DNA of 64,000 nt from Candidatus Poribacteria bacterium (GCA_965198235.1 OZ240248.1:4864001-4928000); one strand, 5' to 3'; shown: positions 1-64,000, counted from the first letter of the stretch. The notes: generated from the sequence alone by a model not told the origin. Translations and numbers: made by a program.

Positions 1-2
1 TC

Positions 3-893
3 CCTGTTTTTGTAGATACTGCACCAGACAGTTTCCTATTGGATCCTTCAAAGATTGAAGCCGCGATAACGGAAAAAACGAAGGCGATTTTACCGGTTCA
101 TATCGCCGGGTATCCAGCGGATATGGACGCGCTTATCGACATCGCGAATCGGCATAACCTAAAGATTGTCGAAGATTGTGCACAGGCACACGGCGCGGAA
201 TGGCGCGGACGCGGGGTCGGCAGTTGGGGACATTTCGGATGCTTCAGTTTCCAGTCATCCAAGAACCTTTGTGCAGGCGAAGGCGGGATCGTCCTTATAA
301 ACGACCGGGAACTCTACGAACGCGCTTACGCGCTCCATAACTGCGGTCGTACCCTACCAGATGCTGAGTTTGGAGAGGCAGAACCCTTTGGCGGGAACTT
401 CCGAATGACGGAGTGGCAGGCTGGGTTACTCCTTTCCCGTTTGACTCGACTTGAAACTGAAACCAACTACCGGCATAAGAACATGCGATGGTTAGATGGA
501 TGGCTTGGTGAGATTCCGGGCATTAAAGTCACACCGCTCGATCCGCGTGCCACGCGCGGCGGATGCCACGGCTATAAAGCAATTTTTGATTCCGAGGAGT
601 TTGAGGGTATATCACGTGAGACGTTTCTCCGTGCAATGCGCGCGGAAGGGATACCGATGGGATATTGGTATACTACCCCGATGTATCGGGCAGCCTTTCT
701 CGCCTCTAATCTTTTCGGTCAGGATCTCAATTATGATGGTGTGCAGTGCCCCGAAACTGAAAAGATATGTCAAACAGGTCTCTCCTTAAGTCAAAATGTG
801 TTGATGGCGAGTGAAGAGGACATAGAGGATATTGTTAAGGCGGCGATTAAAATCCGCCGGAACGTCGCTGAGTTAAAGTCGGAAACCTCGTAG
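3..893 (+). CDS. DegT/DnrJ/EryC1/StrS PLP-dependent aminotransferase (5' partial, runs off window)
   Basis: Motifs KAILPVH, EDCAQAHG, FSFQSSKNL (PLP lysine) and GEGG; frame is open to the window start. Confidence 0.9.
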   Translation, partial: PVFVDTAPDSFLLDPSKIEAAITEKTKAILPVHIAGYPADMDALIDIANRHNLKIVEDCAQAHGAEWRGRGVGSWGHFGCFSFQSSKNLCAGEGGIVLINDRELYERAYALHNCGRTLPDAEFGEAEPFGGNFRMTEWQAGLLLSRLTRLETETNYRHKNMRWLDGWLGEIPGIKVTPLDPRATRGGCHGYKAIFDSEEFEGISRETFLRAMRAEGIPMGYWYTTPMYRAAFLASNLFGQDLNYDGVQCPETEKICQTGLSLSQNVLMASEEDIEDIVKAAIKIRRNVAELKSETS

Positions 894-921
894 TGTGTAG
901 CAAGCCTTGTTGAATTTTCCG

Positions 922-954
922 CTATCCTTTTGGTCTGAGTTGGCTCTATATAGG
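922..954 (+). promoter_or_regulatory. Candidate alternative (ECF-type) sigma promoter, copy 1
   Basis: CTATCCTTTT-N12-CTCTATATAGG; recurs at 1175-1208 and at 20111-20140 (-). Confidence 0.4.
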
Positions 955-969
955 CAACCTGATAGATAG

Positions 970-1169
970 ATTTTTAACGATTAACTCTGAGCTGCTGCGT
1001 TCGGTTGCTTCGCAGTGAGAATGCAGTATCCCAATTGTTAAAAAGCCTTTATCATCGAGAAACGGTTGGACTTCACCGAAAACCACCGTGAAACGAAATT
1101 ATGCCTTAAATGGCATAATTTGTCTTTGCTTTACATTTGGAACGGTGCCCAGATTTAAGAGTTAAAAAA
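970..1169. repeat. Composite palindromic element cluster (TTTTTAA...TTAAAAA ends; GAAACGAA..TGGA hairpin with nested insert)
   Basis: CACCGT-GAAACGAA[ATTATGCCTTAAATGGCATAATTTGTCTTTGCTTTACATT]TGGA-ACGGTG; homologous to 8268-8370 (-) and 21180-21297 (-). Confidence 0.8.
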
Positions 1170-1174
1170 TTTTA

Positions 1175-1208
1175 CTATCCTTTTCAGTCTTAAGGGACTC
1201 TATATAGG
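1175..1208 (+). promoter_or_regulatory. Candidate ECF-type promoter, copy 2
   Basis: CTATCCTTTT-N13-CTCTATATAGG about 50 nt upstream of the ATG at 1261. Confidence 0.45.
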
Positions 1209-1260
1209 CAAATCCATAAGCGCAAGCCTATAGAGGCTTGCGGGACAATAGGAGAAAATC

Positions 1261-1842
1261 ATGTCTAACGAACGTGAAGCCCAGAAGGAAATCCGTCGGC
1301 AAAAGGAAATCCGTCAGATTCTGAGGCTATTGGAAACAACAGCACGCATCGTAGAAACTTCAGCGATTACAGACCAATTTTCAGGTGGTGAGGAACGATG
1401 CGCTCGGCAATTTAACAACGCACTTGAGCTCCTGACCGATCTCGGTGCAGTGCCCGAGGGTCTGTTTGAACCTTTGGAGGATGATGCATCTTTTGGCGAT
1501 ATTTGCTTTGCCTGTCACCAAGTTGTTGCCTACGCGAAAGAAAGCTGCGCTGATGATTTTGTTGACTTCACGCAAATCAAGAAAACGATTGGCGATGAAT
1601 TGAAAGATGTCAGGGAAGTTGTGCGGCAATCAATGCCTTCCTTCCTCAAAGATGTATGGGGCGGGCAAGCACAAGAAGATGACGTTAATACCGCCGAGAC
1701 CGTTGAGGTCACCTCAGACGATGATGAGGACGTAACATCTGTCGAACAGCGTATTGCGAAGCTTGAAGGGCAAATGGAGACTGTTGTGGAGATACTCCAA
1801 GAGATCCGGACACAACAGATTGAACAGAACAAAGAACTTTAG
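1261..1842 (+). CDS. Hypothetical acidic protein with C-terminal coiled coil
   Basis: 193-aa ORF with AGGAG RBS; heptad-like C-terminus. Confidence 0.75.
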   Translation: MSNEREAQKEIRRQKEIRQILRLLETTARIVETSAITDQFSGGEERCARQFNNALELLTDLGAVPEGLFEPLEDDASFGDICFACHQVVAYAKESCADDFVDFTQIKKTIGDELKDVREVVRQSMPSFLKDVWGGQAQEDDVNTAETVEVTSDDDEDVTSVEQRIAKLEGQMETVVEILQEIRTQQIEQNKEL

Positions 1843-1884
1843 AATAGCCAGCGGCTATCGGCTGTCGGTGCGTGGCATGCACGT

Positions 1885-3816
1885 TTACCAGTGTTTGAAC
1901 GAATACATCCGTTGTCCGAGAAACAGTCCTAAAATTGCCCAAAGACTTCCCATCACGAATTCGCCGAGCATTGTTCCGAAAAAGAGGGGTAGTGTTCGGC
2001 GATACGCGCCGATCCCACCGTGGCGAATCAGTATGGATTTTAGTACCCAAGCGATAAATACGGGAAACCAAAGCCTACCGAAGTTCCAATTGCCTGCGAG
2101 TGGGTAGGCGAGTGGATGGAGTTGCCACCAGATAAACCGCAAACGCATAAAGAGCGTTGTCAGCGTGAGAGAGATACCGAAACCCAAAAATCCCATGCGT
2201 CCCCAGTCTGTGTCGTTCGGAAGGGTTAACCAGCGTTGTAGGTCGCTGAATGCCTCCTGCCCGCGCCATGTTCCCAGATTGCCATGTCGGTAACCGGCGT
2301 GAAGGAATGCAACAAACCCAATAACTAACCCGATAACTGTCGCACCCCACATCACCCAAAGAATTTGACTCGAGTTAATTCCGCCTCTGTCGGCGAGTTT
2401 AAATCCTTCCAACTGGTTCGGCATCGGTTGCGAACGGTAGTTGCGGGTGAACCCATAAAGGAAAGCAAAGCCTGTCAACGTTGGTGGACCAATCTTTCTG
2501 GAACCAACAAGCGAAGTAAGGAAGAGTCCAGGACCAGCACGATAGAAATCCATCGTCGGTGTTCCGAGTTCGGCACGCATCCGGGTGAACGCTAAAACAA
2601 GTATGAATTGAATACTGAAAAACCCAAGCACGCCCCACCACGACATCCCTGCCTTCAGGCAAAATCCAAACACGACTGCAATACCGAGCAAGAACCCAAC
2701 AAACGCGCTCCGGTATCCCATCGGTTCATTTGTTGTATCAAGGTTTGTTTTCAGACCTAAGATATTGCGTGCAACCTGCCAGAGATGTTTGTGTGTTATC
2801 CAAAGTGCAAAGAAACAGAGTCCAAAGTACGCACCAGTCGACTGCATGTCAATATGCGGGTAACCCGGTGTCTGGTTCAGCCCTGTCATCGCGCCAAAAA
2901 CGAGTTGTGCCTTCCAGAAAAGATAGAACAGCCAACAAGAAAGTGACAAATCTAACGGCATTAAGAAGCCTATACCGATAGCGTAAGGATTCAGATGGAT
3001 GGGGGTTGAACCGATAGCACTCAGTGGTTTTTCCGTGAATAACAGCCCAATATCGTGACGGATGGGGATGCTCGGTACATAGGGATAAAGAAAACTGATA
3101 CCATTGAGTAGATCAAGTCCACATCCAATGGCAAACCCTATCCAGAGGAGCCGGTTTCGGTAGAAACTCACACCTTTTGTCATTTCAAACGGGAGTAGAA
3201 TGATAGGGTAACTCAGTTTTTCGTGTTCGATCCACTGTTTGCGTAGTATAACGCTGAGCATCATCATGGAGAACGCGAGTGCAGAAAAGAAAAGTAACCA
3301 TGCTAATATCGGCGTGAGCCACGCCTGAATGTGTTCTATTTCAAACAGATTTGATGTGCCTTCATAGTAGCCTGTTAAGGCACGCCGATCTGTTACGGCG
3401 ATCCAGTCCGGAATGTATCGGAAAAATAGAGATTGCCATTCGTTCTCCGGTGTAGCGAACCACGTTGCATGCCCCAGGACGCACATCGTCGCCTGCAACA
3501 GGTCGTGTCCGCAGACGACACATGCAAGCGTTACCATGAGGTACACCGTCAGCATTTCTGCTTGTGTGAGCCGCCATCTCGGAAGATAGCGTGTTAAAAA
3601 TAGATTGAAGAGTGCGATGAGAAGGAGCGTAAAGACGGCGTTGAAGAAAATCGCCATCGTGGTTGGGTATTGCGTTGTCCAGACCGTTTCCGTTTGAACC
3701 ACGAGGTAGATATTGAGTGGAAGCGATAACAAACCTAATAGGATGGCTCGCCATGTGATATTTTCGGTTTTTTTAATTATACCTTGCGGTTCGGTAAGGT
3801 GGGTTGATAGTTTCAC
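1885..3816 (-). CDS. Polytopic membrane protein (DUF6785/DUF6784, OPT-like putative transporter)
   Basis: Many hydrophobic segments; motifs RKQWIEHEKLSYPI, RMRAELG, WWQLHPLAY, GGIGAYRR; GTG start lies inside a repeat. Confidence 0.75.
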   Translation of the reverse strand: MKLSTHLTEPQGIIKKTENITWRAILLGLLSLPLNIYLVVQTETVWTTQYPTTMAIFFNAVFTLLLIALFNLFLTRYLPRWRLTQAEMLTVYLMVTLACVVCGHDLLQATMCVLGHATWFATPENEWQSLFFRYIPDWIAVTDRRALTGYYEGTSNLFEIEHIQAWLTPILAWLLFFSALAFSMMMLSVILRKQWIEHEKLSYPIILLPFEMTKGVSFYRNRLLWIGFAIGCGLDLLNGISFLYPYVPSIPIRHDIGLLFTEKPLSAIGSTPIHLNPYAIGIGFLMPLDLSLSCWLFYLFWKAQLVFGAMTGLNQTPGYPHIDMQSTGAYFGLCFFALWITHKHLWQVARNILGLKTNLDTTNEPMGYRSAFVGFLLGIAVVFGFCLKAGMSWWGVLGFFSIQFILVLAFTRMRAELGTPTMDFYRAGPGLFLTSLVGSRKIGPPTLTGFAFLYGFTRNYRSQPMPNQLEGFKLADRGGINSSQILWVMWGATVIGLVIGFVAFLHAGYRHGNLGTWRGQEAFSDLQRWLTLPNDTDWGRMGFLGFGISLTLTTLFMRLRFIWWQLHPLAYPLAGNWNFGRLWFPVFIAWVLKSILIRHGGIGAYRRTLPLFFGTMLGEFVMGSLWAILGLFLGQRMYSFKHW

Positions 3817-3997
3817 GTTCTTTTCCGTAGAGTCGCCTGCGCCGTTGTTGCAGGCTATGTTTTTGGTGGAGTCGGGAATCGGTTTTTTTAATTATACCTT
3901 GCGGTTCGGTAAGGTGGATTGATAGTTTCACATTCTTTTCCGTAGAGTCGCCTGCGCCGTTGTTGCAGGCTACGTTTTTGGTGGAGTCGGGAATCGG
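3764..3997 (-). repeat. Two tandem 115-bp copies of a dispersed palindromic element
   Basis: 3764-3878 and 3879-3993 differ at 3 positions; homologous to 60428-60515 and 22875-22965. Confidence 0.95.
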
Positions 3998-4005
3998 CAC
4001 ATAAA

Positions 4006-5976
4006 TTAAAAAGTTCGCTCCTGACCATAGAAAATTCGGGGCCTAAACGATGGTGTAAAGGGCGGATCGAGCGGGAAGGCGAATTCTACCCGAAGAGTAC
4101 CTGTCCCACTAAACTGAGAGAGACTACCCCGCAATCCAAACCCAACGCTTCGCTTGGGTCTCGCTAAATTGAAGGTGTGATTGCCGTTCCAGATGTATCC
4201 GATATCTGCAAACACGATGCCACTCAATATGACTCCAAGATGAACTCGCCTGTCGCTAAACGGACGAGCCACAGCTGTCGCGACCGCTGCAAGTGATTCG
4301 TCTACTTTGCGGAAAACCGTTCCACCGAATATAGTTCGACTTTCGAGGCTCAGCAACATCATCTTTTCTCCACTAAACTGCCTATAGGCGTAGCCGCGTA
4401 ACCCGTCGAACGCTCCCAAGAGAACTTGGCTGTGTCCACGCCATCCAAACTGCATCTCTGTTTTAAACTGCACGACAAATGTCTGATGAAGATCGAAGAG
4501 ACCGTTCTCTCTAAAACCGGTTTGAAGTGTATAGATATCACCTGTGTTGAATACATCTGTGTAAAACCAAGCGGTTTGTGCTTGGAGGAGGGAGCGTTCA
4601 ATTCGACTCGTGAAGTTTGTACTAAATGCGAATGTTGTGAGGTTAAAGAACTTATTGCCATTCATCCATCCAGATCCGAAAGCCAGTTCCGCGTAAGATT
4701 TTGAATGGTCCGATGCGTATAAGGGTGAAGCATATCCAAGAGAGAGGGCGTATTGAGAGCCGACGAGGAAATTTTCCTCTTGCCCCATCCGTCGAAGAAA
4801 TCGGGTGTTGTGATATGCAATGCGTTGCCTCCCTAAAGTGAAGCCGATTCGTTTTATGTCTCGATTCTCTAACATTGCATCGGATTCGCTTGATTTTTCA
4901 AGTAACACATATTTTGAACGCCGCGAGGCTGCCCACAACCCTATATAATTTTGTTGATATCTATCACCGAAATATCGTCGGACATTCGCATAGGTTCCCT
5001 GTAGATTTTGCTCAAATATATCGGTTTTCTTTGCGTTTTCATACCAGAATATCGGATTAACCGATTCGGAAAAACGTACGCTTGCACTCCACCGACTTTT
5101 GAGTGTATATTGGGGACGTTCTAACAGCACAACCAAGGAATCGCCTTCCCGCTTCTGGATATATTCGCCATCGAAGTTCCAGTGCGAATTGAATAGTCGC
5201 GGGTTATTATACCGTCCTCTCACAAGACTCCGCGTTTTTTCACCGACTTCGCTAATCCTTTCGTAGCGCCATAGGGTGCCTTGGCCCGATCCGAACATAT
5301 TCGGATCTCGAAACTGTAGTAGCCAATACCTCTTTTGGTTATTTAGGTTCAGATCTCCTCCAAGTGGAAAGGACAGCAGTTCCCTAATGGTCGCGTGAAT
5401 CGTAACTGATTTCGACAGTTCATCCCATTGTGCGTCAACCTTTGCGGCACCAATATACGTCTTGCGTCGAAGAATCTGTTCGCTTTCCTCTCTATCTGCT
5501 TCTGTGTAGACCTCCCCCTCCGCAAATAAGAGTTCGCGGCGGATAACGTCTTCTTTCGTCTTTATATTGCCAGTTATGATGATGTTGCCGACACGACCTT
5601 CGTCAATCTCAATGCCGAGATAAACACCATCTGCGAATTTCTTCACAGAGAGTTGCTTTTCATCCACACGCGCGAAACGGTACCCGTTCTCCCGATAAAA
5701 GCGTGTAATCGCTTCAAGATCGGATTTCAGAACGGTTTTATCGTAAACACTCCATACATCTGTCTGCATCAGCGCGCGGATTTGCTGTTCAGAGAATGAT
5801 TCGTTTCCATCAATTACGAGGCTACGTACAATGCCCGCTTCATCTCGTAAAACCATTCTTTTGTTCTGTGGAGAGTCTATCGTTTCTGATGAAATTTCAA
5901 CGTGGACGCTGATACTGAGTAAGACGATTATGCACAAAGTCCGAAACGGGCGCGGGACATACCAAAGATCTGCCAT
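4006..5976 (-). CDS. BamA/TamA (Omp85) family outer membrane protein with POTRA domains
   Basis: POTRA-like I.GN..TKEDVIRRELL; barrel motifs LRGY, FADIG, SVGFGLR; C-terminal Phe. Confidence 0.85.
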   Translation of the reverse strand: MADLWYVPRPFRTLCIIVLLSISVHVEISSETIDSPQNKRMVLRDEAGIVRSLVIDGNESFSEQQIRALMQTDVWSVYDKTVLKSDLEAITRFYRENGYRFARVDEKQLSVKKFADGVYLGIEIDEGRVGNIIITGNIKTKEDVIRRELLFAEGEVYTEADREESEQILRRKTYIGAAKVDAQWDELSKSVTIHATIRELLSFPLGGDLNLNNQKRYWLLQFRDPNMFGSGQGTLWRYERISEVGEKTRSLVRGRYNNPRLFNSHWNFDGEYIQKREGDSLVVLLERPQYTLKSRWSASVRFSESVNPIFWYENAKKTDIFEQNLQGTYANVRRYFGDRYQQNYIGLWAASRRSKYVLLEKSSESDAMLENRDIKRIGFTLGRQRIAYHNTRFLRRMGQEENFLVGSQYALSLGYASPLYASDHSKSYAELAFGSGWMNGNKFFNLTTFAFSTNFTSRIERSLLQAQTAWFYTDVFNTGDIYTLQTGFRENGLFDLHQTFVVQFKTEMQFGWRGHSQVLLGAFDGLRGYAYRQFSGEKMMLLSLESRTIFGGTVFRKVDESLAAVATAVARPFSDRRVHLGVILSGIVFADIGYIWNGNHTFNLARPKRSVGFGLRGSLSQFSGTGTLRVEFAFPLDPPFTPSFRPRIFYGQERTF

Positions 5977-8267
5977 TATGATTCACCTACGGTCTGCGCA
6001 CTTTCGCGGTTCGAGAGAAAACTTTCAAGAAGCATAAGACAGACGACTAAAATAAGCAATTCACCCCAAATCTCCCTGCCGTGTCGCTTAATGTTGTAAG
6101 TATCAGCTGCTATCGCTGTTCCGTCGATTTCCGGATCTGCTGTTGTTTGCGCTCCGATTCGTGCTGCCGCTTGTGCCAGTGGAATCTCTGTTAAGTCAGC
6201 TTCAGTCGTATCAACGTTAACCGCAAAAAAGTCACGTTGGATGCTGTCTTGTGTCCGCACCTCGACCTGATAGATACCGGGACGTTCTGTGCCTTGAAAT
6301 CGCAGCGTGCCGTCTTCGGCGATCGGCACTACTGTATTGTTGTCTGCGTCGGATTCATCAGATGTTAAGGCGTTACTGTCCCATCTATCAACAGTGTTTT
6401 TTAAACGAATAGACACTTTCCCACCCGCACTCCGAGGATAGTGTGCTGTATAGGTATCACCGATATGTCCACCCCATGTTACAAGATTATTGCTGGCAAT
6501 TGATGTGTAAAGCACGCTTTGTTGGAGCATCGGAAGGAAATACGGATTAACGAGTAGGTCGTTTGTGTAATGGCTGTCGGCTATCGGCTGTCGGCTGTCG
6601 GTTAAGAGGTTTTCCGGTGAAGTGACATTCTCTTGCTGACCGCTGACCACTGATTGCTGACTGCTGACTGCCAACAAGCCACAGTTATAAAGCAGCACGG
6701 TACTTGTTCCTTGACTCCGTTCAACAAGAAATGGTGTATCGTTCCCGAAGCGTGCGATAACGTTAGATTCCGCCGAAGGCTGTAATGCGATACCGTTGTA
6801 AAACTGCGGCGCGTATTGCATAGAGAATCCTTCGCTTGGAAAGATGTCAAAGATAGGATGTGTTTCCTCATACGCCTGCACTCGCTGGGGTGGTGTCCAA
6901 GTCAGCGGACTACCAAGTTTGGCAGGTAACCAAACATTATGAGGTTCATTGTAGCTTGTTGGGTCGCTGTGGCTACTCACGAAGGCAATGATACTTTTGC
7001 CTTGGCGGGTGAATTCTTGGAGTTGTGCACTCATCTGGCGCGACATCGTCAGCACGTCTGCAAGTACAATAACATCATAGTCTTCCAACGGAAAGGTTAC
7101 AAATTCATCAGGTGTGCATTGCGTTGGTAGAATCATTACGCCGTTGCTGTTTTTTTTATCTTGATATGTGTTTTCAGAAACCGTGTTTACAGTTGGAAAG
7201 GGCGGAGCAGCAGGGATATGTGGATTTAACGCCAATGTTAGATATTCCGTTTGTTCACCTACACAGAGCACACGCACTTCACCGAGGACATCCAAGGCGA
7301 AATAACGTTGGTTGTCAATATTAAGGCGATCGTCTGTGAGTGTGAGGTAACCGATATGCGTGCCGGGAGTAGAAAAATTGTATGTTAAAGTGGTGTTCAG
7401 CGATTCGTTCGCTGCCACGGAAAAACTCATAGTTTTTTGTTTTTCGCCTCCAATAAAGAGTGTCAGTATATTTTGATTCAAAGGTGCTACTGAATGGTTC
7501 CCAGTCGTCACATTCAATTGAAATGGTAAGTTCACGCCTATTAGTTGATTGGAGGGACGAATTTCTTTAATACTTATGTTATGTGCTTCACCCTCTGCAA
7601 CCGGAATCAGAGAGATGCGAGCACCAGAGCGATTTGGAAGCCTATTCCAGTTCTCCCATCCGTTTTGGGCGAAGTCTGAAATCAAATAGATTTCTTTGTT
7701 CAGTTGTTGTGACTCAGTGAGGATTTCGTGGGCAAGTTCAAGGCTGGGTTGAACATTCGTGGTGCGGTAGGAAGTGTCTGTATCGTTAATCGCTGTGGTA
7801 ACGCTCTCAATGTCGGGCGTGAGTTGCCGAAAGACAGGCTTTGGGGTATCTGACATTAATATAAGGGCGGCTCTATCGCCGTGCCGCAGGGTGCCAATGA
7901 TGTCGGTTGCCAGAGTTTTCGCTTTATCGAGTCTTATGCCATTGATGTCTTGATACACCATACTGTAAGAGTTGTCTAAAACGATAATCACATCTGTCTT
8001 CGCCCGCACGGACGCGACTGGCAATCCGAGTGTCAAAAAGGGACGTGCCAAGGCGAGTGCAATGAGCGCGATAATTGCCATTCGCAGGAGCAAAATGAGA
8101 AACTGACGGAGTTGGAATCGACGTGCATTTTCGCGGTGTGCCGCCGTGATGAATATCAGACTGCTAAAATCAATTGTCACAACACGACGACGGTTCCAGA
8201 GGTGAATGACTAATGGGATACCCGTGGCGAGGAGTCCAAAGAGAAAAAGTGGGTTGAGAAATGCCAA
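5976..8267 (-). CDS. BatA-domain plus VWA protein with C-terminal TM
   Basis: N-terminal FLNPLFL..PLVIHL and LALARP; MIDAS DNSYSM; LISDF; carries an in-frame repeat insert. Confidence 0.85.
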   Translation of the reverse strand: MAFLNPLFLFGLLATGIPLVIHLWNRRRVVTIDFSSLIFITAAHRENARRFQLRQFLILLLRMAIIALIALALARPFLTLGLPVASVRAKTDVIIVLDNSYSMVYQDINGIRLDKAKTLATDIIGTLRHGDRAALILMSDTPKPVFRQLTPDIESVTTAINDTDTSYRTTNVQPSLELAHEILTESQQLNKEIYLISDFAQNGWENWNRLPNRSGARISLIPVAEGEAHNISIKEIRPSNQLIGVNLPFQLNVTTGNHSVAPLNQNILTLFIGGEKQKTMSFSVAANESLNTTLTYNFSTPGTHIGYLTLTDDRLNIDNQRYFALDVLGEVRVLCVGEQTEYLTLALNPHIPAAPPFPTVNTVSENTYQDKKNSNGVMILPTQCTPDEFVTFPLEDYDVIVLADVLTMSRQMSAQLQEFTRQGKSIIAFVSSHSDPTSYNEPHNVWLPAKLGSPLTWTPPQRVQAYEETHPIFDIFPSEGFSMQYAPQFYNGIALQPSAESNVIARFGNDTPFLVERSQGTSTVLLYNCGLLAVSSQQSVVSGQQENVTSPENLLTDSRQPIADSHYTNDLLVNPYFLPMLQQSVLYTSIASNNLVTWGGHIGDTYTAHYPRSAGGKVSIRLKNTVDRWDSNALTSDESDADNNTVVPIAEDGTLRFQGTERPGIYQVEVRTQDSIQRDFFAVNVDTTEADLTEIPLAQAAARIGAQTTADPEIDGTAIAADTYNIKRHGREIWGELLILVVCLMLLESFLSNRESAQTVGES
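6571..6673. repeat. In-frame inverted heptamer-repeat element inside the BatA/VWA gene
   Basis: (CTRTCGG)4 ... (CTGAYNR)5 arms; translated as AVSSQQSVVSGQQ...TDSRQPIADSH. Confidence 0.8.
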
Positions 8268-8370
8268 TTTTTAATTTATGGGATCCTGGGCTGCCTTCCA
8301 AATGTAAAGCAAAGACAAATTATGCCATTTAAGGCATAATTTCATTTCAGGCAGGTTTCCTGTTAATCCT
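8268..8370 (-). repeat. GAAA..TGGA hairpin element with nested insert, abutting the start codon
   Basis: Reverse strand reads CTGCCT-GAAATGAA[insert]TGGA-AGGCAG-CCCAGGATCCCATAAATTAAAAA-TTG. Confidence 0.85.
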
Positions 8371-8425
8371 GTACCTCTTTATTTAAATCGAGCAGGTTTT
8401 AATTTATGGACTTCTAAAGAATAGT

Positions 8426-8481
8426 TTTAACCATCTACTCGTGCCTTTGGATATTGTATCGGAGACGAGTAGATGGTTAAA
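8426..8481. repeat. 17-bp perfect inverted repeat element
   Basis: TTTAACCATCTACTCGT-N22-ACGAGTAGATGGTTAAA; relatives at 13552-13650 and 21448-21508. Confidence 0.85.
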
Positions 8482-8506
8482 GTGCGGGGTGCTCCGTACC
8501 CCTTTA

Positions 8507-8531
8507 GTAGGCGAGGTTTAGAAACCTCGCC
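8507..8531 (+). repeat. GTAG-type REP-like palindrome
   Basis: GTAGGCGAGGTTT-AG-AAACCTCGCC; relatives at 17888-17911 and 53383-53408. Confidence 0.75.
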
Positions 8532-8573
8532 AGCAGGGACCCGACGGCACTACCCGCCCATCGGAGATCGTTT

Positions 8574-10106
8574 CTACGGGAGAATGGTAATTTCAAGTTG
8601 ATTGAGAGTATGGAAAACATCTGCTGCGTATTCCATAAGATTGTCAGTCTCCAGGGTGCTCCCACCGAGTTGAATGTGGTTTGCATCAGCAATAACCTGG
8701 TCCAACGTTGGGTCCATTTGTACCCATTTACCGACGTAGACTTCAGGCCAGAAATGATAATAGAAGGCATCCTTTGCGAATACAATCCCAGAGCAGATTC
8801 GTGCTGGAATACCAGCGGCTCGCGCCAGAGCGATAAATAACACTGTGTGTTCTGTGCAATCTCCGGAGCGCGACTGTAGTGCTGTTAATGACGAAGCAAA
8901 GCCTCCACTCATTTTTTTCTCTTTAATGGAGGCATAAACCCACCGACATAATTTTTCCGCCGCATGCCATGAATTGACTTCGTTTTCCAAGATCTCCACA
9001 GTCTTTGTCTGAATGTCGGGGTGATTGGCTTGAATATAGGCACTTGCGGCAAGGAATTCACCTTCTGCATTCTGAATAGGGAGATTAGGGCAGTCTTCGG
9101 CGACAATTGATGGAACTTGAATTGAAAGTTTACCAGCATGTGCAGTGTTTGCCTCGAGTTTCTGTCGAGGGGTGGACATAACAACTTCAGCAATGTTCCC
9201 TGTTGAGAGTTTCACTTCCGCCTCAAGGTGTTTTGCTTTTGGGATCGGGAGTTTGCCAGAGGGGAGGATACGGGTTTTTAGAACGACATCAACTTCTTCG
9301 ATATTACCAATGGCTGTCTCCTTATCGGTTTTCAGGGTTACCATGGAAAGCCCCATCAACGGCACCTCTGTTCGATAGTTTACGCCGTCGGTGTCAATCC
9401 ACAGTTTTGCGGTAATACCATTCATCATGTCTACTGTCTGTTTCAGAACGTAGACCTGCTTTTCCTCGGACTGATAGGTTAAAGTCTCTTTCCCTAAAAC
9501 CTCAATCTCCGTTTTCACAGGCTTCAGGAGATCGAAAATGAACATGTGAAAGGTCCGTTTATCGCCTGTTTTAAGCCCCTTCTGGGTCAACAGTGATGCT
9601 ACACCTGTATATTCAGAAACAGTATCAGATGGTACGGGAATTTCTGACTCGGTGATTTCACCGTTGAGCGTTGTTTTAACGTGGGCAATTCCATCTACAA
9701 TCCGTCCTTCGATCTGTTTTAAACCAGATTCATTAGAGGTCGAGAGGAAATGAAGCGGCATTAAGTTGGGACCTGTGTATTCAACGCGAGTAATTTCAAC
9801 TGTTATGTCTGTCCCAAGTGCCTTAAAGTTCATAACTATATCGGTTTTGTTCCGAGCCACTTGTTCCCCTTGATACTCGGTTTCTTCAGTAGACGTGTGC
9901 ATATAGCCGATCTTGGTGTTCATCAAGGTGAGGTTATACCAATGTTCTTGCGGATGGTTTAGCATGTTCTCGAATGTGCCTTGTTTTTCGTCCGCGGTGT
10001 CCGCTGGCGTAGCTGCTTGCAAGCCAGTATTAAGAAGTATCGCTGCCATGCATACAAACGCAAAGCAGCGTAGATGATAACACTTCAAAGGCTTTGATAA
10101 TACCAT
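8574..10106 (-). CDS. Secreted transglutaminase-like domain protein
   Basis: Signal peptide; catalytic-type motifs GDCTEH, LARAAGIPAR, YHFWPEVY, WVQMDPT. Confidence 0.9.
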   Translation of the reverse strand: MVLSKPLKCYHLRCFAFVCMAAILLNTGLQAATPADTADEKQGTFENMLNHPQEHWYNLTLMNTKIGYMHTSTEETEYQGEQVARNKTDIVMNFKALGTDITVEITRVEYTGPNLMPLHFLSTSNESGLKQIEGRIVDGIAHVKTTLNGEITESEIPVPSDTVSEYTGVASLLTQKGLKTGDKRTFHMFIFDLLKPVKTEIEVLGKETLTYQSEEKQVYVLKQTVDMMNGITAKLWIDTDGVNYRTEVPLMGLSMVTLKTDKETAIGNIEEVDVVLKTRILPSGKLPIPKAKHLEAEVKLSTGNIAEVVMSTPRQKLEANTAHAGKLSIQVPSIVAEDCPNLPIQNAEGEFLAASAYIQANHPDIQTKTVEILENEVNSWHAAEKLCRWVYASIKEKKMSGGFASSLTALQSRSGDCTEHTVLFIALARAAGIPARICSGIVFAKDAFYYHFWPEVYVGKWVQMDPTLDQVIADANHIQLGGSTLETDNLMEYAADVFHTLNQLEITILP

Positions 10107-10196
10107 GATAGATTAGAGTCCTTCATGAACGCGGGTCAAACAACACAGCTATCACCTGCCATGTGGTTTCTGTATAGTGTCCTATTTGTAATATTA

Positions 10197-10225
10197 ATTA
10201 TACCTGATAGGTGTGCCTATGTCAA
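10197..10225 (-). promoter_or_regulatory. Sigma70 promoter for the transglutaminase-BatA-BamA-transporter run
   Basis: TTGACA-N17-TATAAT on the minus strand. Confidence 0.8.
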
Positions 10226-10258
10226 GTCCACTGCGAAAGCAGCCAGAGTCATTTTCCC

Positions 10259-10283
10259 GTAGAAGGGATATCCGAATCCCGAC
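10259..10283 (+). repeat. GTAG-type REP-like element (empty allele of the host at 59118-59183)
   Basis: GTAGAAGGGATATCCGAATCCCGAC. Confidence 0.7.
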
Positions 10284-10401
10284 AATATCGACTATCGACT
10301 GACTGTCAGCTGCCATTGCAGGAATGATCCCTGCTCGTGACTTAATAAAAGTGGCAAAAAACTGGAAGGAGTTGGAAGGCGAGTATAGCCTTTCGATGAC
10401 C

Positions 10402-10977
10402 TCATACGCGAGTTGCCATAGCGACCGTGTGGGTGTGGCGCTGTTTGACCTTCTGATAGTTTCCAAATATGTTCAGAAAGTTACGCTTGATGAACTCGCG
10501 GAGTCCTGAAATGGTAACAACATAAAGTCGTCCATTCGGTTTGAGGTGCTGCTTCGCATCAGCCAGAAAAATCTGTAGGAGTTCCTTACCGACGTTGGCG
10601 GGTAGGTTAGAGGCAATTAGGTCGAATCGAATATCGGGGAGATGGCTAAAACCGTTGCTCAGAAGGACGTGACAATTCTGGAGTTGATTCTGTTTCACGT
10701 TTTTACGAGCGTAGTCAACTGCTACGAAATCCTTGTCCACCATATAGATAGTTGTCGTTTGTGCGCATTTAGCGAGAGTGATACCGATGGCACCGTATCC
10801 ACATCCGAGGTCGAGACAGATATCGCCCTCCTGGATGTCCAGATGCTCAATCAACAAGAGTGTTCCTGCGTCAATCGCTTTTGGCGAGAAAAGTCCCCAC
10901 GTTGCAGAAAATGCCAAGGACGTACCGCGCAATTCCGTCCGGAAGTTGACTTCTCGTGGAAAGGAATCTACTGCCAT
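10402..10977 (-). CDS. Class I SAM-dependent methyltransferase, RsmC-like small domain
   Basis: GLFSPKAIDAGTLLL, LDLGCGYG, FDLIASNLP. Confidence 0.85.
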   Translation of the reverse strand: MAVDSFPREVNFRTELRGTSLAFSATWGLFSPKAIDAGTLLLIEHLDIQEGDICLDLGCGYGAIGITLAKCAQTTTIYMVDKDFVAVDYARKNVKQNQLQNCHVLLSNGFSHLPDIRFDLIASNLPANVGKELLQIFLADAKQHLKPNGRLYVVTISGLREFIKRNFLNIFGNYQKVKQRHTHTVAMATRV

Positions 10978-11930
10978 TTTATCAGGACTCCGAGTGCATC
11001 ACCGGGAGTATTCCAGAGAAGGTCGAAAGCATCTTTCGCTTCCGTATAGTGGAAGCGATGGGTGATCATCTCAGATGCGCGGATTTCCTTATTCTGTATC
11101 TTTTGCAAAGCACGCGCTGCAATCTGAGAACGGGGTTCGTCCGTTAAGATACCTGCAACGAGACGTTTGCTCATCATCTTTGAGGAATATAAAGGTAAGG
11201 GTCCCTGCTGGTAGAGAGCGATGAGTTGGATAATACCGAACCGACGTGTCATATCTTGTGCCTGCTCAAACGATTTGACCCCGGCGTACCCGCCGACACA
11301 ATCTATCACTAGATCAGCCCCTTTGCCGTCGGTGAGGCCCAAGACTGCTTCCACTGGATCTACTTCCTCAGCATTTATTACCGCATCGGCACCGAGTTTC
11401 GTCGACAATTCGCATCGAAGCGGCAACGCGTCCACGGTTAGAATCCGTTCGGGATTGTAGCCCTGTAGCACTTGCATCATCAGGCTTCCTACCAAGCCTT
11501 GTCCCAAGATGACGATGGTATCTCCAGCTTTCACACCAGACGAGTCTGACCAAGCGACTGCACTGGTTGCAAGCGGGAGGAATGTTCCCTCTTCAAAACC
11601 GACCCCGTCAAGGAGCGGAACGATACGTCCTTCGGTCGTGTTGGGTTCAGCAACGACATATTCGGCGTGTGGTGCTACAACCATGACGCGTTCACCGATC
11701 TGATAATCTTCTATCTCTGCGCCAACTGCATCCACGGTGCCTGTGAGGGAGTATCCCATAATTGAGGGCGAAACTGCCTCTTCTCGGATATAGCGTCGAA
11801 ACAGTTCGGAGCCTCGGCTGATTAACGTCGTGTCTGTCTGTACTCGAACCTGTTGCGCATTGATTTCCGGCATCGGCACCTCTTCTAATTGGATGTTGCC
11901 GAAGCCTTCTGGTTTGGTTACTCGGATCAT
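10968..11930 (-). CDS. MDR (zinc-binding alcohol dehydrogenase-like) oxidoreductase
   Basis: ISRGSE, GYSLTG, GQGLVG, GADLVIDCVG, ITHRF. Confidence 0.85.
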   Translation of the reverse strand: MIRVTKPEGFGNIQLEEVPMPEINAQQVRVQTDTTLISRGSELFRRYIREEAVSPSIMGYSLTGTVDAVGAEIEDYQIGERVMVVAPHAEYVVAEPNTTEGRIVPLLDGVGFEEGTFLPLATSAVAWSDSSGVKAGDTIVILGQGLVGSLMMQVLQGYNPERILTVDALPLRCELSTKLGADAVINAEEVDPVEAVLGLTDGKGADLVIDCVGGYAGVKSFEQAQDMTRRFGIIQLIALYQQGPLPLYSSKMMSKRLVAGILTDEPRSQIAARALQKIQNKEIRASEMITHRFHYTEAKDAFDLLWNTPGDALGVLIKWQ

Positions 11931-12039
11931 GTTTTTCTAACCTCCTTTCTTAATGGCTATCAGCCATCTGCCATCGGAAACCATCAGGCACTTGTGGCGG
12001 TTGCAAACTGCTTCGCAGTGAGAACACCTGCCACACGCC

Positions 12040-13419
12040 CTACTGATTGCTGACGGCTGACTGCCGACGGCTATTCCGCAAACGTCTGGCTAAATCCTCA
12101 CGCGTGACAGGCTTGTCGAAAGACATCAGATAGATGTGAAAAGTATCACTCCTGTCTGAAACATACGCGAGGGACCGTCCATCAGGTGAAAAGGCGGGTT
12201 GGATAGACCTGCCGATGTCGCTGGTTATCCGCCGTTCATTTTTACCATCGACATCAATGAGATAAATCTCCCAGTCGCCTTCTCTCGCGGAGACATACGC
12301 AATCATTTTTCCGTCAGGCGACACCGTGGGGTTGTAACAACCATAGCGATTTGGATTGAAATGTTTCTCGTTTTTCCCGTCAATGTCTATGGTATAAAGT
12401 TGGTTTGTCTCGTTTCGAGAGGAGACAAACACAATGCGCTTTCCGTCCGGAAAGAATGCAGGACTTCCGTCATCGGTTTCGTTAAAGGTGATACGTTTCG
12501 GCTCAACGTCTTCCGGTGTGAGTTGTGCCAGATCAAGTCCTGCCAAATCAAGGAGATATAATTCCAGATTTCCATCTACGTTGGATTCATAAACAACCTG
12601 ATTTCCAGCAGGCGATGTACGAGGCACGCGGGCTCCGAAACTCACAGGCAAAACGCATCGCGTTATTTTGCTATGAATATGTGTCACATAGAATCCAGCG
12701 TAAATTGGAGTGGAGCCGCTGCTTTGGATGACAACTTTAACTTCGCGAGATGACTTCGGTTCGCTGCTATAAAATAGATAGTTTAGGGTCGTGAGGAATG
12801 CTGGTGAACTATCGTTGAAATCTGTTGTGAAGGTTACACGGCGTTGGATACGCCCATTTAAGTCCATTAAATAGATTTCGCCGTTGTCAAGTCGAAACGA
12901 TGCGAAGGCAATTTGTGTGCCGTCCGGTGAGAAGGTGGGTGAATAGTTATCTGAATCGCCACGGGTCAACTTCTTTGTATGATAACTGTCTCCCACAAGT
13001 TCGATGATTTTGCGCAGGATCTCGGGATCCAGAGTACTGCGCTGAACGAGTCGGAGCACGCGAAAGGCGGAGCTTCTATCACCGAATCTTAGATAGGTAC
13101 GTGCCAATTCAATCCGTGCTGCAATCCGTTCTTCCGGTTGTGCGGCATAAAGCTGCGAAGCCTTTTGTAACTCCATAACGGCATCATTATAACGCCCCAA
13201 GTCATTGTAGGCTTTCCCTAATAACATCCGTGCCTTCGGATCCTCAGGTGCCGTTTCGATGAAAGCCTCGAGTTCTTCCACTACTGCTTGTGGCGTTCCA
13301 GCGTCCAAGAGTTCTTTACTCTTTTTGAGAACTGCCGTATCATCTTGGCACCCGGTCACTAAGACAACGAGAAGGATGCTACATTGAACTATTATTTTAA
13401 ACGATTTGCCTCTGTGCAT
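12040..13419 (-). CDS. Lipoprotein with TPR and TolB-like (PD40) beta-propeller
   Basis: Lipobox VTGC; TPR (ARMLLGKAY); repeated P.FSPDG..IAF.S motifs. Confidence 0.85.
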   Translation of the reverse strand: MHRGKSFKIIVQCSILLVVLVTGCQDDTAVLKKSKELLDAGTPQAVVEELEAFIETAPEDPKARMLLGKAYNDLGRYNDAVMELQKASQLYAAQPEERIAARIELARTYLRFGDRSSAFRVLRLVQRSTLDPEILRKIIELVGDSYHTKKLTRGDSDNYSPTFSPDGTQIAFASFRLDNGEIYLMDLNGRIQRRVTFTTDFNDSSPAFLTTLNYLFYSSEPKSSREVKVVIQSSGSTPIYAGFYVTHIHSKITRCVLPVSFGARVPRTSPAGNQVVYESNVDGNLELYLLDLAGLDLAQLTPEDVEPKRITFNETDDGSPAFFPDGKRIVFVSSRNETNQLYTIDIDGKNEKHFNPNRYGCYNPTVSPDGKMIAYVSAREGDWEIYLIDVDGKNERRITSDIGRSIQPAFSPDGRSLAYVSDRSDTFHIYLMSFDKPVTREDLARRLRNSRRQSAVSNQ

Positions 13420-13504
13420 TGTTCCCCTATAAACATGCCACCCCTGCGGGGTTCAGTTTCCAAAAGGTCTGTTCGGTAATTGGAGAAAAACGTTGAACAC
13501 CTGG

Positions 13505-13670
13505 ATCGGGTTGAAATTCACCGAAAACCACTGCGAAACGTAGTGGAGCAGTTTAACCATCAACTCGACTCCGTTATAAATGTTAAAGCACGAGTGTTTT
13601 TGCTTGGGGTTTTTGCTTGGGTGTTTCTGCGGATTTCTTCGATGGTTAACAGATTCCCATAGTTAGAAAA
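13505..13670. repeat. Nested palindromic elements with cargo insertion
   Basis: ACTGC-GAAACGTAGTGGA-GCAGT hairpin followed by a TTTAACCATCAACTCG IR whose right arm is split by TGTTTTTGCTTGGG...GATTTC. Confidence 0.8.
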
Positions 13671-13681
13671 CAGAAAATTAA

Positions 13682-14140
13682 TTATTGGCATCTTCTGGTT
13701 CTACGTCTGCCTCTCCACCCATCGCCAACTGCGTAGACCCAACATAAAATACCTTGAACGGACGCACTGATTTTCAGTTTCCAAGAGGGGCGGTACATCA
13801 GTTTTTCCCCATCGTCGAACGTCCAGATGTGAATTGAATAAGGCTCCTGTGCTTCGGAGTCCTCTACCCTATCTGTTGATGTGTGCTTCTTCACCGCAGG
13901 TTTGAACCGCGTTAAATCACGCCACTCAGTTACCGGCAGTGAATTGAGGTAAAAAATACCAATTGCAGAAGCAAAAATGGCAAAAAGGACAATCGCTTTT
14001 GGAAACTGCCCTAAGTACAATTGACCGAGTCCTGGAAGAATTGCAGACAGGACCATCGCAACGAAAGAACAGGCAGCAGGCTTACCTTCCGCACCTCCAA
14101 AATTGCTGGAGGCGACGCGCGTGTTTGCGGGTTCCACCAT
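13682..14140 (-). CDS. Hypothetical membrane protein
   Basis: LSAILPGLGQLYLGQ motif; 2-3 TM segments. Confidence 0.7.
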   Translation of the reverse strand: MVEPANTRVASSNFGGAEGKPAACSFVAMVLSAILPGLGQLYLGQFPKAIVLFAIFASAIGIFYLNSLPVTEWRDLTRFKPAVKKHTSTDRVEDSEAQEPYSIHIWTFDDGEKLMYRPSWKLKISASVQGILCWVYAVGDGWRGRRRTRRCQ

Positions 14141-14143
14141 TGA

Positions 14144-14512
14144 TTAAGACTCTCCTTGTGCCACAAGATAGACTCCGATACAGATGATCAGAGCACCTAT
14201 CATACGAATCTTAGGTACAGATTCCTTGAACAACATCCAAGAAAACAGGATTGACAGTACATACCCAGAACTTAACATCGGATACGCAATGCTCAGTTTA
14301 ACACGCGACAGGATAATCAGCCAGACGAGCGTTGTGAAGCCGTATATCGCAATCCCACTGAGGATATAAGGGTTCAGGAACGCCTGTACCAATTTGCCCA
14401 TAGCGTCTCGGAGGCTATTGATACGACCGATCGTGTTCATGCCGTGTTTAAACAAAATCTGTCCTATTACCGTTAGTAAAACGTTGAAGAATAACAGTAA
14501 AAAATCTTTCAT
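14144..14512 (-). CDS. Small DMT/EamA-SMR transporter (ArnE/ArnF-like)
   Basis: 4 TM; GQILFKHG, LSIAYP, FKE. Confidence 0.85.
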   Translation of the reverse strand: MKDFLLLFFNVLLTVIGQILFKHGMNTIGRINSLRDAMGKLVQAFLNPYILSGIAIYGFTTLVWLIILSRVKLSIAYPMLSSGYVLSILFSWMLFKESVPKIRMIGALIICIGVYLVAQGES

Positions 14513-14588
14513 GACTTTATTATATCACACTTATACTCTTTTTATTGCAATTTTTATTTAAGGGGTTCATTTCAGAGGCATTCAGTTT

Positions 14589-16823
14589 TCATAGGTTATA
14601 GAGATACGTTACTTTAATGACAATGACACGGTTTTCCAGCTGTAACTCGCGACGGGAGGCTGACCGAATAGGCGCATCGCCCCAAGCCTCGTTATATGCC
14701 ACGAAAAGGTGACTCTTCGGGCTATATTCCCATCCAAATAGAAGACTTAGCAGATATGTCTGATGAATTTCCATAGAAAGTGGGCGTTCCCTACTCGTTT
14801 GTGCGAACATTCGGAGAAACGACTCTCGCGTGAACAAGTAGGTCGCACGCAATGAGCTGACGAAAAACCTACCATCAATTGCCCCTTCCAAATCAAAACT
14901 CTGCGCGTAGCCGCTGTCTAATTCTATGGAGAAATTGCTCTGTGGACGGATAGTGGACTCAAGCGTAAGACTCCGCTGTTTGCCCGCTTGTTGTCGTCCA
15001 AAGTTAAAATAGTCAGCGAAATCCACGCCGATACCGACAGCAATCGGGTTTGTAGCGTCAGTATCAATCGAAAACCCGTATCTGTCAGCCGTGAAGACTT
15101 CTGTGAGCTCAACTTCCCGACTTCGGTCATAGTAGGCAGTAATGTCGTCCAAGAGAATTTCTCTGAAATCCATCCCGACATTTCCGCCAACGCTCCATCT
15201 GAAAAGGTCTTCATCGAAATCAGGCGAGAGAGACAACTTTGGGTTACGTTCTCGCCACGCCGCAAAATACACTGGTGTATAAAGGCTTTGGGAGAGACGA
15301 GCGGTTATACCAGAAAAAAACTGGTGCTTCCCCCAGTGTGGAGAATAGGAACTCCGCATAGAGACACGTTGCCAGCCACGGTTTCGTTCTTTTCGTAGAA
15401 ACCCCGTCTGATTAATTTCAAAGTGGGGCGCGACCCGTTCAAATCCAATGTCGCTGCTCCAGAGATAGTTGCGCTGCGCGAAGTCAATCGTATACGCAAA
15501 GTTATCACTATCTTCGCCTGGATAGAAACTACCAGCGTATTGTCCGGTGAGATGATAAGTTTTTCCCAAGGCAAGGTTCATATCAACGCCACCCACTCGG
15601 CTATGACTCCATTTTTCACTACCGGGCTGTTCCTTGTTCACGAGTAGAATCCCAATGTTTGAACGTTTGAGGATGTCGCGTTTAACACGGATTGCAGAAA
15701 ACCATGCTTCCTCCTTTTCGGATGGTGTACTATCAGAAAATCTAAATTCACCGGTTTGATTTCCCAAAACCCCGATAGAGTAATCACCGACTTTTCCTGT
15801 GAGTTTACCACCCCAGAGGATATTGCCGCGACTCCCGATACGGCGGCTGAACATCAGGTCATAAGGCGTTTCAAAAAAACTGTTTCCTTCAACAAAAAAC
15901 GGACGTTTTTCAGGAAAACGCGTCGGGAATCGGGTCAGATTAATTTCTAATTGGTCTGCTTCAACTTGCGCGAAATCGGGATTAACGGTAACGTTCGCCT
16001 TCAAGGCACTCGTGAGGCTGTATTGCACATCCAAACCTGTTCCGAATTGGCGTGTTAAATTGGTATCGGCGGCACCCATACCCCCACCTAAAAGATAAGG
16101 TAAGATTTCAAAGTTTTTTCCGGTCCCGATGCCTTGAATGCCTACGATGTGCCCTAAATCAGACATCCGCGTGACGACCCCGGCTTGTGTCAACTGTTTC
16201 CATACCGTAACCTCGCTTTTCCGGCGGTTTACCCGCTCCACATCAAACCCCCAGATTTGCGTCGGTTTATCAGTAAACCGAAAGTTTGCGAACGGGATTT
16301 TAAACTCGGCGCACCACCCCAATTCATCAATACTGCTTTCAACCCACCAAATCCCTTTCCAGTTGCTATCGCGTTGGGTGTCCTCATACCGATAATTATC
16401 GCTCTGAACACCGGCTGGGTTTGTAGCGAATTTATAGCCTGTACGATGATCGTGATGTGGGTCAATGAAGAAAGAGATGACTTCCGAGGCATAGAGGTCG
16501 CCGCGTCGCGTCATCCGATTGACAATCTTATTGGGTTCAGCGTCGTAACATCGGAATGCGACGTAGAGATTATGCACATCGTAAGCGATACGGAATTCTG
16601 TGTCATCAGTTGCCGGATGACCGCGTGCCGGTTCGAGTTGAATAAAACCGCTGCGGGGTTCTGCCTGCTGCCATACAGTATCGTCCAGTATCCCGTCAAT
16701 TTGCGGTGGTTCGGCTACGATTCGGTGAGCTTCAACGACATGTTCACCCATGCCTTCTGGGTGCGCAAAAAGGAGTCGTGGATAGGCAATAAATAACAGT
16801 AGAGCAACTACGAGTTTTGGCAT
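14589..16823 (-). CDS. CBM9-like plus DUF5916 outer-membrane protein
   Basis: PQIDGILDD..W, NPDFAQVEAD, PEKRPFF.EG, FSRRIG; aromatic C-terminal strand. Confidence 0.85.
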   Translation of the reverse strand: MPKLVVALLLFIAYPRLLFAHPEGMGEHVVEAHRIVAEPPQIDGILDDTVWQQAEPRSGFIQLEPARGHPATDDTEFRIAYDVHNLYVAFRCYDAEPNKIVNRMTRRGDLYASEVISFFIDPHHDHRTGYKFATNPAGVQSDNYRYEDTQRDSNWKGIWWVESSIDELGWCAEFKIPFANFRFTDKPTQIWGFDVERVNRRKSEVTVWKQLTQAGVVTRMSDLGHIVGIQGIGTGKNFEILPYLLGGGMGAADTNLTRQFGTGLDVQYSLTSALKANVTVNPDFAQVEADQLEINLTRFPTRFPEKRPFFVEGNSFFETPYDLMFSRRIGSRGNILWGGKLTGKVGDYSIGVLGNQTGEFRFSDSTPSEKEEAWFSAIRVKRDILKRSNIGILLVNKEQPGSEKWSHSRVGGVDMNLALGKTYHLTGQYAGSFYPGEDSDNFAYTIDFAQRNYLWSSDIGFERVAPHFEINQTGFLRKERNRGWQRVSMRSSYSPHWGKHQFFSGITARLSQSLYTPVYFAAWRERNPKLSLSPDFDEDLFRWSVGGNVGMDFREILLDDITAYYDRSREVELTEVFTADRYGFSIDTDATNPIAVGIGVDFADYFNFGRQQAGKQRSLTLESTIRPQSNFSIELDSGYAQSFDLEGAIDGRFFVSSLRATYLFTRESFLRMFAQTSRERPLSMEIHQTYLLSLLFGWEYSPKSHLFVAYNEAWGDAPIRSASRRELQLENRVIVIKVTYLYNL

Positions 16824-16829
16824 GCGTTA

Positions 16830-16858
16830 ATTATAGTTGAAATACCGCATGTTGTCAA
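16830..16858 (-). promoter_or_regulatory. Sigma70 promoter, probably leaderless transcript
   Basis: TTGACA-N17-TATAAT-N6-ATG. Confidence 0.75.
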
Positions 16859-17084
16859 GTTTTGCCATTCTCAGTGAGGCTTCCAATGTTATCTTCTCCA
16901 ATCCAACGATAGTGCCGGATGAGACCAATTTGTTGCTTTTTCTTGAAAAAATCGTTAAATTCCTTTAAAATTCTTACAACTTGGTTAGAGCGACAGACTT
17001 AGTTCATTTTAGACATACGTGTATATTGTTAGAATTTCCATCGGCACGTTCTGGTGCGACTTCAACGAAGAAGGATATAGAATA

Positions 17085-17876
17085 ATGGTTGAACTTACAC
17101 GGGAAGACATTGAATTTTTCAGAAATGAGGGGTACTTGGTGAAACGGAACGTCCTGAACCCGGAATTAATGGAGCAGGCACGGGCGAGACTCTGGGATGG
17201 TGCGCCCGAAGGACGCAGACGTGATGATCCTGAAACATGGGTCGGTCCCTTCACACCAGAGGAAGAGAACCCTGACGGAAATAATCATCGACGCGGATTT
17301 CGTTGGAACTTCCGCGAACCCGGTGGCGAAGATTGGATGGTTCAGCTTCTCGCTACCGATCCAAACGTCTGGCGGATGGCAGAGCAATTTTTGGGTGCTG
17401 GGAATTTGGTGCAACCCGACCGCGTGCGCGGTATCTATTGCACCCTACCTTACGGCGATGTCCCGAAGAAATCGATTGGGTGTCATGTGGACGCGCATCC
17501 GTTCCATCTTGGTGCTGTCGGTTATATTGACGATGTGCCGCCGGAAGGTGGTGGGTTTACTGTCTGGCCACAGAGCCATAAAACTTTCTATTACGATTAC
17601 CATTCCCAATACAAAAACGAGCCGACACCGCAATACGACATCGACCGCGAACGTATCAGCAGAGAGCCGGGTGTTGATTGCTACGGTAACGCAGGGGATG
17701 TTGTCTTCTGGCACCATCGCATCGGTCATGCTGCAGGGCATAACTACTCGCAGCAGATCCGGCAAGCCGTGCTATACGATTTTCGGAAAACAGAATTAGA
17801 ACAAACTCAGGAGGAGCCACCAAGCGAGGATATGTGGAGGGATTGGCCCGGCATCAAGGCGTTAGAGTCGGATTAA
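17085..17876 (+). CDS. Phytanoyl-CoA dioxygenase (PhyH) family Fe(II)/2OG oxygenase
   Basis: FFRNEGYLV, HVD, GDVVFWH...H, R; ATG at 17085 follows AAGGA. Confidence 0.85.
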   Translation: MVELTREDIEFFRNEGYLVKRNVLNPELMEQARARLWDGAPEGRRRDDPETWVGPFTPEEENPDGNNHRRGFRWNFREPGGEDWMVQLLATDPNVWRMAEQFLGAGNLVQPDRVRGIYCTLPYGDVPKKSIGCHVDAHPFHLGAVGYIDDVPPEGGGFTVWPQSHKTFYYDYHSQYKNEPTPQYDIDRERISREPGVDCYGNAGDVVFWHHRIGHAAGHNYSQQIRQAVLYDFRKTELEQTQEEPPSEDMWRDWPGIKALESD

Positions 17877-17920
17877 TCTATTGTCTCGTAGGCGCGGTTT
17901 TCAGCCGCGCCAACTCAATT

Positions 17921-18742
17921 CTATCTCAAATCCAGTTCCTTCAAGGTGCTTGCCATCATGTCGTGAGCGATTTGTGCCTTCTCCATCCGCATGTGGGGGA
18001 ACGTTTCTACGGATATATACTTATCGTAACCGACTTTCCCTAAACTCTCTGCAAAGGTCCGAAAATCCAATTCATCTCCCTCCTCACCCGGAATCAGGAA
18101 GGTGCTGTAGGGATACATGCCTGTCACGCCTTTGACATGGCAATGTGTAGTGAGCGGTCCCAGTTTTTCGGTAACTTCGGCGATGTCTTCACCGAGATGA
18201 TAAAAATTGGTAATGTCATTAAGGGACCTTAGTGCGTCAGATCCGACGTGTTCAATCAGAAGCGGAACTTTTGAAGAGGCATCGATTGTCGTTGCTTCGT
18301 GATTATGAATGTTCATCGTGATGCCGAGTTCCTCGGCGCGTCGGCAGATTGGCTTCAGCACATCAACGAGGAGCCGCCATGCGAATGCGTCGCCTTTCTC
18401 GCCGCCATACCCGGTGAGAAAATTGACACCACCCGCCCCAAGCGCGACTGCTACGTCTTGAAGAAGCGCGTAATGGTCAACTGCACCTTGCTGGTCTTCT
18501 GCCGCCAACTGGTATAAGCCTTTTCCCGTAAACGGATTAATGACAGAGACCTTTAACCCACTGTCGGTTACCATCGTTTTGACCTCTTTGAGCAAGCCAT
18601 CGGTAACTTCGCCAGAGGGGATATGCGCTTCTGGTCCGCACATCATCTCGATTGCGTCGTAGCCTGCATCGGCGAGAATCGTGATAACTTCTTGTAGAGG
18701 GATGTCCTTCATCCCGCCAGCGTGATAAGAGATACCAATCAC
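17921..18742 (-). CDS. Sugar phosphate isomerase/epimerase (xylose isomerase-like TIM barrel)
   Basis: GYDAIE, HNHE, HCHVKG, GY...ISVE. Confidence 0.8.
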   Translation of the reverse strand: MIGISYHAGGMKDIPLQEVITILADAGYDAIEMMCGPEAHIPSGEVTDGLLKEVKTMVTDSGLKVSVINPFTGKGLYQLAAEDQQGAVDHYALLQDVAVALGAGGVNFLTGYGGEKGDAFAWRLLVDVLKPICRRAEELGITMNIHNHEATTIDASSKVPLLIEHVGSDALRSLNDITNFYHLGEDIAEVTEKLGPLTTHCHVKGVTGMYPYSTFLIPGEEGDELDFRTFAESLGKVGYDKYISVETFPHMRMEKAQIAHDMMASTLKELDLR

Positions 18743-18782
18743 TGTTAACTCCTTTCGACTTTCGTTCTTTGGTCGTTCATTT

Positions 18783-20066
18783 TTACCTTTTTGTTCTTCC
18801 TGTTATGTCCCATAGGCGCACAGTCCCATAACCGTTTACACTTGCGAGTGTAATGCTATTCGGAGCGAATGTCAAGGCATCAATACTCATATCACGCTCA
18901 GTAATTACAGAGACTAAGCGTCGGCTTGCCAGATCCCAAATGAGAATCTTACCCCACGAACTCCCACTCGCGAGCGTTTTTCCATCTGGTGAAAACGCCA
19001 ATGCTGTTACACTCCCTTCTGGTGCCGGCATAGCTGCTATTTGTCTGCTGGTGTCAACATCCCATAACCGAATCTCTCCAAAGGGGACAGCCCACAACCT
19101 AACTTCAGAGTTATAGCCACCACTCGCCAGGGTGTTACCATCTGGAGAGAACGCCAATGACTTTACTTCGTGCGTAGGCGACGTGAGGAATGAGAGGGAA
19201 CGGGTACCCTGCCTACTTAGCACGATCGGCGGTCTAAAGTAGATATAGCGATACTCTCCCCAACGCCAGTGGGTGTTGATTTTGTCCCCTGGTGCGGTTT
19301 CAAAATGAAACGCCGCAAATTGCATGCGTTTCAAAGCCTTTGTGCCAACCACTTGTTGATGTAAAAGCCGATCTTGAACGAGGTCTAATGTCCAAACTGA
19401 ACCGCTATGTCCTACAGTAATAACGTTGGCACTATCCTGCGTAAATGCAGTCGTTGTATCATCCGATGTGTTGGCTTGAGGTGTTAAAGCATCCTTGCTT
19501 TTACTTGATATATTAGGGATCTTTTTTCCAAGAAATGGGTGCTGGGCAGGGTGTGGAGGCCTTCGACCCGGTGAGGTAAGATCCCACACGGCAAATTGGT
19601 AGTTGCCGCGCGAGGAGTCACGCTCAATCACACCGGCGACAGTTTTTCCATCTGGATAGAACGCTAACGCCCTGACCTGATTCATATCCGTCTCAAGGGT
19701 TAACAGATGCTCTCCGGTTTCTACATCCCACACACGAGCTTCCAAACGCCAGTCTGTCGCTACCGTTTTTCCATTGTGAGAGAAAGCCAAGACAGGCCCA
19801 TACCCACCATAAGATGAGTGGCTGTATCCTTTGAGGGTGGATATATGTGTGTACTCTTGCGCATACTTCTTTGGCAGATATGGGGGTGCCATCTCTAAGA
19901 GATTCGGTAGAATGACCTTTATCCCAAAGACGGTAAGGAACCAATCAAACACCGCGGTCAACACAACTAACGCAACAATCCATTTCTTTCTTTTCAAGGT
20001 TTGCCCGGGCAGCCTGTCGCGCTTGCACCACCTGATGCGTTCTCGGAAGGATCGTCTCAGTTTCAT
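18783..20066 (-). CDS. WD40-repeat protein with N-terminal TM anchor
   Basis: LAFSPDG.TLASG...WD repeats; TM at about aa 29-50. Confidence 0.85.
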   Translation of the reverse strand: MKLRRSFRERIRWCKRDRLPGQTLKRKKWIVALVVLTAVFDWFLTVFGIKVILPNLLEMAPPYLPKKYAQEYTHISTLKGYSHSSYGGYGPVLAFSHNGKTVATDWRLEARVWDVETGEHLLTLETDMNQVRALAFYPDGKTVAGVIERDSSRGNYQFAVWDLTSPGRRPPHPAQHPFLGKKIPNISSKSKDALTPQANTSDDTTTAFTQDSANVITVGHSGSVWTLDLVQDRLLHQQVVGTKALKRMQFAAFHFETAPGDKINTHWRWGEYRYIYFRPPIVLSRQGTRSLSFLTSPTHEVKSLAFSPDGNTLASGGYNSEVRLWAVPFGEIRLWDVDTSRQIAAMPAPEGSVTALAFSPDGKTLASGSSWGKILIWDLASRRLVSVITERDMSIDALTFAPNSITLASVNGYGTVRLWDITGRTKR

Positions 20067-20110
20067 CGCTTCCTCCTTTTAAGGGGTCGCGTACACTCTG
20101 CTGTTTACTC

Positions 20111-20140
20111 TTATAGAGACTCCCCCCTTTAAAAAGATAG
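20111..20140 (-). promoter_or_regulatory. Candidate ECF-type promoter, copy 3
   Basis: CTATCTTTTT-N12-CTCTATAA about 45 nt upstream of the ATG at 20066. Confidence 0.4.
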
Positions 20141-20274
20141 GAAAAAGCAACTTTTGCGGCAGAAAAAATAAAAAGCCGAATCCCTTTGCAGGTTCAGCAA
20201 TTATATTGCACCTCCTACTTTCAAAAGAATTTGAACGTTAGATTCATTCAGATTCGATTTGTCTTCCGGTGAAT

Positions 20275-21168
20275 TCATCGTTCCCTAACAAGGAGCGAAC
20301 CCTCCTGGGTCGCGCATATAAGTTTTTCACCATCCGCTGAAAATGTGAGTTCCCGAATAGCACCTTCCTGTACAGAAAACATGGATACGGGATTGCCGCC
20401 TCTCGTTTCCCACAACTGAATGTAGTTATCTCTTCCGCCGCTTACGAGCAGCTCACCGTCGGTAGAAAATGCCAAAGCACTGACTGAGTCGGTATGCCCT
20501 CTTAATATAGTGAGTAAATGCTTGCTTTCCAAATTCCACAGCCGAACAAGTGTGTCCGAACCGCCACTCGCCAGTGTCTCACTTTCAGGGGAAAATGCCA
20601 AAGCCAAGACAAGTCCGTCATGTGCTGAAAAGGTGGAGAGTAGACCCCCCGTTTCGACTTCCCATAAGCGAATTTTGCCGTCCGCGCTTCCACTTGCAAG
20701 TGTTGTGCCATCCGGCGAAAATGCCAGACTCCTAATTCGTCCGGGGGCTTCAGTAGAAGAGGCAAGCAACCGTTCTGTGCGCGGATCCCATCCGGGAAGC
20801 GGGACACCATCCGGTGAAGATGATGCTAACGCGTTCACCAGATTAGAATCCCCAGCCAGTGTTAGCACTTCGCGAGCCGTAGCGGTGTCCCAGAGTCTGA
20901 GCGTATTGTCTTCGCTCCCGCTGGCAAGCAGAGAATTATCTGGAGCAAATGCTAATGCCCGCATGTGTTCCGTATAACCTGAGAGCATTGCGAATTGTGC
21001 TCCGGTGGCTGTGTCGTATATCCAGATACGTCCATCACCGCCTGCGGCGAGCCGTGTGCCATCTGGTGAGCAAGTGATAGCCATCACTTGCTTTTTATCG
21101 AACCTTGCTTTGAGTCCCGGAGGTAACTCAGATTGGATGCAGTTCTGAAACATTTCTGTTTTTTCCAT
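20275..21168 (-). CDS. WD40-repeat protein
   Basis: About 6 LAFSP..LASG..D..RLW repeats. Confidence 0.9.
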   Translation of the reverse strand: MEKTEMFQNCIQSELPPGLKARFDKKQVMAITCSPDGTRLAAGGDGRIWIYDTATGAQFAMLSGYTEHMRALAFAPDNSLLASGSEDNTLRLWDTATAREVLTLAGDSNLVNALASSSPDGVPLPGWDPRTERLLASSTEAPGRIRSLAFSPDGTTLASGSADGKIRLWEVETGGLLSTFSAHDGLVLALAFSPESETLASGGSDTLVRLWNLESKHLLTILRGHTDSVSALAFSTDGELLVSGGRDNYIQLWETRGGNPVSMFSVQEGAIRELTFSADGEKLICATQEGSLLVRER

Positions 21169-21179
21169 TTTTTAAACTA

Positions 21180-21508
21180 TTTTTTTAATTATGGGCCTCT
21201 GGGGCACCGCTCCAAATGTAAAGCATTCTCACTGCGAAGCAAAATTATGCCATTTAAGGAAACCTAATTTCATTTCGCGGTGGTCTCTGGTTAATTCGAG
21301 AACCCACCTTAGATGATGAGAGGTTACTGACTTAACCAAAAACCATCGTGAAACGAAGTGGAACGATGCCCAGGAACCAATAGTTAAAAAAGTTTCGGGC
21401 AGGTTTTTGATTCAGTCCACTGGGTTGGAGCCGTTTGTGGTTTCCAGTTTTGACCATCAACTTACACATTGATAAAATTGTTAAGGAAACCCGAGTTGAT
21501 AGTCAAAG
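21180..21508. repeat. Back-to-back hairpin elements plus an IR element
   Basis: 21180-21297 (-, doubly nested insert); 21340-21391 (+, empty CATCGT-GAAACGAAGTGGA-ACGATG); 21448-21508 TTTGACCATCAACT...AGTTGATAGTCAAA. Confidence 0.85.
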
Positions 21509-21510
21509 TA

Positions 21511-22539
21511 TTAAGACACGGAATTCCAATCTAAAACGACACCTGTATACACATTCGGTTCCTTGAGGAGACCGTCGTAAGCCTGCTTAATCTGTTCTGG
21601 TTTGAGACGGTGAGAGATTAAGGGTTCGACGTGCAATTGCCCGCGTGCCATCCAGTCAAAGATGGTTTGCTGTTTGCTCCATTGAGAGATTCGATTCCCG
21701 ATGTCCGGGTACATCGGCACGCACCATTCCAATGCCCCACGGATAGTAATCCATCGCAAATGTGTTTCAGAAAGTAGATCGGTCAGGTCTCCAGGCACTG
21801 AAACGCGCGGTGTTCCGAGAATGATGAGTTGTCCGTGGCTGGCGGTGGCGCGAAGTGCTTGCATAACAACCCCACTGTGTCCAACAGCATCGACCGTGAT
21901 ATTACCAAGCTCACCACCCGTAATTTCCTCAACCTGTGTTTGTGATTCGTCAGCATCGCCACCCACAGTATGTTTAATTCCACACCGCTGTGCGAGTTCT
22001 CGTCTCTCCGCTACCGGGTCCACGCCAATCACGCGACATCCGTGAATCTGAAACATCTGTGATGCTAAGTTTCCAACAAGTCCTAATCCAAAGACAACGA
22101 CCCACGGGTTCGTCCCGATCTCCCCGACAACAATCGCGGTCATCGCAACACCTGCCATCCGTGATGCTGCAATCACAGCTGGATCCACTGCCTCTCTAAC
22201 AGGCGCGACCAACCGATCTTGTGAATATAGGATCGTTGAGGCGTGCCGTCCGTATGTGAAAACCCGGTCACCGGGTGCAGCGCGGGTAACACCAGCACCG
22301 ACTACACGCACAATGCCGACATTCGCATAACCAGAACGCCACGGATATTCACACCATGACCCCTTCTGGAAGACCTTCGGCTCTCTCCCGGTATAATTTG
22401 CGAGTTCTGTACCGCTACTAATGAAGGTGTATTCTGTGTCTATCAGCAATTCGTTGGAAGCGAGCACTGGTGCGTCTATATCGGCAATCTGCAGCTCCAC
22501 TTGGTTTTGACCTGTTACAACAACCTCTCTTATTTTCAT
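21511..22539 (-). CDS. MDR (zinc-binding dehydrogenase-like) oxidoreductase
   Basis: ISSGTE, GYANVG, GLGLVG, LISHR. Confidence 0.85.
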   Translation of the reverse strand: MKIREVVVTGQNQVELQIADIDAPVLASNELLIDTEYTFISSGTELANYTGREPKVFQKGSWCEYPWRSGYANVGIVRVVGAGVTRAAPGDRVFTYGRHASTILYSQDRLVAPVREAVDPAVIAASRMAGVAMTAIVVGEIGTNPWVVVFGLGLVGNLASQMFQIHGCRVIGVDPVAERRELAQRCGIKHTVGGDADESQTQVEEITGGELGNITVDAVGHSGVVMQALRATASHGQLIILGTPRVSVPGDLTDLLSETHLRWITIRGALEWCVPMYPDIGNRISQWSKQQTIFDWMARGQLHVEPLISHRLKPEQIKQAYDGLLKEPNVYTGVVLDWNSVS

Positions 22540-22865
22540 GCTGAGTCTTCCTCTCCTAATTCCTTTAATTCTTCTTGCTTAATCCTACGAATCAGGGCTT
22601 GCATCCGTTTATATCTAAAAAGCCCGACGAAGAAGGTCGCAATGCCGAGCATGATAAAGATAATGCCGATTACCTCAACGATATATGAACTAAAGATCTC
22701 TTTGAGATGTACAAAGGATAAGCCTGCAACGAACAGCGTTAGCGCCGTGCGGATATAAGCGAGGAAGGTTCGCTCATTCGCGAGGATAGTCCGGTCCGCA
22801 GCGAGATGGTCTCGCAAGATAAGTTGGTCTTCGAGTCCTTTGTAAGGCGTTGGTTTCTCTGGCAT
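22536..22865 (-). CDS. DUF202 (YidH-like) membrane protein
   Basis: RDHLAADRTILANERTFLAYIRT. Confidence 0.9.
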   Translation of the reverse strand: MPEKPTPYKGLEDQLILRDHLAADRTILANERTFLAYIRTALTLFVAGLSFVHLKEIFSSYIVEVIGIIFIMLGIATFFVGLFRYKRMQALIRRIKQEELKELGEEDSA

Positions 22866-22874
22866 TTGACGTTC

Positions 22875-23056
22875 CTTTTTTTAAATGTTCCTTGCGGTTA
22901 AACAACATGAAATTGGCATTTAACGTTCCTTTCTTAAGAGTCGCCTTCCACTCCGTTTCAGGCTTGGGGTTCGGTTTTAAGAAGGACGTACAGCATGATC
23001 AGAAACCTGTCCGAAACGTAGTGGAGGGCAGGGCAGAAACCCAATAATTAAAAAAA
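22875..23056. repeat. Back-to-back hairpin elements
   Basis: (-) GCCT-GAAACGGAGTGGA-AGGC...ACCGCAAGGAACATTTAAAA; (+) CCTGTCC-GAAACGTAGTGGA-GGGCAGG...ATAATTAAAAAA. Confidence 0.85.
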
Positions 23057-23380
23057 GAGATTCAAAATAATGATGCCGGCAAGCCATCCGTATAAAGTCC
23101 GAAGGCATCGTAACCTTTTTGCTGTACACTGGTATTCCGCCGTGTAGCACGCAGGATTTTGGAAATAGAGCGTCAGTCGTCTTGGCATGGACAAGTCTAT
23201 TTTAGGTGTTAAGGTGCCCATAACAGCGGCACTTACACCGAGAAGCACAATATTGATTGTGGGCAGGATACTGAGAACGGCGCCAAATACTGTCCAACGC
23301 CACTTTGAAACACTACGGAATGCGTCAACCCGTGCCATGCGGATCAGCGATGCGGATGGTATGCTTGTTTCTGGAGCCAT
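23048..23380 (-). CDS. Hypothetical membrane protein
   Basis: 110-aa ORF with hydrophobic segments; stop codon lies in the repeat end. Confidence 0.55.
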   Translation of the reverse strand: MAPETSIPSASLIRMARVDAFRSVSKWRWTVFGAVLSILPTINIVLLGVSAAVMGTLTPKIDLSMPRRLTLYFQNPACYTAEYQCTAKRLRCLRTLYGWLAGIIILNLFF

Positions 23381-23460
23381 GCGTGATGTCCGGATTGGAA
23401 CGCGAGACTTCCTTGATCTGCCCTTTTATATTGTAGAAACGCTTCTGCGCGCAACACGCA

Positions 23461-23716
23461 TTAACCCTCGTAACGTAGATTTTTTCCATTGTCGGGACCA
23501 CCTTGATGCCAAACCCAGACGTTGCGAAAATATGACTGTTTTTCTGGAGGCAACCCTTCAATCACATGCTTCGGCACTGATGGTTTGTGAAATTGACGCC
23601 CGACGAAGTTATAACAATTGAAGATAGCTATCCGAGGTCGATCCGGATTTTGCCACGGAACCCCTGAATGACAAAGGTTCTCCGCGAAGATAATCACGGA
23701 CAACGCTTCCGATCAT
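23461..23716 (-). pseudogene. C-terminal fragment of a PhyH-family dioxygenase
   Basis: SVIIFAENLCHSG.PW.....R resembles the distal His/Arg strand; no HxD half; in-frame stop just upstream. Confidence 0.65.
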
Positions 23717-23894
23717 CTTAAGCATTATAGCAAATTTTAGGTTTAATTCAAAACGATTTTTTAAATTGGGCTACAGTGCTGTAGTCCAGCAGGAACATCT
23801 ATTTTCGTTTCTTTACTCTTATAGCCGGAGACCTCTGTGTAGATGCGCGTATCGCCAAAAGTAAAATAAACCTAAAAAGGTAACGAACCTTTGT

Positions 23895-23924
23895 TTGACA
23901 CCGATATATGCTGTATGCTATACT
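23895..23924 (+). promoter_or_regulatory. Sigma70 promoter
   Basis: TTGACA-N18-TATACT with extended -10 TG. Confidence 0.7.
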
Positions 23925-24028
23925 AAAGACATGCCACGAGCAGTACTTTTTGGTGTAACTTGCAAACTGAGAATTGCTGTGGAAAACATCGACGGACTGT
24001 TGAACTTTATTTTCATAAATGAAATGGA

Positions 24029-24631
24029 GTGACCAATTTAATGGATTTCAAACAAGCATTAGGTAGCAAAATCGCAGATTATAACTTACTCAATCACCCA
24101 TTTTACCAAGCATGGAGTGCTGGCGAATTGCCAGTCGAAGCCTTACGCGCCTATGCACGGGAGTATGGTGCTTTTATCTCTACACTGCCGGAGGGATGGG
24201 AGGCACTCGACGATGCCGAAACCGCAGAGGAAGAGACCGAGCACATCGACTTATGGGCTGACTTCGCGGCTGGGCTTGACACCGCTGTTGCTGAAGCACA
24301 AATTCCGCAGGTAAAGGCACTGATGCGGACAGCACGCGAACTCTTTTCGGAACGGACGACTGCACTCGGCGCGCTCTATGCGTTCGAGGCACAGCAACCG
24401 GCAACTGCCCAATCGAAACTTACGGGTTTAAAGGCGTTCTATCAACTCCCGAAATCGGTAGAGCCTTATTTTGAAACACATTCACACAACGAGCATGAAG
24501 CGGAGAAACTGCTTGAGCGTATCGGGGCGTTGCCATCAGATTCGCACGCCACTGTCGTGCAGGCATGTGAAAAGATGAGCACTGCTTTGTGGGATGCTCT
24601 CACAGGGATTCATGATGCGGAATGCGCATGA
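24029..24631 (+). CDS. CADD/PqqC-like heme-oxygenase-like diiron enzyme (start may be ATG 24041)
   Basis: LLNHPFYQAWSAGEL, EHIDLW, ALYAFEAQ.P..A..K..GL, YFETH. Confidence 0.8.
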   Translation: MTNLMDFKQALGSKIADYNLLNHPFYQAWSAGELPVEALRAYAREYGAFISTLPEGWEALDDAETAEEETEHIDLWADFAAGLDTAVAEAQIPQVKALMRTARELFSERTTALGALYAFEAQQPATAQSKLTGLKAFYQLPKSVEPYFETHSHNEHEAEKLLERIGALPSDSHATVVQACEKMSTALWDALTGIHDAECA

Positions 24632-25001
24632 TACGGTGAAGGCGTATTTTGACGCACTTGTTGTTGGTGATGCTGAAACCCTCATTGCAATGATGCTTCC
24701 TGCCTCGCACTACGTCAAGGTCGGCACCGATGCTGACGAGGTTGTTGAGGGAAGCACAGAAATCGCGGCGTATTACCGAAACCACGTCGCGAGCACGGAG
24801 GATTTCAGCATTGAATTTATTAACTTTGACGTGCAGGAACGAGGCGATGTCGCGTGGTTCTACACGCGCCAAGTCTGGCGACTCAAATGGCAAGGCACGC
24901 CGGAGGAATTCGTGATGCGGATGACGGGCGTTTTGGAAAAAACTGACGAGTTGTGGAGGTTTGCGCAGATCCATGCCTCGATCGGTATTCCCACATCTTA
25001 G
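24612..25001 (+). CDS. NTF2/SnoaL-like protein
   Basis: GDVAWF, RMTGVLEK..E.WRFAQIHAS. Confidence 0.85.
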   Translation: MMRNAHDTVKAYFDALVVGDAETLIAMMLPASHYVKVGTDADEVVEGSTEIAAYYRNHVASTEDFSIEFINFDVQERGDVAWFYTRQVWRLKWQGTPEEFVMRMTGVLEKTDELWRFAQIHASIGIPTS

Positions 25002-25019
25002 TTTTTAGAGGAGGAGTTC

Positions 25020-25715
25020 TTGAAAATTTCGGTTATCTCTTTTGATGGCGACATGACCTTGTGGGATTTCCTGAAGGTCATGCATCATTCACTCAAACGG
25101 ACATTGGCGGAACTACAAAAACGGGTTCCAACCCAGCGTGTTTTGGAACTTACAGTCAATGAGATGATTACAATTCGGAATCAATTTGCTGAAGAAGTAA
25201 AGGGCAAAATTTGGAATCTTGAAGAAATCAGGTTGCGCGCATTTGAGAGAACACTTGAATATGTTGGTTGTCCGGATAAGGAACTTGCTGCGCATCTGAA
25301 TGCGATATATCGGAAGCACCGATTTGAAGATATAGAGTTATATCCAGATGTCATCCCGACTTTTGAAATTCTGGCATCACAATTCAAACTGGGATTGCTC
25401 TCAAATGGAAATACCTACCCGGAACGCTGCGGGCTTGAGGGGCATTTCGCCTTTGTTGTCTTTTCCCAAGATGTGCAGATTGAGAAACCGGATCGAAAAA
25501 TCTTTGAAATAACTGCCCAGCGAGCGAGTTGTGAACTCGCACAGATGCTCCATGTAGGGGACTCACTTAAAAACGATGTTGCTGGTGCGCGGAACGCTGG
25601 TGCACATTCCGTCTGGCTCAATCGTGAAGGTGAACCGAACGACACAGAAACCCAACCTGACTACGAGGTGGCTTCATTGACAGAAATCCCCGAAATTTTA
25701 GGGGCGGATGGATAG
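25020..25715 (+). CDS. HAD-superfamily hydrolase
   Basis: FDGDMTL, LSNG, KPD..IF, HVGDS...DV.GA. Confidence 0.9.
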   Translation: MKISVISFDGDMTLWDFLKVMHHSLKRTLAELQKRVPTQRVLELTVNEMITIRNQFAEEVKGKIWNLEEIRLRAFERTLEYVGCPDKELAAHLNAIYRKHRFEDIELYPDVIPTFEILASQFKLGLLSNGNTYPERCGLEGHFAFVVFSQDVQIEKPDRKIFEITAQRASCELAQMLHVGDSLKNDVAGARNAGAHSVWLNREGEPNDTETQPDYEVASLTEIPEILGADG

Positions 25716-25833
25716 TCTCGTTAGATTCGTCTTTCTTCGATATGGTAAGGTGGCGTGTTTATGGAAGTTAAGGCTGTATACGTGCCAAAAAACACCTTGC
25801 ACAAAACTACTGCTTTATTGTATTATAATACCC

Positions 25834-26733
25834 ATGGAGAGCACGAACGGCGTTACAACAAAACATATCCTGAACATCACAAAGCCGAGTGCGTCTCGAA
25901 TTGCGCTGGCGAAGAGCAATACACCAGATGCCCTTCAAAAACTCTGTCGAGATTATTGGGCTTGGCACTTCGACGAATCGCTATCTGATGCCGCTCGATT
26001 GTTATTAAGCACAGATCTCGGTTGGGAGACGATGCCGCAGCTCACAACACCGCCAGTCGGTGAAATCATCTCCCCGCTCGGTTACGCGCTTGCACACGAG
26101 GATAAAGATGTCCGAGATGCCGCGCTACAGGTATTGGACACCACTGTTCATATTCCAGCAGGCGTTGCTTATATCGGCGAAGAAGGTGCACCGTTGGAAG
26201 TGGACGGGTTTGAGATAGGAGTCTATCCTGTAACCAACGCACAGTACCAGCGGTTTCTTCAAGATACAGGACACACGTCCCCCCAAGATTGGACGGACGG
26301 AGTCTATCCAGCAAACAGGGGAGACCATCCTGTTGTCTGGGTTACGTGTGAAGATGCAGAAGCTTATGCTTGTTATGCCGGTGGCAGGCTACCGACGTTT
26401 TCAGAGTGGCAATACGCTGCCCGCGGTGCTGATGATAGGCTTTTTCCGTGGGGCTATGAAATTGACAGACCGCGGTGCAACACCGCGGAACTCGGCGCGG
26501 GAACGACAACTCCGGTCGTTAGCTTCAGAGACGGCATGGGTCCGTTCGGTTGCTACGACATGGTCGGCAATGTCTGGGAATGGACAGACACATCTTATGA
26601 CGATGAAGGGAATTTCCGTGTGGCGTGTGGAGGCGCGTGGTATTACAACCACGACTATAGCACCTGCACCAGTTACGATTTTTTTAGCAATGGGTATGCA
26701 GAGTTTGTAATTGGGTTCCGTATCGCGTGGTGA
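25834..26733 (+). CDS. FGE-sulfatase (SUMF1/EgtB/PvdO) domain protein
   Basis: YPVTNAQY, HPVVWV, RLPT..EW.YAARG, DMVGNVWEW, IGFR; the ORF-track extension to 25708 overlaps promoter-like DNA. Confidence 0.85.
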   Translation: MESTNGVTTKHILNITKPSASRIALAKSNTPDALQKLCRDYWAWHFDESLSDAARLLLSTDLGWETMPQLTTPPVGEIISPLGYALAHEDKDVRDAALQVLDTTVHIPAGVAYIGEEGAPLEVDGFEIGVYPVTNAQYQRFLQDTGHTSPQDWTDGVYPANRGDHPVVWVTCEDAEAYACYAGGRLPTFSEWQYAARGADDRLFPWGYEIDRPRCNTAELGAGTTTPVVSFRDGMGPFGCYDMVGNVWEWTDTSYDDEGNFRVACGGAWYYNHDYSTCTSYDFFSNGYAEFVIGFRIAW

Positions 26734-26773
26734 TGTTACATAGAGGACCAGAGTTCGTTTTGATGGGGAAAGA

Positions 26774-27340
26774 TTGATGAAAGATGACAAAACCAATGCA
26801 GAACATGCCTTAATACCTGAAAAATCCTCGGTGTCCTCAAGTGGGTTGCAAAAAGAACTCATCCAGCGTGGGCGCGTCGATATTCACGCGCATCAGACCG
26901 CTGCTAAGCACCTGAAACAGGGAGCAGATGCATTAAACGTTCGAGACTACCGGAAAGCGATTGAAGAATTTCAGCAGGTAATTCAGCACAACCGCGAATC
27001 GGCTGAGGCACACTTCCACCTCGGCTTGGCACATTTTATGCTCGGAGACTATGAAAAGGCAATAGATGCATACAAAATGGCAATAGCGTGCGAACCGAGT
27101 GAAGCAACGGCATACCTCAATCTTGCAGCAACTTATCGTTTGCTCAAACGCTATGACGAGGCTATTGATGTTTACACGCGCGCCATTCGTTTTATACCGA
27201 GCCACCCTGAGTTGCATTCTGAACTTGGAACAGTCTATACATTTCAGGGCAAGCGGCGTGAAGCTGTCAGTGCTTATAAAACAGCGATGCGACTTAAACT
27301 TAAATTGAAACTTCAATCGGATTTTGACCAGAGCGCGTAA
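26774..27340 (+). CDS. TPR protein
   Basis: About 4 TPRs (AHFHLG, AYLNLA, HSELG); last codons and stop come from a repeat element. Confidence 0.85.
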   Translation: MMKDDKTNAEHALIPEKSSVSSSGLQKELIQRGRVDIHAHQTAAKHLKQGADALNVRDYRKAIEEFQQVIQHNRESAEAHFHLGLAHFMLGDYEKAIDAYKMAIACEPSEATAYLNLAATYRLLKRYDEAIDVYTRAIRFIPSHPELHSELGTVYTFQGKRREAVSAYKTAMRLKLKLKLQSDFDQSA

Positions 27341-27425
27341 GCCCAAGCATCGCGCCGGGCTGGGTCTACGGAAAGGGACATCCTCGCAAATCGCGCCTAA
27401 ACGAACCGCAAGGAACATTAGAAAG
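27320..27425 (+). repeat. About 100-bp dispersed element
   Basis: TTTTGAYCAGAGCGCGTAAGCCC..GGGCT..TACGGA..AACGAAYCGCAAGGAACATTA; also at 31143-31250. Confidence 0.85.
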
Positions 27426-28007
27426 ATGTTTGTTTCTGACGAAGATCTGATGGTGAAATGCAGTAAAGGGGATATGAGTGCCTTCGAGTTGTTGGTACGG
27501 CGATATCAGAACCCTTTGATTAACTACATTTACCGCTCCATTGACGATTATCAACGCTCGGAAGACCTCTCCCAAGAAACGTTCCTCCGAGTCTTCAAAA
27601 GTGCGAACCGTTATGAGCCGACAGCGTCGTTCAAAAGTTGGCTCTATACAATTGCCACTAATTTGTGTCGAAATGAGATTCGGAACCGTACTCGTCGAAA
27701 CACCTGTTTTTTGGAGGATCTGGTTGAAGAAGGTGAAGATGTTTACCATGCCGACATCATGCGGGATACCCGCTATCTGCCAGATTTGCTCTTAGAGAAA
27801 AAAGAACAGAGACAGATTATCCGCAAAGCACTCGCACAGTTACCAGAAAATCAACGCGTGGCGTTAACGCTCGTCACCTATCAAGACTTACGGTATGAAG
27901 AGGTTGCAAAAATTCTTGGATGCTCAGTAGGTGCTGTGAAAGCGTTGCTTCATCGCGCTCGAGAAAAAATGAGAAAACTGCTCATTAAAGCGGGAATAGG
28001 GGAATAG
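27426..28007 (+). CDS. ECF sigma-70 factor
   Basis: DEDLM..AFELLVRRY, EDLSQETF, FKSWLYTIA.N, region 4 LPE.QR...YEEVA.ILG.SVGAVK. Confidence 0.92.
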   Translation: MFVSDEDLMVKCSKGDMSAFELLVRRYQNPLINYIYRSIDDYQRSEDLSQETFLRVFKSANRYEPTASFKSWLYTIATNLCRNEIRNRTRRNTCFLEDLVEEGEDVYHADIMRDTRYLPDLLLEKKEQRQIIRKALAQLPENQRVALTLVTYQDLRYEEVAKILGCSVGAVKALLHRAREKMRKLLIKAGIGE

Positions 28008-28058
28008 CCATCAGTAAGAGAGTGTAGCCCGAAATGAGCCGCAAGGAATAATTAGAAA

Positions 28059-28661
28059 ATGCGAAAATATAAACAGACCGAATTCCCAGATGTTTACGGT
28101 TCGACGTGTGAAGCGCATTTTGCGAGTCTGGACGAACTCTCAACTTACATTGACAAAGAATTGCCAGCATGGAAACGCCATCTCATCCGACGGCACCTCA
28201 AAAAGTGTGCTGCTTGTGCCAATCAGGTTCAGCGGTTGCAACAAACTGACGATTTCCTACGCCAAGGTGGTGAGATCAAAGTCTCTGATGACTTTTTAAG
28301 CAGTGTAATGGCGCGCGTATCGGAAGCGACGAAATACCAGAGACAATACGACTCGCTTTGGTCCCATGTCACACGGTTCATTGGATCGTCGCTTGGGTGG
28401 GCGCGACACAGTTCAACATTGACTGACAGGCTTCGCTACAGTATTCGGACGCGTAGTCCAGTTTACATATTTGTACTGACCTTCGCTGTTTTCACGATGG
28501 TGGGGGCAACGCTTTACCAATCCCCCAGCGATAGGTTTGGTCAGTCAACGCACGTTCTGAAGAAGGCACAGAAACTGGATGGTGAAAAATTAATTTCCTT
28601 TGAGGTTATACAACACGAGCCTCCTAAACGTTTACTAACAACCTACCTTCAGCAGAAGTAA
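28059..28661 (+). CDS. Zinc-finger (zf-HC2) anti-sigma factor with TM
   Basis: LS.YID.EL...HLKKCAAC (HxxxCxxC); TM near aa 135-152; follows the ECF sigma gene. Confidence 0.85.
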   Translation: MRKYKQTEFPDVYGSTCEAHFASLDELSTYIDKELPAWKRHLIRRHLKKCAACANQVQRLQQTDDFLRQGGEIKVSDDFLSSVMARVSEATKYQRQYDSLWSHVTRFIGSSLGWARHSSTLTDRLRYSIRTRSPVYIFVLTFAVFTMVGATLYQSPSDRFGQSTHVLKKAQKLDGEKLISFEVIQHEPPKRLLTTYLQQK

Positions 28662-28685
28662 GTACAGATAGTTGTCGGTTAAAAA

Positions 28686-30458
28686 ATGAAATCTGTAACT
28701 CGTAGAGCGTTGCTCATCTCGCTGATATTCCACCTCTTTTTTTTCATCACAGCGTTTTATGTCGTGGTGCGGAATCAGCCAATAGCGTCAGAGAAAACGG
28801 GCTTGGATGCGGAGCTCATTTCCGTCGAAAACACCTCTCGACCGAGATCTCCACTGAAAAAAGTTTCGCCGCGTTTTCTCGCTTCTGAGCGTGATTTCAT
28901 AAATCCGCATGTCAGTACTGGGGAATCGCCGCCATCTCTCACATCCCCCGTTGCAGTGAACACTGAAACGCCACGTTCTGCCTTAGGTCGCAGTTTGCAA
29001 GATAAAGTTAAAGCAGAAAATCCATCAACATCTTTAGATCTGTCGAGAAAAAACTGGGGTGAAGTCAGTACGGCTACCCGGACGCTTCAGGATGTTGAGG
29101 GAAATTTGTCGAAAACGGAAGCCGCAAGTCCAGCAGGAGATGCTACCTTCGGCGCGAAACGTCCTGGTCCACCAAGGATTCAACGCTCTCCAGAGATTTC
29201 GACACTTAAAATAGTGGAAGAGGAGGAGGGGTTGTCCCCGGCGCAGTTGGCAGAAATTAGTGAGAAGCGGAAGGCATTGCCACATGTTCCGTTTTCGACG
29301 CTTATGAAGACGCTTGCACAGGAGATTGTCGAAACCAGTGACGGGGGCCCAATTGACGTGGTTTTCGTCATTGATGCCAGTGGGAGCATGCGCGATAATA
29401 TCAAATCTGTCGTGGAACATCTCAAGGAGATGGTGAATGTATATAAAGCCTCCAAAATAAATTATGCGCTCGGTGTGACGGAATTTTGGGCGAATAAGAA
29501 CCGGAACAGAATCAGAGTTGTTCAGTTAACAAAAAGTTTCACTGACTACAAACGTACCCTCCAAGCGATTGAGGTACATCAGGACGAACACGCTTTAGAT
29601 GCTGTCGTTCAGACTGTCAAAGAACTCCGATTTCGCCCTACATCCAAGAGACATTTTGTCCTTGTTACCGATGAACCTTTCACAAGTCGAGAGGGATTGG
29701 AGGTGGCAGATGCCATCGTATACTGCCGAGAATTCGGCATCTATGTGAATGTTCTCGGTCTTCCTCTAAATGAACACCAGAGACTTGCTTCTGAAACCGG
29801 TGGCAAATGGCATCTCATTCCTGAAGAACCACGACCACAAACGGCACAACGATCTAAAGTGCCAACACACCCGCGAAACAAAGCAGTGTTGCTACGCCAA
29901 GCACAATGGACAGATGTTACAAAAGTCGGGGATGCCGCGCTGCAACTGAGTGGCACCACCCCCACCGATATTGTTCTGTTCGTTGACAGTAGCAAAAGTA
30001 TGGACGATAAACTTCCCCATTTTTTGAAGCAACTTGACATCCTCGTTCGCGATTTGGATAACGCACTTATAGATTATCAGATGGGGGTGGTGCGTTTTCG
30101 ATCGCGTGCCTCCGTGAACATTGTCAACGTTTTCAACCCGCCACAAACGCTTAAACAGGTTCGGAAAATCGTTGAACTGCCGTGCCAAGACAATGAAATG
30201 TTATTGGACGCTGTAGTGGAGGGACTCCGACGGCTAAAACTCCGTCCGAATGCACAACCCTATTTCATTCTGATTACAGATGAACCCGCAGAGGGTGAAT
30301 ACTCGGCACTCGCGATTATCCAAATGTTACAACAAAAACATGTCCTTGTCAGTGTTGTTGGCACTTACGACGATTTCCAACAACAGGTAGCAACCAAAAC
30401 CGGTGGGGTCTGGGTACCTATTCCAGAGGGACATACAACAAACAATTCGTACTGGTAA
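28686..30458 (+). CDS. Membrane-anchored tandem VWA-domain protein
   Basis: N-terminal SLIFH TM; two MIDAS motifs DASGSM and DSSKSM, each with L.TDEP. Confidence 0.85.
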   Translation: MKSVTRRALLISLIFHLFFFITAFYVVVRNQPIASEKTGLDAELISVENTSRPRSPLKKVSPRFLASERDFINPHVSTGESPPSLTSPVAVNTETPRSALGRSLQDKVKAENPSTSLDLSRKNWGEVSTATRTLQDVEGNLSKTEAASPAGDATFGAKRPGPPRIQRSPEISTLKIVEEEEGLSPAQLAEISEKRKALPHVPFSTLMKTLAQEIVETSDGGPIDVVFVIDASGSMRDNIKSVVEHLKEMVNVYKASKINYALGVTEFWANKNRNRIRVVQLTKSFTDYKRTLQAIEVHQDEHALDAVVQTVKELRFRPTSKRHFVLVTDEPFTSREGLEVADAIVYCREFGIYVNVLGLPLNEHQRLASETGGKWHLIPEEPRPQTAQRSKVPTHPRNKAVLLRQAQWTDVTKVGDAALQLSGTTPTDIVLFVDSSKSMDDKLPHFLKQLDILVRDLDNALIDYQMGVVRFRSRASVNIVNVFNPPQTLKQVRKIVELPCQDNEMLLDAVVEGLRRLKLRPNAQPYFILITDEPAEGEYSALAIIQMLQQKHVLVSVVGTYDDFQQQVATKTGGVWVPIPEGHTTNNSYW

Positions 30459-30468
30459 AGGATCAAGA

Positions 30469-31071
30469 TTGAAGATTGCAGTCCTCGTTTCAGGGAGTGG
30501 GACCAATCTGCAAACCCTGATTGAACAGTTACATCAAGATAAAACAAGCGGTATTAACATTGCGGTTGTCCTCAGCGATCGGTGCAAGGCTTACGCGCTC
30601 ACACGAGCGAAGCGTGCTGGTATACCGACACACGTTGTTAGAGCTCAGGATTTTGACAGCCGTCAGGATTTTGACGCAGAAATTTCGAGGATCATCGAAC
30701 ACTATGCTGTTGAATTGATAGTACTTGCGGGCTTTATGAAGTTGTTTCAATCCCCCTTCGTGCGGAAGTACCGGAACCGGATTATCAACGTCCATCCAAC
30801 GCTTTTACCGGCATTTCCGGGCGCACATCCTGTCGCTGATACATTGGCATACGGTGTGAAGATCGCGGGCATCACCGTTCATTTTGTCGATGAGGGTATA
30901 GATTCGGGTCCCATTATTGCACAGTCGGCTGTCCCTGTTTTGGATACGGACGACGAGGAGAGTTTACACAACCGGATTCAGGTTGAGGAGCATAAACTCT
31001 ACCCTGAAGTTATTAAATGGTACGCGCAGGGTAGACTGAAGATTCAGGGACGAAAAGTTATTGTACAGTAG
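30469..31071 (+). CDS. purN: Phosphoribosylglycinamide formyltransferase
   Basis: IAVLVSGSGTNLQ, LAGFM, INVHP.LLP.FPG, VHFVDEG.DSGPII.Q, EH.LYP. Confidence 0.97.
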   Translation: MKIAVLVSGSGTNLQTLIEQLHQDKTSGINIAVVLSDRCKAYALTRAKRAGIPTHVVRAQDFDSRQDFDAEISRIIEHYAVELIVLAGFMKLFQSPFVRKYRNRIINVHPTLLPAFPGAHPVADTLAYGVKIAGITVHFVDEGIDSGPIIAQSAVPVLDTDDEESLHNRIQVEEHKLYPEVIKWYAQGRLKIQGRKVIVQ

Positions 31072-31084
31072 TTAAAAACATCTA

Positions 31085-31250
31085 TCGATGGCGGAGCGTT
31101 CCCGCCACGACTCCCTCAACGAACCGCAAGGAATATGAATCAGATTTTGATCAGAGCGCGTAAGCCCAACCAACGGGCCGGGCTGGATATACGGAGTAGA
31201 ACGTTCCTACTACGACTTCCGTCAACGAATCGCAAGGAACATTAAAAAAG
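31085..31250 (+). repeat. Partial plus full copy of the GAACCGCAAGG element
   Basis: Two CAACGAAYCGCAAGGAAYA ends; the second abuts the ATG at 31252. Confidence 0.8.
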
Positions 31251-31251
31251 A

Positions 31252-32175
31252 ATGTTAGCAATTTCAACAATGTGGAACGCTTTGAAACAACAGGACGGTG
31301 CTGCCCTGTTCGATGAACTCAAAAACCTTGGCTTTGAAACGCTCGAACTCAGCAGGCATCTCACACCGGATCAGGTAGAGCAACTCAAGCCATATCTCGG
31401 CGAAAACCCACCCTGTTCGATCCACAACTTCTGTCCTATCCTTCCCGGAACATCGCAAGTAGAAGCGGAGCAGGACAAGATTTTACTTTCGAGTCTCAAT
31501 ACAGACGAACGGACGGAGGCTGTCCGCCGCACTGTCCAAACAATGGAACTCGCTGTTGAATTGGAGGTACCAATTGTAGTCCTTCACCTCGGCGAAGTTG
31601 ACACCTACGACAGGTCCTATTTGATGAGAGACCTGTACAATTATGGCGAGCGCGAGTTTGAAGCCTTCGATCAAAAAGTGACCGAAGCCACAGAGTGGCG
31701 AAAGCGTAAGGAAACGAAACACCGAGACGCGGTGTTACGGAGCCTTGATGAACTCAATGAGTGTGCCTTGAAAATGGAGCTTTGTATTGCCATTGAGAAT
31801 CGTCCACACTACTACCAAATTCCGAATTTCGATGAGATTGGGCTGTTCTTTGAGGAGTTTTACGGCAGTCCGATGCGTTATTGGCACGACATAGGACATG
31901 CCGCGCTACAGGAAAAACTTGGTGTGTGCTGGGCAGATAGATGGGTTGAGCATTATGCAGAACACCTCGTCGGCGTGAATCTGCACGATCTGCAAGGGCT
32001 TGAGGCGTATCATCCACCCGGAACCGGGGACCTGGAGTGGGACGACCTCTTTGAGCATCTCCCGTCGGATGTTTTGAAGGTGTTGGAAATTCGTCCATGC
32101 GAAGCGGAACCGGTGGTAGAGGCACGAGAACTATGCGAATCCTTATCACAATTGAGTAAGCAACCCGATGTTTAG
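31252..32175 (+). CDS. Sugar phosphate isomerase/epimerase (TIM barrel)
   Basis: SIHN, VVLHLG, IENR, WHDIGH, LHD...H.PPG.G, VLE. Confidence 0.8.
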   Translation: MLAISTMWNALKQQDGAALFDELKNLGFETLELSRHLTPDQVEQLKPYLGENPPCSIHNFCPILPGTSQVEAEQDKILLSSLNTDERTEAVRRTVQTMELAVELEVPIVVLHLGEVDTYDRSYLMRDLYNYGEREFEAFDQKVTEATEWRKRKETKHRDAVLRSLDELNECALKMELCIAIENRPHYYQIPNFDEIGLFFEEFYGSPMRYWHDIGHAALQEKLGVCWADRWVEHYAEHLVGVNLHDLQGLEAYHPPGTGDLEWDDLFEHLPSDVLKVLEIRPCEAEPVVEARELCESLSQLSKQPDV

Positions 32176-32533
32176 AAGGACCCCAAAAGCTACCTATTTT
32201 TTCACCGAGGTTGAGCACGATATTCTGAAATCCGTATGCGCGTATATGGTGGGAGTTTCAGGCAATACCGCATTGGATACACCAGTTATTGTGATTGATA
32301 CCTTTGCTCGACAACTGCCCAAAACTTTGCGAAGGCAACTCCGTTTTGGACTTTATTTATTCCAATGGGGTCCACCTCTTTTCATCGGGAAGCCGTGCCG
32401 TTTTACACAACTCGTCCCGCGTGATGCAGTGAGATATATAGAAGGTTGGGCAAAGAGCCGTTTCAAAGTTCGGCGACGGCTTTTCCGGGGCTTACGAGAC
32501 ATCGCTTTTCTCGGTTACTATAGTTCCAATTAG
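32168..32533 (+). CDS. Hypothetical protein, gluconate-2-dehydrogenase subunit 3-like
   Basis: RFTQL.......GWA.S....R..FRGLR....GYY pattern; overlaps the upstream stop. Confidence 0.55.
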   Translation: MFRRTPKATYFFTEVEHDILKSVCAYMVGVSGNTALDTPVIVIDTFARQLPKTLRRQLRFGLYLFQWGPPLFIGKPCRFTQLVPRDAVRYIEGWAKSRFKVRRRLFRGLRDIAFLGYYSSN

Positions 32534-32544
32534 AAAAAGGTGTA

Positions 32545-35500
32545 CTATTTCCGTATCAACATCTTTCTCGTAGCCGTGAAATCGCCTGCGGTGAGTGTGT
32601 AAAAATAGATACCGCTTGCGACTGACTCACCCACTTCATTTCTTCCATCCCAATACGCCGCACGGCTCCGGTACTGATAGATGCCCGCAGCCTGATGTCC
32701 GAGTGCTAACGTCCGAACCAGTACGCCACTCGCAGCATAGATACGTATCGTGACATCCGCGGGTTTAGCGAGTTGATACGGTATCCATGTCTCGGGGTTG
32801 AACGGATTCGGATAGTTGTGAAGTAAAGCCGTTTCCTCTGGAACGAACAAAGCTAAAAGCTGCTCAAGGTTTGCGATCCCTTGTCGGAAGGCGATGGAGC
32901 CGTCATTTTCAATCTGCGCCTGTGCTATCCACGTCTGAATCGTCGCTGGATCTAATTCTAGGCTGTCTATAGCAGCACTGGAAGGTGCAGCCCTCTCGGT
33001 TGACTCACCCAAATGTTGCGCCACAGCGATCAGGTCTAAAATGTTAATAGTTCCATCGCCGTTTACGTCAGCTCTTTGGTTGGCAGACACAGCGGCACCC
33101 AAGTGTTGTGCCACCACAATTAAATCCAGAACGTTCACTTGACCGTCTCGATTTGCATCCCAAGCGGGGAACGCACGGTCTTCGACAGCGATGACAATTT
33201 CGGGAATGTCTAAAGGGATTGCCTCGGTGCTGCTGTCCCCAGCATAGAGGTTACTAAGTGTTACCCGTGTTTCTCCGACAGCCTTTGCCGTAAATGTGAC
33301 CGATAGCAGTGTGCCTGTGCCATTGACACCACCGCTGAGCCGCGCGGAACTTAGTTTGGTGATTTTACCCGCTGTGTTATCAATTGTGCCTCTCAAAAAG
33401 AAGGTGCCTACACCCTCCGCCTTCAGAAAATTGCCCTCGCTCACCTCAACCGCTTCAAGTGCATTCGGGTCAAAGGTAATATCAGTTTGCCATCCTGCTA
33501 AATCGGTAACCTTTTCTGCACTGAGGCGAAGGGTAAAGGAGTCGCCAGAACGGACAGGCGTTGCATCCGTGGAAAAGGAAAACCCGACATCACTCACATC
33601 CGAGGCGGACGGAGTTCCCACAGTGATGGTTATATCAGGAGAAGGAGACGGAATTACCTCGCCAGCACTGGAACCCGCATGAAACCTACGCAGTGCTACT
33701 CGGCTTTCTCCGACAGCCTTCGTCGTGAATGTGACCGACAACAACGTTCCTTCACCGTCTGCCCCACCTTCAGAGATCCGCGTTGAACTTAGACTGTTGA
33801 TTCTACCTTTTTGATTATTAATCGTGCCTTTCCGAAAGTGGGTACGCCCACCTTTTTGCTTCAAAAAGTTACCTTCGTTGACTCTGTCTGCTTTTAGCAC
33901 ATTCGGATCAAACGTAATATCCGCTTGCCATCCTGCTAAGTCGGTCATATTGTCTGTGCTGAGATGGAGGGTGAACGTATCGCCAACCCCGACTTGTGCT
34001 GCTTGCGTGAATAAGGAGAATCTCTCATCAGGGGACAACACCGTATATTCGGCATCAGGTGCGAACCCGAAATGGCCGGCCCATCCGCCGCCCCAACAAT
34101 GAATAGCAACTAACAACACATTCTTTCCCTGTTTAAGCGTAACTGGGAAGAACTGTTCATAATCATGTGCCCACCCTTCACCGAGTTTCTCCTTAACTAA
34201 TGCTCCATTGAGCCAAATTTTGTGATTATTATCACTTCCAGCAAACATGTTTGTGTTTTGCTCACGCGGTGAATACAAGGTAAGTGAACCGTATATCACA
34301 TCCTCACCATTGCCCCTTGGTATGCCAAGATCAGTTAGCAGTTTGATCATGTTATTCTCATCTGGGGAGATTTTGTGGGATATCCAGACCCTGTCACCAA
34401 GAGATTTCCCTTCCCTAGTACCATTGGTAGCAATTTCGCGTTCCGTTACATCACCACCACTTGCCCGTGCAAGCAAATCTGTGTTACGGAAAGTGTCAAA
34501 CTGTGCTCCCGGTATCAGGACCCATAACCACGGGCCTGTTATTTTCGGACCGCCGCGTGGAAATCCCGGATTGTTAGACAAGGAGATAGATATTTTATCG
34601 GGCAACTTTTCTAAGGGCGAGATATCGGCTATTACATTATTCTGAAGGATTAACGTTCCCAATTTACTGAGTCCTGAAAGGGGTGATACATCCGAGATGA
34701 CATTGTCACTCAGATTTAGATGGGTCAACCCTTTTAAATTCTTCAACGGTGACACATCGGCTATCAAATTATCGTGTAGTGTCAGTGATTGGAGTTGCGT
34801 CAATTGCGCCAACCCTGATATATCCGAGATACCGCAATGGTTGATTTCCAATCGTCTCAGTGTTTTCAAACCCCTCAGAGACGTGAGTTTTGACATTGAC
34901 CTATTGCCACTAAATTCTAACCATCGAAGTCCTTGTGACTCTGCCAAAGGAGAGAAATCTGAGATGGACGTGTTCCAAGCCCTTATACCTTCCAAACTGG
35001 TCAGACTCGCAAGTGGCGACACATCGGACACCGGGTTTCCCTCAATTCCTATTCCATTCAATTTTCTTAAGCCTTTCAGTGGCGATAAATTGGTTATCTC
35101 GTTCTCCTCAAGCCCCAACCAGCCCACGTTGATTAAACCCGCAAGTGGAGACACGTCAGTGATTCTGTTTCCTCGCAGTTTGATGTTATTCAGTCGGGTT
35201 AAGTTCGCCAGTGGAGATAAATCGGATATTGCATTATGGCGAAGTTCTACCTGCTCCAGCCTCGTTGCTGCCTCAAGTCCTGTCAAATTACGAATGCCAG
35301 CCTCATCTGCAACAAGGTGCTTCAGCTCCGCCATATCCGCTACCGTAATCAAATCACCCGGAGATTTGCCAAGTGCCGCTTCAACCGCAGCGCGGAGGTT
35401 TACGTCGGGAATGGAAACCAAATCACTCAGACTCGGGTCAGGCACGACTCGTTGCTGTCTGAGGTCGTCCGGAGAGTTCAGCGCAGAAACCACATCAGCA

Positions 35501-37110
35501 AAGTTAGATGTCCACGCATCTCGTTTCACGTTACCGTTCTCACTTTCGAGTGTCCGCAAGCCCAGATGTTGCAAACTCGGCTTTTCACGAATCTTTTTGA
35601 GCAGTGCCTCCGTTTCTAAACCAACGGCGGCGGCAGCATGTGCTGCATCCACGGGACCTTCAAACGCCTTATAGAAGCGATACACCGGTTCAATCCCACC
35701 AAACACACCCCCTGTGGCTTCAAGGGCTCGTCTGTAACGCTCTATATCCTCACGCACATAACCTTCCATCTCTGATTGTTTTACATACAGGCGCAATGCT
35801 TGCACTTTGGCAGCTCCGTCTGGTGCCTTCGTGATAACCTCACGTACCCCATCTTCAAATTTCTTCATCCCTTCTGTGTGACAACCGATACAAGAGATGC
35901 CGTTCCGCACGATGCCGTCTCTCTCTTCAGGATTAGAAACGATCCTTGTCGGTGCCTCATTAATGCGGCTACCTGAGGCATCGGAGATGTAGTATGCCTG
36001 CAACCCGTTGGGGAGATTGAACACGATCTCACCCCCGTCGTGCCTAAATGTGAGTGGATAGGTGAAGATATTCCGCACACCCCCACTTCCCGCAAAATCG
36101 TAGCTTTTCCAATACGCACCGTATTGAGATTTGTGGCGTTCGACAACTCGATTGTTTTTTGAGACACCCGAATCGTTGAGACCCGCACGCCAGACACGCA
36201 CTCCCGCATCCCTTTGGAGATTTCTTGCGACATCTATACCCAGTTTTCTCTCCAGTTCACGATCGGTTTCTGGGAGAGCCAGAATGTCATGGTAGAGCGG
36301 CGGTAGTGAGGCAGTTGCGAGGAACCAGTCAACATGCACGAACGGCACCTCACAATCCATCTCTTGACGTAGAGAGGTCAGTTTCGCACGTAGACCTGCC
36401 TGTGTCTCCGAATCAAACTCAATGCTATAGGGATATTCCTGTTCAATCTGGGTCCACGCATCATTTCCGACATCCCAATCGTAGCGCCTCAGGTCGATAT
36501 AAAAAATAGTTTTTCTCGGGTCAATGGGTTCTGGTTTGACGATTTGCGATCCCCAAGATAGACTGTTTACCAGCTTTGAAAGCGCCAGCTGATAGGCGCG
36601 AAGCGTTTCTTGACTTTCACCAGCGTTATAGAGATGGGTCGTCGTAAAATAGCGTGCGAAGGGACGATGAAACTTCGGTAGTGATTGGACATGCTTCTTG
36701 ATAGTGTCGAGCATTGCACCCATGGTAATGAAGTTAACATCACGCTGGACTTCCCAACTTGGCGCGCCTGCTTGAATCCAATTACCGATGGTCACAATTG
36801 CTGCGGCTGAAAGTCGCGGTTGACCCTGTGGCATCCGTTTTGCCGGATCGTTTTCACGCAGCCGCCTATAGAGTTCGGATTCAATAGGTAGTTTTCCCGG
36901 AACAACTGCCCCGGTAGCAACCAACTGTGATGCCGATTCAATGACGAGTTGTTCGGTAAAGGATCCGTGCGGTCCGTGGCAATCAAAGCAACTTTGTTCA
37001 AAGATAAGGTACGCCTCTTGTGCGAGATTCTGCTGTGCCTCAGCGGTTTGATATCCCAGGATAAACGTTAATAGAAAACTGATTGTGATAAAATTATTCC
37101 ATACTTTCAT
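32545..37110 (-). CDS. Secreted diheme cytochrome c - internalin-like LRR - beta-sandwich - 2x cohesin - dockerin - FlgD-Ig/T9SS-like CTD protein
   Basis: Signal AEA|Q; CFDCH and CIGCH; IPD.NLR cap with 22-aa LRRs; two DLAGWQ.DITFDP..GTLLSVTF cohesins; D.N.DG.VN.LDL x2; NYPNPFNP...RKMLIRK. Confidence 0.88.
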   Translation of the reverse strand: MKVWNNFITISFLLTFILGYQTAEAQQNLAQEAYLIFEQSCFDCHGPHGSFTEQLVIESASQLVATGAVVPGKLPIESELYRRLRENDPAKRMPQGQPRLSAAAIVTIGNWIQAGAPSWEVQRDVNFITMGAMLDTIKKHVQSLPKFHRPFARYFTTTHLYNAGESQETLRAYQLALSKLVNSLSWGSQIVKPEPIDPRKTIFYIDLRRYDWDVGNDAWTQIEQEYPYSIEFDSETQAGLRAKLTSLRQEMDCEVPFVHVDWFLATASLPPLYHDILALPETDRELERKLGIDVARNLQRDAGVRVWRAGLNDSGVSKNNRVVERHKSQYGAYWKSYDFAGSGGVRNIFTYPLTFRHDGGEIVFNLPNGLQAYYISDASGSRINEAPTRIVSNPEERDGIVRNGISCIGCHTEGMKKFEDGVREVITKAPDGAAKVQALRLYVKQSEMEGYVREDIERYRRALEATGGVFGGIEPVYRFYKAFEGPVDAAHAAAAVGLETEALLKKIREKPSLQHLGLRTLESENGNVKRDAWTSNFADVVSALNSPDDLRQQRVVPDPSLSDLVSIPDVNLRAAVEAALGKSPGDLITVADMAELKHLVADEAGIRNLTGLEAATRLEQVELRHNAISDLSPLANLTRLNNIKLRGNRITDVSPLAGLINVGWLGLEENEITNLSPLKGLRKLNGIGIEGNPVSDVSPLASLTSLEGIRAWNTSISDFSPLAESQGLRWLEFSGNRSMSKLTSLRGLKTLRRLEINHCGISDISGLAQLTQLQSLTLHDNLIADVSPLKNLKGLTHLNLSDNVISDVSPLSGLSKLGTLILQNNVIADISPLEKLPDKISISLSNNPGFPRGGPKITGPWLWVLIPGAQFDTFRNTDLLARASGGDVTEREIATNGTREGKSLGDRVWISHKISPDENNMIKLLTDLGIPRGNGEDVIYGSLTLYSPREQNTNMFAGSDNNHKIWLNGALVKEKLGEGWAHDYEQFFPVTLKQGKNVLLVAIHCWGGGWAGHFGFAPDAEYTVLSPDERFSLFTQAAQVGVGDTFTLHLSTDNMTDLAGWQADITFDPNVLKADRVNEGNFLKQKGGRTHFRKGTINNQKGRINSLSSTRISEGGADGEGTLLSVTFTTKAVGESRVALRRFHAGSSAGEVIPSPSPDITITVGTPSASDVSDVGFSFSTDATPVRSGDSFTLRLSAEKVTDLAGWQTDITFDPNALEAVEVSEGNFLKAEGVGTFFLRGTIDNTAGKITKLSSARLSGGVNGTGTLLSVTFTAKAVGETRVTLSNLYAGDSSTEAIPLDIPEIVIAVEDRAFPAWDANRDGQVNVLDLIVVAQHLGAAVSANQRADVNGDGTINILDLIAVAQHLGESTERAAPSSAAIDSLELDPATIQTWIAQAQIENDGSIAFRQGIANLEQLLALFVPEETALLHNYPNPFNPETWIPYQLAKPADVTIRIYAASGVLVRTLALGHQAAGIYQYRSRAAYWDGRNEVGESVASGIYFYTLTAGDFTATRKMLIRK

Positions 37111-37164
37111 ATATCCATCTCCAGTTAGCAGATGTTTGCTGAAAACTGCTGGTGGTCTCCGGAT

Positions 37165-37794
37165 CTATTGTGTGCTCGGTAAACTTGCACGCATCAGATA
37201 CCCGATCGCGCCGAACACCTTTTTTAAGTCGCTTATTGCGAGGACAGTCGTGTTTCGCGTGAAGAGATTTTCAACTAATTTGCCGAATTGCCAGAGTTCT
37301 CCGTCTGTTACAATCCCATAGATCGGGCTTTGGGTGTCATCATTTATTTTTTGCGCAGCAACCAACTCAGCCAGACACTGCCCCCATCCCTTGACAAAAT
37401 CGTTCCGTTTCGCTTCTACAACGATGATGATTGGAATCCCTGGCACCGTTTTCCCCAACGCCGATTTTGTTGAGATCAGGTAGTCAGGTGTCCCACTGAG
37501 CTCTGCACCGTAAGAAATTGATTGATGACTCCACAGTGCGAACCATTCCACATAGTTTTTGTACACGTCTCTGAGAATCGGATAGATTACATTTTCACAG
37601 CGTGCCGCTTCTGACGAGAACATGTCAATATGACGCTGACTGAATTCAAACTCCTCCAAGAATGCCACGGAAGGTTCAACATTCTCGTAGTCAATATAAT
37701 CCGCTTCGGTGTATTTAATGTTGAAGACTTCCTGAACTTGGGCAATTGAATTAAAATCGGTGAATGCCATCTGGTTATCCCTCGAGAAGGTCAT
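37165..37794 (-). CDS. Hypothetical PD-(D/E)XK-fold-like protein (HsdR N-terminal-like)
   Basis: SEAARCE, LSGTPDY, VEAK....GWGQC.AEL.AAQ, YGIVTDG..W.F; paralog of 55278-55883. Confidence 0.65.
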   Translation of the reverse strand: MTFSRDNQMAFTDFNSIAQVQEVFNIKYTEADYIDYENVEPSVAFLEEFEFSQRHIDMFSSEAARCENVIYPILRDVYKNYVEWFALWSHQSISYGAELSGTPDYLISTKSALGKTVPGIPIIIVVEAKRNDFVKGWGQCLAELVAAQKINDDTQSPIYGIVTDGELWQFGKLVENLFTRNTTVLAISDLKKVFGAIGYLMRASLPSTQ

Positions 37795-37809
37795 TTGACT
37801 TTCGTGCCT

Positions 37810-39924
37810 TTACTTCCTTATTAACATCTTGCGTGTGGCGGTGAAATCGTCCGCTGTGAGTGTATAGAAATAGATACCACTTGCCACGGGTTCACCGAGT
37901 TCATTTTTGCCATCCCAATATGCCGCTCGACTCTGTTGATGATACAGTCCTGCTAACTGATGTCCCAAATTCAGTGTCCGAACCAAGACCCCACTCACCG
38001 CGTAAATACGCAATGTGACTTCAGCGGGTTCGGACAGCTGATACGGTATCCATGTCTCTGGGTTGAACGGATTCGGATAATTCGTCAGCAACGCCGTCTT
38101 TTCAGGAATTGACATCGCTAAAAGTCGTTGGAGATTGGCAATCCCCTGTTGAAATGCAAGCGAGCCATCGTTTTCAACGTGTGCTTGTGCTATCCATCCT
38201 CGTATCATCGGTGGGTCTAATCCCATACTACTTATTGCAAGCGCAGAAGGTGCACCCGGAATTCCCGTTATTTCGCCAAGGTGTCGTGCTACAAGAATGA
38301 GGTCTGAAATATTACGCTTTCCATCTTTGTTTACATCAGTTCGCGCGTTCGTGGATCTGGACTTTCCGAAGTCTTGTCCTACCAGAATCAGATCCAGGAT
38401 GCTGATTTGTCCATCTTTGTTCACATCATAAGCTGGAGTTTTTGAGGCAGTTCGGGAAATTGGTCGGTTCACTGTGTATTCAGTGTCAACGTCAAATCCA
38501 AAAAACCCTTTCCACTCGTTAGCGTGACGGTTGTCAAGCGCGACTAACAAAACATTTGTACCCGCATTTAGAGTGACAGGAAAAAACTTGTGGTAACCTT
38601 CACTCCAATGCCCATCAGGTTTTTGGTGAATGAGTTCGCCGTTAAGCCATACTTTGACTCCATCACGATGAGCAATGAACATCCTTGTTTCCTGTTCCTG
38701 AGGTGACTCCAAGGTAGCAGAACCGTAGATGATTCCATTGTTTCCGACACCTTGGCGTTTCAGCATTTCACCGATGTTATTATGCCCGACAGGGGCAATG
38801 TTGTCGGCGGTCCATTCATTTTTTCCGACCTGTTTTCCCTCCGAGGCACCGGCAGTGGCAACTTTCTGTTCTGTTGATACCCCGTTACTTGCTTGTGTGA
38901 GCCAATCTGTGTTGCCGACACGGTCTCCTGGAACCAGTACCCACAACCAAGGTCCCTCTATTTTCGGACCGCCGGGTGGGAATGCACGGGTGTTGTGGTG
39001 AACGATAGGGATAGATAATCCTTCTAAAGGCGATAGATCCGATACTGTATTGTGGTTGAGTCCTAACCATGTCAAGTTGGTTAACCCGGCGAGTGGCGAT
39101 ACGTCCGATATCTCATTCTCTGCAAGATTCAAACGGGTCAAACCACTTAACCCCGCCAGGGGTGATACGTCCGATATCTCATTACCGACCAAGTAGAGTT
39201 CCTTCAAACCTGTTAAATTCGCTAAAGGGGAAATATCCGATATTTCGCCGCCACAAATATCTATAACTTGCAATTTTGGTAATTTCGCTAAGGAAGAGAG
39301 TCCTGAGACAATACGGGTGCCCCAAGTCTGGATGCCTCTTAGGCTTGTTAATCCAGAGAAGGGTGCCAGGTCTGCCCGTGGATTCTCGCCCATCCAAATC
39401 CTTTCGAGTTTTATTAAACCAGCGAGTGGCGAGAAATCGGATATAATATTGCCTCCGATATCCAACCCTTCCAAATTGATTAACCCTTTGAGTGGCGATA
39501 TATCGGATATCAAATTATAGGGGACAATTAGCCATCCCAAGTTGAGTAATTTTTTAACTGGTGATAAGTTCTTTATAGCGTTGTGTCTCAACTCTATGAC
39601 GTGCAGTTTTGTCAATCCAGCGAGGGATGATAGGTCGGCAATCGAATTATTATTGCACCTTATCTCTTCCAGTTTTGTCGCAAACTCAAGTCCTGTCAAA
39701 TTCCTGATATTGGCATCATGCGCTTCAAAGCGCGTTAGCGTTGCCATTTCATCCCTTGTAATTCGTGTCCCCGGTGCTTTGCCGAGTGCTTCCGCGATCA
39801 CAGCACGCAGGTTCGCATCGGGAATGTTAACGGTTTGTGCTGATATTGAAAGAGGTGCTGAGAAAAGTAGCGCGCAGAGCATGAACGTGTAAATGAAAAT
39901 GTGTTGTATTTTGAATGATGGCAT
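37810..39924 (-). CDS. Secreted LRR - beta-sandwich - dockerin - CTD protein
   Basis: Signal ISA|Q; IPDANLR cap with LRRs; GPWLW domain; DVNKDG x2; NYPNPFNP CTD. Confidence 0.88.
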   Translation of the reverse strand: MPSFKIQHIFIYTFMLCALLFSAPLSISAQTVNIPDANLRAVIAEALGKAPGTRITRDEMATLTRFEAHDANIRNLTGLEFATKLEEIRCNNNSIADLSSLAGLTKLHVIELRHNAIKNLSPVKKLLNLGWLIVPYNLISDISPLKGLINLEGLDIGGNIISDFSPLAGLIKLERIWMGENPRADLAPFSGLTSLRGIQTWGTRIVSGLSSLAKLPKLQVIDICGGEISDISPLANLTGLKELYLVGNEISDVSPLAGLSGLTRLNLAENEISDVSPLAGLTNLTWLGLNHNTVSDLSPLEGLSIPIVHHNTRAFPPGGPKIEGPWLWVLVPGDRVGNTDWLTQASNGVSTEQKVATAGASEGKQVGKNEWTADNIAPVGHNNIGEMLKRQGVGNNGIIYGSATLESPQEQETRMFIAHRDGVKVWLNGELIHQKPDGHWSEGYHKFFPVTLNAGTNVLLVALDNRHANEWKGFFGFDVDTEYTVNRPISRTASKTPAYDVNKDGQISILDLILVGQDFGKSRSTNARTDVNKDGKRNISDLILVARHLGEITGIPGAPSALAISSMGLDPPMIRGWIAQAHVENDGSLAFQQGIANLQRLLAMSIPEKTALLTNYPNPFNPETWIPYQLSEPAEVTLRIYAVSGVLVRTLNLGHQLAGLYHQQSRAAYWDGKNELGEPVASGIYFYTLTADDFTATRKMLIRK

Positions 39925-39960
39925 TCCGGTTTATCTCCTTTTTTGCTGTTAGCACACTTC

Positions 39961-40146
39961 CTAGATGCTACGTTTCACAAGTAAGGATGGATAGGGTGCG
40001 TGGATACTCAACCAAGAGAAAAAGAGGAGGAGTTCGCCATTTCGCATGCCTTTCCACCCTTGCCGAGAAACCGTCGTGACTTGAAAATCCGCGTCAAAAT
40101 ATCGTACCAATCGCCAGTCTAAGTTTTCATCGAGGAGAACGCGCAT
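39961..40146 (-). pseudogene. Truncated DUF5615 (PIN-like, VapC45-like) toxin
   Basis: MRVLLDENL...TTV...GWKG..NGELL, then unrelated tail; lacks the usual LT.D motif. Confidence 0.75.
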
Positions 40147-40250
40147 GTAGTTTTGAATCTCCGGGGGTGTTGGAGGGTTGGGATCCTTAGAACACCGTAG
40201 GGAGACGCATTCATGCCCGCGGGCAGAACATCCCTCAACCGTAACGCCTC

Positions 40251-40481
40251 TTATCGCGGGTGTGATCGGATAGCTCGGGTCAACGCGAGTTCTAAAAAGG
40301 CGACTGCCTGTTTCCGAGACACCGAAGGGAACCCTTCAAGAAAATAGTCAAGACTCTCCCCGGCTTTTAAATGATCAATGAGTGCCTTTACAGGAACACG
40401 GGTGCCCGCAAACACCGGTGTCCCCCCATGAATCTCAGGATCTTGGTTTATTACGTGCTCGGGTTTCATCTTGAGGGTCAT
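40251..40481 (-). CDS. DUF433 antitoxin (VapB45-like)
   Basis: DPEIHGGTPVFAGTRVPV..L.D.L.AG.S...F...FP. Confidence 0.92.
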   Translation of the reverse strand: MTLKMKPEHVINQDPEIHGGTPVFAGTRVPVKALIDHLKAGESLDYFLEGFPSVSRKQAVAFLELALTRAIRSHPR

Positions 40482-40713
40482 AACCTCCGATAACTTTTAT
40501 GTCTGATTTGGGGTAGAACGGATTTTAAGGTAGCCGTTCCTGCCCAAGCAATAGGGTGGATAGGACACTTGCAACGTCGTAAGCGATTCCTCTCCTATCC
40601 AAAGGATTACATCAAGTATATCCCGAAATCAATCAGAAGTCAAATCTTTTCCACGCCTACATCTAACCTAATGAGTTTTGACGTTCAAGCTGGGTAAGAC
40701 TAACAACCCTTCT

Positions 40714-43700
40714 TTACTTCATTATCAACATCTTTCTCGTAGCCGTGAAATCGCCTGCGGTGAGTGTGTAAAAATAGATACCGCTTGCAACTGACTCACC
40801 CACTTCATTTTTTCCATCCCAGTACGTCGCACGGCTCCGGTACTGATAGATGCCCGCAGCCTGATGTCCGAGTGCTAACGTCCGAACCAGTGCGCCACTC
40901 GCAGCATAGATACGTATCGTGACATCCGCGGGTTTAGCGAGTTGATACGGTATCCATGTCTCGGGGTTGAACGGATTCGGATAGTTGTGAAGTAAAGCCG
41001 TTTCCTCTGGAACGAACAAAACTAAAAGCTGTTCAAGGTTTGCAATCCCTTGTCGGAAGGCGATGGAGCCATCATTTTCAATCTGCGCCTGTGCTATCCA
41101 TGTCTGAATCGCTGTCGAGTCTACTTCCAAACCATCTATGGCAAAACCAGAAGGTGCTGCTGACGCATTTGATTCCCCTAAGTGCTGTGCTACAGCAATT
41201 AGGTCCAAAATACTGACGGTGCGATCACCATTTACGTCAGCCTCGTGGTTGGCAGGCACAGTGGAGCCCAAGTGTTGCGCGACCTGAATTAAATCTAAAA
41301 CATTTACCTGACCATCCTGATTCACATCCCAAGCGGGAAATGCGCTGTCTTCAACAGTAATGATAATTTCAGGAGTGTTTGAAGCGATTACCTCAATCTT
41401 CCTGTTACCGGCCTGGAAGTTGCTAAATGCTACTCGGGTTTCTCCGACAGCCTTCGCTGTGAATGTGACTGATAACAGCGCGCCTGTGCCATTGACACCG
41501 CCGCTGAGTCGCGCGGAACTGAGTGTGGTGATTTTACCCGCTTTATTATCAATTGTGCCTCTCAAAAAGAAGGTGCTTTCGCCTCCTTTTTTCAGAAAAT
41601 CGCCCTCGTTTACCTCAACCGCTTCAAGCACAGCAGGATCAAACGTAATATCGGTTTGCCACCCTGCTAAATCGACAATATCTTCCGCACTGAGACGAAG
41701 AGTAAAGGAACCGCCAGAACGGACAGGCGTTGCATCCGTGGAAAGGACAAACCCAACATCACTCACATCAGAGGTAGATTGTGCTCCGACAGTAATGACG
41801 GTATCAGGAGAACGAGACGAAATAGTCTTACCAGCACTGGAACCCGCATGAAACTCACGCAGTGACACTCGAGTCTTCCCAGCAGCCTTTGCCGTGAATG
41901 TAACCGACAACAACCTACCTTCACCATCTACTCCACCTTGGGAGATTCGTGTTGAGCTTAAACCGGCAATTTTACCCTTTTGATTATTAATCGTTCCTTT
42001 CCGGAAGTGGGTGCGCCCACCTTTCTGTTTCAGGAAGTTGCCTTCGCTCACGTTGTTTGCTTTAAGGATATCCGGGTCAAATATAATATCAGCTTGCCAA
42101 CCCGCTAAGTCGGTCATATTGTCTGCGCTGAGACGGAGGGTGAAGGTATCACCGACTGCAACTTGCGTTGTTCCTATAGACAAGGAGAATCGCTCACTGG
42201 GGGATAATATTGTATATTCTGTACCAGTTTCAAACCCAAAAAAGCCGCTCCAACCTCCCCGCGCTTCGTAAACAGCAATCAGCAAGATATTCGTTCCCTT
42301 TTTCAAAGTAACGGAAAACTGATCCTGGAAATCGTTGGCTCCTCGGTCCACAGGATTGTTGTGCACCAAACTGCCATTGAGCCAAACCTTGACAGCATCA
42401 TCGCTACCGACAAGCATTTTTGTTTTTTGCTCCCGGGGCGAATTCAAACTAACCGAACCGTAAGCAACATGATGATTTACATCGCCTGATCCCAATCCAG
42501 TGGCATTCACCATGTCATTGATGTTATCGCCACCTTCAGCAGAAAGAGTCCCGGCTGTCCAGACTTTATTCCCAACGGGGTTTCCTGCTGTCGCTCCCTG
42601 AGTTGCCATCTTCAATTCTGTTACAGCACCTCCACTCATTTGTGTAAGGAAATCTATCCGAGAACGAGCGGCATCTGCACCGGACCTTCCACCTGTAGGT
42701 GCAATCATCCATAGCCAGGGTCCCACTATTTTCCTCGCCCCTCTTACGAAAGAACCCGAATTACCGACCGTTCGGACAAGAGTCTCTTCAGGCAATCCAT
42801 CTAAAGGTGAAAAGTTGGATATCGCATTGTTGCGAAGGTCAAGGCGTTCCAAGTTTTTCAGCCCCGCAAGGGGCGATACGTTCGATATGACGTTGTTTTC
42901 AAGATATAACTCTTTCAACTTTGTTAACTTCGCAAGCGGTGAGACATCGGATATGAGGTTGGCATCAAGGTTCAGATGTTCCAAGTTTTTTAGGTTTCTC
43001 AGTGGCGACACATCCGATATCACGTTATTCACCAGTGTGAGCCATTGCAGCTGTGTTAATTCCACCAATGGGGAAAGATCTTTAATATTGCAGTCACCAA
43101 TATCCAGTCGTCTCAGTGTTTTTAATCCCTTTAGGGACGGAATCTTTGATACAGACCTATCGTTACCAAATTCTATCCATCGCAGTCTCGGTAACTTTGC
43201 CAAGGAGGAGAAGCTTGAGATGCGAGTGTTCCAAGCGGCTATGCCTTCCAAACTGGTCAGACTCGCAAGCGGCGACACATTCGATACGGGATTGCCTGAG
43301 ATCCCTATCCCATTCAATTTGATTAGCCTTCTCAGTGGCGATAGATCGGTTATCGAATTCTCCTCAAGCCCCAACCAGTCCACGTTGATTAGACCCGCGA
43401 GCGGGGACACGTCAGTGATTCTATTCCCCCGCAACTTGATGTTATTCAGCTGCGTTAATCCCGCCAACGGGGAGAGATCCGATATCGCATTATGACGAAA
43501 CTCTATCCGCTCCAGTCTCGTTGCCGCCTCAAGTCCTGTCAAATTACCAATGTTAGCCTCATCTGCTTCAAGACGCTCCAGCCTTGCCATATCTGCCGCT
43601 GTAATCAAAGTGCCAGCAGGTTTGCCGAGTGCCGCTTCAACCGCAACGCGAAGATTTACGTCCGGGATGGAAACCAGATCGCCAGGTCTCAGGTCATCTA

Positions 43701-45360
43701 CAGGCTTTGGCGGTCTTACGATGTCGTCCGGGGAGTTCAGCGCAGAAATCACTTCAGCAAAGTTAGCTGTCCACGCATCTCGTTTCACGTTACCACTCTC
43801 ACTCTCAAGCGTCCGTAAGCCCAGACGTTGTAAACTCGGCTTTGCACGAATCTTCGCAATGAATGCCTCCGTCTCTAAACCCACGGCAGCAGCAGCATGC
43901 GCCGCATCCACCGGATTTTCAAACGCATTATAGAATCGATACACAGGTTCTATACCACCAAATACTCCTCCCGTGGCTTCAAGCGCACGTCTGTATCGCG
44001 CTGTATCCTTGTCCACACGCGCATCCATCTCCGATTGCTTTACATATAGACTCAATGCCAGCACTTTCGCAGCTCCGTCTGGTGCCTTCATAACAACCGC
44101 ACGCACGTCATCTTCAAACGTCTTCATCCCTTCCGTGTGACAACCAATACATGAGATGCCGTTCCGAACAACCCCATCTCTCTCTCCGGGGTTAGAAACA
44201 ATCCTTGTCGGTGCCTCATCAATGCGGTTACCCGAGGCATCGGAGATATAGTATGCCTGTAAACCGTTGGGGAGATTGAATATAACCTCACCCCCGTCGT
44301 GCCTAAACGTCAGTGGATGTTCAATGATGTTCTGCACACCCAGATTCCCAGCAAAATCGTAGCTTTTCCAATACGCACCATGTTGAAATCTGTGGCGTTC
44401 GACAACCCGATTGTTTTCTGAAACACGCGAATCGTTGAGACCTGCACGCCAGACGCGAATCCCCGCCGCACTTTGGAGATTTCTTGCGACATCTATACCC
44501 AGTTTTCTCTCCAGTTCACGATCGGTTTCTGGGAGAGCCAGAATGTCATGGTAGAGCGGTGGTAGTGAGGCAGTCGCAAGGAACCAGTCAACATGCACGA
44601 ACGGCACATCACAATCCATCTCTTGACGCAGGAACGTCAGCTTTGAAAATAGTCCTGCCTGTGTTTCCGAATCAAACTCAATGCTATAGGGATATTTCTG
44701 TTCAATCTGGGTCCACGCATCATTTTCGACATCCCAATCGTAGCGTCGAAGGTCGATATAGAAAATAGTTTTTCTTCGGTCAATGGGAATTGGCTTGATG
44801 ATTTGCGATCCCCAAGACAGACTGTTTACCAGTTTTGAAAGCGCAATCTCGTAGGCATTGAGTGCCTCTTGACTTTCACCCGCATTATAGAGGTGGGTCG
44901 TCGTAAAATAGCGTGCGTAGGGACGGTTACGCCGTTCGAGATTTTTCAGGTGATTCTGAATGGCACTCAGCATAGCATTCATTGTAATGAAGTTAACATC
45001 CCGTTGGACTTCCCAACTCGGCGCACCTACTTGAATCCATTTACCGATGGTGCCAATGGCTGCGGCTGAAAGTCGCGGTTGACCCAGTGGCATCCGTTTT
45101 GCCGGATCGTTTTCACGCAGGCGCCTATAGAGTTCGGATTCAATAGGTAGTTTTCCCGGAACAACTGCCCCAGTATCAACCAACTGTGATGCCGATTCAA
45201 TGACGAGTTCTTCGGTGAAGGGTCCGTGGGGTCCATGGCAGCCAAGACAACTTCGTTCAAAGATAAGATACGCCTCTTGTGCGAGGTTCTGCTGTGCCTC
45301 AGCGGTTTGATGTCCCAAGATAAAAGTTAATAGGAGGCTAATTTTGGTGAAATTCTTCAT
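40714..45360 (-). CDS. Paralog: diheme cytochrome c - LRR - beta-sandwich - 2x cohesin - dockerin - CTD protein
   Basis: CLGCH and CIGCH; same architecture as 32545-37110. Confidence 0.88.
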   Translation of the reverse strand: MKNFTKISLLLTFILGHQTAEAQQNLAQEAYLIFERSCLGCHGPHGPFTEELVIESASQLVDTGAVVPGKLPIESELYRRLRENDPAKRMPLGQPRLSAAAIGTIGKWIQVGAPSWEVQRDVNFITMNAMLSAIQNHLKNLERRNRPYARYFTTTHLYNAGESQEALNAYEIALSKLVNSLSWGSQIIKPIPIDRRKTIFYIDLRRYDWDVENDAWTQIEQKYPYSIEFDSETQAGLFSKLTFLRQEMDCDVPFVHVDWFLATASLPPLYHDILALPETDRELERKLGIDVARNLQSAAGIRVWRAGLNDSRVSENNRVVERHRFQHGAYWKSYDFAGNLGVQNIIEHPLTFRHDGGEVIFNLPNGLQAYYISDASGNRIDEAPTRIVSNPGERDGVVRNGISCIGCHTEGMKTFEDDVRAVVMKAPDGAAKVLALSLYVKQSEMDARVDKDTARYRRALEATGGVFGGIEPVYRFYNAFENPVDAAHAAAAVGLETEAFIAKIRAKPSLQRLGLRTLESESGNVKRDAWTANFAEVISALNSPDDIVRPPKPVDDLRPGDLVSIPDVNLRVAVEAALGKPAGTLITAADMARLERLEADEANIGNLTGLEAATRLERIEFRHNAISDLSPLAGLTQLNNIKLRGNRITDVSPLAGLINVDWLGLEENSITDLSPLRRLIKLNGIGISGNPVSNVSPLASLTSLEGIAAWNTRISSFSSLAKLPRLRWIEFGNDRSVSKIPSLKGLKTLRRLDIGDCNIKDLSPLVELTQLQWLTLVNNVISDVSPLRNLKNLEHLNLDANLISDVSPLAKLTKLKELYLENNVISNVSPLAGLKNLERLDLRNNAISNFSPLDGLPEETLVRTVGNSGSFVRGARKIVGPWLWMIAPTGGRSGADAARSRIDFLTQMSGGAVTELKMATQGATAGNPVGNKVWTAGTLSAEGGDNINDMVNATGLGSGDVNHHVAYGSVSLNSPREQKTKMLVGSDDAVKVWLNGSLVHNNPVDRGANDFQDQFSVTLKKGTNILLIAVYEARGGWSGFFGFETGTEYTILSPSERFSLSIGTTQVAVGDTFTLRLSADNMTDLAGWQADIIFDPDILKANNVSEGNFLKQKGGRTHFRKGTINNQKGKIAGLSSTRISQGGVDGEGRLLSVTFTAKAAGKTRVSLREFHAGSSAGKTISSRSPDTVITVGAQSTSDVSDVGFVLSTDATPVRSGGSFTLRLSAEDIVDLAGWQTDITFDPAVLEAVEVNEGDFLKKGGESTFFLRGTIDNKAGKITTLSSARLSGGVNGTGALLSVTFTAKAVGETRVAFSNFQAGNRKIEVIASNTPEIIITVEDSAFPAWDVNQDGQVNVLDLIQVAQHLGSTVPANHEADVNGDRTVSILDLIAVAQHLGESNASAAPSGFAIDGLEVDSTAIQTWIAQAQIENDGSIAFRQGIANLEQLLVLFVPEETALLHNYPNPFNPETWIPYQLAKPADVTIRIYAASGALVRTLALGHQAAGIYQYRSRATYWDGKNEVGESVASGIYFYTLTAGDFTATRKMLIMK

Positions 45361-45423
45361 GTATTTTTCTTCCTCTTCTTGTAGGAACGAACTATGTTCG
45401 CGATGTCTTTGGGCTGCACTTCC

Positions 45424-47694
45424 TTACTTCATTATCAACATTTTTCGCGTTGCCGTGAAATCGCCAGTGGTGAGTGTATAGAAATAGATGCCACTCGCCA
45501 CCGGTTCACTGAGTTCATTTTTGCCATCCCAATACACCGCACGACTCCGAGACCGATAAAGTCCTGCGGACTGATGTCCGAGATTCAACGTCCGAACCAA
45601 AGTGCCACTCACCCCATAGATACGCAATGTGACTTCGGCGGGTTCGGACAGCTGATACGGTATCCACGTCTCTGGATTGAACGGGTTTGGGTAGTTGGCA
45701 AGCAATTGTGTTTCACGCGGAGTCATCAACGCTAAAAGGCGTTCGAGATTGGCGATACCTTGTTGAAATGCCAGCGAACCATCATCTTCAATCTGTGCCT
45801 GTGCTATCCATCCCTGTATCATCGCTGGATCTAATCTCATATCGCCTATTGCAAGAGCAGAAGGTGCCGCAGAAATCCCACTGAGTTCACCGAGATGCTG
45901 TGCAACAAGGACGAGGTCTGAGATATTACGCCTCCCATCTTTGTTTACATCAGTTCGCGCGTTCGTCGGTCTGGGCTTCCCGAGGTCTTGTCCTACCAGA
46001 ATCAAATCCAGAATGTTTGTCTGTCCATCTCTATTCACATCCCATGCGGGTGTTTTTATTACAATTTTTCTCTCGGGTGGGTTAATCGTATAGTCCGTAT
46101 CTTGTGCGAAACCGAAAAAACCGCTAAAGGCCCCATGCCCCCGATTGTCAACAGCGACCAATAACACGTTTGGTCCCTGCTTCAGCGTGACAGGAAACGC
46201 ATCTTGGTAATCGCCGGCACCGCGAAGCACAGGGTTATAGTGAACCAATTCACCGTTGAGCCAGACTTTTACCTCATCATCGCTCCCGACGAGCATTATT
46301 GTATCCTGCTTGCGCGGAGAATTCAACGTGACAGAGCCGTAGACGACATGGTCATATATCTCAGAACCTGCTCCCCAGCCGAGGGCATCTGTCATTTCGT
46401 TGAGGTTATCCCCACCCGTAGGGGAGAGTCGGTGAGCCCGCCACTTACCGTCTCCGACAGGCTTCCCCTCAGTTGCCCCAAAGGTGGCGACTTTCACCTC
46501 CGTTGCGGCACCACCACTCGCTTTTGCTAACAAATCTGTGTGGTCAAGACGTGATCCTGGGACGATCACCCATAACCACGGTCCTTCTATTTTTGGACCG
46601 GCTTGCGGGAAAGCGGAGTTAATGAAATTCGAGTGCGAGATAGATGTCTTCTCGGAAAATCTTTCAAAACTCGATACATCTGCTATTGCATTGTCGTTGA
46701 GCCCCATCCATGTCAAGTTGGGCAAAGATGCAAGCGAGGATACGTCTGTTATCACATTCTCATTAAGGTCTAACCATGTCAAGTTATTTAGTTGCGCAAG
46801 CGGGGATACTTCCGATATTGTGTTATCGCCCAGTTCTACCCATGTCAGGTTGCTTAACCCTTCAAGAGGCGATAGATCGGATACTTCATTATGTTTAAGA
46901 CTTAGGCGGGTCAAGCCAGTTAAGCCCGTCAACGCTGAGAGGTCTGAGATTTCGTTGCCAACAAGATATAATTCTTTCAAACTTGTTGCACGCGCCAAAG
47001 GGGAGATATCTGATATTTCGCCGCCGCAAACATTTATCTGTCTCAGCTTCGGTAAATCTGCCAAGGCGGAAAGGTTTATTATGGGAGTGCCCCAAGAGTG
47101 ATAATTCTGCAGATTGATTAATCCCGCGAGGGGAGACAGATCTGCCAGCGGATTCTCGGTCAGTGCTATCCATTCGAGTTTTATTAAACCCGCGAGGGGG
47201 GATAAATCGTCTATAGCGTTATGACCGAGATTTGTCCCTCTTAGGTTGATAAGATCTCTGAGTGGGGATAGATCGGATATCAAGTTATGCGGAATATGTA
47301 ACCCATCTAAGTTGATTAAACCTTTAATCGGTGATATATCAGATATTGCATTATCTCCCAATTCTATGACGCGCAGCCTAATCAACCCCGCGAGGGGTGA
47401 TATGTCGGATATCAAATTGTGGTTAAGCCTGAGATCTTCTAAATTGCTTGAGGCTTCAAGTCCTGTCAAATTGCTGATGCTTCTGCCACTTGCATTAAGG
47501 CGGGTTAACCTCTGCATCTCAGTCACTGTAACTCGGGCGTTTGGTGCTTTACCGAGTGCTTCCGCAATTGCGGCACGCAGGTTTGCGTCGGGGATGTTAA
47601 CGGTTTGTGCGGAGGTTGAAAACGGTGTTAAAAAAAGAACCGCGCAAAGTACGAGCGTGCAAACGAAAATGTGTTGTGTCTTGGCTAATTGCAT
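45424..47694 (-). CDS. Paralog: secreted LRR - beta-sandwich - dockerin - CTD protein
   Basis: Same architecture as 37810-39924 with more LRRs. Confidence 0.88.
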   Translation of the reverse strand: MQLAKTQHIFVCTLVLCAVLFLTPFSTSAQTVNIPDANLRAAIAEALGKAPNARVTVTEMQRLTRLNASGRSISNLTGLEASSNLEDLRLNHNLISDISPLAGLIRLRVIELGDNAISDISPIKGLINLDGLHIPHNLISDLSPLRDLINLRGTNLGHNAIDDLSPLAGLIKLEWIALTENPLADLSPLAGLINLQNYHSWGTPIINLSALADLPKLRQINVCGGEISDISPLARATSLKELYLVGNEISDLSALTGLTGLTRLSLKHNEVSDLSPLEGLSNLTWVELGDNTISEVSPLAQLNNLTWLDLNENVITDVSSLASLPNLTWMGLNDNAIADVSSFERFSEKTSISHSNFINSAFPQAGPKIEGPWLWVIVPGSRLDHTDLLAKASGGAATEVKVATFGATEGKPVGDGKWRAHRLSPTGGDNLNEMTDALGWGAGSEIYDHVVYGSVTLNSPRKQDTIMLVGSDDEVKVWLNGELVHYNPVLRGAGDYQDAFPVTLKQGPNVLLVAVDNRGHGAFSGFFGFAQDTDYTINPPERKIVIKTPAWDVNRDGQTNILDLILVGQDLGKPRPTNARTDVNKDGRRNISDLVLVAQHLGELSGISAAPSALAIGDMRLDPAMIQGWIAQAQIEDDGSLAFQQGIANLERLLALMTPRETQLLANYPNPFNPETWIPYQLSEPAEVTLRIYGVSGTLVRTLNLGHQSAGLYRSRSRAVYWDGKNELSEPVASGIYFYTLTTGDFTATRKMLIMK

Positions 47695-47841
47695 TCAGGT
47701 TTATCTCCTTTTCTACTGAGGGTACACTTCATCAGTACTCTGTTTCAACACTAAAAGTGGATGGGATTTTAATGAGTTCTTTTAACATAAGATAACTTAA
47801 GATATGGGTTAAGGTCAACATCTTTTATTATTGTTGTTTTA

Positions 47842-48393
47842 AACGTGAGCTTGATAAAAAGTCTTGTAGGTGTTTTTGCTTGGGTGTTTCCCCCAGGTTG
47901 AACGGGAATCAAGTAAAACGTGGATAGAAAAGACACCGATCAAGTTCAGTAGGAAACCTGAAGCCACTAAAGAACGAGTGAAACCCAACGCTTTTTACTT
48001 CCAACACGATGCGTCTGTTGGGTTTCGCTATATCACTCTCTATCAACGATTCGCAGAAAGGCGTAATTTCCTGTATAAACGCAAGGGGTTTACCGCTCAA
48101 CCCAACCTACGGAAACCATATTCAGATTTTTAATTATCAAACTCACATTTTTAACGTGGGTTCGACATAAGAAATTGCTTCATCATGTAGGTTCAAACGA
48201 AAGTGAGACACAACACCAAAACGCATACTGCGGGAGTATATCTGTCATCAAATCGGCGATAGATGTAATACGTCGTGTCGAATTTCTCTAAATCTTTAAG
48301 TCGAACTCACGTTATTAAAGACACAATTTTTAGGCGAAACGTTACATCACCTGAAAAAAAGGATTTTATCAGATTTTTTATCGAACTCACGTT
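47842..48393. mobile_element. Cluster of MITE-like elements with AACGTGAGTTCGA-type TIRs
   Basis: Pairs 47842-47857/48134-48149 and 48153-48166/48300-48313; lone end at 48378-48393; no transposase. Confidence 0.7.
47866..48110. repeat. REP doublet (GTAGGTTGGGTTGA / GAAACCCAAC) nested in a MITE, left arm interrupted
   Basis: GTAGG[cargo]GGTTGA ... GAAACCCAAC..GTTGGGTTTC ... TCAACCCAACCTAC. Confidence 0.75.
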
Positions 48394-48421
48394 ATTTTAA
48401 TTTCTATTTTTTGTTTTTAAT

Positions 48422-48450
48422 TTGACAAAATTTTGGATATTTTTGATAAT
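48422..48450 (+). promoter_or_regulatory. Sigma70 promoter
   Basis: TTGACA-N17-GATAAT. Confidence 0.6.
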
Positions 48451-48570
48451 AATTGAAGGTATATTGTGTAACAGAAGTTTAAGGCACAGATACTTCTGTC
48501 TCAAAAATTTTAACCTCCAAATATAAAAAAGGAGGTTCGGTTTGGTTATTCGCAACGCAAAGGACAGAAT

Positions 48571-49356
48571 ATGTTAGGGGCAATTATCGGGGATATTGTC
48601 GGTTCGATCTATGAGCCTAAAGATCGCCGGATTAAAACCAAAGATTTCCCTTTTTTCGGTGAGGACTGCCGTTTCACAGATGATTCGGTTTGCACGACTG
48701 CTGTCGCTGATACTCTCTTACACAATCTCCCGGCAGCGGGGACGATGCGGAAGTGGGGGAAACGGTATCCGAAGTGCGGTTTCAGCCAAATATTTAAAAA
48801 CTGGATCTATTCCGAGGCGGATGCACCCAACTGCACTTTCCGTAACGGCGCGGCGATGCGCGTTTCACCCGCGGCATTTCTGAACCGAGACGATTTGGGG
48901 GCAGCACTCGTCGCTGCTGACAAAGTGACCGTTATCAGCCATGACCATCCTGAAGGCATAAGAGGTGCTCGGGCGACAACTCACGCCATCTGGCTCGCCT
49001 TCCGAGGCGAAAGTCCTACAAGTATCCGCGAGGTTATCGCTGCCGAATACGGCTACGATTTGACAAGGACGGTGGACGACATCCGTCCCAGTTATGCTTT
49101 CGATATGACGTGCCAAGGCACAGTCCCACAGGCGGTTACGTGTGCTTTGGAATCAGAAAATTATGAAGATGCCGTGCGTAACGCTGTATCTCTCGGTGGA
49201 GACTCCGATACTCTTGGTTCGATTGCCGGTGCTGTCGCAGAAGCACTGCACGGTATTCCAAACGATATTAAAGAAGAAGCAAAGGTCGGCTATCTCGCCA
49301 AGGCACCTGACATTCTTGAAGTAATCTCGGAGATGTATCGAACATCAGACGGTTAA
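48571..49356 (+). CDS. ADP-ribosylglycohydrolase (DraG/ARH family)
   Basis: GAIIGDIVGS, FTDDS, NGAAMRVSP, HDHPEG, SLGGDSDT. Confidence 0.93.
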   Translation: MLGAIIGDIVGSIYEPKDRRIKTKDFPFFGEDCRFTDDSVCTTAVADTLLHNLPAAGTMRKWGKRYPKCGFSQIFKNWIYSEADAPNCTFRNGAAMRVSPAAFLNRDDLGAALVAADKVTVISHDHPEGIRGARATTHAIWLAFRGESPTSIREVIAAEYGYDLTRTVDDIRPSYAFDMTCQGTVPQAVTCALESENYEDAVRNAVSLGGDSDTLGSIAGAVAEALHGIPNDIKEEAKVGYLAKAPDILEVISEMYRTSDG

Positions 49357-49381
49357 ATCTGTAGAAGCGCGTACACACTTT

Positions 49382-51115
49382 ATGGAGGCACTCGCGTTTA
49401 ATACCACTTTGAAGCGTGATAGGTTTTACCACTGCCGTGTTTTAGAATGTGGTCAGCCGATTGCGATTATAACCTGTTTCATTCTGTTACTCCTCCTCAT
49501 CTCGCTTCCCGTACTATCAATAGAACCCTCTATCCATTTCACAGATGTTACCGATATAGCCGGCATCCATTTTACGCACGCCAATGGTGCAACAGGTGAG
49601 TTTCATCTGCCGGAGACACTCGGTGCTGGTGGGGCGTTCCTTGATTATAATAACGATGGCTACTTGGATCTTTACCTCGTCAATAGTGCTGCGCCAAGTG
49701 TGCTTTTCCGAAATAACGGTGATGGCACTTTCACAGATGTTACTGAGTCTGCTAAAGTCGACAATCAAGGGAGTTATGGACACGGCGTTGCGTGTGGGGA
49801 TTACGACAATGACGGTTACGTGGACATTTATGTAACCAATTTCGGTACGAACCGGCTCTATCATAACAACGGCGACGGGACGTTCACCGATGTTACGACT
49901 CAGGCAAATGTAGGCGATACCCGTTGGAGTAGTAGCGCGACTTTTTTCGATTACGACAGCGATGGCTACCTCGATCTCTACGTTGTTAACTACGTCAACT
50001 ATAGGTTAGATGCTTCCGCTCCTATCTGTTTTGAGAGTCCAGCTTTTGGGGCAACCGAGAAGGTTCGCGGTTACTGTCACCCAAAGCACTTTGAAGGCGC
50101 ACCCGATAGACTCTACCGAAACAACGGCGATGGCACCTTTACCGATGCTACAGATGCCGCCAACATTCGGGATCCGGGTGGAATGTTTCTCGGCAAAGGA
50201 TTAGGTGTTGTTGCCGCAGATTTTGATGCCGATGGCAATCCCGACATTTACGTCGCCAACGATGACACGCCAAATTATCTCTTCTATAACAAAGGCGATG
50301 GGACGTTCGCTGAAATCGCTATCCTCACAGGTTGTGCCTACAGCGCGGATGGCATAGCCCAAGCCGGTATGGGTGTTGACGCGGGGGATTATAACGGCGA
50401 TGGTTTTCTTGATCTCTTCGTCACCAATTTTTCCTACGAGACAAACACCCTTTATCGGAATAACGGAGACGGCACTTTCACCGATGTCAGTTATAAAGCG
50501 CGGCTTGGTGAAGAGAGTTATCTCTTTTTAGGATTCGGTACCGGATTCTTCGACCCTGATAACAATGGATCCCTTGATATTTTTGTCGCGAATGGACATA
50601 TTTTTCCAAATGTTGAGCGGACCACAGATGTCCTCTCATACAAACAACCGAATCAGCTCTACTGGAATCAAGACGATGGCACGTTTATCGAGATGCGATT
50701 TGAGGGTCAACGTGCTGTCAGCCGCGGGACCCTTTTCGGCGATTATGACAACGATGGTGACACAGACCTTTTTGTCACGCAGTTGAATGACAAGGTGACG
50801 CTCCTCCGAAATGAGAACCGCACTTCCAACAACTGGCTGCGTCTCAAACTGATCGGCACCCGAAGCAATCGCGATAGTATCGGCACACGTGTTACATTGA
50901 CACTCGGTGCTGAATCCCAAACGCGTGAAGTTCACCGAGGATACAGTTATCTCAGTAGCCATGATCCAAGGCTGCTCTTCGGGCTTGGAGAGCGAACCGT
51001 TGTGGATAAACTTCAGATCCACTGGCAAAGTGGTGTTGTGCAGATATTGGAAAACCTCGCGGCGAATCAAGAACTTGTAGTGACCGAACCTCTTTCAGAA
51101 TTAAGAGTAAAATAA
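49382..51115 (+). CDS. CRTAC1 family (FG-GAP repeats plus ASPIC/UnbV) protein; start uncertain
   Basis: Repeated DYDNDG..D.YV.N and RNNGDGTFTDV; GYSYLS....L.FGLG. Confidence 0.92.
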   Translation: MEALAFNTTLKRDRFYHCRVLECGQPIAIITCFILLLLLISLPVLSIEPSIHFTDVTDIAGIHFTHANGATGEFHLPETLGAGGAFLDYNNDGYLDLYLVNSAAPSVLFRNNGDGTFTDVTESAKVDNQGSYGHGVACGDYDNDGYVDIYVTNFGTNRLYHNNGDGTFTDVTTQANVGDTRWSSSATFFDYDSDGYLDLYVVNYVNYRLDASAPICFESPAFGATEKVRGYCHPKHFEGAPDRLYRNNGDGTFTDATDAANIRDPGGMFLGKGLGVVAADFDADGNPDIYVANDDTPNYLFYNKGDGTFAEIAILTGCAYSADGIAQAGMGVDAGDYNGDGFLDLFVTNFSYETNTLYRNNGDGTFTDVSYKARLGEESYLFLGFGTGFFDPDNNGSLDIFVANGHIFPNVERTTDVLSYKQPNQLYWNQDDGTFIEMRFEGQRAVSRGTLFGDYDNDGDTDLFVTQLNDKVTLLRNENRTSNNWLRLKLIGTRSNRDSIGTRVTLTLGAESQTREVHRGYSYLSSHDPRLLFGLGERTVVDKLQIHWQSGVVQILENLAANQELVVTEPLSELRVK

Positions 51116-51129
51116 CCTTGTAAATCCTC

Positions 51130-51296
51130 AAACCCAGTCGAGAATTAACCAGAAACCTGCCCGAAACGTTTCTCTAATTATGGGACTCCGGGCATCGCTC
51201 CACTCCGTTTCGCGATGGTTTTCGGCACAATTCACACTGGAACTTTGATTTACTGATTACTGATTGCTATTCTAAGATTTTAGCCCCAGCGGGGCG
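51130..51296. repeat. Hairpin-element cluster at the clpB breakpoint
   Basis: (-) CATCGC-GAAACGGAGTGGA-GCGATG-CCCGGAGTCCCATAATTAG; TTACTGA repeats; GCCCC-AGC-GGGGC hairpin. Confidence 0.75.
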
Positions 51297-53328
51297 GGAT
51301 GATGAAATCCGCCGTGTGATGCAAGTACTTTCCCGCAGACGCAAAAATAACCCTGTCCTCATCGGTGAACCGGGGGTCGGGAAAACGGCGATTGTAGAGG
51401 GGTTAGCACAACGTATCGCTGATGGTGATGTCCCAGAAAGCCTCCGCGATAAACGACTCATCGCCCTCGATTTAGGGGCACTCATCGCAGGTAGTAAGTA
51501 TCGCGGTGAATTTGAAGACAGACTGAAAGCCGTCCTTGCCGATGTGGAACAGGCAGAGGGGCAGGTGGTGCTCTTTATTGATGAACTCCATACCATCGTC
51601 GGTGCGGGTGCAGCGGAAGGTGCCGTGGACGCTTCAAACATGCTCAAACCTGCATTGGCACGGGGTGAACTCCGATGTATAGGCGCGACCACACTCGACG
51701 AGTACCGTAAACACATTGAGAAGGATGCCGCCTTGGAACGCAGATTCCAGCCCGTGCAGGTTGAAGAACCGTCGGTCGAGGACACGATTGCCATTCTTCG
51801 GGGCTTGAAGGAACGCTATGAGACACATCACGGCGTACAAATTCAAGACAGTGCCATTGTCGCTGCTGCTACCCTCTCGAAGCGTTATATCTCCAAACGG
51901 TTCCTACCGGATAAAGCCGTGGATTTGGTGGATGAAGCCGCGTCGCGTCTGCGAATTGAGATCGACAGCGTGCCAGAGGAAATTGACGAGGTGGAACGCC
52001 GGATCATCCAACTCCAAATAGAGCAACAAGCATTGGAGAAAGAGGAAGACGGTGCTTCCCAACAACGTCTTGAAAAACTGAAGGCTGAGCTTGCCGAACT
52101 CAAAGAGAGAGCGGATATCCTCAAAGCGGCGTGGCAGAACGAAAAAGCGAATTTGACGCAGATTGGCGAGTTGATGGAACAGATTGAAGCACTCCGTATT
52201 GAGTCGGAGCAAGCCAAACGGGCAGGTAACCTCGGCAGAGCCTCAGAAATTGAGTACGGCAAGATACCGGAATTGGAATCACGGCTCAAAACTGTCCGAG
52301 AAGTTTTGGAAACAGACACACAGGGCACGCAGATGTTGAAGGAACGCGTGAGTGCGGAAGACATCGCTGAAATTGTAGCGAAGTGGACTGGTATCCCTGT
52401 TTCCCGACTCATGGAAGGCGAGACCCAGAAACTCCTCAGCATGGAAGAACGTTTGCGCGAACAAGTGATCGGACAAGATGAGGCTGTTAGTGCTGTCTCT
52501 AACGCGATACGACGCGCTCGCGTCGGTCTCGGCGATCCTGATCGACCCCTCGGTTCTTTCCTTTTCATGGGACCGACCGGAGTCGGTAAAACGCATCTCG
52601 CCAAATCGCTCGCCGAATTCCTGTTTGACGATGCGAATGCCATGGCGCGTATTGATATGAGCGAGTACATGGAGAAACACACCGTCTCTCGATTGATCGG
52701 CGCACCACCGGGATACGTCGGCTACGATGAAGGCGGACAACTGACCGAAGCGGTCCGACAACATCCTTATTGTGTCATCTTGCTTGACGAAGTCGAGAAA
52801 GCGCATCCGGAGGTATTCAATGTCTTGCTCCAGATGCTTGATGATGGCAGAATGACGGACGGACAAGGACGCACCGTCGATTTCAAGAACACAGTTGTCA
52901 TTATGACATCTAATATTGGGAGTCAGTGGATTAGCGATGCGCTTTTGGATGCAAAAGAGATCCGTCGGAAAGTGATGGAAGCGGTACAGACACATTTCCC
53001 ACCCGAATTCCTGAATCGTATTGACGATCTGATTATCTTTGACCGACTCGGTGTTGCGGAATTAAAACGGATTGTCGCGCTTGAACTTACGCAGCTAAGT
53101 CACCGCTTCGCGGAGAAGGAGATGGCACTGACGCTTTCTGAATCTGCGAAAGAGGCGTTAGTGAAACGCGGTTTTGATGCGGTGTATGGTGCGCGACCGC
53201 TCCGGCGAACACTCCAGCGGGATATCCTCAATCCGTTGGCAATTCGGATGCTGGAGGGCACTTTCCACGATGGCGATGCAATCGCTGTTGACTTTAAAGA
53301 TGGGGAGTTCGTCTTCCGAAAGGCGTAA
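51292..53328 (+). pseudogene. clpB: ClpB disaggregase lacking the N-domain and start of NBD1 (5'-truncated; first start codon at 51316)
   Basis: [24 protein letters not shown]-domain, [27 protein letters not shown]; homology begins abruptly at GRD; no RBS. Confidence 0.85.
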
Positions 53329-53483
53329 TTTAATGGCTGTAGGGCAAGATTTCCGTGCCTCACCTCTGTCTTATTCCATTCTGTGGGCGAGGTTTCCCAA
53401 CCTCGCCCGCGAGCGTTTGACAAAATATTTACATACCCGGAGTATCTTCTTGACGCGAAAATAGCCAATAGGAGGAACTGATA

Positions 53484-53747
53484 ATGCTTAAACACATCAT
53501 AGATCCCGAAGTTGAAGAATACGATGATGTCTACGATGATCATGAATACCTCGCAGCCCAAGAGATGCAGCAGCAGGAGGGCATGCTCTTGAAACAGGGC
53601 AATGAATTCAAAGTCTCTGTCTGGCTAACACCTGAAGATGCTGAGGTTGTGATAACACTTGCTGAGGAACGCGGCATCCCAGCGGGTAAACTTATTGAGG
53701 AATGGATTCTTGAGCGTATTGATGAAGCGTTAGACATGGAAACCTAA
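53484..53747 (+). CDS. Small protein with CopG/RHH-like C-terminus (antitoxin-like)
   Basis: AGGAGG RBS; VSVWL.PED......LAEERGIP...LI.EWI.ER. Confidence 0.6.
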   Translation: MLKHIIDPEVEEYDDVYDDHEYLAAQEMQQQEGMLLKQGNEFKVSVWLTPEDAEVVITLAEERGIPAGKLIEEWILERIDEALDMET

Positions 53748-53772
53748 CCTTTTACAGAGGGAGGAATCAACA

Positions 53773-54024
53773 ATGAAACACTCAAATTGGACAGAAGCCG
53801 ACTCACGCAACGCCAAGCGTATCTGGGCAGAATACCAGGAACAGCACGATATTACCGAACGAATTGGACAGACAGCCGGTATTGATCCGAAAAGCGGCCG
53901 GATTTGGTTCGGCGATTCTGCTATAGAGATTGTCGAATGTCGACGCGCCGAAGGATTAACTTCTCCACTTTTCTTTGAACGGGTCGGCTTTAAAACCTAT
54001 TTTCGGAAGGGTGGGCGGAGGTGA
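53773..54024 (+). CDS. Hypothetical protein coupled to an aspartic protease gene
   Basis: GGAGG RBS; IDPKSG.IWFG, FERVG motifs; GTGA overlap with the next gene. Confidence 0.7.
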   Translation: MKHSNWTEADSRNAKRIWAEYQEQHDITERIGQTAGIDPKSGRIWFGDSAIEIVECRRAEGLTSPLFFERVGFKTYFRKGGRR

Positions 54025-54131
54025 TTCACGGAACAGTATCGACTTCGCGCGTCCCAACAATCACAGTCGCAATCGCTGGGCAAGAATGGACAACGACTAT
54101 TGATACAGGCTTCAATGGGGATATGGAATAG
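54021..54131 (+). pseudogene. Truncated clan AA (retropepsin-like) aspartic protease
   Basis: MIHGTV...IDTGFNGDME*; the stop is created at the start of the duplicated 80-bp block. Confidence 0.75.
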
Positions 54132-54147
54132 CCAATAGGAGGAACCG

Positions 54148-54342
54148 ATGATGCTTAAACACATCATAGATCCCGAAGTTGAAGAATACGAGGATGTCTA
54201 CGATGACGATGAAAAAGCGGCTCAAGAGGGATACCTGCGAGTCGTTGATGAATCTCAGGAAGACTACTTGTATCCTGAATTTTATTTCATTTTTGTTAAA
54301 CTACCTCGCAAAGCACAGGAGACAGTCGTAGCGACAGGCTAA
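54148..54342 (+). CDS. Chimeric small ORF
   Basis: N-terminus copied from the 53484 gene; unrelated C-terminus DEKAAQEGYLRVVDESQEDYLYP. Confidence 0.55.
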   Translation: MMLKHIIDPEVEEYEDVYDDDEKAAQEGYLRVVDESQEDYLYPEFYFIFVKLPRKAQETVVATG

Positions 54343-54368
54343 GTATTCGGTAACTCGACAAACTCTCC

Positions 54369-54397
54369 TTGACAATTCACTTCATTCAAGGTATAAT
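54369..54397 (+). promoter_or_regulatory. Consensus sigma70 promoter of trpA
   Basis: TTGACA-N17-TATAAT. Confidence 0.85.
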
Positions 54398-54439
54398 TGA
54401 GAAAACATATTAAGAGAAAGCCGGAACTCAATTATATCC

Positions 54440-55240
54440 ATGAATCGAATTGACAAAAAATTTCAAGAACTCCGAGACGAAGGTGCCAAGGCGTTTATGC
54501 CATACCTCTGTGCCGGAGATCCAACCCCCGAACTTACCTCCAAACTCCTCCTTACACTTGAGGAGGCAGGTGCAGACCTCATCGAACTCGGCGTGCCCTT
54601 TTCCGATCCGATTGCAGACGGACCCACCATCCAACGTGCGAGTGAACGCGCACTCACGCATCACATTTCACTCCAACAGATCCTTGAGATGGTCGCGACC
54701 GTCCGCAAACAGACGGACATCCCTATTGCGCTCATGAGTTACTATAACCCGATCTTTCGGATGGGGGAGGACGCATTTTGCAAGGCTGCACAAGACGCAG
54801 GAGTCGACGGTGTCATCGTCCCGGATATGCCACCTGAGCAGGCACAATCGCTCCTTGAAATCGCACCGAACTATAACCTCGCGACTATTTTTCTCGTCGC
54901 GCCGACAAGCCCATCTGAACGGATGCAATTGATTGCGTCCGTCAGCACTGGATTCGTTTATTGTGTTTCAGTAACGGGTGTAACGGGTGCGCGGGCGATG
55001 TTGTCGGACGAAATCGCGCCGATGATTGCAGAACTGCGAAAACACACGGACAAACCGGTTAGCGTCGGTTTCGGTGTGTCAACACCGGATCAGGCAAGTC
55101 AGGTCGCGCAGATCGCTGATGGCGTGATTGTGGGGAGTGCTATCATTAATGTCATTGAGGAGCATATTAATGACGAAGCGAAATTGCTCACTGCGGTGAA
55201 GCAATTTGCGTTAGATTTGGCTGCAGGGGTAAAACTGTAA
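54440..55240 (+). CDS. trpA: Tryptophan synthase alpha chain
   Basis: ELGVPFSDPIADGPTIQ, YYNPI, FLVAPTS, GVTGAR, VGFGVS, DGVIVGSA. Confidence 0.97.
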   Translation: MNRIDKKFQELRDEGAKAFMPYLCAGDPTPELTSKLLLTLEEAGADLIELGVPFSDPIADGPTIQRASERALTHHISLQQILEMVATVRKQTDIPIALMSYYNPIFRMGEDAFCKAAQDAGVDGVIVPDMPPEQAQSLLEIAPNYNLATIFLVAPTSPSERMQLIASVSTGFVYCVSVTGVTGARAMLSDEIAPMIAELRKHTDKPVSVGFGVSTPDQASQVAQIADGVIVGSAIINVIEEHINDEAKLLTAVKQFALDLAAGVKL

Positions 55241-55277
55241 AGAATCTCCCGAATTTAACAGATGGAGGATTCAATAC

Positions 55278-55883
55278 ATGGCTTATAGCAACTTCACCTT
55301 AGAAACAGTAAGAGAAGCATTTCAACTTGAAACACTTCAGTCTGTAGGCATTTTTTCCGAAATAGAGCGAGTTGAACCGAGTGTGGAACTTACCAAAGCG
55401 TTAGCCAAAAAGGTACCCTTAGCCGTCGCGATAGGCACAGAGAAGGCGAAGTCGGAGATGATAGTCGCCGATATACTCGTTGAACTCCGGGAGCACTTTG
55501 AGCATCGCATCAGCCTCTTTTCGGGCATTGATTTCAATGTTGATACCGAAAATGACTTGACGGGTGTGTGCGATTTTTTGGTGAGCCTGTCGCCAGAACA
55601 GTATTATTTAGAGGCACCAGTCATTATTCTTGTTGAAGCGAAAAAGGATGATCTGACAACCGGACTTGGACAGTGCGCGGCAGACATGGTCGCCGCCCAA
55701 CGCTTTAATATCGAGAAAGGGAACGATATACCGTGTGTTTATGGGGCTACCACAACTGGGATAAATTGGCTCTTCCTCAAATTGGAAGGGAAGCGACTTC
55801 ACATTGACATGTCTGCTTACATGCTTGAGCGATGTGACAAAATTCTCGGCATTCTCGCAAGCATGGTATCACAAAAAGTATGA
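55278..55883 (+). CDS. Hypothetical PD-(D/E)XK-fold-like protein
   Basis: MAYSNFTL, EKAKSE, LTGVCDF, VEAK....GLGQC.A.M.AAQ, YGATTTG..W.F. Confidence 0.65.
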   Translation: MAYSNFTLETVREAFQLETLQSVGIFSEIERVEPSVELTKALAKKVPLAVAIGTEKAKSEMIVADILVELREHFEHRISLFSGIDFNVDTENDLTGVCDFLVSLSPEQYYLEAPVIILVEAKKDDLTTGLGQCAADMVAAQRFNIEKGNDIPCVYGATTTGINWLFLKLEGKRLHIDMSAYMLERCDKILGILASMVSQKV

Positions 55884-55964
55884 ACACACGACTTAGGGAA
55901 AAGACTACTTCTCGTACCCGCGTTAATCTGTATAATCCGCGTAATCCGAGATTCAGACAATTAA

Positions 55965-56879
55965 CTACATACCGCGCTTGATGCCGAATTCCGCCTCAAA
56001 CGCCTCCCAAATATGTTCCGGGATGTCAGCCGTCGCTGCTTCATATCCGTCTTCTACCTGCGCTTTATCCGCGGGACCGAACATCACAACACCGTCTATG
56101 GGGGCAGCGAGACAAAACTGCATCGCCAGATGACGGATGTTGACCTCGCGTTCCTGACACCATTTCCACATCGTGTATGCCTTCGCCTCAATGTCGAAAG
56201 GTGCGTCAGGATTACGTCGGCGTTCGTCTTCAACTTTCGGTTCTGCTCCGGTTAGACTTCCCATGCCTAATGGACTCGCGAGGATAATGCCGACATCGTG
56301 TTGGCGTGCCTGCGGTAAGGTTGTCTCAGACGCAGATTGGGATAGCAGCGTATAATCTAAGAAAGTAAGGATAACGTCGATATGCCCCGTTTCGATGAGT
56401 TCTTTGTGGAATTCATGGGAGCGAACACCAGCACCGATATGTCGAATATAGCCTTCCGCTTTCATCTCTAACAGTGTGTCCAAGGCACGTCCCGGTGCCA
56501 GTACACTCTCCATATCGATTGGATCATGGATGAGCACAGAATCAAGGTAATCCGTGCGGAGGCTTTTGAGGCTGTTTGTGACGCTCCATCGCGTGCCTTC
56601 TGCGGAGAAATCTTTCCGGCGTTCTGGATGGGTGCCTACCTTCGCTTGCAAATAGACCTTTTCTCTCAATCCATCAGAGAGTGCTTCTCCCCAGAGATGT
56701 TCCGCGTGCCCCGGATAGGTGTCGATATAGTTGATACCGAGTTCGATGCCGCGACGGATTGCCCCAATAACTTCGGCATCCTGTTTCTGCCACATCCACG
56801 CCGCGCCGAGAGCGAGCGCGTTCGGTCGCATCTCAGTACGTCCCATCCGTCGAGTTTCTAATTTTGTGGTGGTTTCCAT
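55965..56879 (-). CDS. Aldo/keto reductase
   Basis: RRMGRT, GINYIDT, SLKSLRTDYLD..LIHD, EG.IRHIG, SPLGMG.L. Confidence 0.9.
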   Translation of the reverse strand: METTTKLETRRMGRTEMRPNALALGAAWMWQKQDAEVIGAIRRGIELGINYIDTYPGHAEHLWGEALSDGLREKVYLQAKVGTHPERRKDFSAEGTRWSVTNSLKSLRTDYLDSVLIHDPIDMESVLAPGRALDTLLEMKAEGYIRHIGAGVRSHEFHKELIETGHIDVILTFLDYTLLSQSASETTLPQARQHDVGIILASPLGMGSLTGAEPKVEDERRRNPDAPFDIEAKAYTMWKWCQEREVNIRHLAMQFCLAAPIDGVVMFGPADKAQVEDGYEAATADIPEHIWEAFEAEFGIKRGM

Positions 56880-56892
56880 AATTGTCCTATGG

Positions 56893-56921
56893 GTTACGGC
56901 ACGACGGAGCGTGCCTACTAC
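56893..56921 (-). repeat. GTAG-type REP overlapping the upstream stop codon
   Basis: Reverse strand GTAGTAGGCACG-CTCCGT-CGTGCCGTAAC. Confidence 0.7.
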
Positions 56922-57517
56922 CTTGCGAGTGCTCGTTTTAACTTGTGTGTGGATTCGGCGAGTGACTCTTGCAGATACGGATACGGGAAACCACCCCACC
57001 GATCAGGCGGCGGCTCGTCCGCTTGCTCAATTTTCAGGTTCACAAAAATGGGTCCAGTTTCATTCCATATCTTCGAGAGTGCTGCATCAAGCGCGTTTGA
57101 ATCGTTAAATTCATAAACCTGCTCAAAACCAACACCTTTCGCAATCGTGGTCCAACTGAAACCTGAGTTGCCGGCAGGCACCGGTTGATTGCCCGTGACT
57201 TCGTAGGTGCCGTTGTCACAGACGAAAAGCAGATAGTTAGGTGGTGGTGTGTTCAGAGCGGTAATCGTCGCCAATGTACCTAAGCACATCAACATGCTGC
57301 CGTCCCCGTTGAGCACAATCACCTTTTTATCGGGTTTGGCGAGCGCGATGCCGAGTGCAAAGTCGGCGGCGTGTCCCATCGCACTTCCGACGGAAGCGTA
57401 ATCCAACGGATGTGTTGATATTTTGCCCCACGGAACGGTAGTTCCCATTGTCGTAACGACAACTTCGTCTGTACGTTGGTTTGCGATAAGTTGTAGACAT
57501 TCTTCCTTGATGAGCAT
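56918..57517 (-). CDS. TPP-binding subunit (sulfopyruvate/phosphonopyruvate decarboxylase beta-like)
   Basis: MGHA...ALGIAL, GDGS.LM.LG.L.T, DNGTYEVTGNQP. Confidence 0.8.
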   Translation of the reverse strand: MLIKEECLQLIANQRTDEVVVTTMGTTVPWGKISTHPLDYASVGSAMGHAADFALGIALAKPDKKVIVLNGDGSMLMCLGTLATITALNTPPPNYLLFVCDNGTYEVTGNQPVPAGNSGFSWTTIAKGVGFEQVYEFNDSNALDAALSKIWNETGPIFVNLKIEQADEPPPDRWGGFPYPYLQESLAESTHKLKRALAR

Positions 57518-57540
57518 AGTTTTCCCCAGTTTGTTTGAGA

Positions 57541-59040
57541 TTATTTTTCTTCTTCTTTCGGCAGGAACTTGATGTGTGGTGGGGTCTTCAACGCAGTCGT
57601 CATGATTTGAATGTGGTGCGCGAATTCCGTCTCGATCTCCATTCCATCAATGCCGCCTCCCCAGATAGCAAACGTCCGATAATTGAGCCTGCCTTCCGCA
57701 TCTGGAACGAGGATAACCGGCAAAAGAGGATTTTCCGATGCATTGCGATCAACAGTTATGTTTGTATCTTGTGCTTCGTGATTGGTGAGTCCAATGAGCG
57801 CAACACCAAGTGTGTCTATATCGCTTGGATCTGTCCCCCAACTCCATATCCACCCCTGCTTTCTGTCCTCTCCATAAGCACCATTCAAGTGTGGGATACC
57901 TGTGACAATGGCGTAATCCGTGGGGAGATTATCATCAATATGGATATGGTGTTCGATCCACGGATTATCTCCATAGATGAACGTAGTTGATGTTAACTGG
58001 CGAGTCTCACCCTGAATGTTCCACTCAGGCACAATCCGTTGGACGATAGAGCGGATGGCACCATCGGCGAGAATTCGGACGTAGTTCCCTTCAGTAGGTA
58101 GTGGAATCATTTCCTGTTTTTCTTTATGCCACACGGCAATTCCACCACAACCTATTAGACCTTCTGAATGGTTTAGCGCAACCATTTGGGGTGTTTCAGA
58201 TTTGAGAAGTGCGTTCAGCGATAAGCCAATCGATTGAACTACGTCCAACTGTCCTTCTGTTGTAGCTTCCTGCTCAAGACCGGTTTCAATATTGTGTGAT
58301 TTTCGGATAAAGTAGATTTCTTGATTCTCGAGGTCGCGGACGATCCACTGTTGCTCAGGTTGCTCTATCTCTACTTGGACCTGTTGGGAGAGGGTAACGC
58401 CGTTGTTCTCAAAATGGTGTCTGAGTTCTGGTGAGAGCGGTCTCCCGTAATCTAATTCGGGCTGAAACATCGTATCTACACTGAACAATTCTGCTCGTTT
58501 CTTACCATAAGCGATGAAGGCACCGTTCGGCTTTAATAAATACGCAATCAGATTTGATTCCATTGCCGCCACGGCGTTGAGTTCAGGAAAAATAGCGGCG
58601 CGCGTCTGTTTATTGATATCCAGTGTTAACGTCGCCTTGACGTTCGGATCATAGAGAATGGAAATCTCTTTTGTCTCTTCCGGCTCTAAATCTAACAGAA
58701 AGCAGAGCTGATCGCGTTCACCGTCATAGTCCAAGTCATCTGCTTGTGCTGGAATCATTACTTCTCGCGGGGCTTTCCCGGTAACAACGGAATAGGCTTT
58801 GAAGGTGAAATCGGGATTCACTTTTCGGAGTTGCGTTCCCGTTAGCACGATAGGCACCTTTTTCCGCTGGATAGGTAATGTATTTTGGATGGAGAGACGG
58901 ATTTTGCTAATTTTCTGATTACCGCCGGGCATCGTACAGGCATTGAGCATCAACAGAGTGCCTAAAATAAGCGACAGGCAGATTGTTAAAGCCGGTGTTA
59001 TTGTATGTGCCTGAGTGTTGTTTTGCTGATGTATGACCAA
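57541..59040 (-). CDS. DUF4861-like lipoprotein
   Basis: Lipobox-like LNAC; P.QADDLDYDG..D.L.F; ES...AY; YGKK; G.GG. Confidence 0.6.
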   Translation of the reverse strand: MVIHQQNNTQAHTITPALTICLSLILGTLLMLNACTMPGGNQKISKIRLSIQNTLPIQRKKVPIVLTGTQLRKVNPDFTFKAYSVVTGKAPREVMIPAQADDLDYDGERDQLCFLLDLEPEETKEISILYDPNVKATLTLDINKQTRAAIFPELNAVAAMESNLIAYLLKPNGAFIAYGKKRAELFSVDTMFQPELDYGRPLSPELRHHFENNGVTLSQQVQVEIEQPEQQWIVRDLENQEIYFIRKSHNIETGLEQEATTEGQLDVVQSIGLSLNALLKSETPQMVALNHSEGLIGCGGIAVWHKEKQEMIPLPTEGNYVRILADGAIRSIVQRIVPEWNIQGETRQLTSTTFIYGDNPWIEHHIHIDDNLPTDYAIVTGIPHLNGAYGEDRKQGWIWSWGTDPSDIDTLGVALIGLTNHEAQDTNITVDRNASENPLLPVILVPDAEGRLNYRTFAIWGGGIDGMEIETEFAHHIQIMTTALKTPPHIKFLPKEEEK

Positions 59041-59059
59041 TTGTTTTTCCTTTTTTTAG

Positions 59060-59226
59060 TTATCAGTCGCCAGCAGTCAGCCGACAGCCGTGGGCTTCTC
59101 CGCCGATAGCCAATAGTGTCGGGAATCGGAGCGTTTTTGCTTGGGTATTTCTGTGGATTTCCCTGCGGATTTCCCCCTCCTACAGAACAGCCGACAGCTG
59201 ATGGTTTCCGACAGCCAATCTGCCAT
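59060..59226. repeat. Heptamer arrays flanking a REP with cargo insertion
   Basis: GCCGAYA-type repeats; GTCGGGAATCGGAG[CGTTTTTGCTTGGG...GATTTCC]CCCTCCTAC at 59118-59183. Confidence 0.8.
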
Positions 59227-59231
59227 TGAAA

Positions 59232-60383
59232 TTACGGGTCCGGTAAAACTTCAAGCAGACGTTCAACCTCAGAAGCCGTGTTGTAAAAATGAGGGGAGAC
59301 CCTGACGCCGCTTCCACGTTCTGCTGTAATTATATTTTCAGCGTGGAGTTTCTCATAAATTTCAGAAGGCGTGTATTGCTCGCTTTCAAAAATCACAATC
59401 CCCGCTCGATCTGAATCTGTTTTCGGTGTAATGATACGGTAGCCTTTGGCTTCCAATCCTCCTATTAAACGTTTCGTGAGTTCCAAAACGCGCGCCTCGA
59501 TTGTAGGGATGCCGATGTCAAGGAGTAAATCGATCGCTGCCTTGAGTCCATAAAGTCCGACGCTGTTGTAAGAGCCTTCCTCAAAACGGGTTGCGTCCGG
59601 TTTCTGGGTTAAATCGTAATCGAGAAAATCGCGTGGGTTTACGACACTCGACCAACCAATATTAGTATTGATAAGCTGCTCACGTTTTTCGTCGGCACAA
59701 TAGAAAATCGCCGCGCCTTCGGGTGCCAGCAACCATTTATGTCCATCGGCTGCGAGAATATCAATATTACAAGATTTCACATCCACTTCGATCGCTCCGA
59801 GGCTCTGAATAGCGTCAACGATGAACCAAATATTATGTTTTCGACACAGATTTCCGAGTGCCTGAATATCGTTTCGGAAACCGGAGGCGAACTCTACATG
59901 GCTGATTGTCAAGGCACGTGTACGTGCGTCGATCGCGGAAGCAATATCTTCAATATGAATGCATCCGTCTCGCTCCGGCACCATACGCGTTTGAACACCG
60001 TAGCGTTCTTTCAAACTCCACCACGGATAGATATTGGCAGGAAATTCAACCGCTGTTGTGACGACATTGTCTCCTTCTCGCCAATTGATACCATTGGCTG
60101 CGATAAGAATACCTTGTGTCGTATTCTTCATGAATGCGATTTCTGTGGTATCAGCATTGATGAGTTGTGCTGCCGCTGCACGAGATACCTCAGCGGTTTC
60201 CGCCCATTGCTCGGCATTCACGGCACCGTTCACAGTCGCATCCTCTATAAAGCCTGTCATCGCGTCCTGTACTCGACGCGATAACGGGGCGACCCCTGCA
60301 TGGTTCATATAGATGTAAGTTTCAGTTACCGGAAATTCACTGCGCCAATCTTGGGAAAGTTTACAATCAGAAGCACTATTCAC
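59232..60383 (-). CDS. Class V PLP aminotransferase / cysteine desulfurase-like
   Basis: YMNHAGVAP, NTTQG, EFPAN, DAIQSLG, DGHKWLLAPEG, RVSPHFYN. Confidence 0.9.
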   Translation of the reverse strand: MNSASDCKLSQDWRSEFPVTETYIYMNHAGVAPLSRRVQDAMTGFIEDATVNGAVNAEQWAETAEVSRAAAAQLINADTTEIAFMKNTTQGILIAANGINWREGDNVVTTAVEFPANIYPWWSLKERYGVQTRMVPERDGCIHIEDIASAIDARTRALTISHVEFASGFRNDIQALGNLCRKHNIWFIVDAIQSLGAIEVDVKSCNIDILAADGHKWLLAPEGAAIFYCADEKREQLINTNIGWSSVVNPRDFLDYDLTQKPDATRFEEGSYNSVGLYGLKAAIDLLLDIGIPTIEARVLELTKRLIGGLEAKGYRIITPKTDSDRAGIVIFESEQYTPSEIYEKLHAENIITAERGSGVRVSPHFYNTASEVERLLEVLPDP

Positions 60384-60427
60384 TACATATTACCTTTTCC
60401 CGACTTCCACTCGTAAAAAGAACCCAG

Positions 60428-60515
60428 CAGCCTGAAACGAAGTGGAAGGCGAATCTACGGAGAAGAACGTCAATACCCAAACCTACCTGACCGAACCGCA
60501 AGGAATAATTAAAAA
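60428..60515 (+). repeat. Hairpin element with GAACCGCAAGG end overlapping a stop codon
   Basis: GCCT-GAAACGAAGTGGA-AGGC...GAACCGCAAGGAATAATTAAAAA. Confidence 0.85.
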
Positions 60516-61732
60516 TTCAAAAACGTTTCGATCGTGTAGTCTTTCACCCGTTTTGCGTTGGCAAATGTGATGAGTTCACCAAACAAACCGGAGCAGAATA
60601 CTAAAATTCCACCGGTGATAAAAATAGCACTCGGGTTCGATGATCCAACGTTCAAAATTTTCAGCAAAAGAGAGTTGACAGGCGCGATTGAGAGGATCCC
60701 ACCGAATATGAACAAAGCCACGCCGATGGGTCCTAAAAATCGAATAGGTCTCCGTTTACATTGAATGATAAAAAAACGTGCGAGTGTACCTAATGTGGAT
60801 GACTCTTTTTTGGCGTGTTGAATTTTGTTCTCAGTTATCCACCCAAGTGTCAGTAGGGCTATTGCTAAGCCGAAGCAACTCAATGCTACAACATTAGCAG
60901 TCCGGAATAAAACACGTCCTAACACGAAGAAAGGGAGGCTTAGGAGCGCAGCAGTGCGAAATGCCCTCTGCTTCGGACGGAAAAAAACATCTGACAACTG
61001 TTGCAGCAGTGACGGTTTTTGTGGAGTAGGACGCGATGCAAAGACGGAGATGATAAACTTGAAGGCGATAATGTCCAGCATCACGCGCCATATTCTACCG
61101 AGCCCGTACTTGCTTTTTCCGAAACGCCGTGGATGATGCGTGACAACAATTTCAGCGATACGCGCACCTGCGACTGTAGACATCGCAGGGATGAATCGAT
61201 GCATCTCTCCATAGAGCGGGACCTGTTTGATAACCGATGCTCGGTACACTTTGAGTGAACACCCATTGTCATGGATAGGGACCCCCGTTACCTTGCCAAT
61301 TATCCAGTTCGCAACGATGGACGGGACACGCCGCGTCAAAAATTTATCCTGTCGTTCTTTCCGCCATCCACACACCAAATCGTAGCCTTCGTCCAATTTT
61401 TGGAGCAGTTTCGGAATATCGGCTGGATCGTTTTGCAAATCACCGTCCATACTAATGATCCGCTGCCCTTGCGCGAATTCAAATCCTGCTGCCATCGCTG
61501 CTGTCTGCCCCGCATTCTTTTGGAATCGGATAACTCCCAATTGCGGTTTCTGTTTGCTCAGTTCCGAAAGTACCGCGAAGGTCTTATCGTGGCTTCCATC
61601 GTCCACGAACAACACCTCATAAGCGTCGCCGATTGTCTCACATATCGCTTGGATTTTATCGAACAACAAGCGGACGTTTTCTTCTTCGTTGTAAACGGGG
61701 ACCACGATGGATAGAATCGGTTTTTCGTCCAT
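60509..61732 (-). CDS. GT2 glycosyltransferase (ArnC/DPM-like) with extended membrane C-terminus
   Basis: SIVVPVYNEE, VDDGS.D, MDGDLQNDP.DI, GEMHRFIP, SKYG. Confidence 0.9.
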   Translation of the reverse strand: MDEKPILSIVVPVYNEEENVRLLFDKIQAICETIGDAYEVLFVDDGSHDKTFAVLSELSKQKPQLGVIRFQKNAGQTAAMAAGFEFAQGQRIISMDGDLQNDPADIPKLLQKLDEGYDLVCGWRKERQDKFLTRRVPSIVANWIIGKVTGVPIHDNGCSLKVYRASVIKQVPLYGEMHRFIPAMSTVAGARIAEIVVTHHPRRFGKSKYGLGRIWRVMLDIIAFKFIISVFASRPTPQKPSLLQQLSDVFFRPKQRAFRTAALLSLPFFVLGRVLFRTANVVALSCFGLAIALLTLGWITENKIQHAKKESSTLGTLARFFIIQCKRRPIRFLGPIGVALFIFGGILSIAPVNSLLLKILNVGSSNPSAIFITGGILVFCSGLFGELITFANAKRVKDYTIETFLNF

Positions 61733-61736
61733 TGCC

Positions 61737-61795
61737 TTTTTTAAATTACGGGCCTCCACACATCACTCCACTCCGTTTCGTGGTGGCTTTTGGTA
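61737..61795 (-). repeat. Hairpin element abutting a start codon
   Basis: CACCAC-GAAACGGAGTGGA-GTGATG..GGAGGCCCGTAATTTAAAAAA-GGCA-ATG. Confidence 0.8.
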
Positions 61796-61877
61796 AGTCT
61801 CAACAGAGATAAAAATCTGTGAGGTTAGATGTCCTTCGTTACCTCATGCGTTGCGCGGGATATGCTACTTCGGTGCT

Positions 61878-62603
61878 TTACTGCCAATCCGAGGAATTCA
61901 GCAAGATCTGATGCGCTTCGGTGAGCGAGTCGAAGGTGCCTGCGTCAGTCCATTTTCCCTGTAAAAGACTGTATTCAAGTTCCCCGCGCTGAATATAGGC
62001 GTTGTTAACAGCGGTTATCTCGTATTCCCCGCGTGCTGACGGTTCAACTGTGCGGATGATGCCGAACACCGACGCATCGTAGAAATAGGCACCTACCACC
62101 GCGTAATCACTTTTCGGGGACTTCGGTTTCTCTTCTATTGCAACGATATGCCTCCCGTTCAACGTCGCTACACCGTAGCGCTCTGGATCGGACACCCGTT
62201 TGAGCAGGACCCGAGCCCCCTGCTGTTGTGCGTGGAAGTCATTAACGGCTTGCTGAATCGAGGTTTCAAAGATGTTGTCACCTAACAAAACGACGATTCT
62301 ACCGCCGCTGGCGAACCCTTCTGCCAGGGCAAGGGCATGCGCGATGCCTTTGGCTTCCTCTTGCACCCGATAGGTGAATTCACACCCGAAATCTCTTCCA
62401 CCCCCCAAGACGTTCACGAAGTCCCCAACGTGTTGAGGATTCGTCACGATAAGGATATCAGTGATTCCCGCTGTCGTGAGCTGCTTGACGCTATGAAACA
62501 CCATCGGCTCGTTGCCTACGGGTAGAAGGTGCTTACTGGTGACTTTAGTGAGTGGATGCAAACGGATACCGAGTCCGCCTGCGAGGATTACGCCTTTGAG
62601 CAT
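61878..62603 (-). CDS. Sugar-1-phosphate nucleotidyltransferase (short RmlA/SpsI-like)
   Basis: GVILAGG.G.RL.PLT...SKHLLPV, LGDN, EEKP, SARGEYEIT, WTDAGT. Confidence 0.9.
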   Translation of the reverse strand: MLKGVILAGGLGIRLHPLTKVTSKHLLPVGNEPMVFHSVKQLTTAGITDILIVTNPQHVGDFVNVLGGGRDFGCEFTYRVQEEAKGIAHALALAEGFASGGRIVVLLGDNIFETSIQQAVNDFHAQQQGARVLLKRVSDPERYGVATLNGRHIVAIEEKPKSPKSDYAVVGAYFYDASVFGIIRTVEPSARGEYEITAVNNAYIQRGELEYSLLQGKWTDAGTFDSLTEAHQILLNSSDWQ

Positions 62604-62605
62604 GG

Positions 62606-62665
62606 TTTTTTAACTATGGGCCTCCGTTCTCCATTTCATTTCGAGCAGGTTTCTGGTTAATTCGC
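62606..62665 (-). repeat. Hairpin element abutting a start codon
   Basis: AACCAGAAACCTGCTC-GAAATGAAATGGA-GAAC-GGAGGCCCATAGTTAAAAAA-CC-ATG. Confidence 0.75.
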
Positions 62666-62691
62666 GATTAGGACTAAGGGCTCGTACGTTT

Positions 62692-63594
62692 TTAATTCTT
62701 TGTACCTCGTCCGGGGAAGGTAAGTTCAGCAACACCGGACTTATCCAGATCACCCAACCCGAGTTCAATCATACGATCGTACTGTGCCTTCGTTGCCTGC
62801 GCGAGTGGGAGAGAAATACCAGCATCGTTTGCCAAGTCGAGCGCGATGCCTGAATCTTTAGATGCATGAGCAGATGAGAAATAACACTCATGATCGCGTG
62901 CCTCCATGTCTTCTCCATCGGTTTCCAAGACGCGGGAGTTTGCCCCTGTTTGTGCGAAGACCTCCTGCAACATTGCCAGATCCAATCCAAGTGCTGCTCC
63001 TAAGCCGAGCCCTTCAGCGAGACCTGCCGTATTGATATTCATCACCATGTTGACGAGTGCCTTCACCTGTGCTGCCTGACCGGCTTCACCGACGTAACGG
63101 AGCGAAATGCTCATTGAATCCAGAATGGCGCGTGCCTTGTCAAATGTTTCCTTTTTGCCGCCACACATGAGGTAGAGTGTGCCTTCCCGTGCTTGTGTGA
63201 TACTACTTGCCATACACCCTTCAAGACTCTCAGCCCCATGCTTCGCCGCGAGTTGCTCGATATCCACGTGGACTTGGGGGCTAATCGTTGCGCAGTTAAT
63301 AAAGACTTTGCCGGATGCGCCTTGAAGCAGGCTATCGTCAGCATCTTCGGAGAAGATTTGTCGCATCGCCGCGTCGTCCGTAACCACAGTAATGATATAG
63401 TCTGCGAGTGATGTAACTTTCGCGAGTTCTCTGGCTGCTGTTGCACCGATTTCTGCTGCGAGTTCTTGTGCACGTTCGCTTGCGACATCGTACACAGCAA
63501 CGACATCAAACCCTTCGTCATTGAGATGTCGGGCGATGTTCGCGCCCATTCTGCCTACCCCTACGACACCAATTTTATAATCAGAATTCGCCAT
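62692..63594 (-). CDS. NAD(P)-dependent beta-hydroxyacid dehydrogenase (3-hydroxyisobutyrate DH family)
   Basis: GVGRMG, ATISP, GTL..M.GG, K.LVN, KD..IAL. Confidence 0.88.
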   Translation of the reverse strand: MANSDYKIGVVGVGRMGANIARHLNDEGFDVVAVYDVASERAQELAAEIGATAARELAKVTSLADYIITVVTDDAAMRQIFSEDADDSLLQGASGKVFINCATISPQVHVDIEQLAAKHGAESLEGCMASSITQAREGTLYLMCGGKKETFDKARAILDSMSISLRYVGEAGQAAQVKALVNMVMNINTAGLAEGLGLGAALGLDLAMLQEVFAQTGANSRVLETDGEDMEARDHECYFSSAHASKDSGIALDLANDAGISLPLAQATKAQYDRMIELGLGDLDKSGVAELTFPGRGTKN

Positions 63595-63821
63595 GTTTCC
63601 TCCTTGTTACATTTGACTTTCACATGGAAAAATTTATGTTGAACAAGTGATCCCGACGGCGGGATGTTAACCATTTTGTGCAAACGCAATTCTTACATAT
63701 TTGCAGATGTTTGTCAAGTTTTTCCTGTTTGTGTTGTCTCTTCCTGTAGATGTAATCTTCGGATTTAGCACAAATCTTGGCAAGAATCAAACTGATTGGA
63801 ATTTAAAAATTTAAAAAAGAA

Positions 63822-63849
63822 TTGACATTTTTTGCAAATTTAGTATAAT
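63822..63849 (+). promoter_or_regulatory. Sigma70 promoter
   Basis: TTGACA-N16-TATAAT. Confidence 0.75.
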
Positions 63850-63938
63850 GTTCAGAACGATGAACAGAAGTCGGTTGGTTATGCTTTTCTGAGTAAAAAT
63901 ATACCGGCACATTTCTATTTTCCTAAGGAGGACTCACA

Positions 63939-64000
63939 ATGAACCGTTTCACATACGGCTTCGGTCTCCGAATAGGCCGAGCCCATCTTCTCATCCTTGC
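63939..64000 (+). CDS. Start of a CDS running off the window
   Basis: AAGGAGG-N7-ATG; MNRFTYGFGLRIGRAHLLIL... Confidence 0.6.
   Translation, partial: MNRFTYGFGLRIGRAHLLIL

Follow-up and report, generated by a model that had tools for sequence, protein, structure and literature searches.

Why does one short sequence interrupt three unrelated repeats within 64 kb of a Candidatus Poribacteria genome, and how did it come to be there? We analyzed a stretch of 64,000 nucleotides (hereafter the window), for which a preliminary description had reported the same cargo in three palindromic hosts, here called sites a, b, and c. The coordinates read at each site confirm this: all three carry a module made of GTTTTTGCTTGGG followed by TGTTTC, with or without extra units. 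In minimal form the module is GTTTTTGCTTGGGTGTTTC plus three pyrimidines, that is, a 19 nt core and ~22 nt in total. The window contains exactly 4 copies of a 13-mer of the module, and the whole genome 256. The features are the following, with F standing for TGTTTC and C for TGCGGATTTC.

8426-8481, unstranded: relative of host a, empty
10259-10283, minus strand: relative of host c, empty
13552-13567, plus strand: left arm of the long hairpin repeat that forms host a (TTTAACCATCAACTCG)
13591-13595, plus strand: right arm of host a, portion 5' of the insert (CGAGT)
13596-13640, plus strand: site a array; A (13596-13608), A (13609-13621), F (13622-13627), C (13628-13637), and pyrimidine tail TTC (13638-13640)
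13641-13651, plus strand: right arm of host a, portion 3' of the insert (GATGGTTAACA)
21448-21508, unstranded: relative of host a, empty and diverged
47866-47871, plus strand: arm of host b 5' of the insert (GTAGGT)
47872-47894, plus strand: site b minimal module; A (47872-47884), F (47885-47890), and CCCC (47891-47894)
48097-48110, plus strand: partner arm of host b, intact (TCAACCCAACCTAC)
59118-59132, plus strand: host c, 5' part (GTCGGGAATCGGAGC)
59133-59177, plus strand: site c array, A f c (cc) C and CCCC; A (59133-59145), TATTTC (59146-59151), TGTGGATTTC (59152-59161), CC (59162-59163), TGCGGATTTC (59164-59173), then CCCCTCCTAC
59174-59183, plus strand: host c, 3' part (CCCCTCCTAC), whose first Cs may belong to either the insert tail or the host

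The array at site a is flanked by CGAGT on one side and GATGGTTAA on the other. Where this copy reads GAGT(array TTC)GATGG, the 13 empty paralogues of host a read GAGT-T-GATGG, and the left arm and the two relatives of this host are as first described. Empty copies of host c read GGAG(T/A)TCCC..TCCTAC. Site b lies within 47842-48122, a stretch covered by an RNA-library contig. Heptamer repeats adjoin site c. No Rfam family matched anywhere in the 64-kb window, and, as previously noted, the window encodes no enzyme for the module.

We then tabulated the module in the whole study genome (G000; 5.17 Mb, two contigs, 96%-complete) and in its relatives. The study genome holds 248 arrays falling into 114 flank families, which bears out the presence of one cargo in unrelated hosts. 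Of these arrays, 136 are of the minimal form, and the 12-mers of the module core, with 260 occurrences, are the commonest in the genome. Within the genus, 62 of the 64 other genomes carry the module; it is absent from two and nearly absent from others, and copies per genome range from 0 to 195 across all 65. In the other Poribacteria searched, outside the genus, it was rare or not found, with counts near zero. A reversed-pattern control gave 0 matches in every genome searched, and viral contigs gave 1 exact match, too little to be informative. Two outlying signals were discarded: a cluster in sister-genus genome G101, considered as a transferred island, lies in ordinary chromosome with 65-80% identity to the study genome, and a match in a Pyrinomonadales MAG (L103) bears no likeness to the study genome and has an atypical flank. 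By our own arithmetic (2 x 596e9 / 4^19), ~4 chance matches to a 19-mer are expected in the collection that holds the latter.

An adapter or a primer, as the preliminary description had warned, or a misassembly could in principle produce such a repeat. The presence of the module in 62 of 64 other genus genomes and its rarity or absence outside show that it is neither an adapter nor an assembly artifact. It is also seen in named MAGs from many projects, stands in frame within conserved genes, and its words reach high depth in sequencing runs of two studies. We found no evidence in favor of an adapter, primer, or misassembly, and we give this explanation a negligible probability. Assembled DNA contigs stop at the module (e.g., 47400-47871), as they do at repeat words, and array-length variation is not readable from them.

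The module is inserted DNA. Empty paralogous hosts exist for 88 of the 248 arrays, and single-copy genes yield true filled and empty orthologous sites, the comparison called for at the outset. At site C1:5063802, the study genome is filled (+21); of 29 genus relatives, 27 lack the insert (GAGAGT-T/C-GCG) and the other 2 are filled, with different arrays. Sites 2450172 and 1020848 (+15) each have an empty counterpart in all five relatives (5 of 5). The module at site 990806 lies within a copy of host c that is itself a 42-nt in-frame insert, kept empty by one relative. The converse also occurs: in pair 109, a repeat copy is filled in another species and empty in the study genome. Insertions extend to ordinary coding sequence and, in genes, take both orientations. 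The hairpin host stands empty in module-poor genomes: G161, with 0 modules, has 23 copies of it, and G162, with 3 modules, has 42. Sites turn over fast: of 79 syntenic intervals, just 9 retain a core in the study genome; at two orthologous filled sites (pairs 27 and 57), the module is unchanged and the flanks are ~12% different. Between two copies (99.3-100% identical) of a 40 kb segment in the assembly, no module-only polymorphism was seen. A 41-nt element does differ between these two copies.

The junctions follow a rule on one side and vary on the other. With each flank family represented by a single array (n = 114), the 5' flank is RRG[T/G], with G at position -2 in 107 families, T in 72 and G in 38 at position -1, and G in 86 and A in 24 at position -3. 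The preliminary description was thus right about a fixed 5' junction but too narrow in reading it as G^TT: empty copies show G-T-T only at T-type targets, and the other targets read GGG-CG or GGG-AG. In filled and empty pairs, the insert placed after RRG[T/G] is the core plus three pyrimidines (CCC, TTC, CTC, TCC, and others). Filled sites gain a net 13 to 23 nt, mostly 19-23 with a mode of 21, and lose target bases at the 3' junction, 1-2 or more and up to ~7. With length, tail, and base loss all variable, the 3' junction is fuzzy, which is easier to reconcile with repair than with a clean strand transfer. Neither inverted ends nor a target duplication was seen at any junction read, whether paralogous or orthologous, and the earlier judgment that this is not DDE-like transposition stands.

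Is hairpin DNA the substrate, as had been proposed? The tendency is real, as an exact stem of at least 7 bp bridges 13% of arrays versus 2.4-2.9% of control sites, but it is no rule given the insertions in ordinary coding sequence. The module itself hardly folds, with minimum free energies of 0 to -2.1 kcal/mol, and three of four module folds are no better than shuffles. On the study chromosome, we counted 133 arrays on the plus and 112 on the minus strand (read from bins), mixed in every bin; the cumulative GC skew, in which neither a minimum nor a maximum stands out clearly, is uninformative about the direction of replication, and no strand bias pointing to a lagging-strand mechanism was seen.

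Sub-unit stutter and a variable 3' length, both noted in the window, hold genome-wide. Arrays obey a two-state grammar, in which every unit finishes with the same bases (GGG or TTTC) that stand before the following one, and 239 of 248 terminate in ..TTTC. A-type units are homogeneous (244 exact copies of 271, among the ten commonest variants listed). Copying proceeds unit by unit: rare unit variants stand duplicated side by side in 10 of 62 such adjacent pairs. A 45-nt hairpin element is nested inside the module, flanked on both sides by the module's ends, in 10 copies that span at least 6 host types, and 7 copies carry inverted self-insertions at the module centre. The recurrence of these hairpin composites in at least 6 host types indicates that existing copies, and not one fixed short template, are the source of new ones. 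The suggested full-length master did not turn up: apart from the hairpin-cargo form and the inverted self-insertions, no longer sequence sharing the module's left end has two or more copies, and no longer gene-bearing version with this end was found.

We further searched for an enzyme that could move the module, comparing gene content with copy number among 65 genomes of the genus. The study genome has 0 matches to RVT_1 and 0 to Prim-Pol, the latter matching in control genomes. RVT_1 is also without a match in 27 of the 65 genomes, including G024 (195 copies), G014 (153), G006 (142), and G018, and some of these RVT_1-free genomes are closed and high-copy. Conversely, G167 has 0 module copies and two RVT_1 matches, and overall reverse transcriptase genes do not co-vary with copy number. 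The same holds for Y1 (HUH) genes, whose count is uncorrelated with copy number (Spearman rho -0.02, n = 65): 8 genomes with at least 100 copies have 0-1 match each, the single weak match of G024 contains a stop codon, and 0 copies coexist with 4-5 Y1 genes (4 matches in G161). Y2 transposases gave 0 matches in the study genome and likewise none in control genomes. Three RAYT-like genes and REP-like hairpins are encoded in the study genome, and the RAYT gene flanks hold other repeats, not the module. The genome also has many TnpB-only copies and three TnpA genes; TnpB-only elements were rejected as a source since their ends are unrelated to the module. No enzyme able to move the module was identified in these searches.

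Altogether, the module behaves like one of the smallest known mobile DNA elements. With moderate confidence, we take it to be a very small non-autonomous element, similar to the small dispersed repeats (SDRs) of cyanobacteria, combined with local slippage, and we infer that its movement depends on a dedicated, sequence-specific, trans-acting factor. Existing genomic copies would serve as the source of new ones, carrying along anything that lies between the fixed ends (5' GTTTTTG..., 3' ...TRTTTC-YYY). Insertion follows a short G-rich target, RRG[T/G], frequently within the loop or arm of another repeat and also in genes, with 1-2 or more target bases dropped at the 3' junction. Slippage, during or after insertion, would lengthen the array, whose units each finish in the bases (GGG or TTTC) found ahead of the following one. 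A mobile element accounts for the 248 arrays in 114 flank families, the empty paralogues and orthologues, the fast turnover, and the target rule. It likewise accounts for copy numbers that range from 0 to 195 within the genus and fall near zero outside, the nested cargo, the inverted self-insertions, the homogeneous units, and the hairpin hosts that stay empty in module-poor genomes. Several observations count against it: no enzyme and no gene-bearing longer version were found, the module offers no fold for an HUH enzyme to grip, Y1 and reverse transcriptase genes do not co-vary with it, the 3' junction is fuzzy, the 40 kb copies show no module-only polymorphism, and no strand bias was seen, with an uninformative GC skew.

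On the most unusual of the other readings, propagation would depend on no known transposase and on no reverse transcriptase: short units would be copied from existing arrays, with a proneness to slippage, onto a 3' end finishing in RGG or RGT, and the last bases of each unit would prime the one that follows. The agent would be an unrecognized, genus-restricted, sequence-specific polymerase or nuclease system. We consider this possible but rather unlikely; such a system may account as well for the movement of other tiny elements nested here, namely the 45-nt hairpin element, host c (42 nt), and the 41-nt element. Without any enzyme of its own, microhomology-type template switching could do similar work: a nascent DNA end in ..GGG or ..GGT, coming off a stalled fork or a break that is often located at a hairpin, would re-anneal at GGG|GTTTTTG of any array, copy it, slip, and return to its own template with a small loss. 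The identity of the RRG[T/G] flank with the bases preceding internal units, the target-base loss and variable 3' junction, the side-by-side rare variants within the stutter, the moderate excess of bridging stems, and the lack of a reverse transcriptase, Prim-Pol, or co-varying Y1 gene all suit it. Yet a microhomology of 2-3 nt fits tens of thousands of genomic sites and one sequence is always copied, the module is conserved across species whose genes are ~25% different, arrays end in ..TTTC almost throughout, and genomes exist that have the hairpin hosts and no modules, so that we think template switching unlikely.

The reading first proposed for this locus invokes a polymerase (reverse transcriptase, telomerase-like, or primase-polymerase) that, possibly following an HUH nick, uses one fixed short template to add the module to a 3' end in hairpin DNA, with stutter arising by realignment. 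It would account for the two-state grammar, the fixed 5' start with variable length, and the absence of inverted ends and target duplications. Its enzymes, however, are not where they should be: the study genome has no RVT_1 or Prim-Pol match, high-copy genomes such as G024, G014, and G006 are among those lacking RVT_1 and the copy-free G167 is not, and an HUH partner finds no support in Y1 counts. Moreover, one short template cannot supply nested cargo in several hosts and many unit variants. This part of the preliminary interpretation, which is otherwise partly supported, is already weakened, and we judge it improbable. Finally, the module could be a functional motif (a protein- or RNA-binding site or a regulatory signal) that selection and gene conversion maintain and disperse, rather than selfish DNA. 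Its constancy at pairs 27 and 57, the homogeneity of its units, and the RNA-library contig over site b would agree with such a role, which is nevertheless very improbable given its occurrence inside genes in both orientations, its absence or near absence in some genus genomes, its fast turnover, and the lack of an Rfam match in the window. The idea that the module's T-run forms terminators behind hairpins also failed: 3.2% of arrays have an upstream hairpin that stops at the junction, versus 3.3% of controls.

For the movement of repeats of ~20 nt, first described in cyanobacteria, we know of no enzyme or intermediate. SDR1-8 of Nostoc and its relatives, the subject of Elhai et al. in 2008, are reportedly very small dispersed repeats of ~20-27 nt in hundreds of copies, confined to one lineage and embedded in heptamer arrays, small transposons, and their own copies; comparisons of filled and empty sites are said to show their recent mobility, and to our knowledge no enzyme is known for them. 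The module (19 nt + 3) is like them in size, in being dispersed and highly repeated, in nesting within other repeats and its own copies (114 flank families, 7 inverted self-insertions), in its confinement to a lineage, in the filled and empty evidence of recent mobility, and in having no known enzyme. The likeness is one of reported features, and Poribacteria lie outside the described host range of SDRs, the Nostocaceae; unlike SDRs, the module does not fold by itself and shows a strict two-state grammar, a G-rich target rule, and frequent in-frame gene insertions. PMC3116915 names SDRs, and PMC5861425 describes the findings of Elhai et al. on them. Among the matches listed for repeats and transposition, titles and abstract openings mention no such elements in Poribacteria.

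PMC3116915 (Bertels and Rainey 2011) describes REP/REPIN sequences as short non-autonomous repeats, present in hundreds of copies and moved by RAYT (Y1 HUH) enzymes. The module is likewise short, non-autonomous, and present in hundreds of copies, but REP/REPINs are palindromic units, with doublets and clusters flanking a RAYT gene, whereas the module is not palindromic, does not flank RAYT genes, and does not track Y1. Some REP relatives in the study genome serve as module hosts. IS200/IS605 elements have no inverted ends or target duplication and use short specific targets, including single-stranded ones such as hairpins. Palindrome-associated miniature derivatives of this family are described in PMC6006769. 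Like IS200/IS605 elements, the module inserts beside a short specific target without inverted ends or duplication; elements derived from this family have subterminal hairpins, which the module lacks, and need a cognate Y1, which module copy number does not follow. Their insertion is seamless, 3' of a fixed 4-5 nt target; the module has a strong RRG[T/G] flank, but 1 to ~7 target bases are lost or changed. A DDE-type MITE would bring terminal inverted repeats and a target site duplication, neither of which module junctions show, and retroelements (retron, group II, DGR, telomerase-like) need the reverse transcriptase that G000 and 27 of 65 genus genomes lack as RVT_1 matches. Telomerase-type repeat addition proceeds by repeated realignment, each unit end priming the next. 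The module resembles this in working only; unlike telomeric repeats, its sites are internal, with several unit types and cargo, and the study genome has no reverse transcriptase match. BIMEs of E. coli and BOX elements of pneumococci combine small conserved motifs with hairpin units in variable numbers. The module is similarly modular, but here a single module stands in >100 unrelated contexts, including genes, with orthologous empty sites. The Rickettsia palindromic elements of Ogata et al. (Science, in 2000) are said to be 100-150 nt long and inserted in frame into genes. The module likewise adds peptide segments by in-frame insertion, but it is 19-22 nt long and unstructured, unlike these palindromes.

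This system lends itself to further work, with dozens of exact filled and empty pairs, some in single-copy genes, a clear target rule, an internal grammar that constrains the chemistry, and 65 genomes of one genus, several of them closed, in which gene presence can be compared with copy numbers from 0 to 195. For Poribacteria MAGs, the module is a strong confounder of assembly and binning. In these sponge symbionts, proteins are being remodeled by in-frame insertion of segments of 5-20 codons.

The three module arrays of the window, where a short repeat interrupts three different host repeats (hosts a, b and c), are all present as the preliminary description had them. We named the repeating units A (GTTTTTGCTTGGG), B (GTTTTTGATAGGG), C (TGCGGATTTC), D (TGCGTATTGCTTGGG), E (TGCGTATTGATAGGG) and F (TGTTTC, the variants TATTTC and CGTTTC being counted as F).

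13596-13640, array at site a: A A F C, then TTC
47872-47894, array at site b: A F, then CCCC
59133-59177, array at site c: A f c (cc) C, then CCCC
59118-59183, window copy of host c

The claimed empty relatives (8426-8481, 21448-21508 and 10259-10283) and the partner arm (48097-48110) were likewise found in the window. The repeat that forms host b is 250 nt long, and words from its arms turn up about 117 times across the genome; one metatranscriptome contig, which may include DNA carry-over, spans it with its module (47842-48122) and is deeper than the surroundings. The intergenic stretch around site c (59041-59231) is hypervariable across the genus: here it consists of tandem heptamer-like repeats, host c and the module, in the two closest relatives of 27 nt, and in other relatives of different repeats of 50-337 nt.

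The genome around the window (G000; 5.17 Mb in two contigs, C1 and C2) holds 256 exact copies of the 13-mer A, and the 12-mers of A are its commonest, with 260 copies. Seeding on A or B (one mismatch allowed), and calling an array at two or more units, we obtained 295 seeds, 248 of them arrays; 119 are AF and 17 BF (19 nt), and the remainder reach about 190 nt. Arrays follow a two-state grammar. The state ...GGG is followed by A or B in 131 cases and by F in 259, and the state ...TTTC by the array end (239 of 248 arrays), by C (157 times) or by D or E (53 times), which return the array to GGG; the closing bases of any unit are thus those that stand before the following one. The A units are highly uniform: of 271 in the ten most frequent variants listed, 244 are exact copies. 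Among 62 adjacent same-class pairs holding a rare variant, 10 have it in both units, and one variant duplicated side by side has only two copies genome-wide. Such sharing shows that part of the stutter, noted earlier in the window and in fact genome-wide, arose by local duplication.

Allowing one mismatch, we found the 19-mer in all 24 genus genomes drawn first and in none of 16 genomes sampled from three further families of the order. In a wider set of 176 genomes from across the phylum, in every one of which the reversed control pattern gave 0 matches, it was found in 62 of 64 other genus genomes (0-195 copies; lowest in G161 and G167 with 0, G169 with 2 and G162 with 3), in 7 of 47 from sister genera within the family (1-5 copies each) and, as single one-mismatch matches, in 3 of 64 from outside the family. 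In the named collection, nearly all contigs with a match have titles of Candidatus or uncultured Poribacteria MAGs; two entered as 'uncultured bacterium' are similar to G000, and a single Pyrinomonadales match looks like chance. Sequencing runs from two studies contain the region, with module words at very high depth. Occurrence across genus genomes, MAG records and both studies rules out an adapter, which the preliminary description had named as a possible refutation, or an assembly artefact: the module is real and is bound to one lineage.

Single-linkage clustering placed the flanks of the 248 arrays in 114 families (the largest with 17, 15 and 14 members), which extends the earlier observation of unrelated hosts to the whole genome. 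At least one empty paralogue exists for 88 of the 248 arrays, including these pairs:

empty GAGT-T-GATGG (13 copies), filled GAGT[..TTC]GATGG
empty GGGG-CG-ACATG, filled GGGG[AF TTCA]ACATG
empty GGAGGG-CG-GATCT, filled GGAGGG[AF TTCA]GATCT
empty GGCGAGGT-T-AGAAACCTCGCC, filled GGT[..CCCT]AGAAACC

Comparing filled with empty orthologous sites, as the preliminary description had suggested, also yielded true pairs, one differing by the module alone (GGAGGG-AG-GCTCTTGAG versus GGAGGG[AF CTCA]GCTCTTGAG). We compared 119 module sites from 113 loci in other species; both flanks of 79 are syntenic in G000, and only 9 of these 79 intervals hold the core there.

To the junction tally each flank family contributed a single array (n=114). 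On the 5' side, -2 is G in 107, -1 is T in 72 and G in 38, and -3 is G in 86 and A in 24; a pyrimidine occupies the three positions 3' of ...TTTC in 105, 103 and 102, and +4 is most often A (51). In the four gene cases the G-rich flank is present in the empty allele and the pyrimidine tail is new, so the former belongs to the target and the latter to the insert. Net gain in paralogue comparisons has its mode at +21 (mostly 19-23; two cases of +13, one of +18), with about 22-23 nt added and 1-2 target bases lost or changed. Neither inverted ends nor target duplication appeared at any junction read, in agreement with the earlier claim.

Deep inside open frames of at least 150 codons lie 32 of the 248 arrays, several in long frames that remain open; their antisense reading encodes segments such as ETPKQKP or GKSAEETPNQKPQAKTPSKN. 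The site at C1:5063802 is empty in 27 of 29 relatives (GAGAGT-T/C-GCGTTCG) and filled by AF+TCC (+21) in G000, AF+CCCC in G018 and a longer, diverged array (+48) in G004. A local tree built from 3.3 kb separates these three species with starred support. The minimum is three changes: either the site gained an array repeatedly, or an array was gained and then lost exactly. Two other sites, C1:2450172 and C1:1020848, are empty in 5 of 5 relatives (net gain +15). At C1:990806 the module lies within host c; one relative has this host empty and four lack it.

G000:C1:990780-990830, host c (GTCGGGAATCGGAG..CCCTCCTAC), small in-frame insert (~42 nt) within an open frame of 984 codons

The idea of hairpin hosts survives only as a tendency: an exact stem of at least 7 bp bridges 13% of arrays (9% per family) versus 2.4-2.9% of control sites. 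The module itself has no fold (0 to -2.1 kcal/mol).

Some arrays are composite. An element of 45 nt that forms a hairpin of its own (stem GGATTTAGTCT/AGACTAAATCC) sits exactly at the module centre, between GTTTTTGC and GGTGTTTC, in 10 copies (one truncated) over at least six host types, and outside the module in 4 copies. Seven further copies have an inverted array at this central position.

G000:C1, e.g. 753130-753190, 895400-895470 and 3011207, 45-nt hairpin element (AATGTAATACAAGGAATGGATTTAGTCTATTCCCAGACTAAATCC) with its own stuttered sub-units

As the same composite in six contexts is not independently rebuildable, arrays must travel as units set by their ends, with existing copies as the source. 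Apart from these composites, a search of the genome for longer forms sharing the left end of the module gave none with two or more copies.

Among candidate movers, G000 has six Y1 genes; its long multi-copy repeats are chiefly TnpB-only elements, plus IS3-type.

G000:C1:606300-607860, 3853150-3854700 and 1898170-1899720, three RAYT-like Y1 genes flanked by their own REP hairpins
G000:C1, ~20 places, e.g. 230856-232330, 239745-240997 and 4380178-4382025, TnpB-type and IS3-type elements

The TnpB-only elements (OrfB_IS605 with Cas12f1-like TNB) have many copies in several subfamilies; the genome also has IS3-type integrase genes and two IS605-like elements that are full copies with TnpA. One copy of a TnpB element contains a module (C1:2576406); the ends of the repeats are unrelated to the module. 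The six Y1 genes comprise three IS200/IS605-type and the three RAYT-like, whose hairpins read GCACTCCGCTGGAGTGC or GCACCCCTACGGGGTGC, then TATGTCTATAGAAAA, with five tandem REP units of ~100 nt adjoining one gene. A Y2 search gave 0 matches in G000, and none in control genomes either.

We hold with moderate confidence that the module is a very small non-autonomous mobile element: an existing copy would serve as source, the new copy would be placed 3' of an RRG[T/G] target with an untidy 3' junction, and slippage would then lengthen the array. Copying by template switching at microhomology, with no dedicated enzyme, is the main rival; it would account for the junctions and for finding no enzyme but leaves unexplained why one conserved sequence is copied every time, and we consider it unlikely. 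Writing from a single fixed short template at nicks or breaks, as first proposed, is more doubtful still, since one such template cannot account for composite arrays in at least six host types and an unrecognised polymerase would now be required. Against an RT/primase-like writer, G000 has 0 RVT_1 and 0 Prim-Pol matches, and RVT_1 is absent from 27 of 65 genus genomes, including G024, G014, G006 and G018; zero-copy G167 has two. The HUH-coupled version fares no better, Y1 and module counts being uncorrelated across 65 genus genomes (Spearman rho -0.02, p 0.88): the 195-copy genome G024 has a single weak Y1 match containing a stop codon, and zero-copy G161 has four to five Y1 genes.

The nearest described repeats are the small dispersed repeats (SDRs) of Nostoc (Elhai et al. 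2008). Going by their reported features, the module resembles them in size, nesting in repeats, self-insertion and lineage restriction, with no mechanism known for either. It differs, and would be new, in its phylum (Poribacteria), stutter grammar, target rule, measured junction losses, in-frame gene insertions and negative RT and HUH tests.

The hairpin host is present empty in G161 (23 copies) and G162 (42). A second abundant repeat is scarce where modules are few (4-19 matches; control matches 0-10) versus 263 in G024, a hint that several small repeats expand together. The whole 43.9 kb contig C2 duplicates a 40 kb chromosomal segment, C1:775767-815774, at 99.3-100% identity; the two differ by many 1-nt indels and two repeat-associated ones. 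One of these is a small element of 41 nt (..CCTTAAATGGCATAATTTGTCTTTGCTTTACAT..) that stands at C1:789087 and is missing at C2:13487; the other is a stretch of 230 nt with a repeat holding two modules, which C2 has at 16419-16648 and C1 lacks. In the genome-wide k-mer count, overlapping 12-mers of ~57 copies each (..GTTTCAATCTCGTAATCGAGATGCTTTTCGTTTCAAG..) look like a CRISPR repeat.
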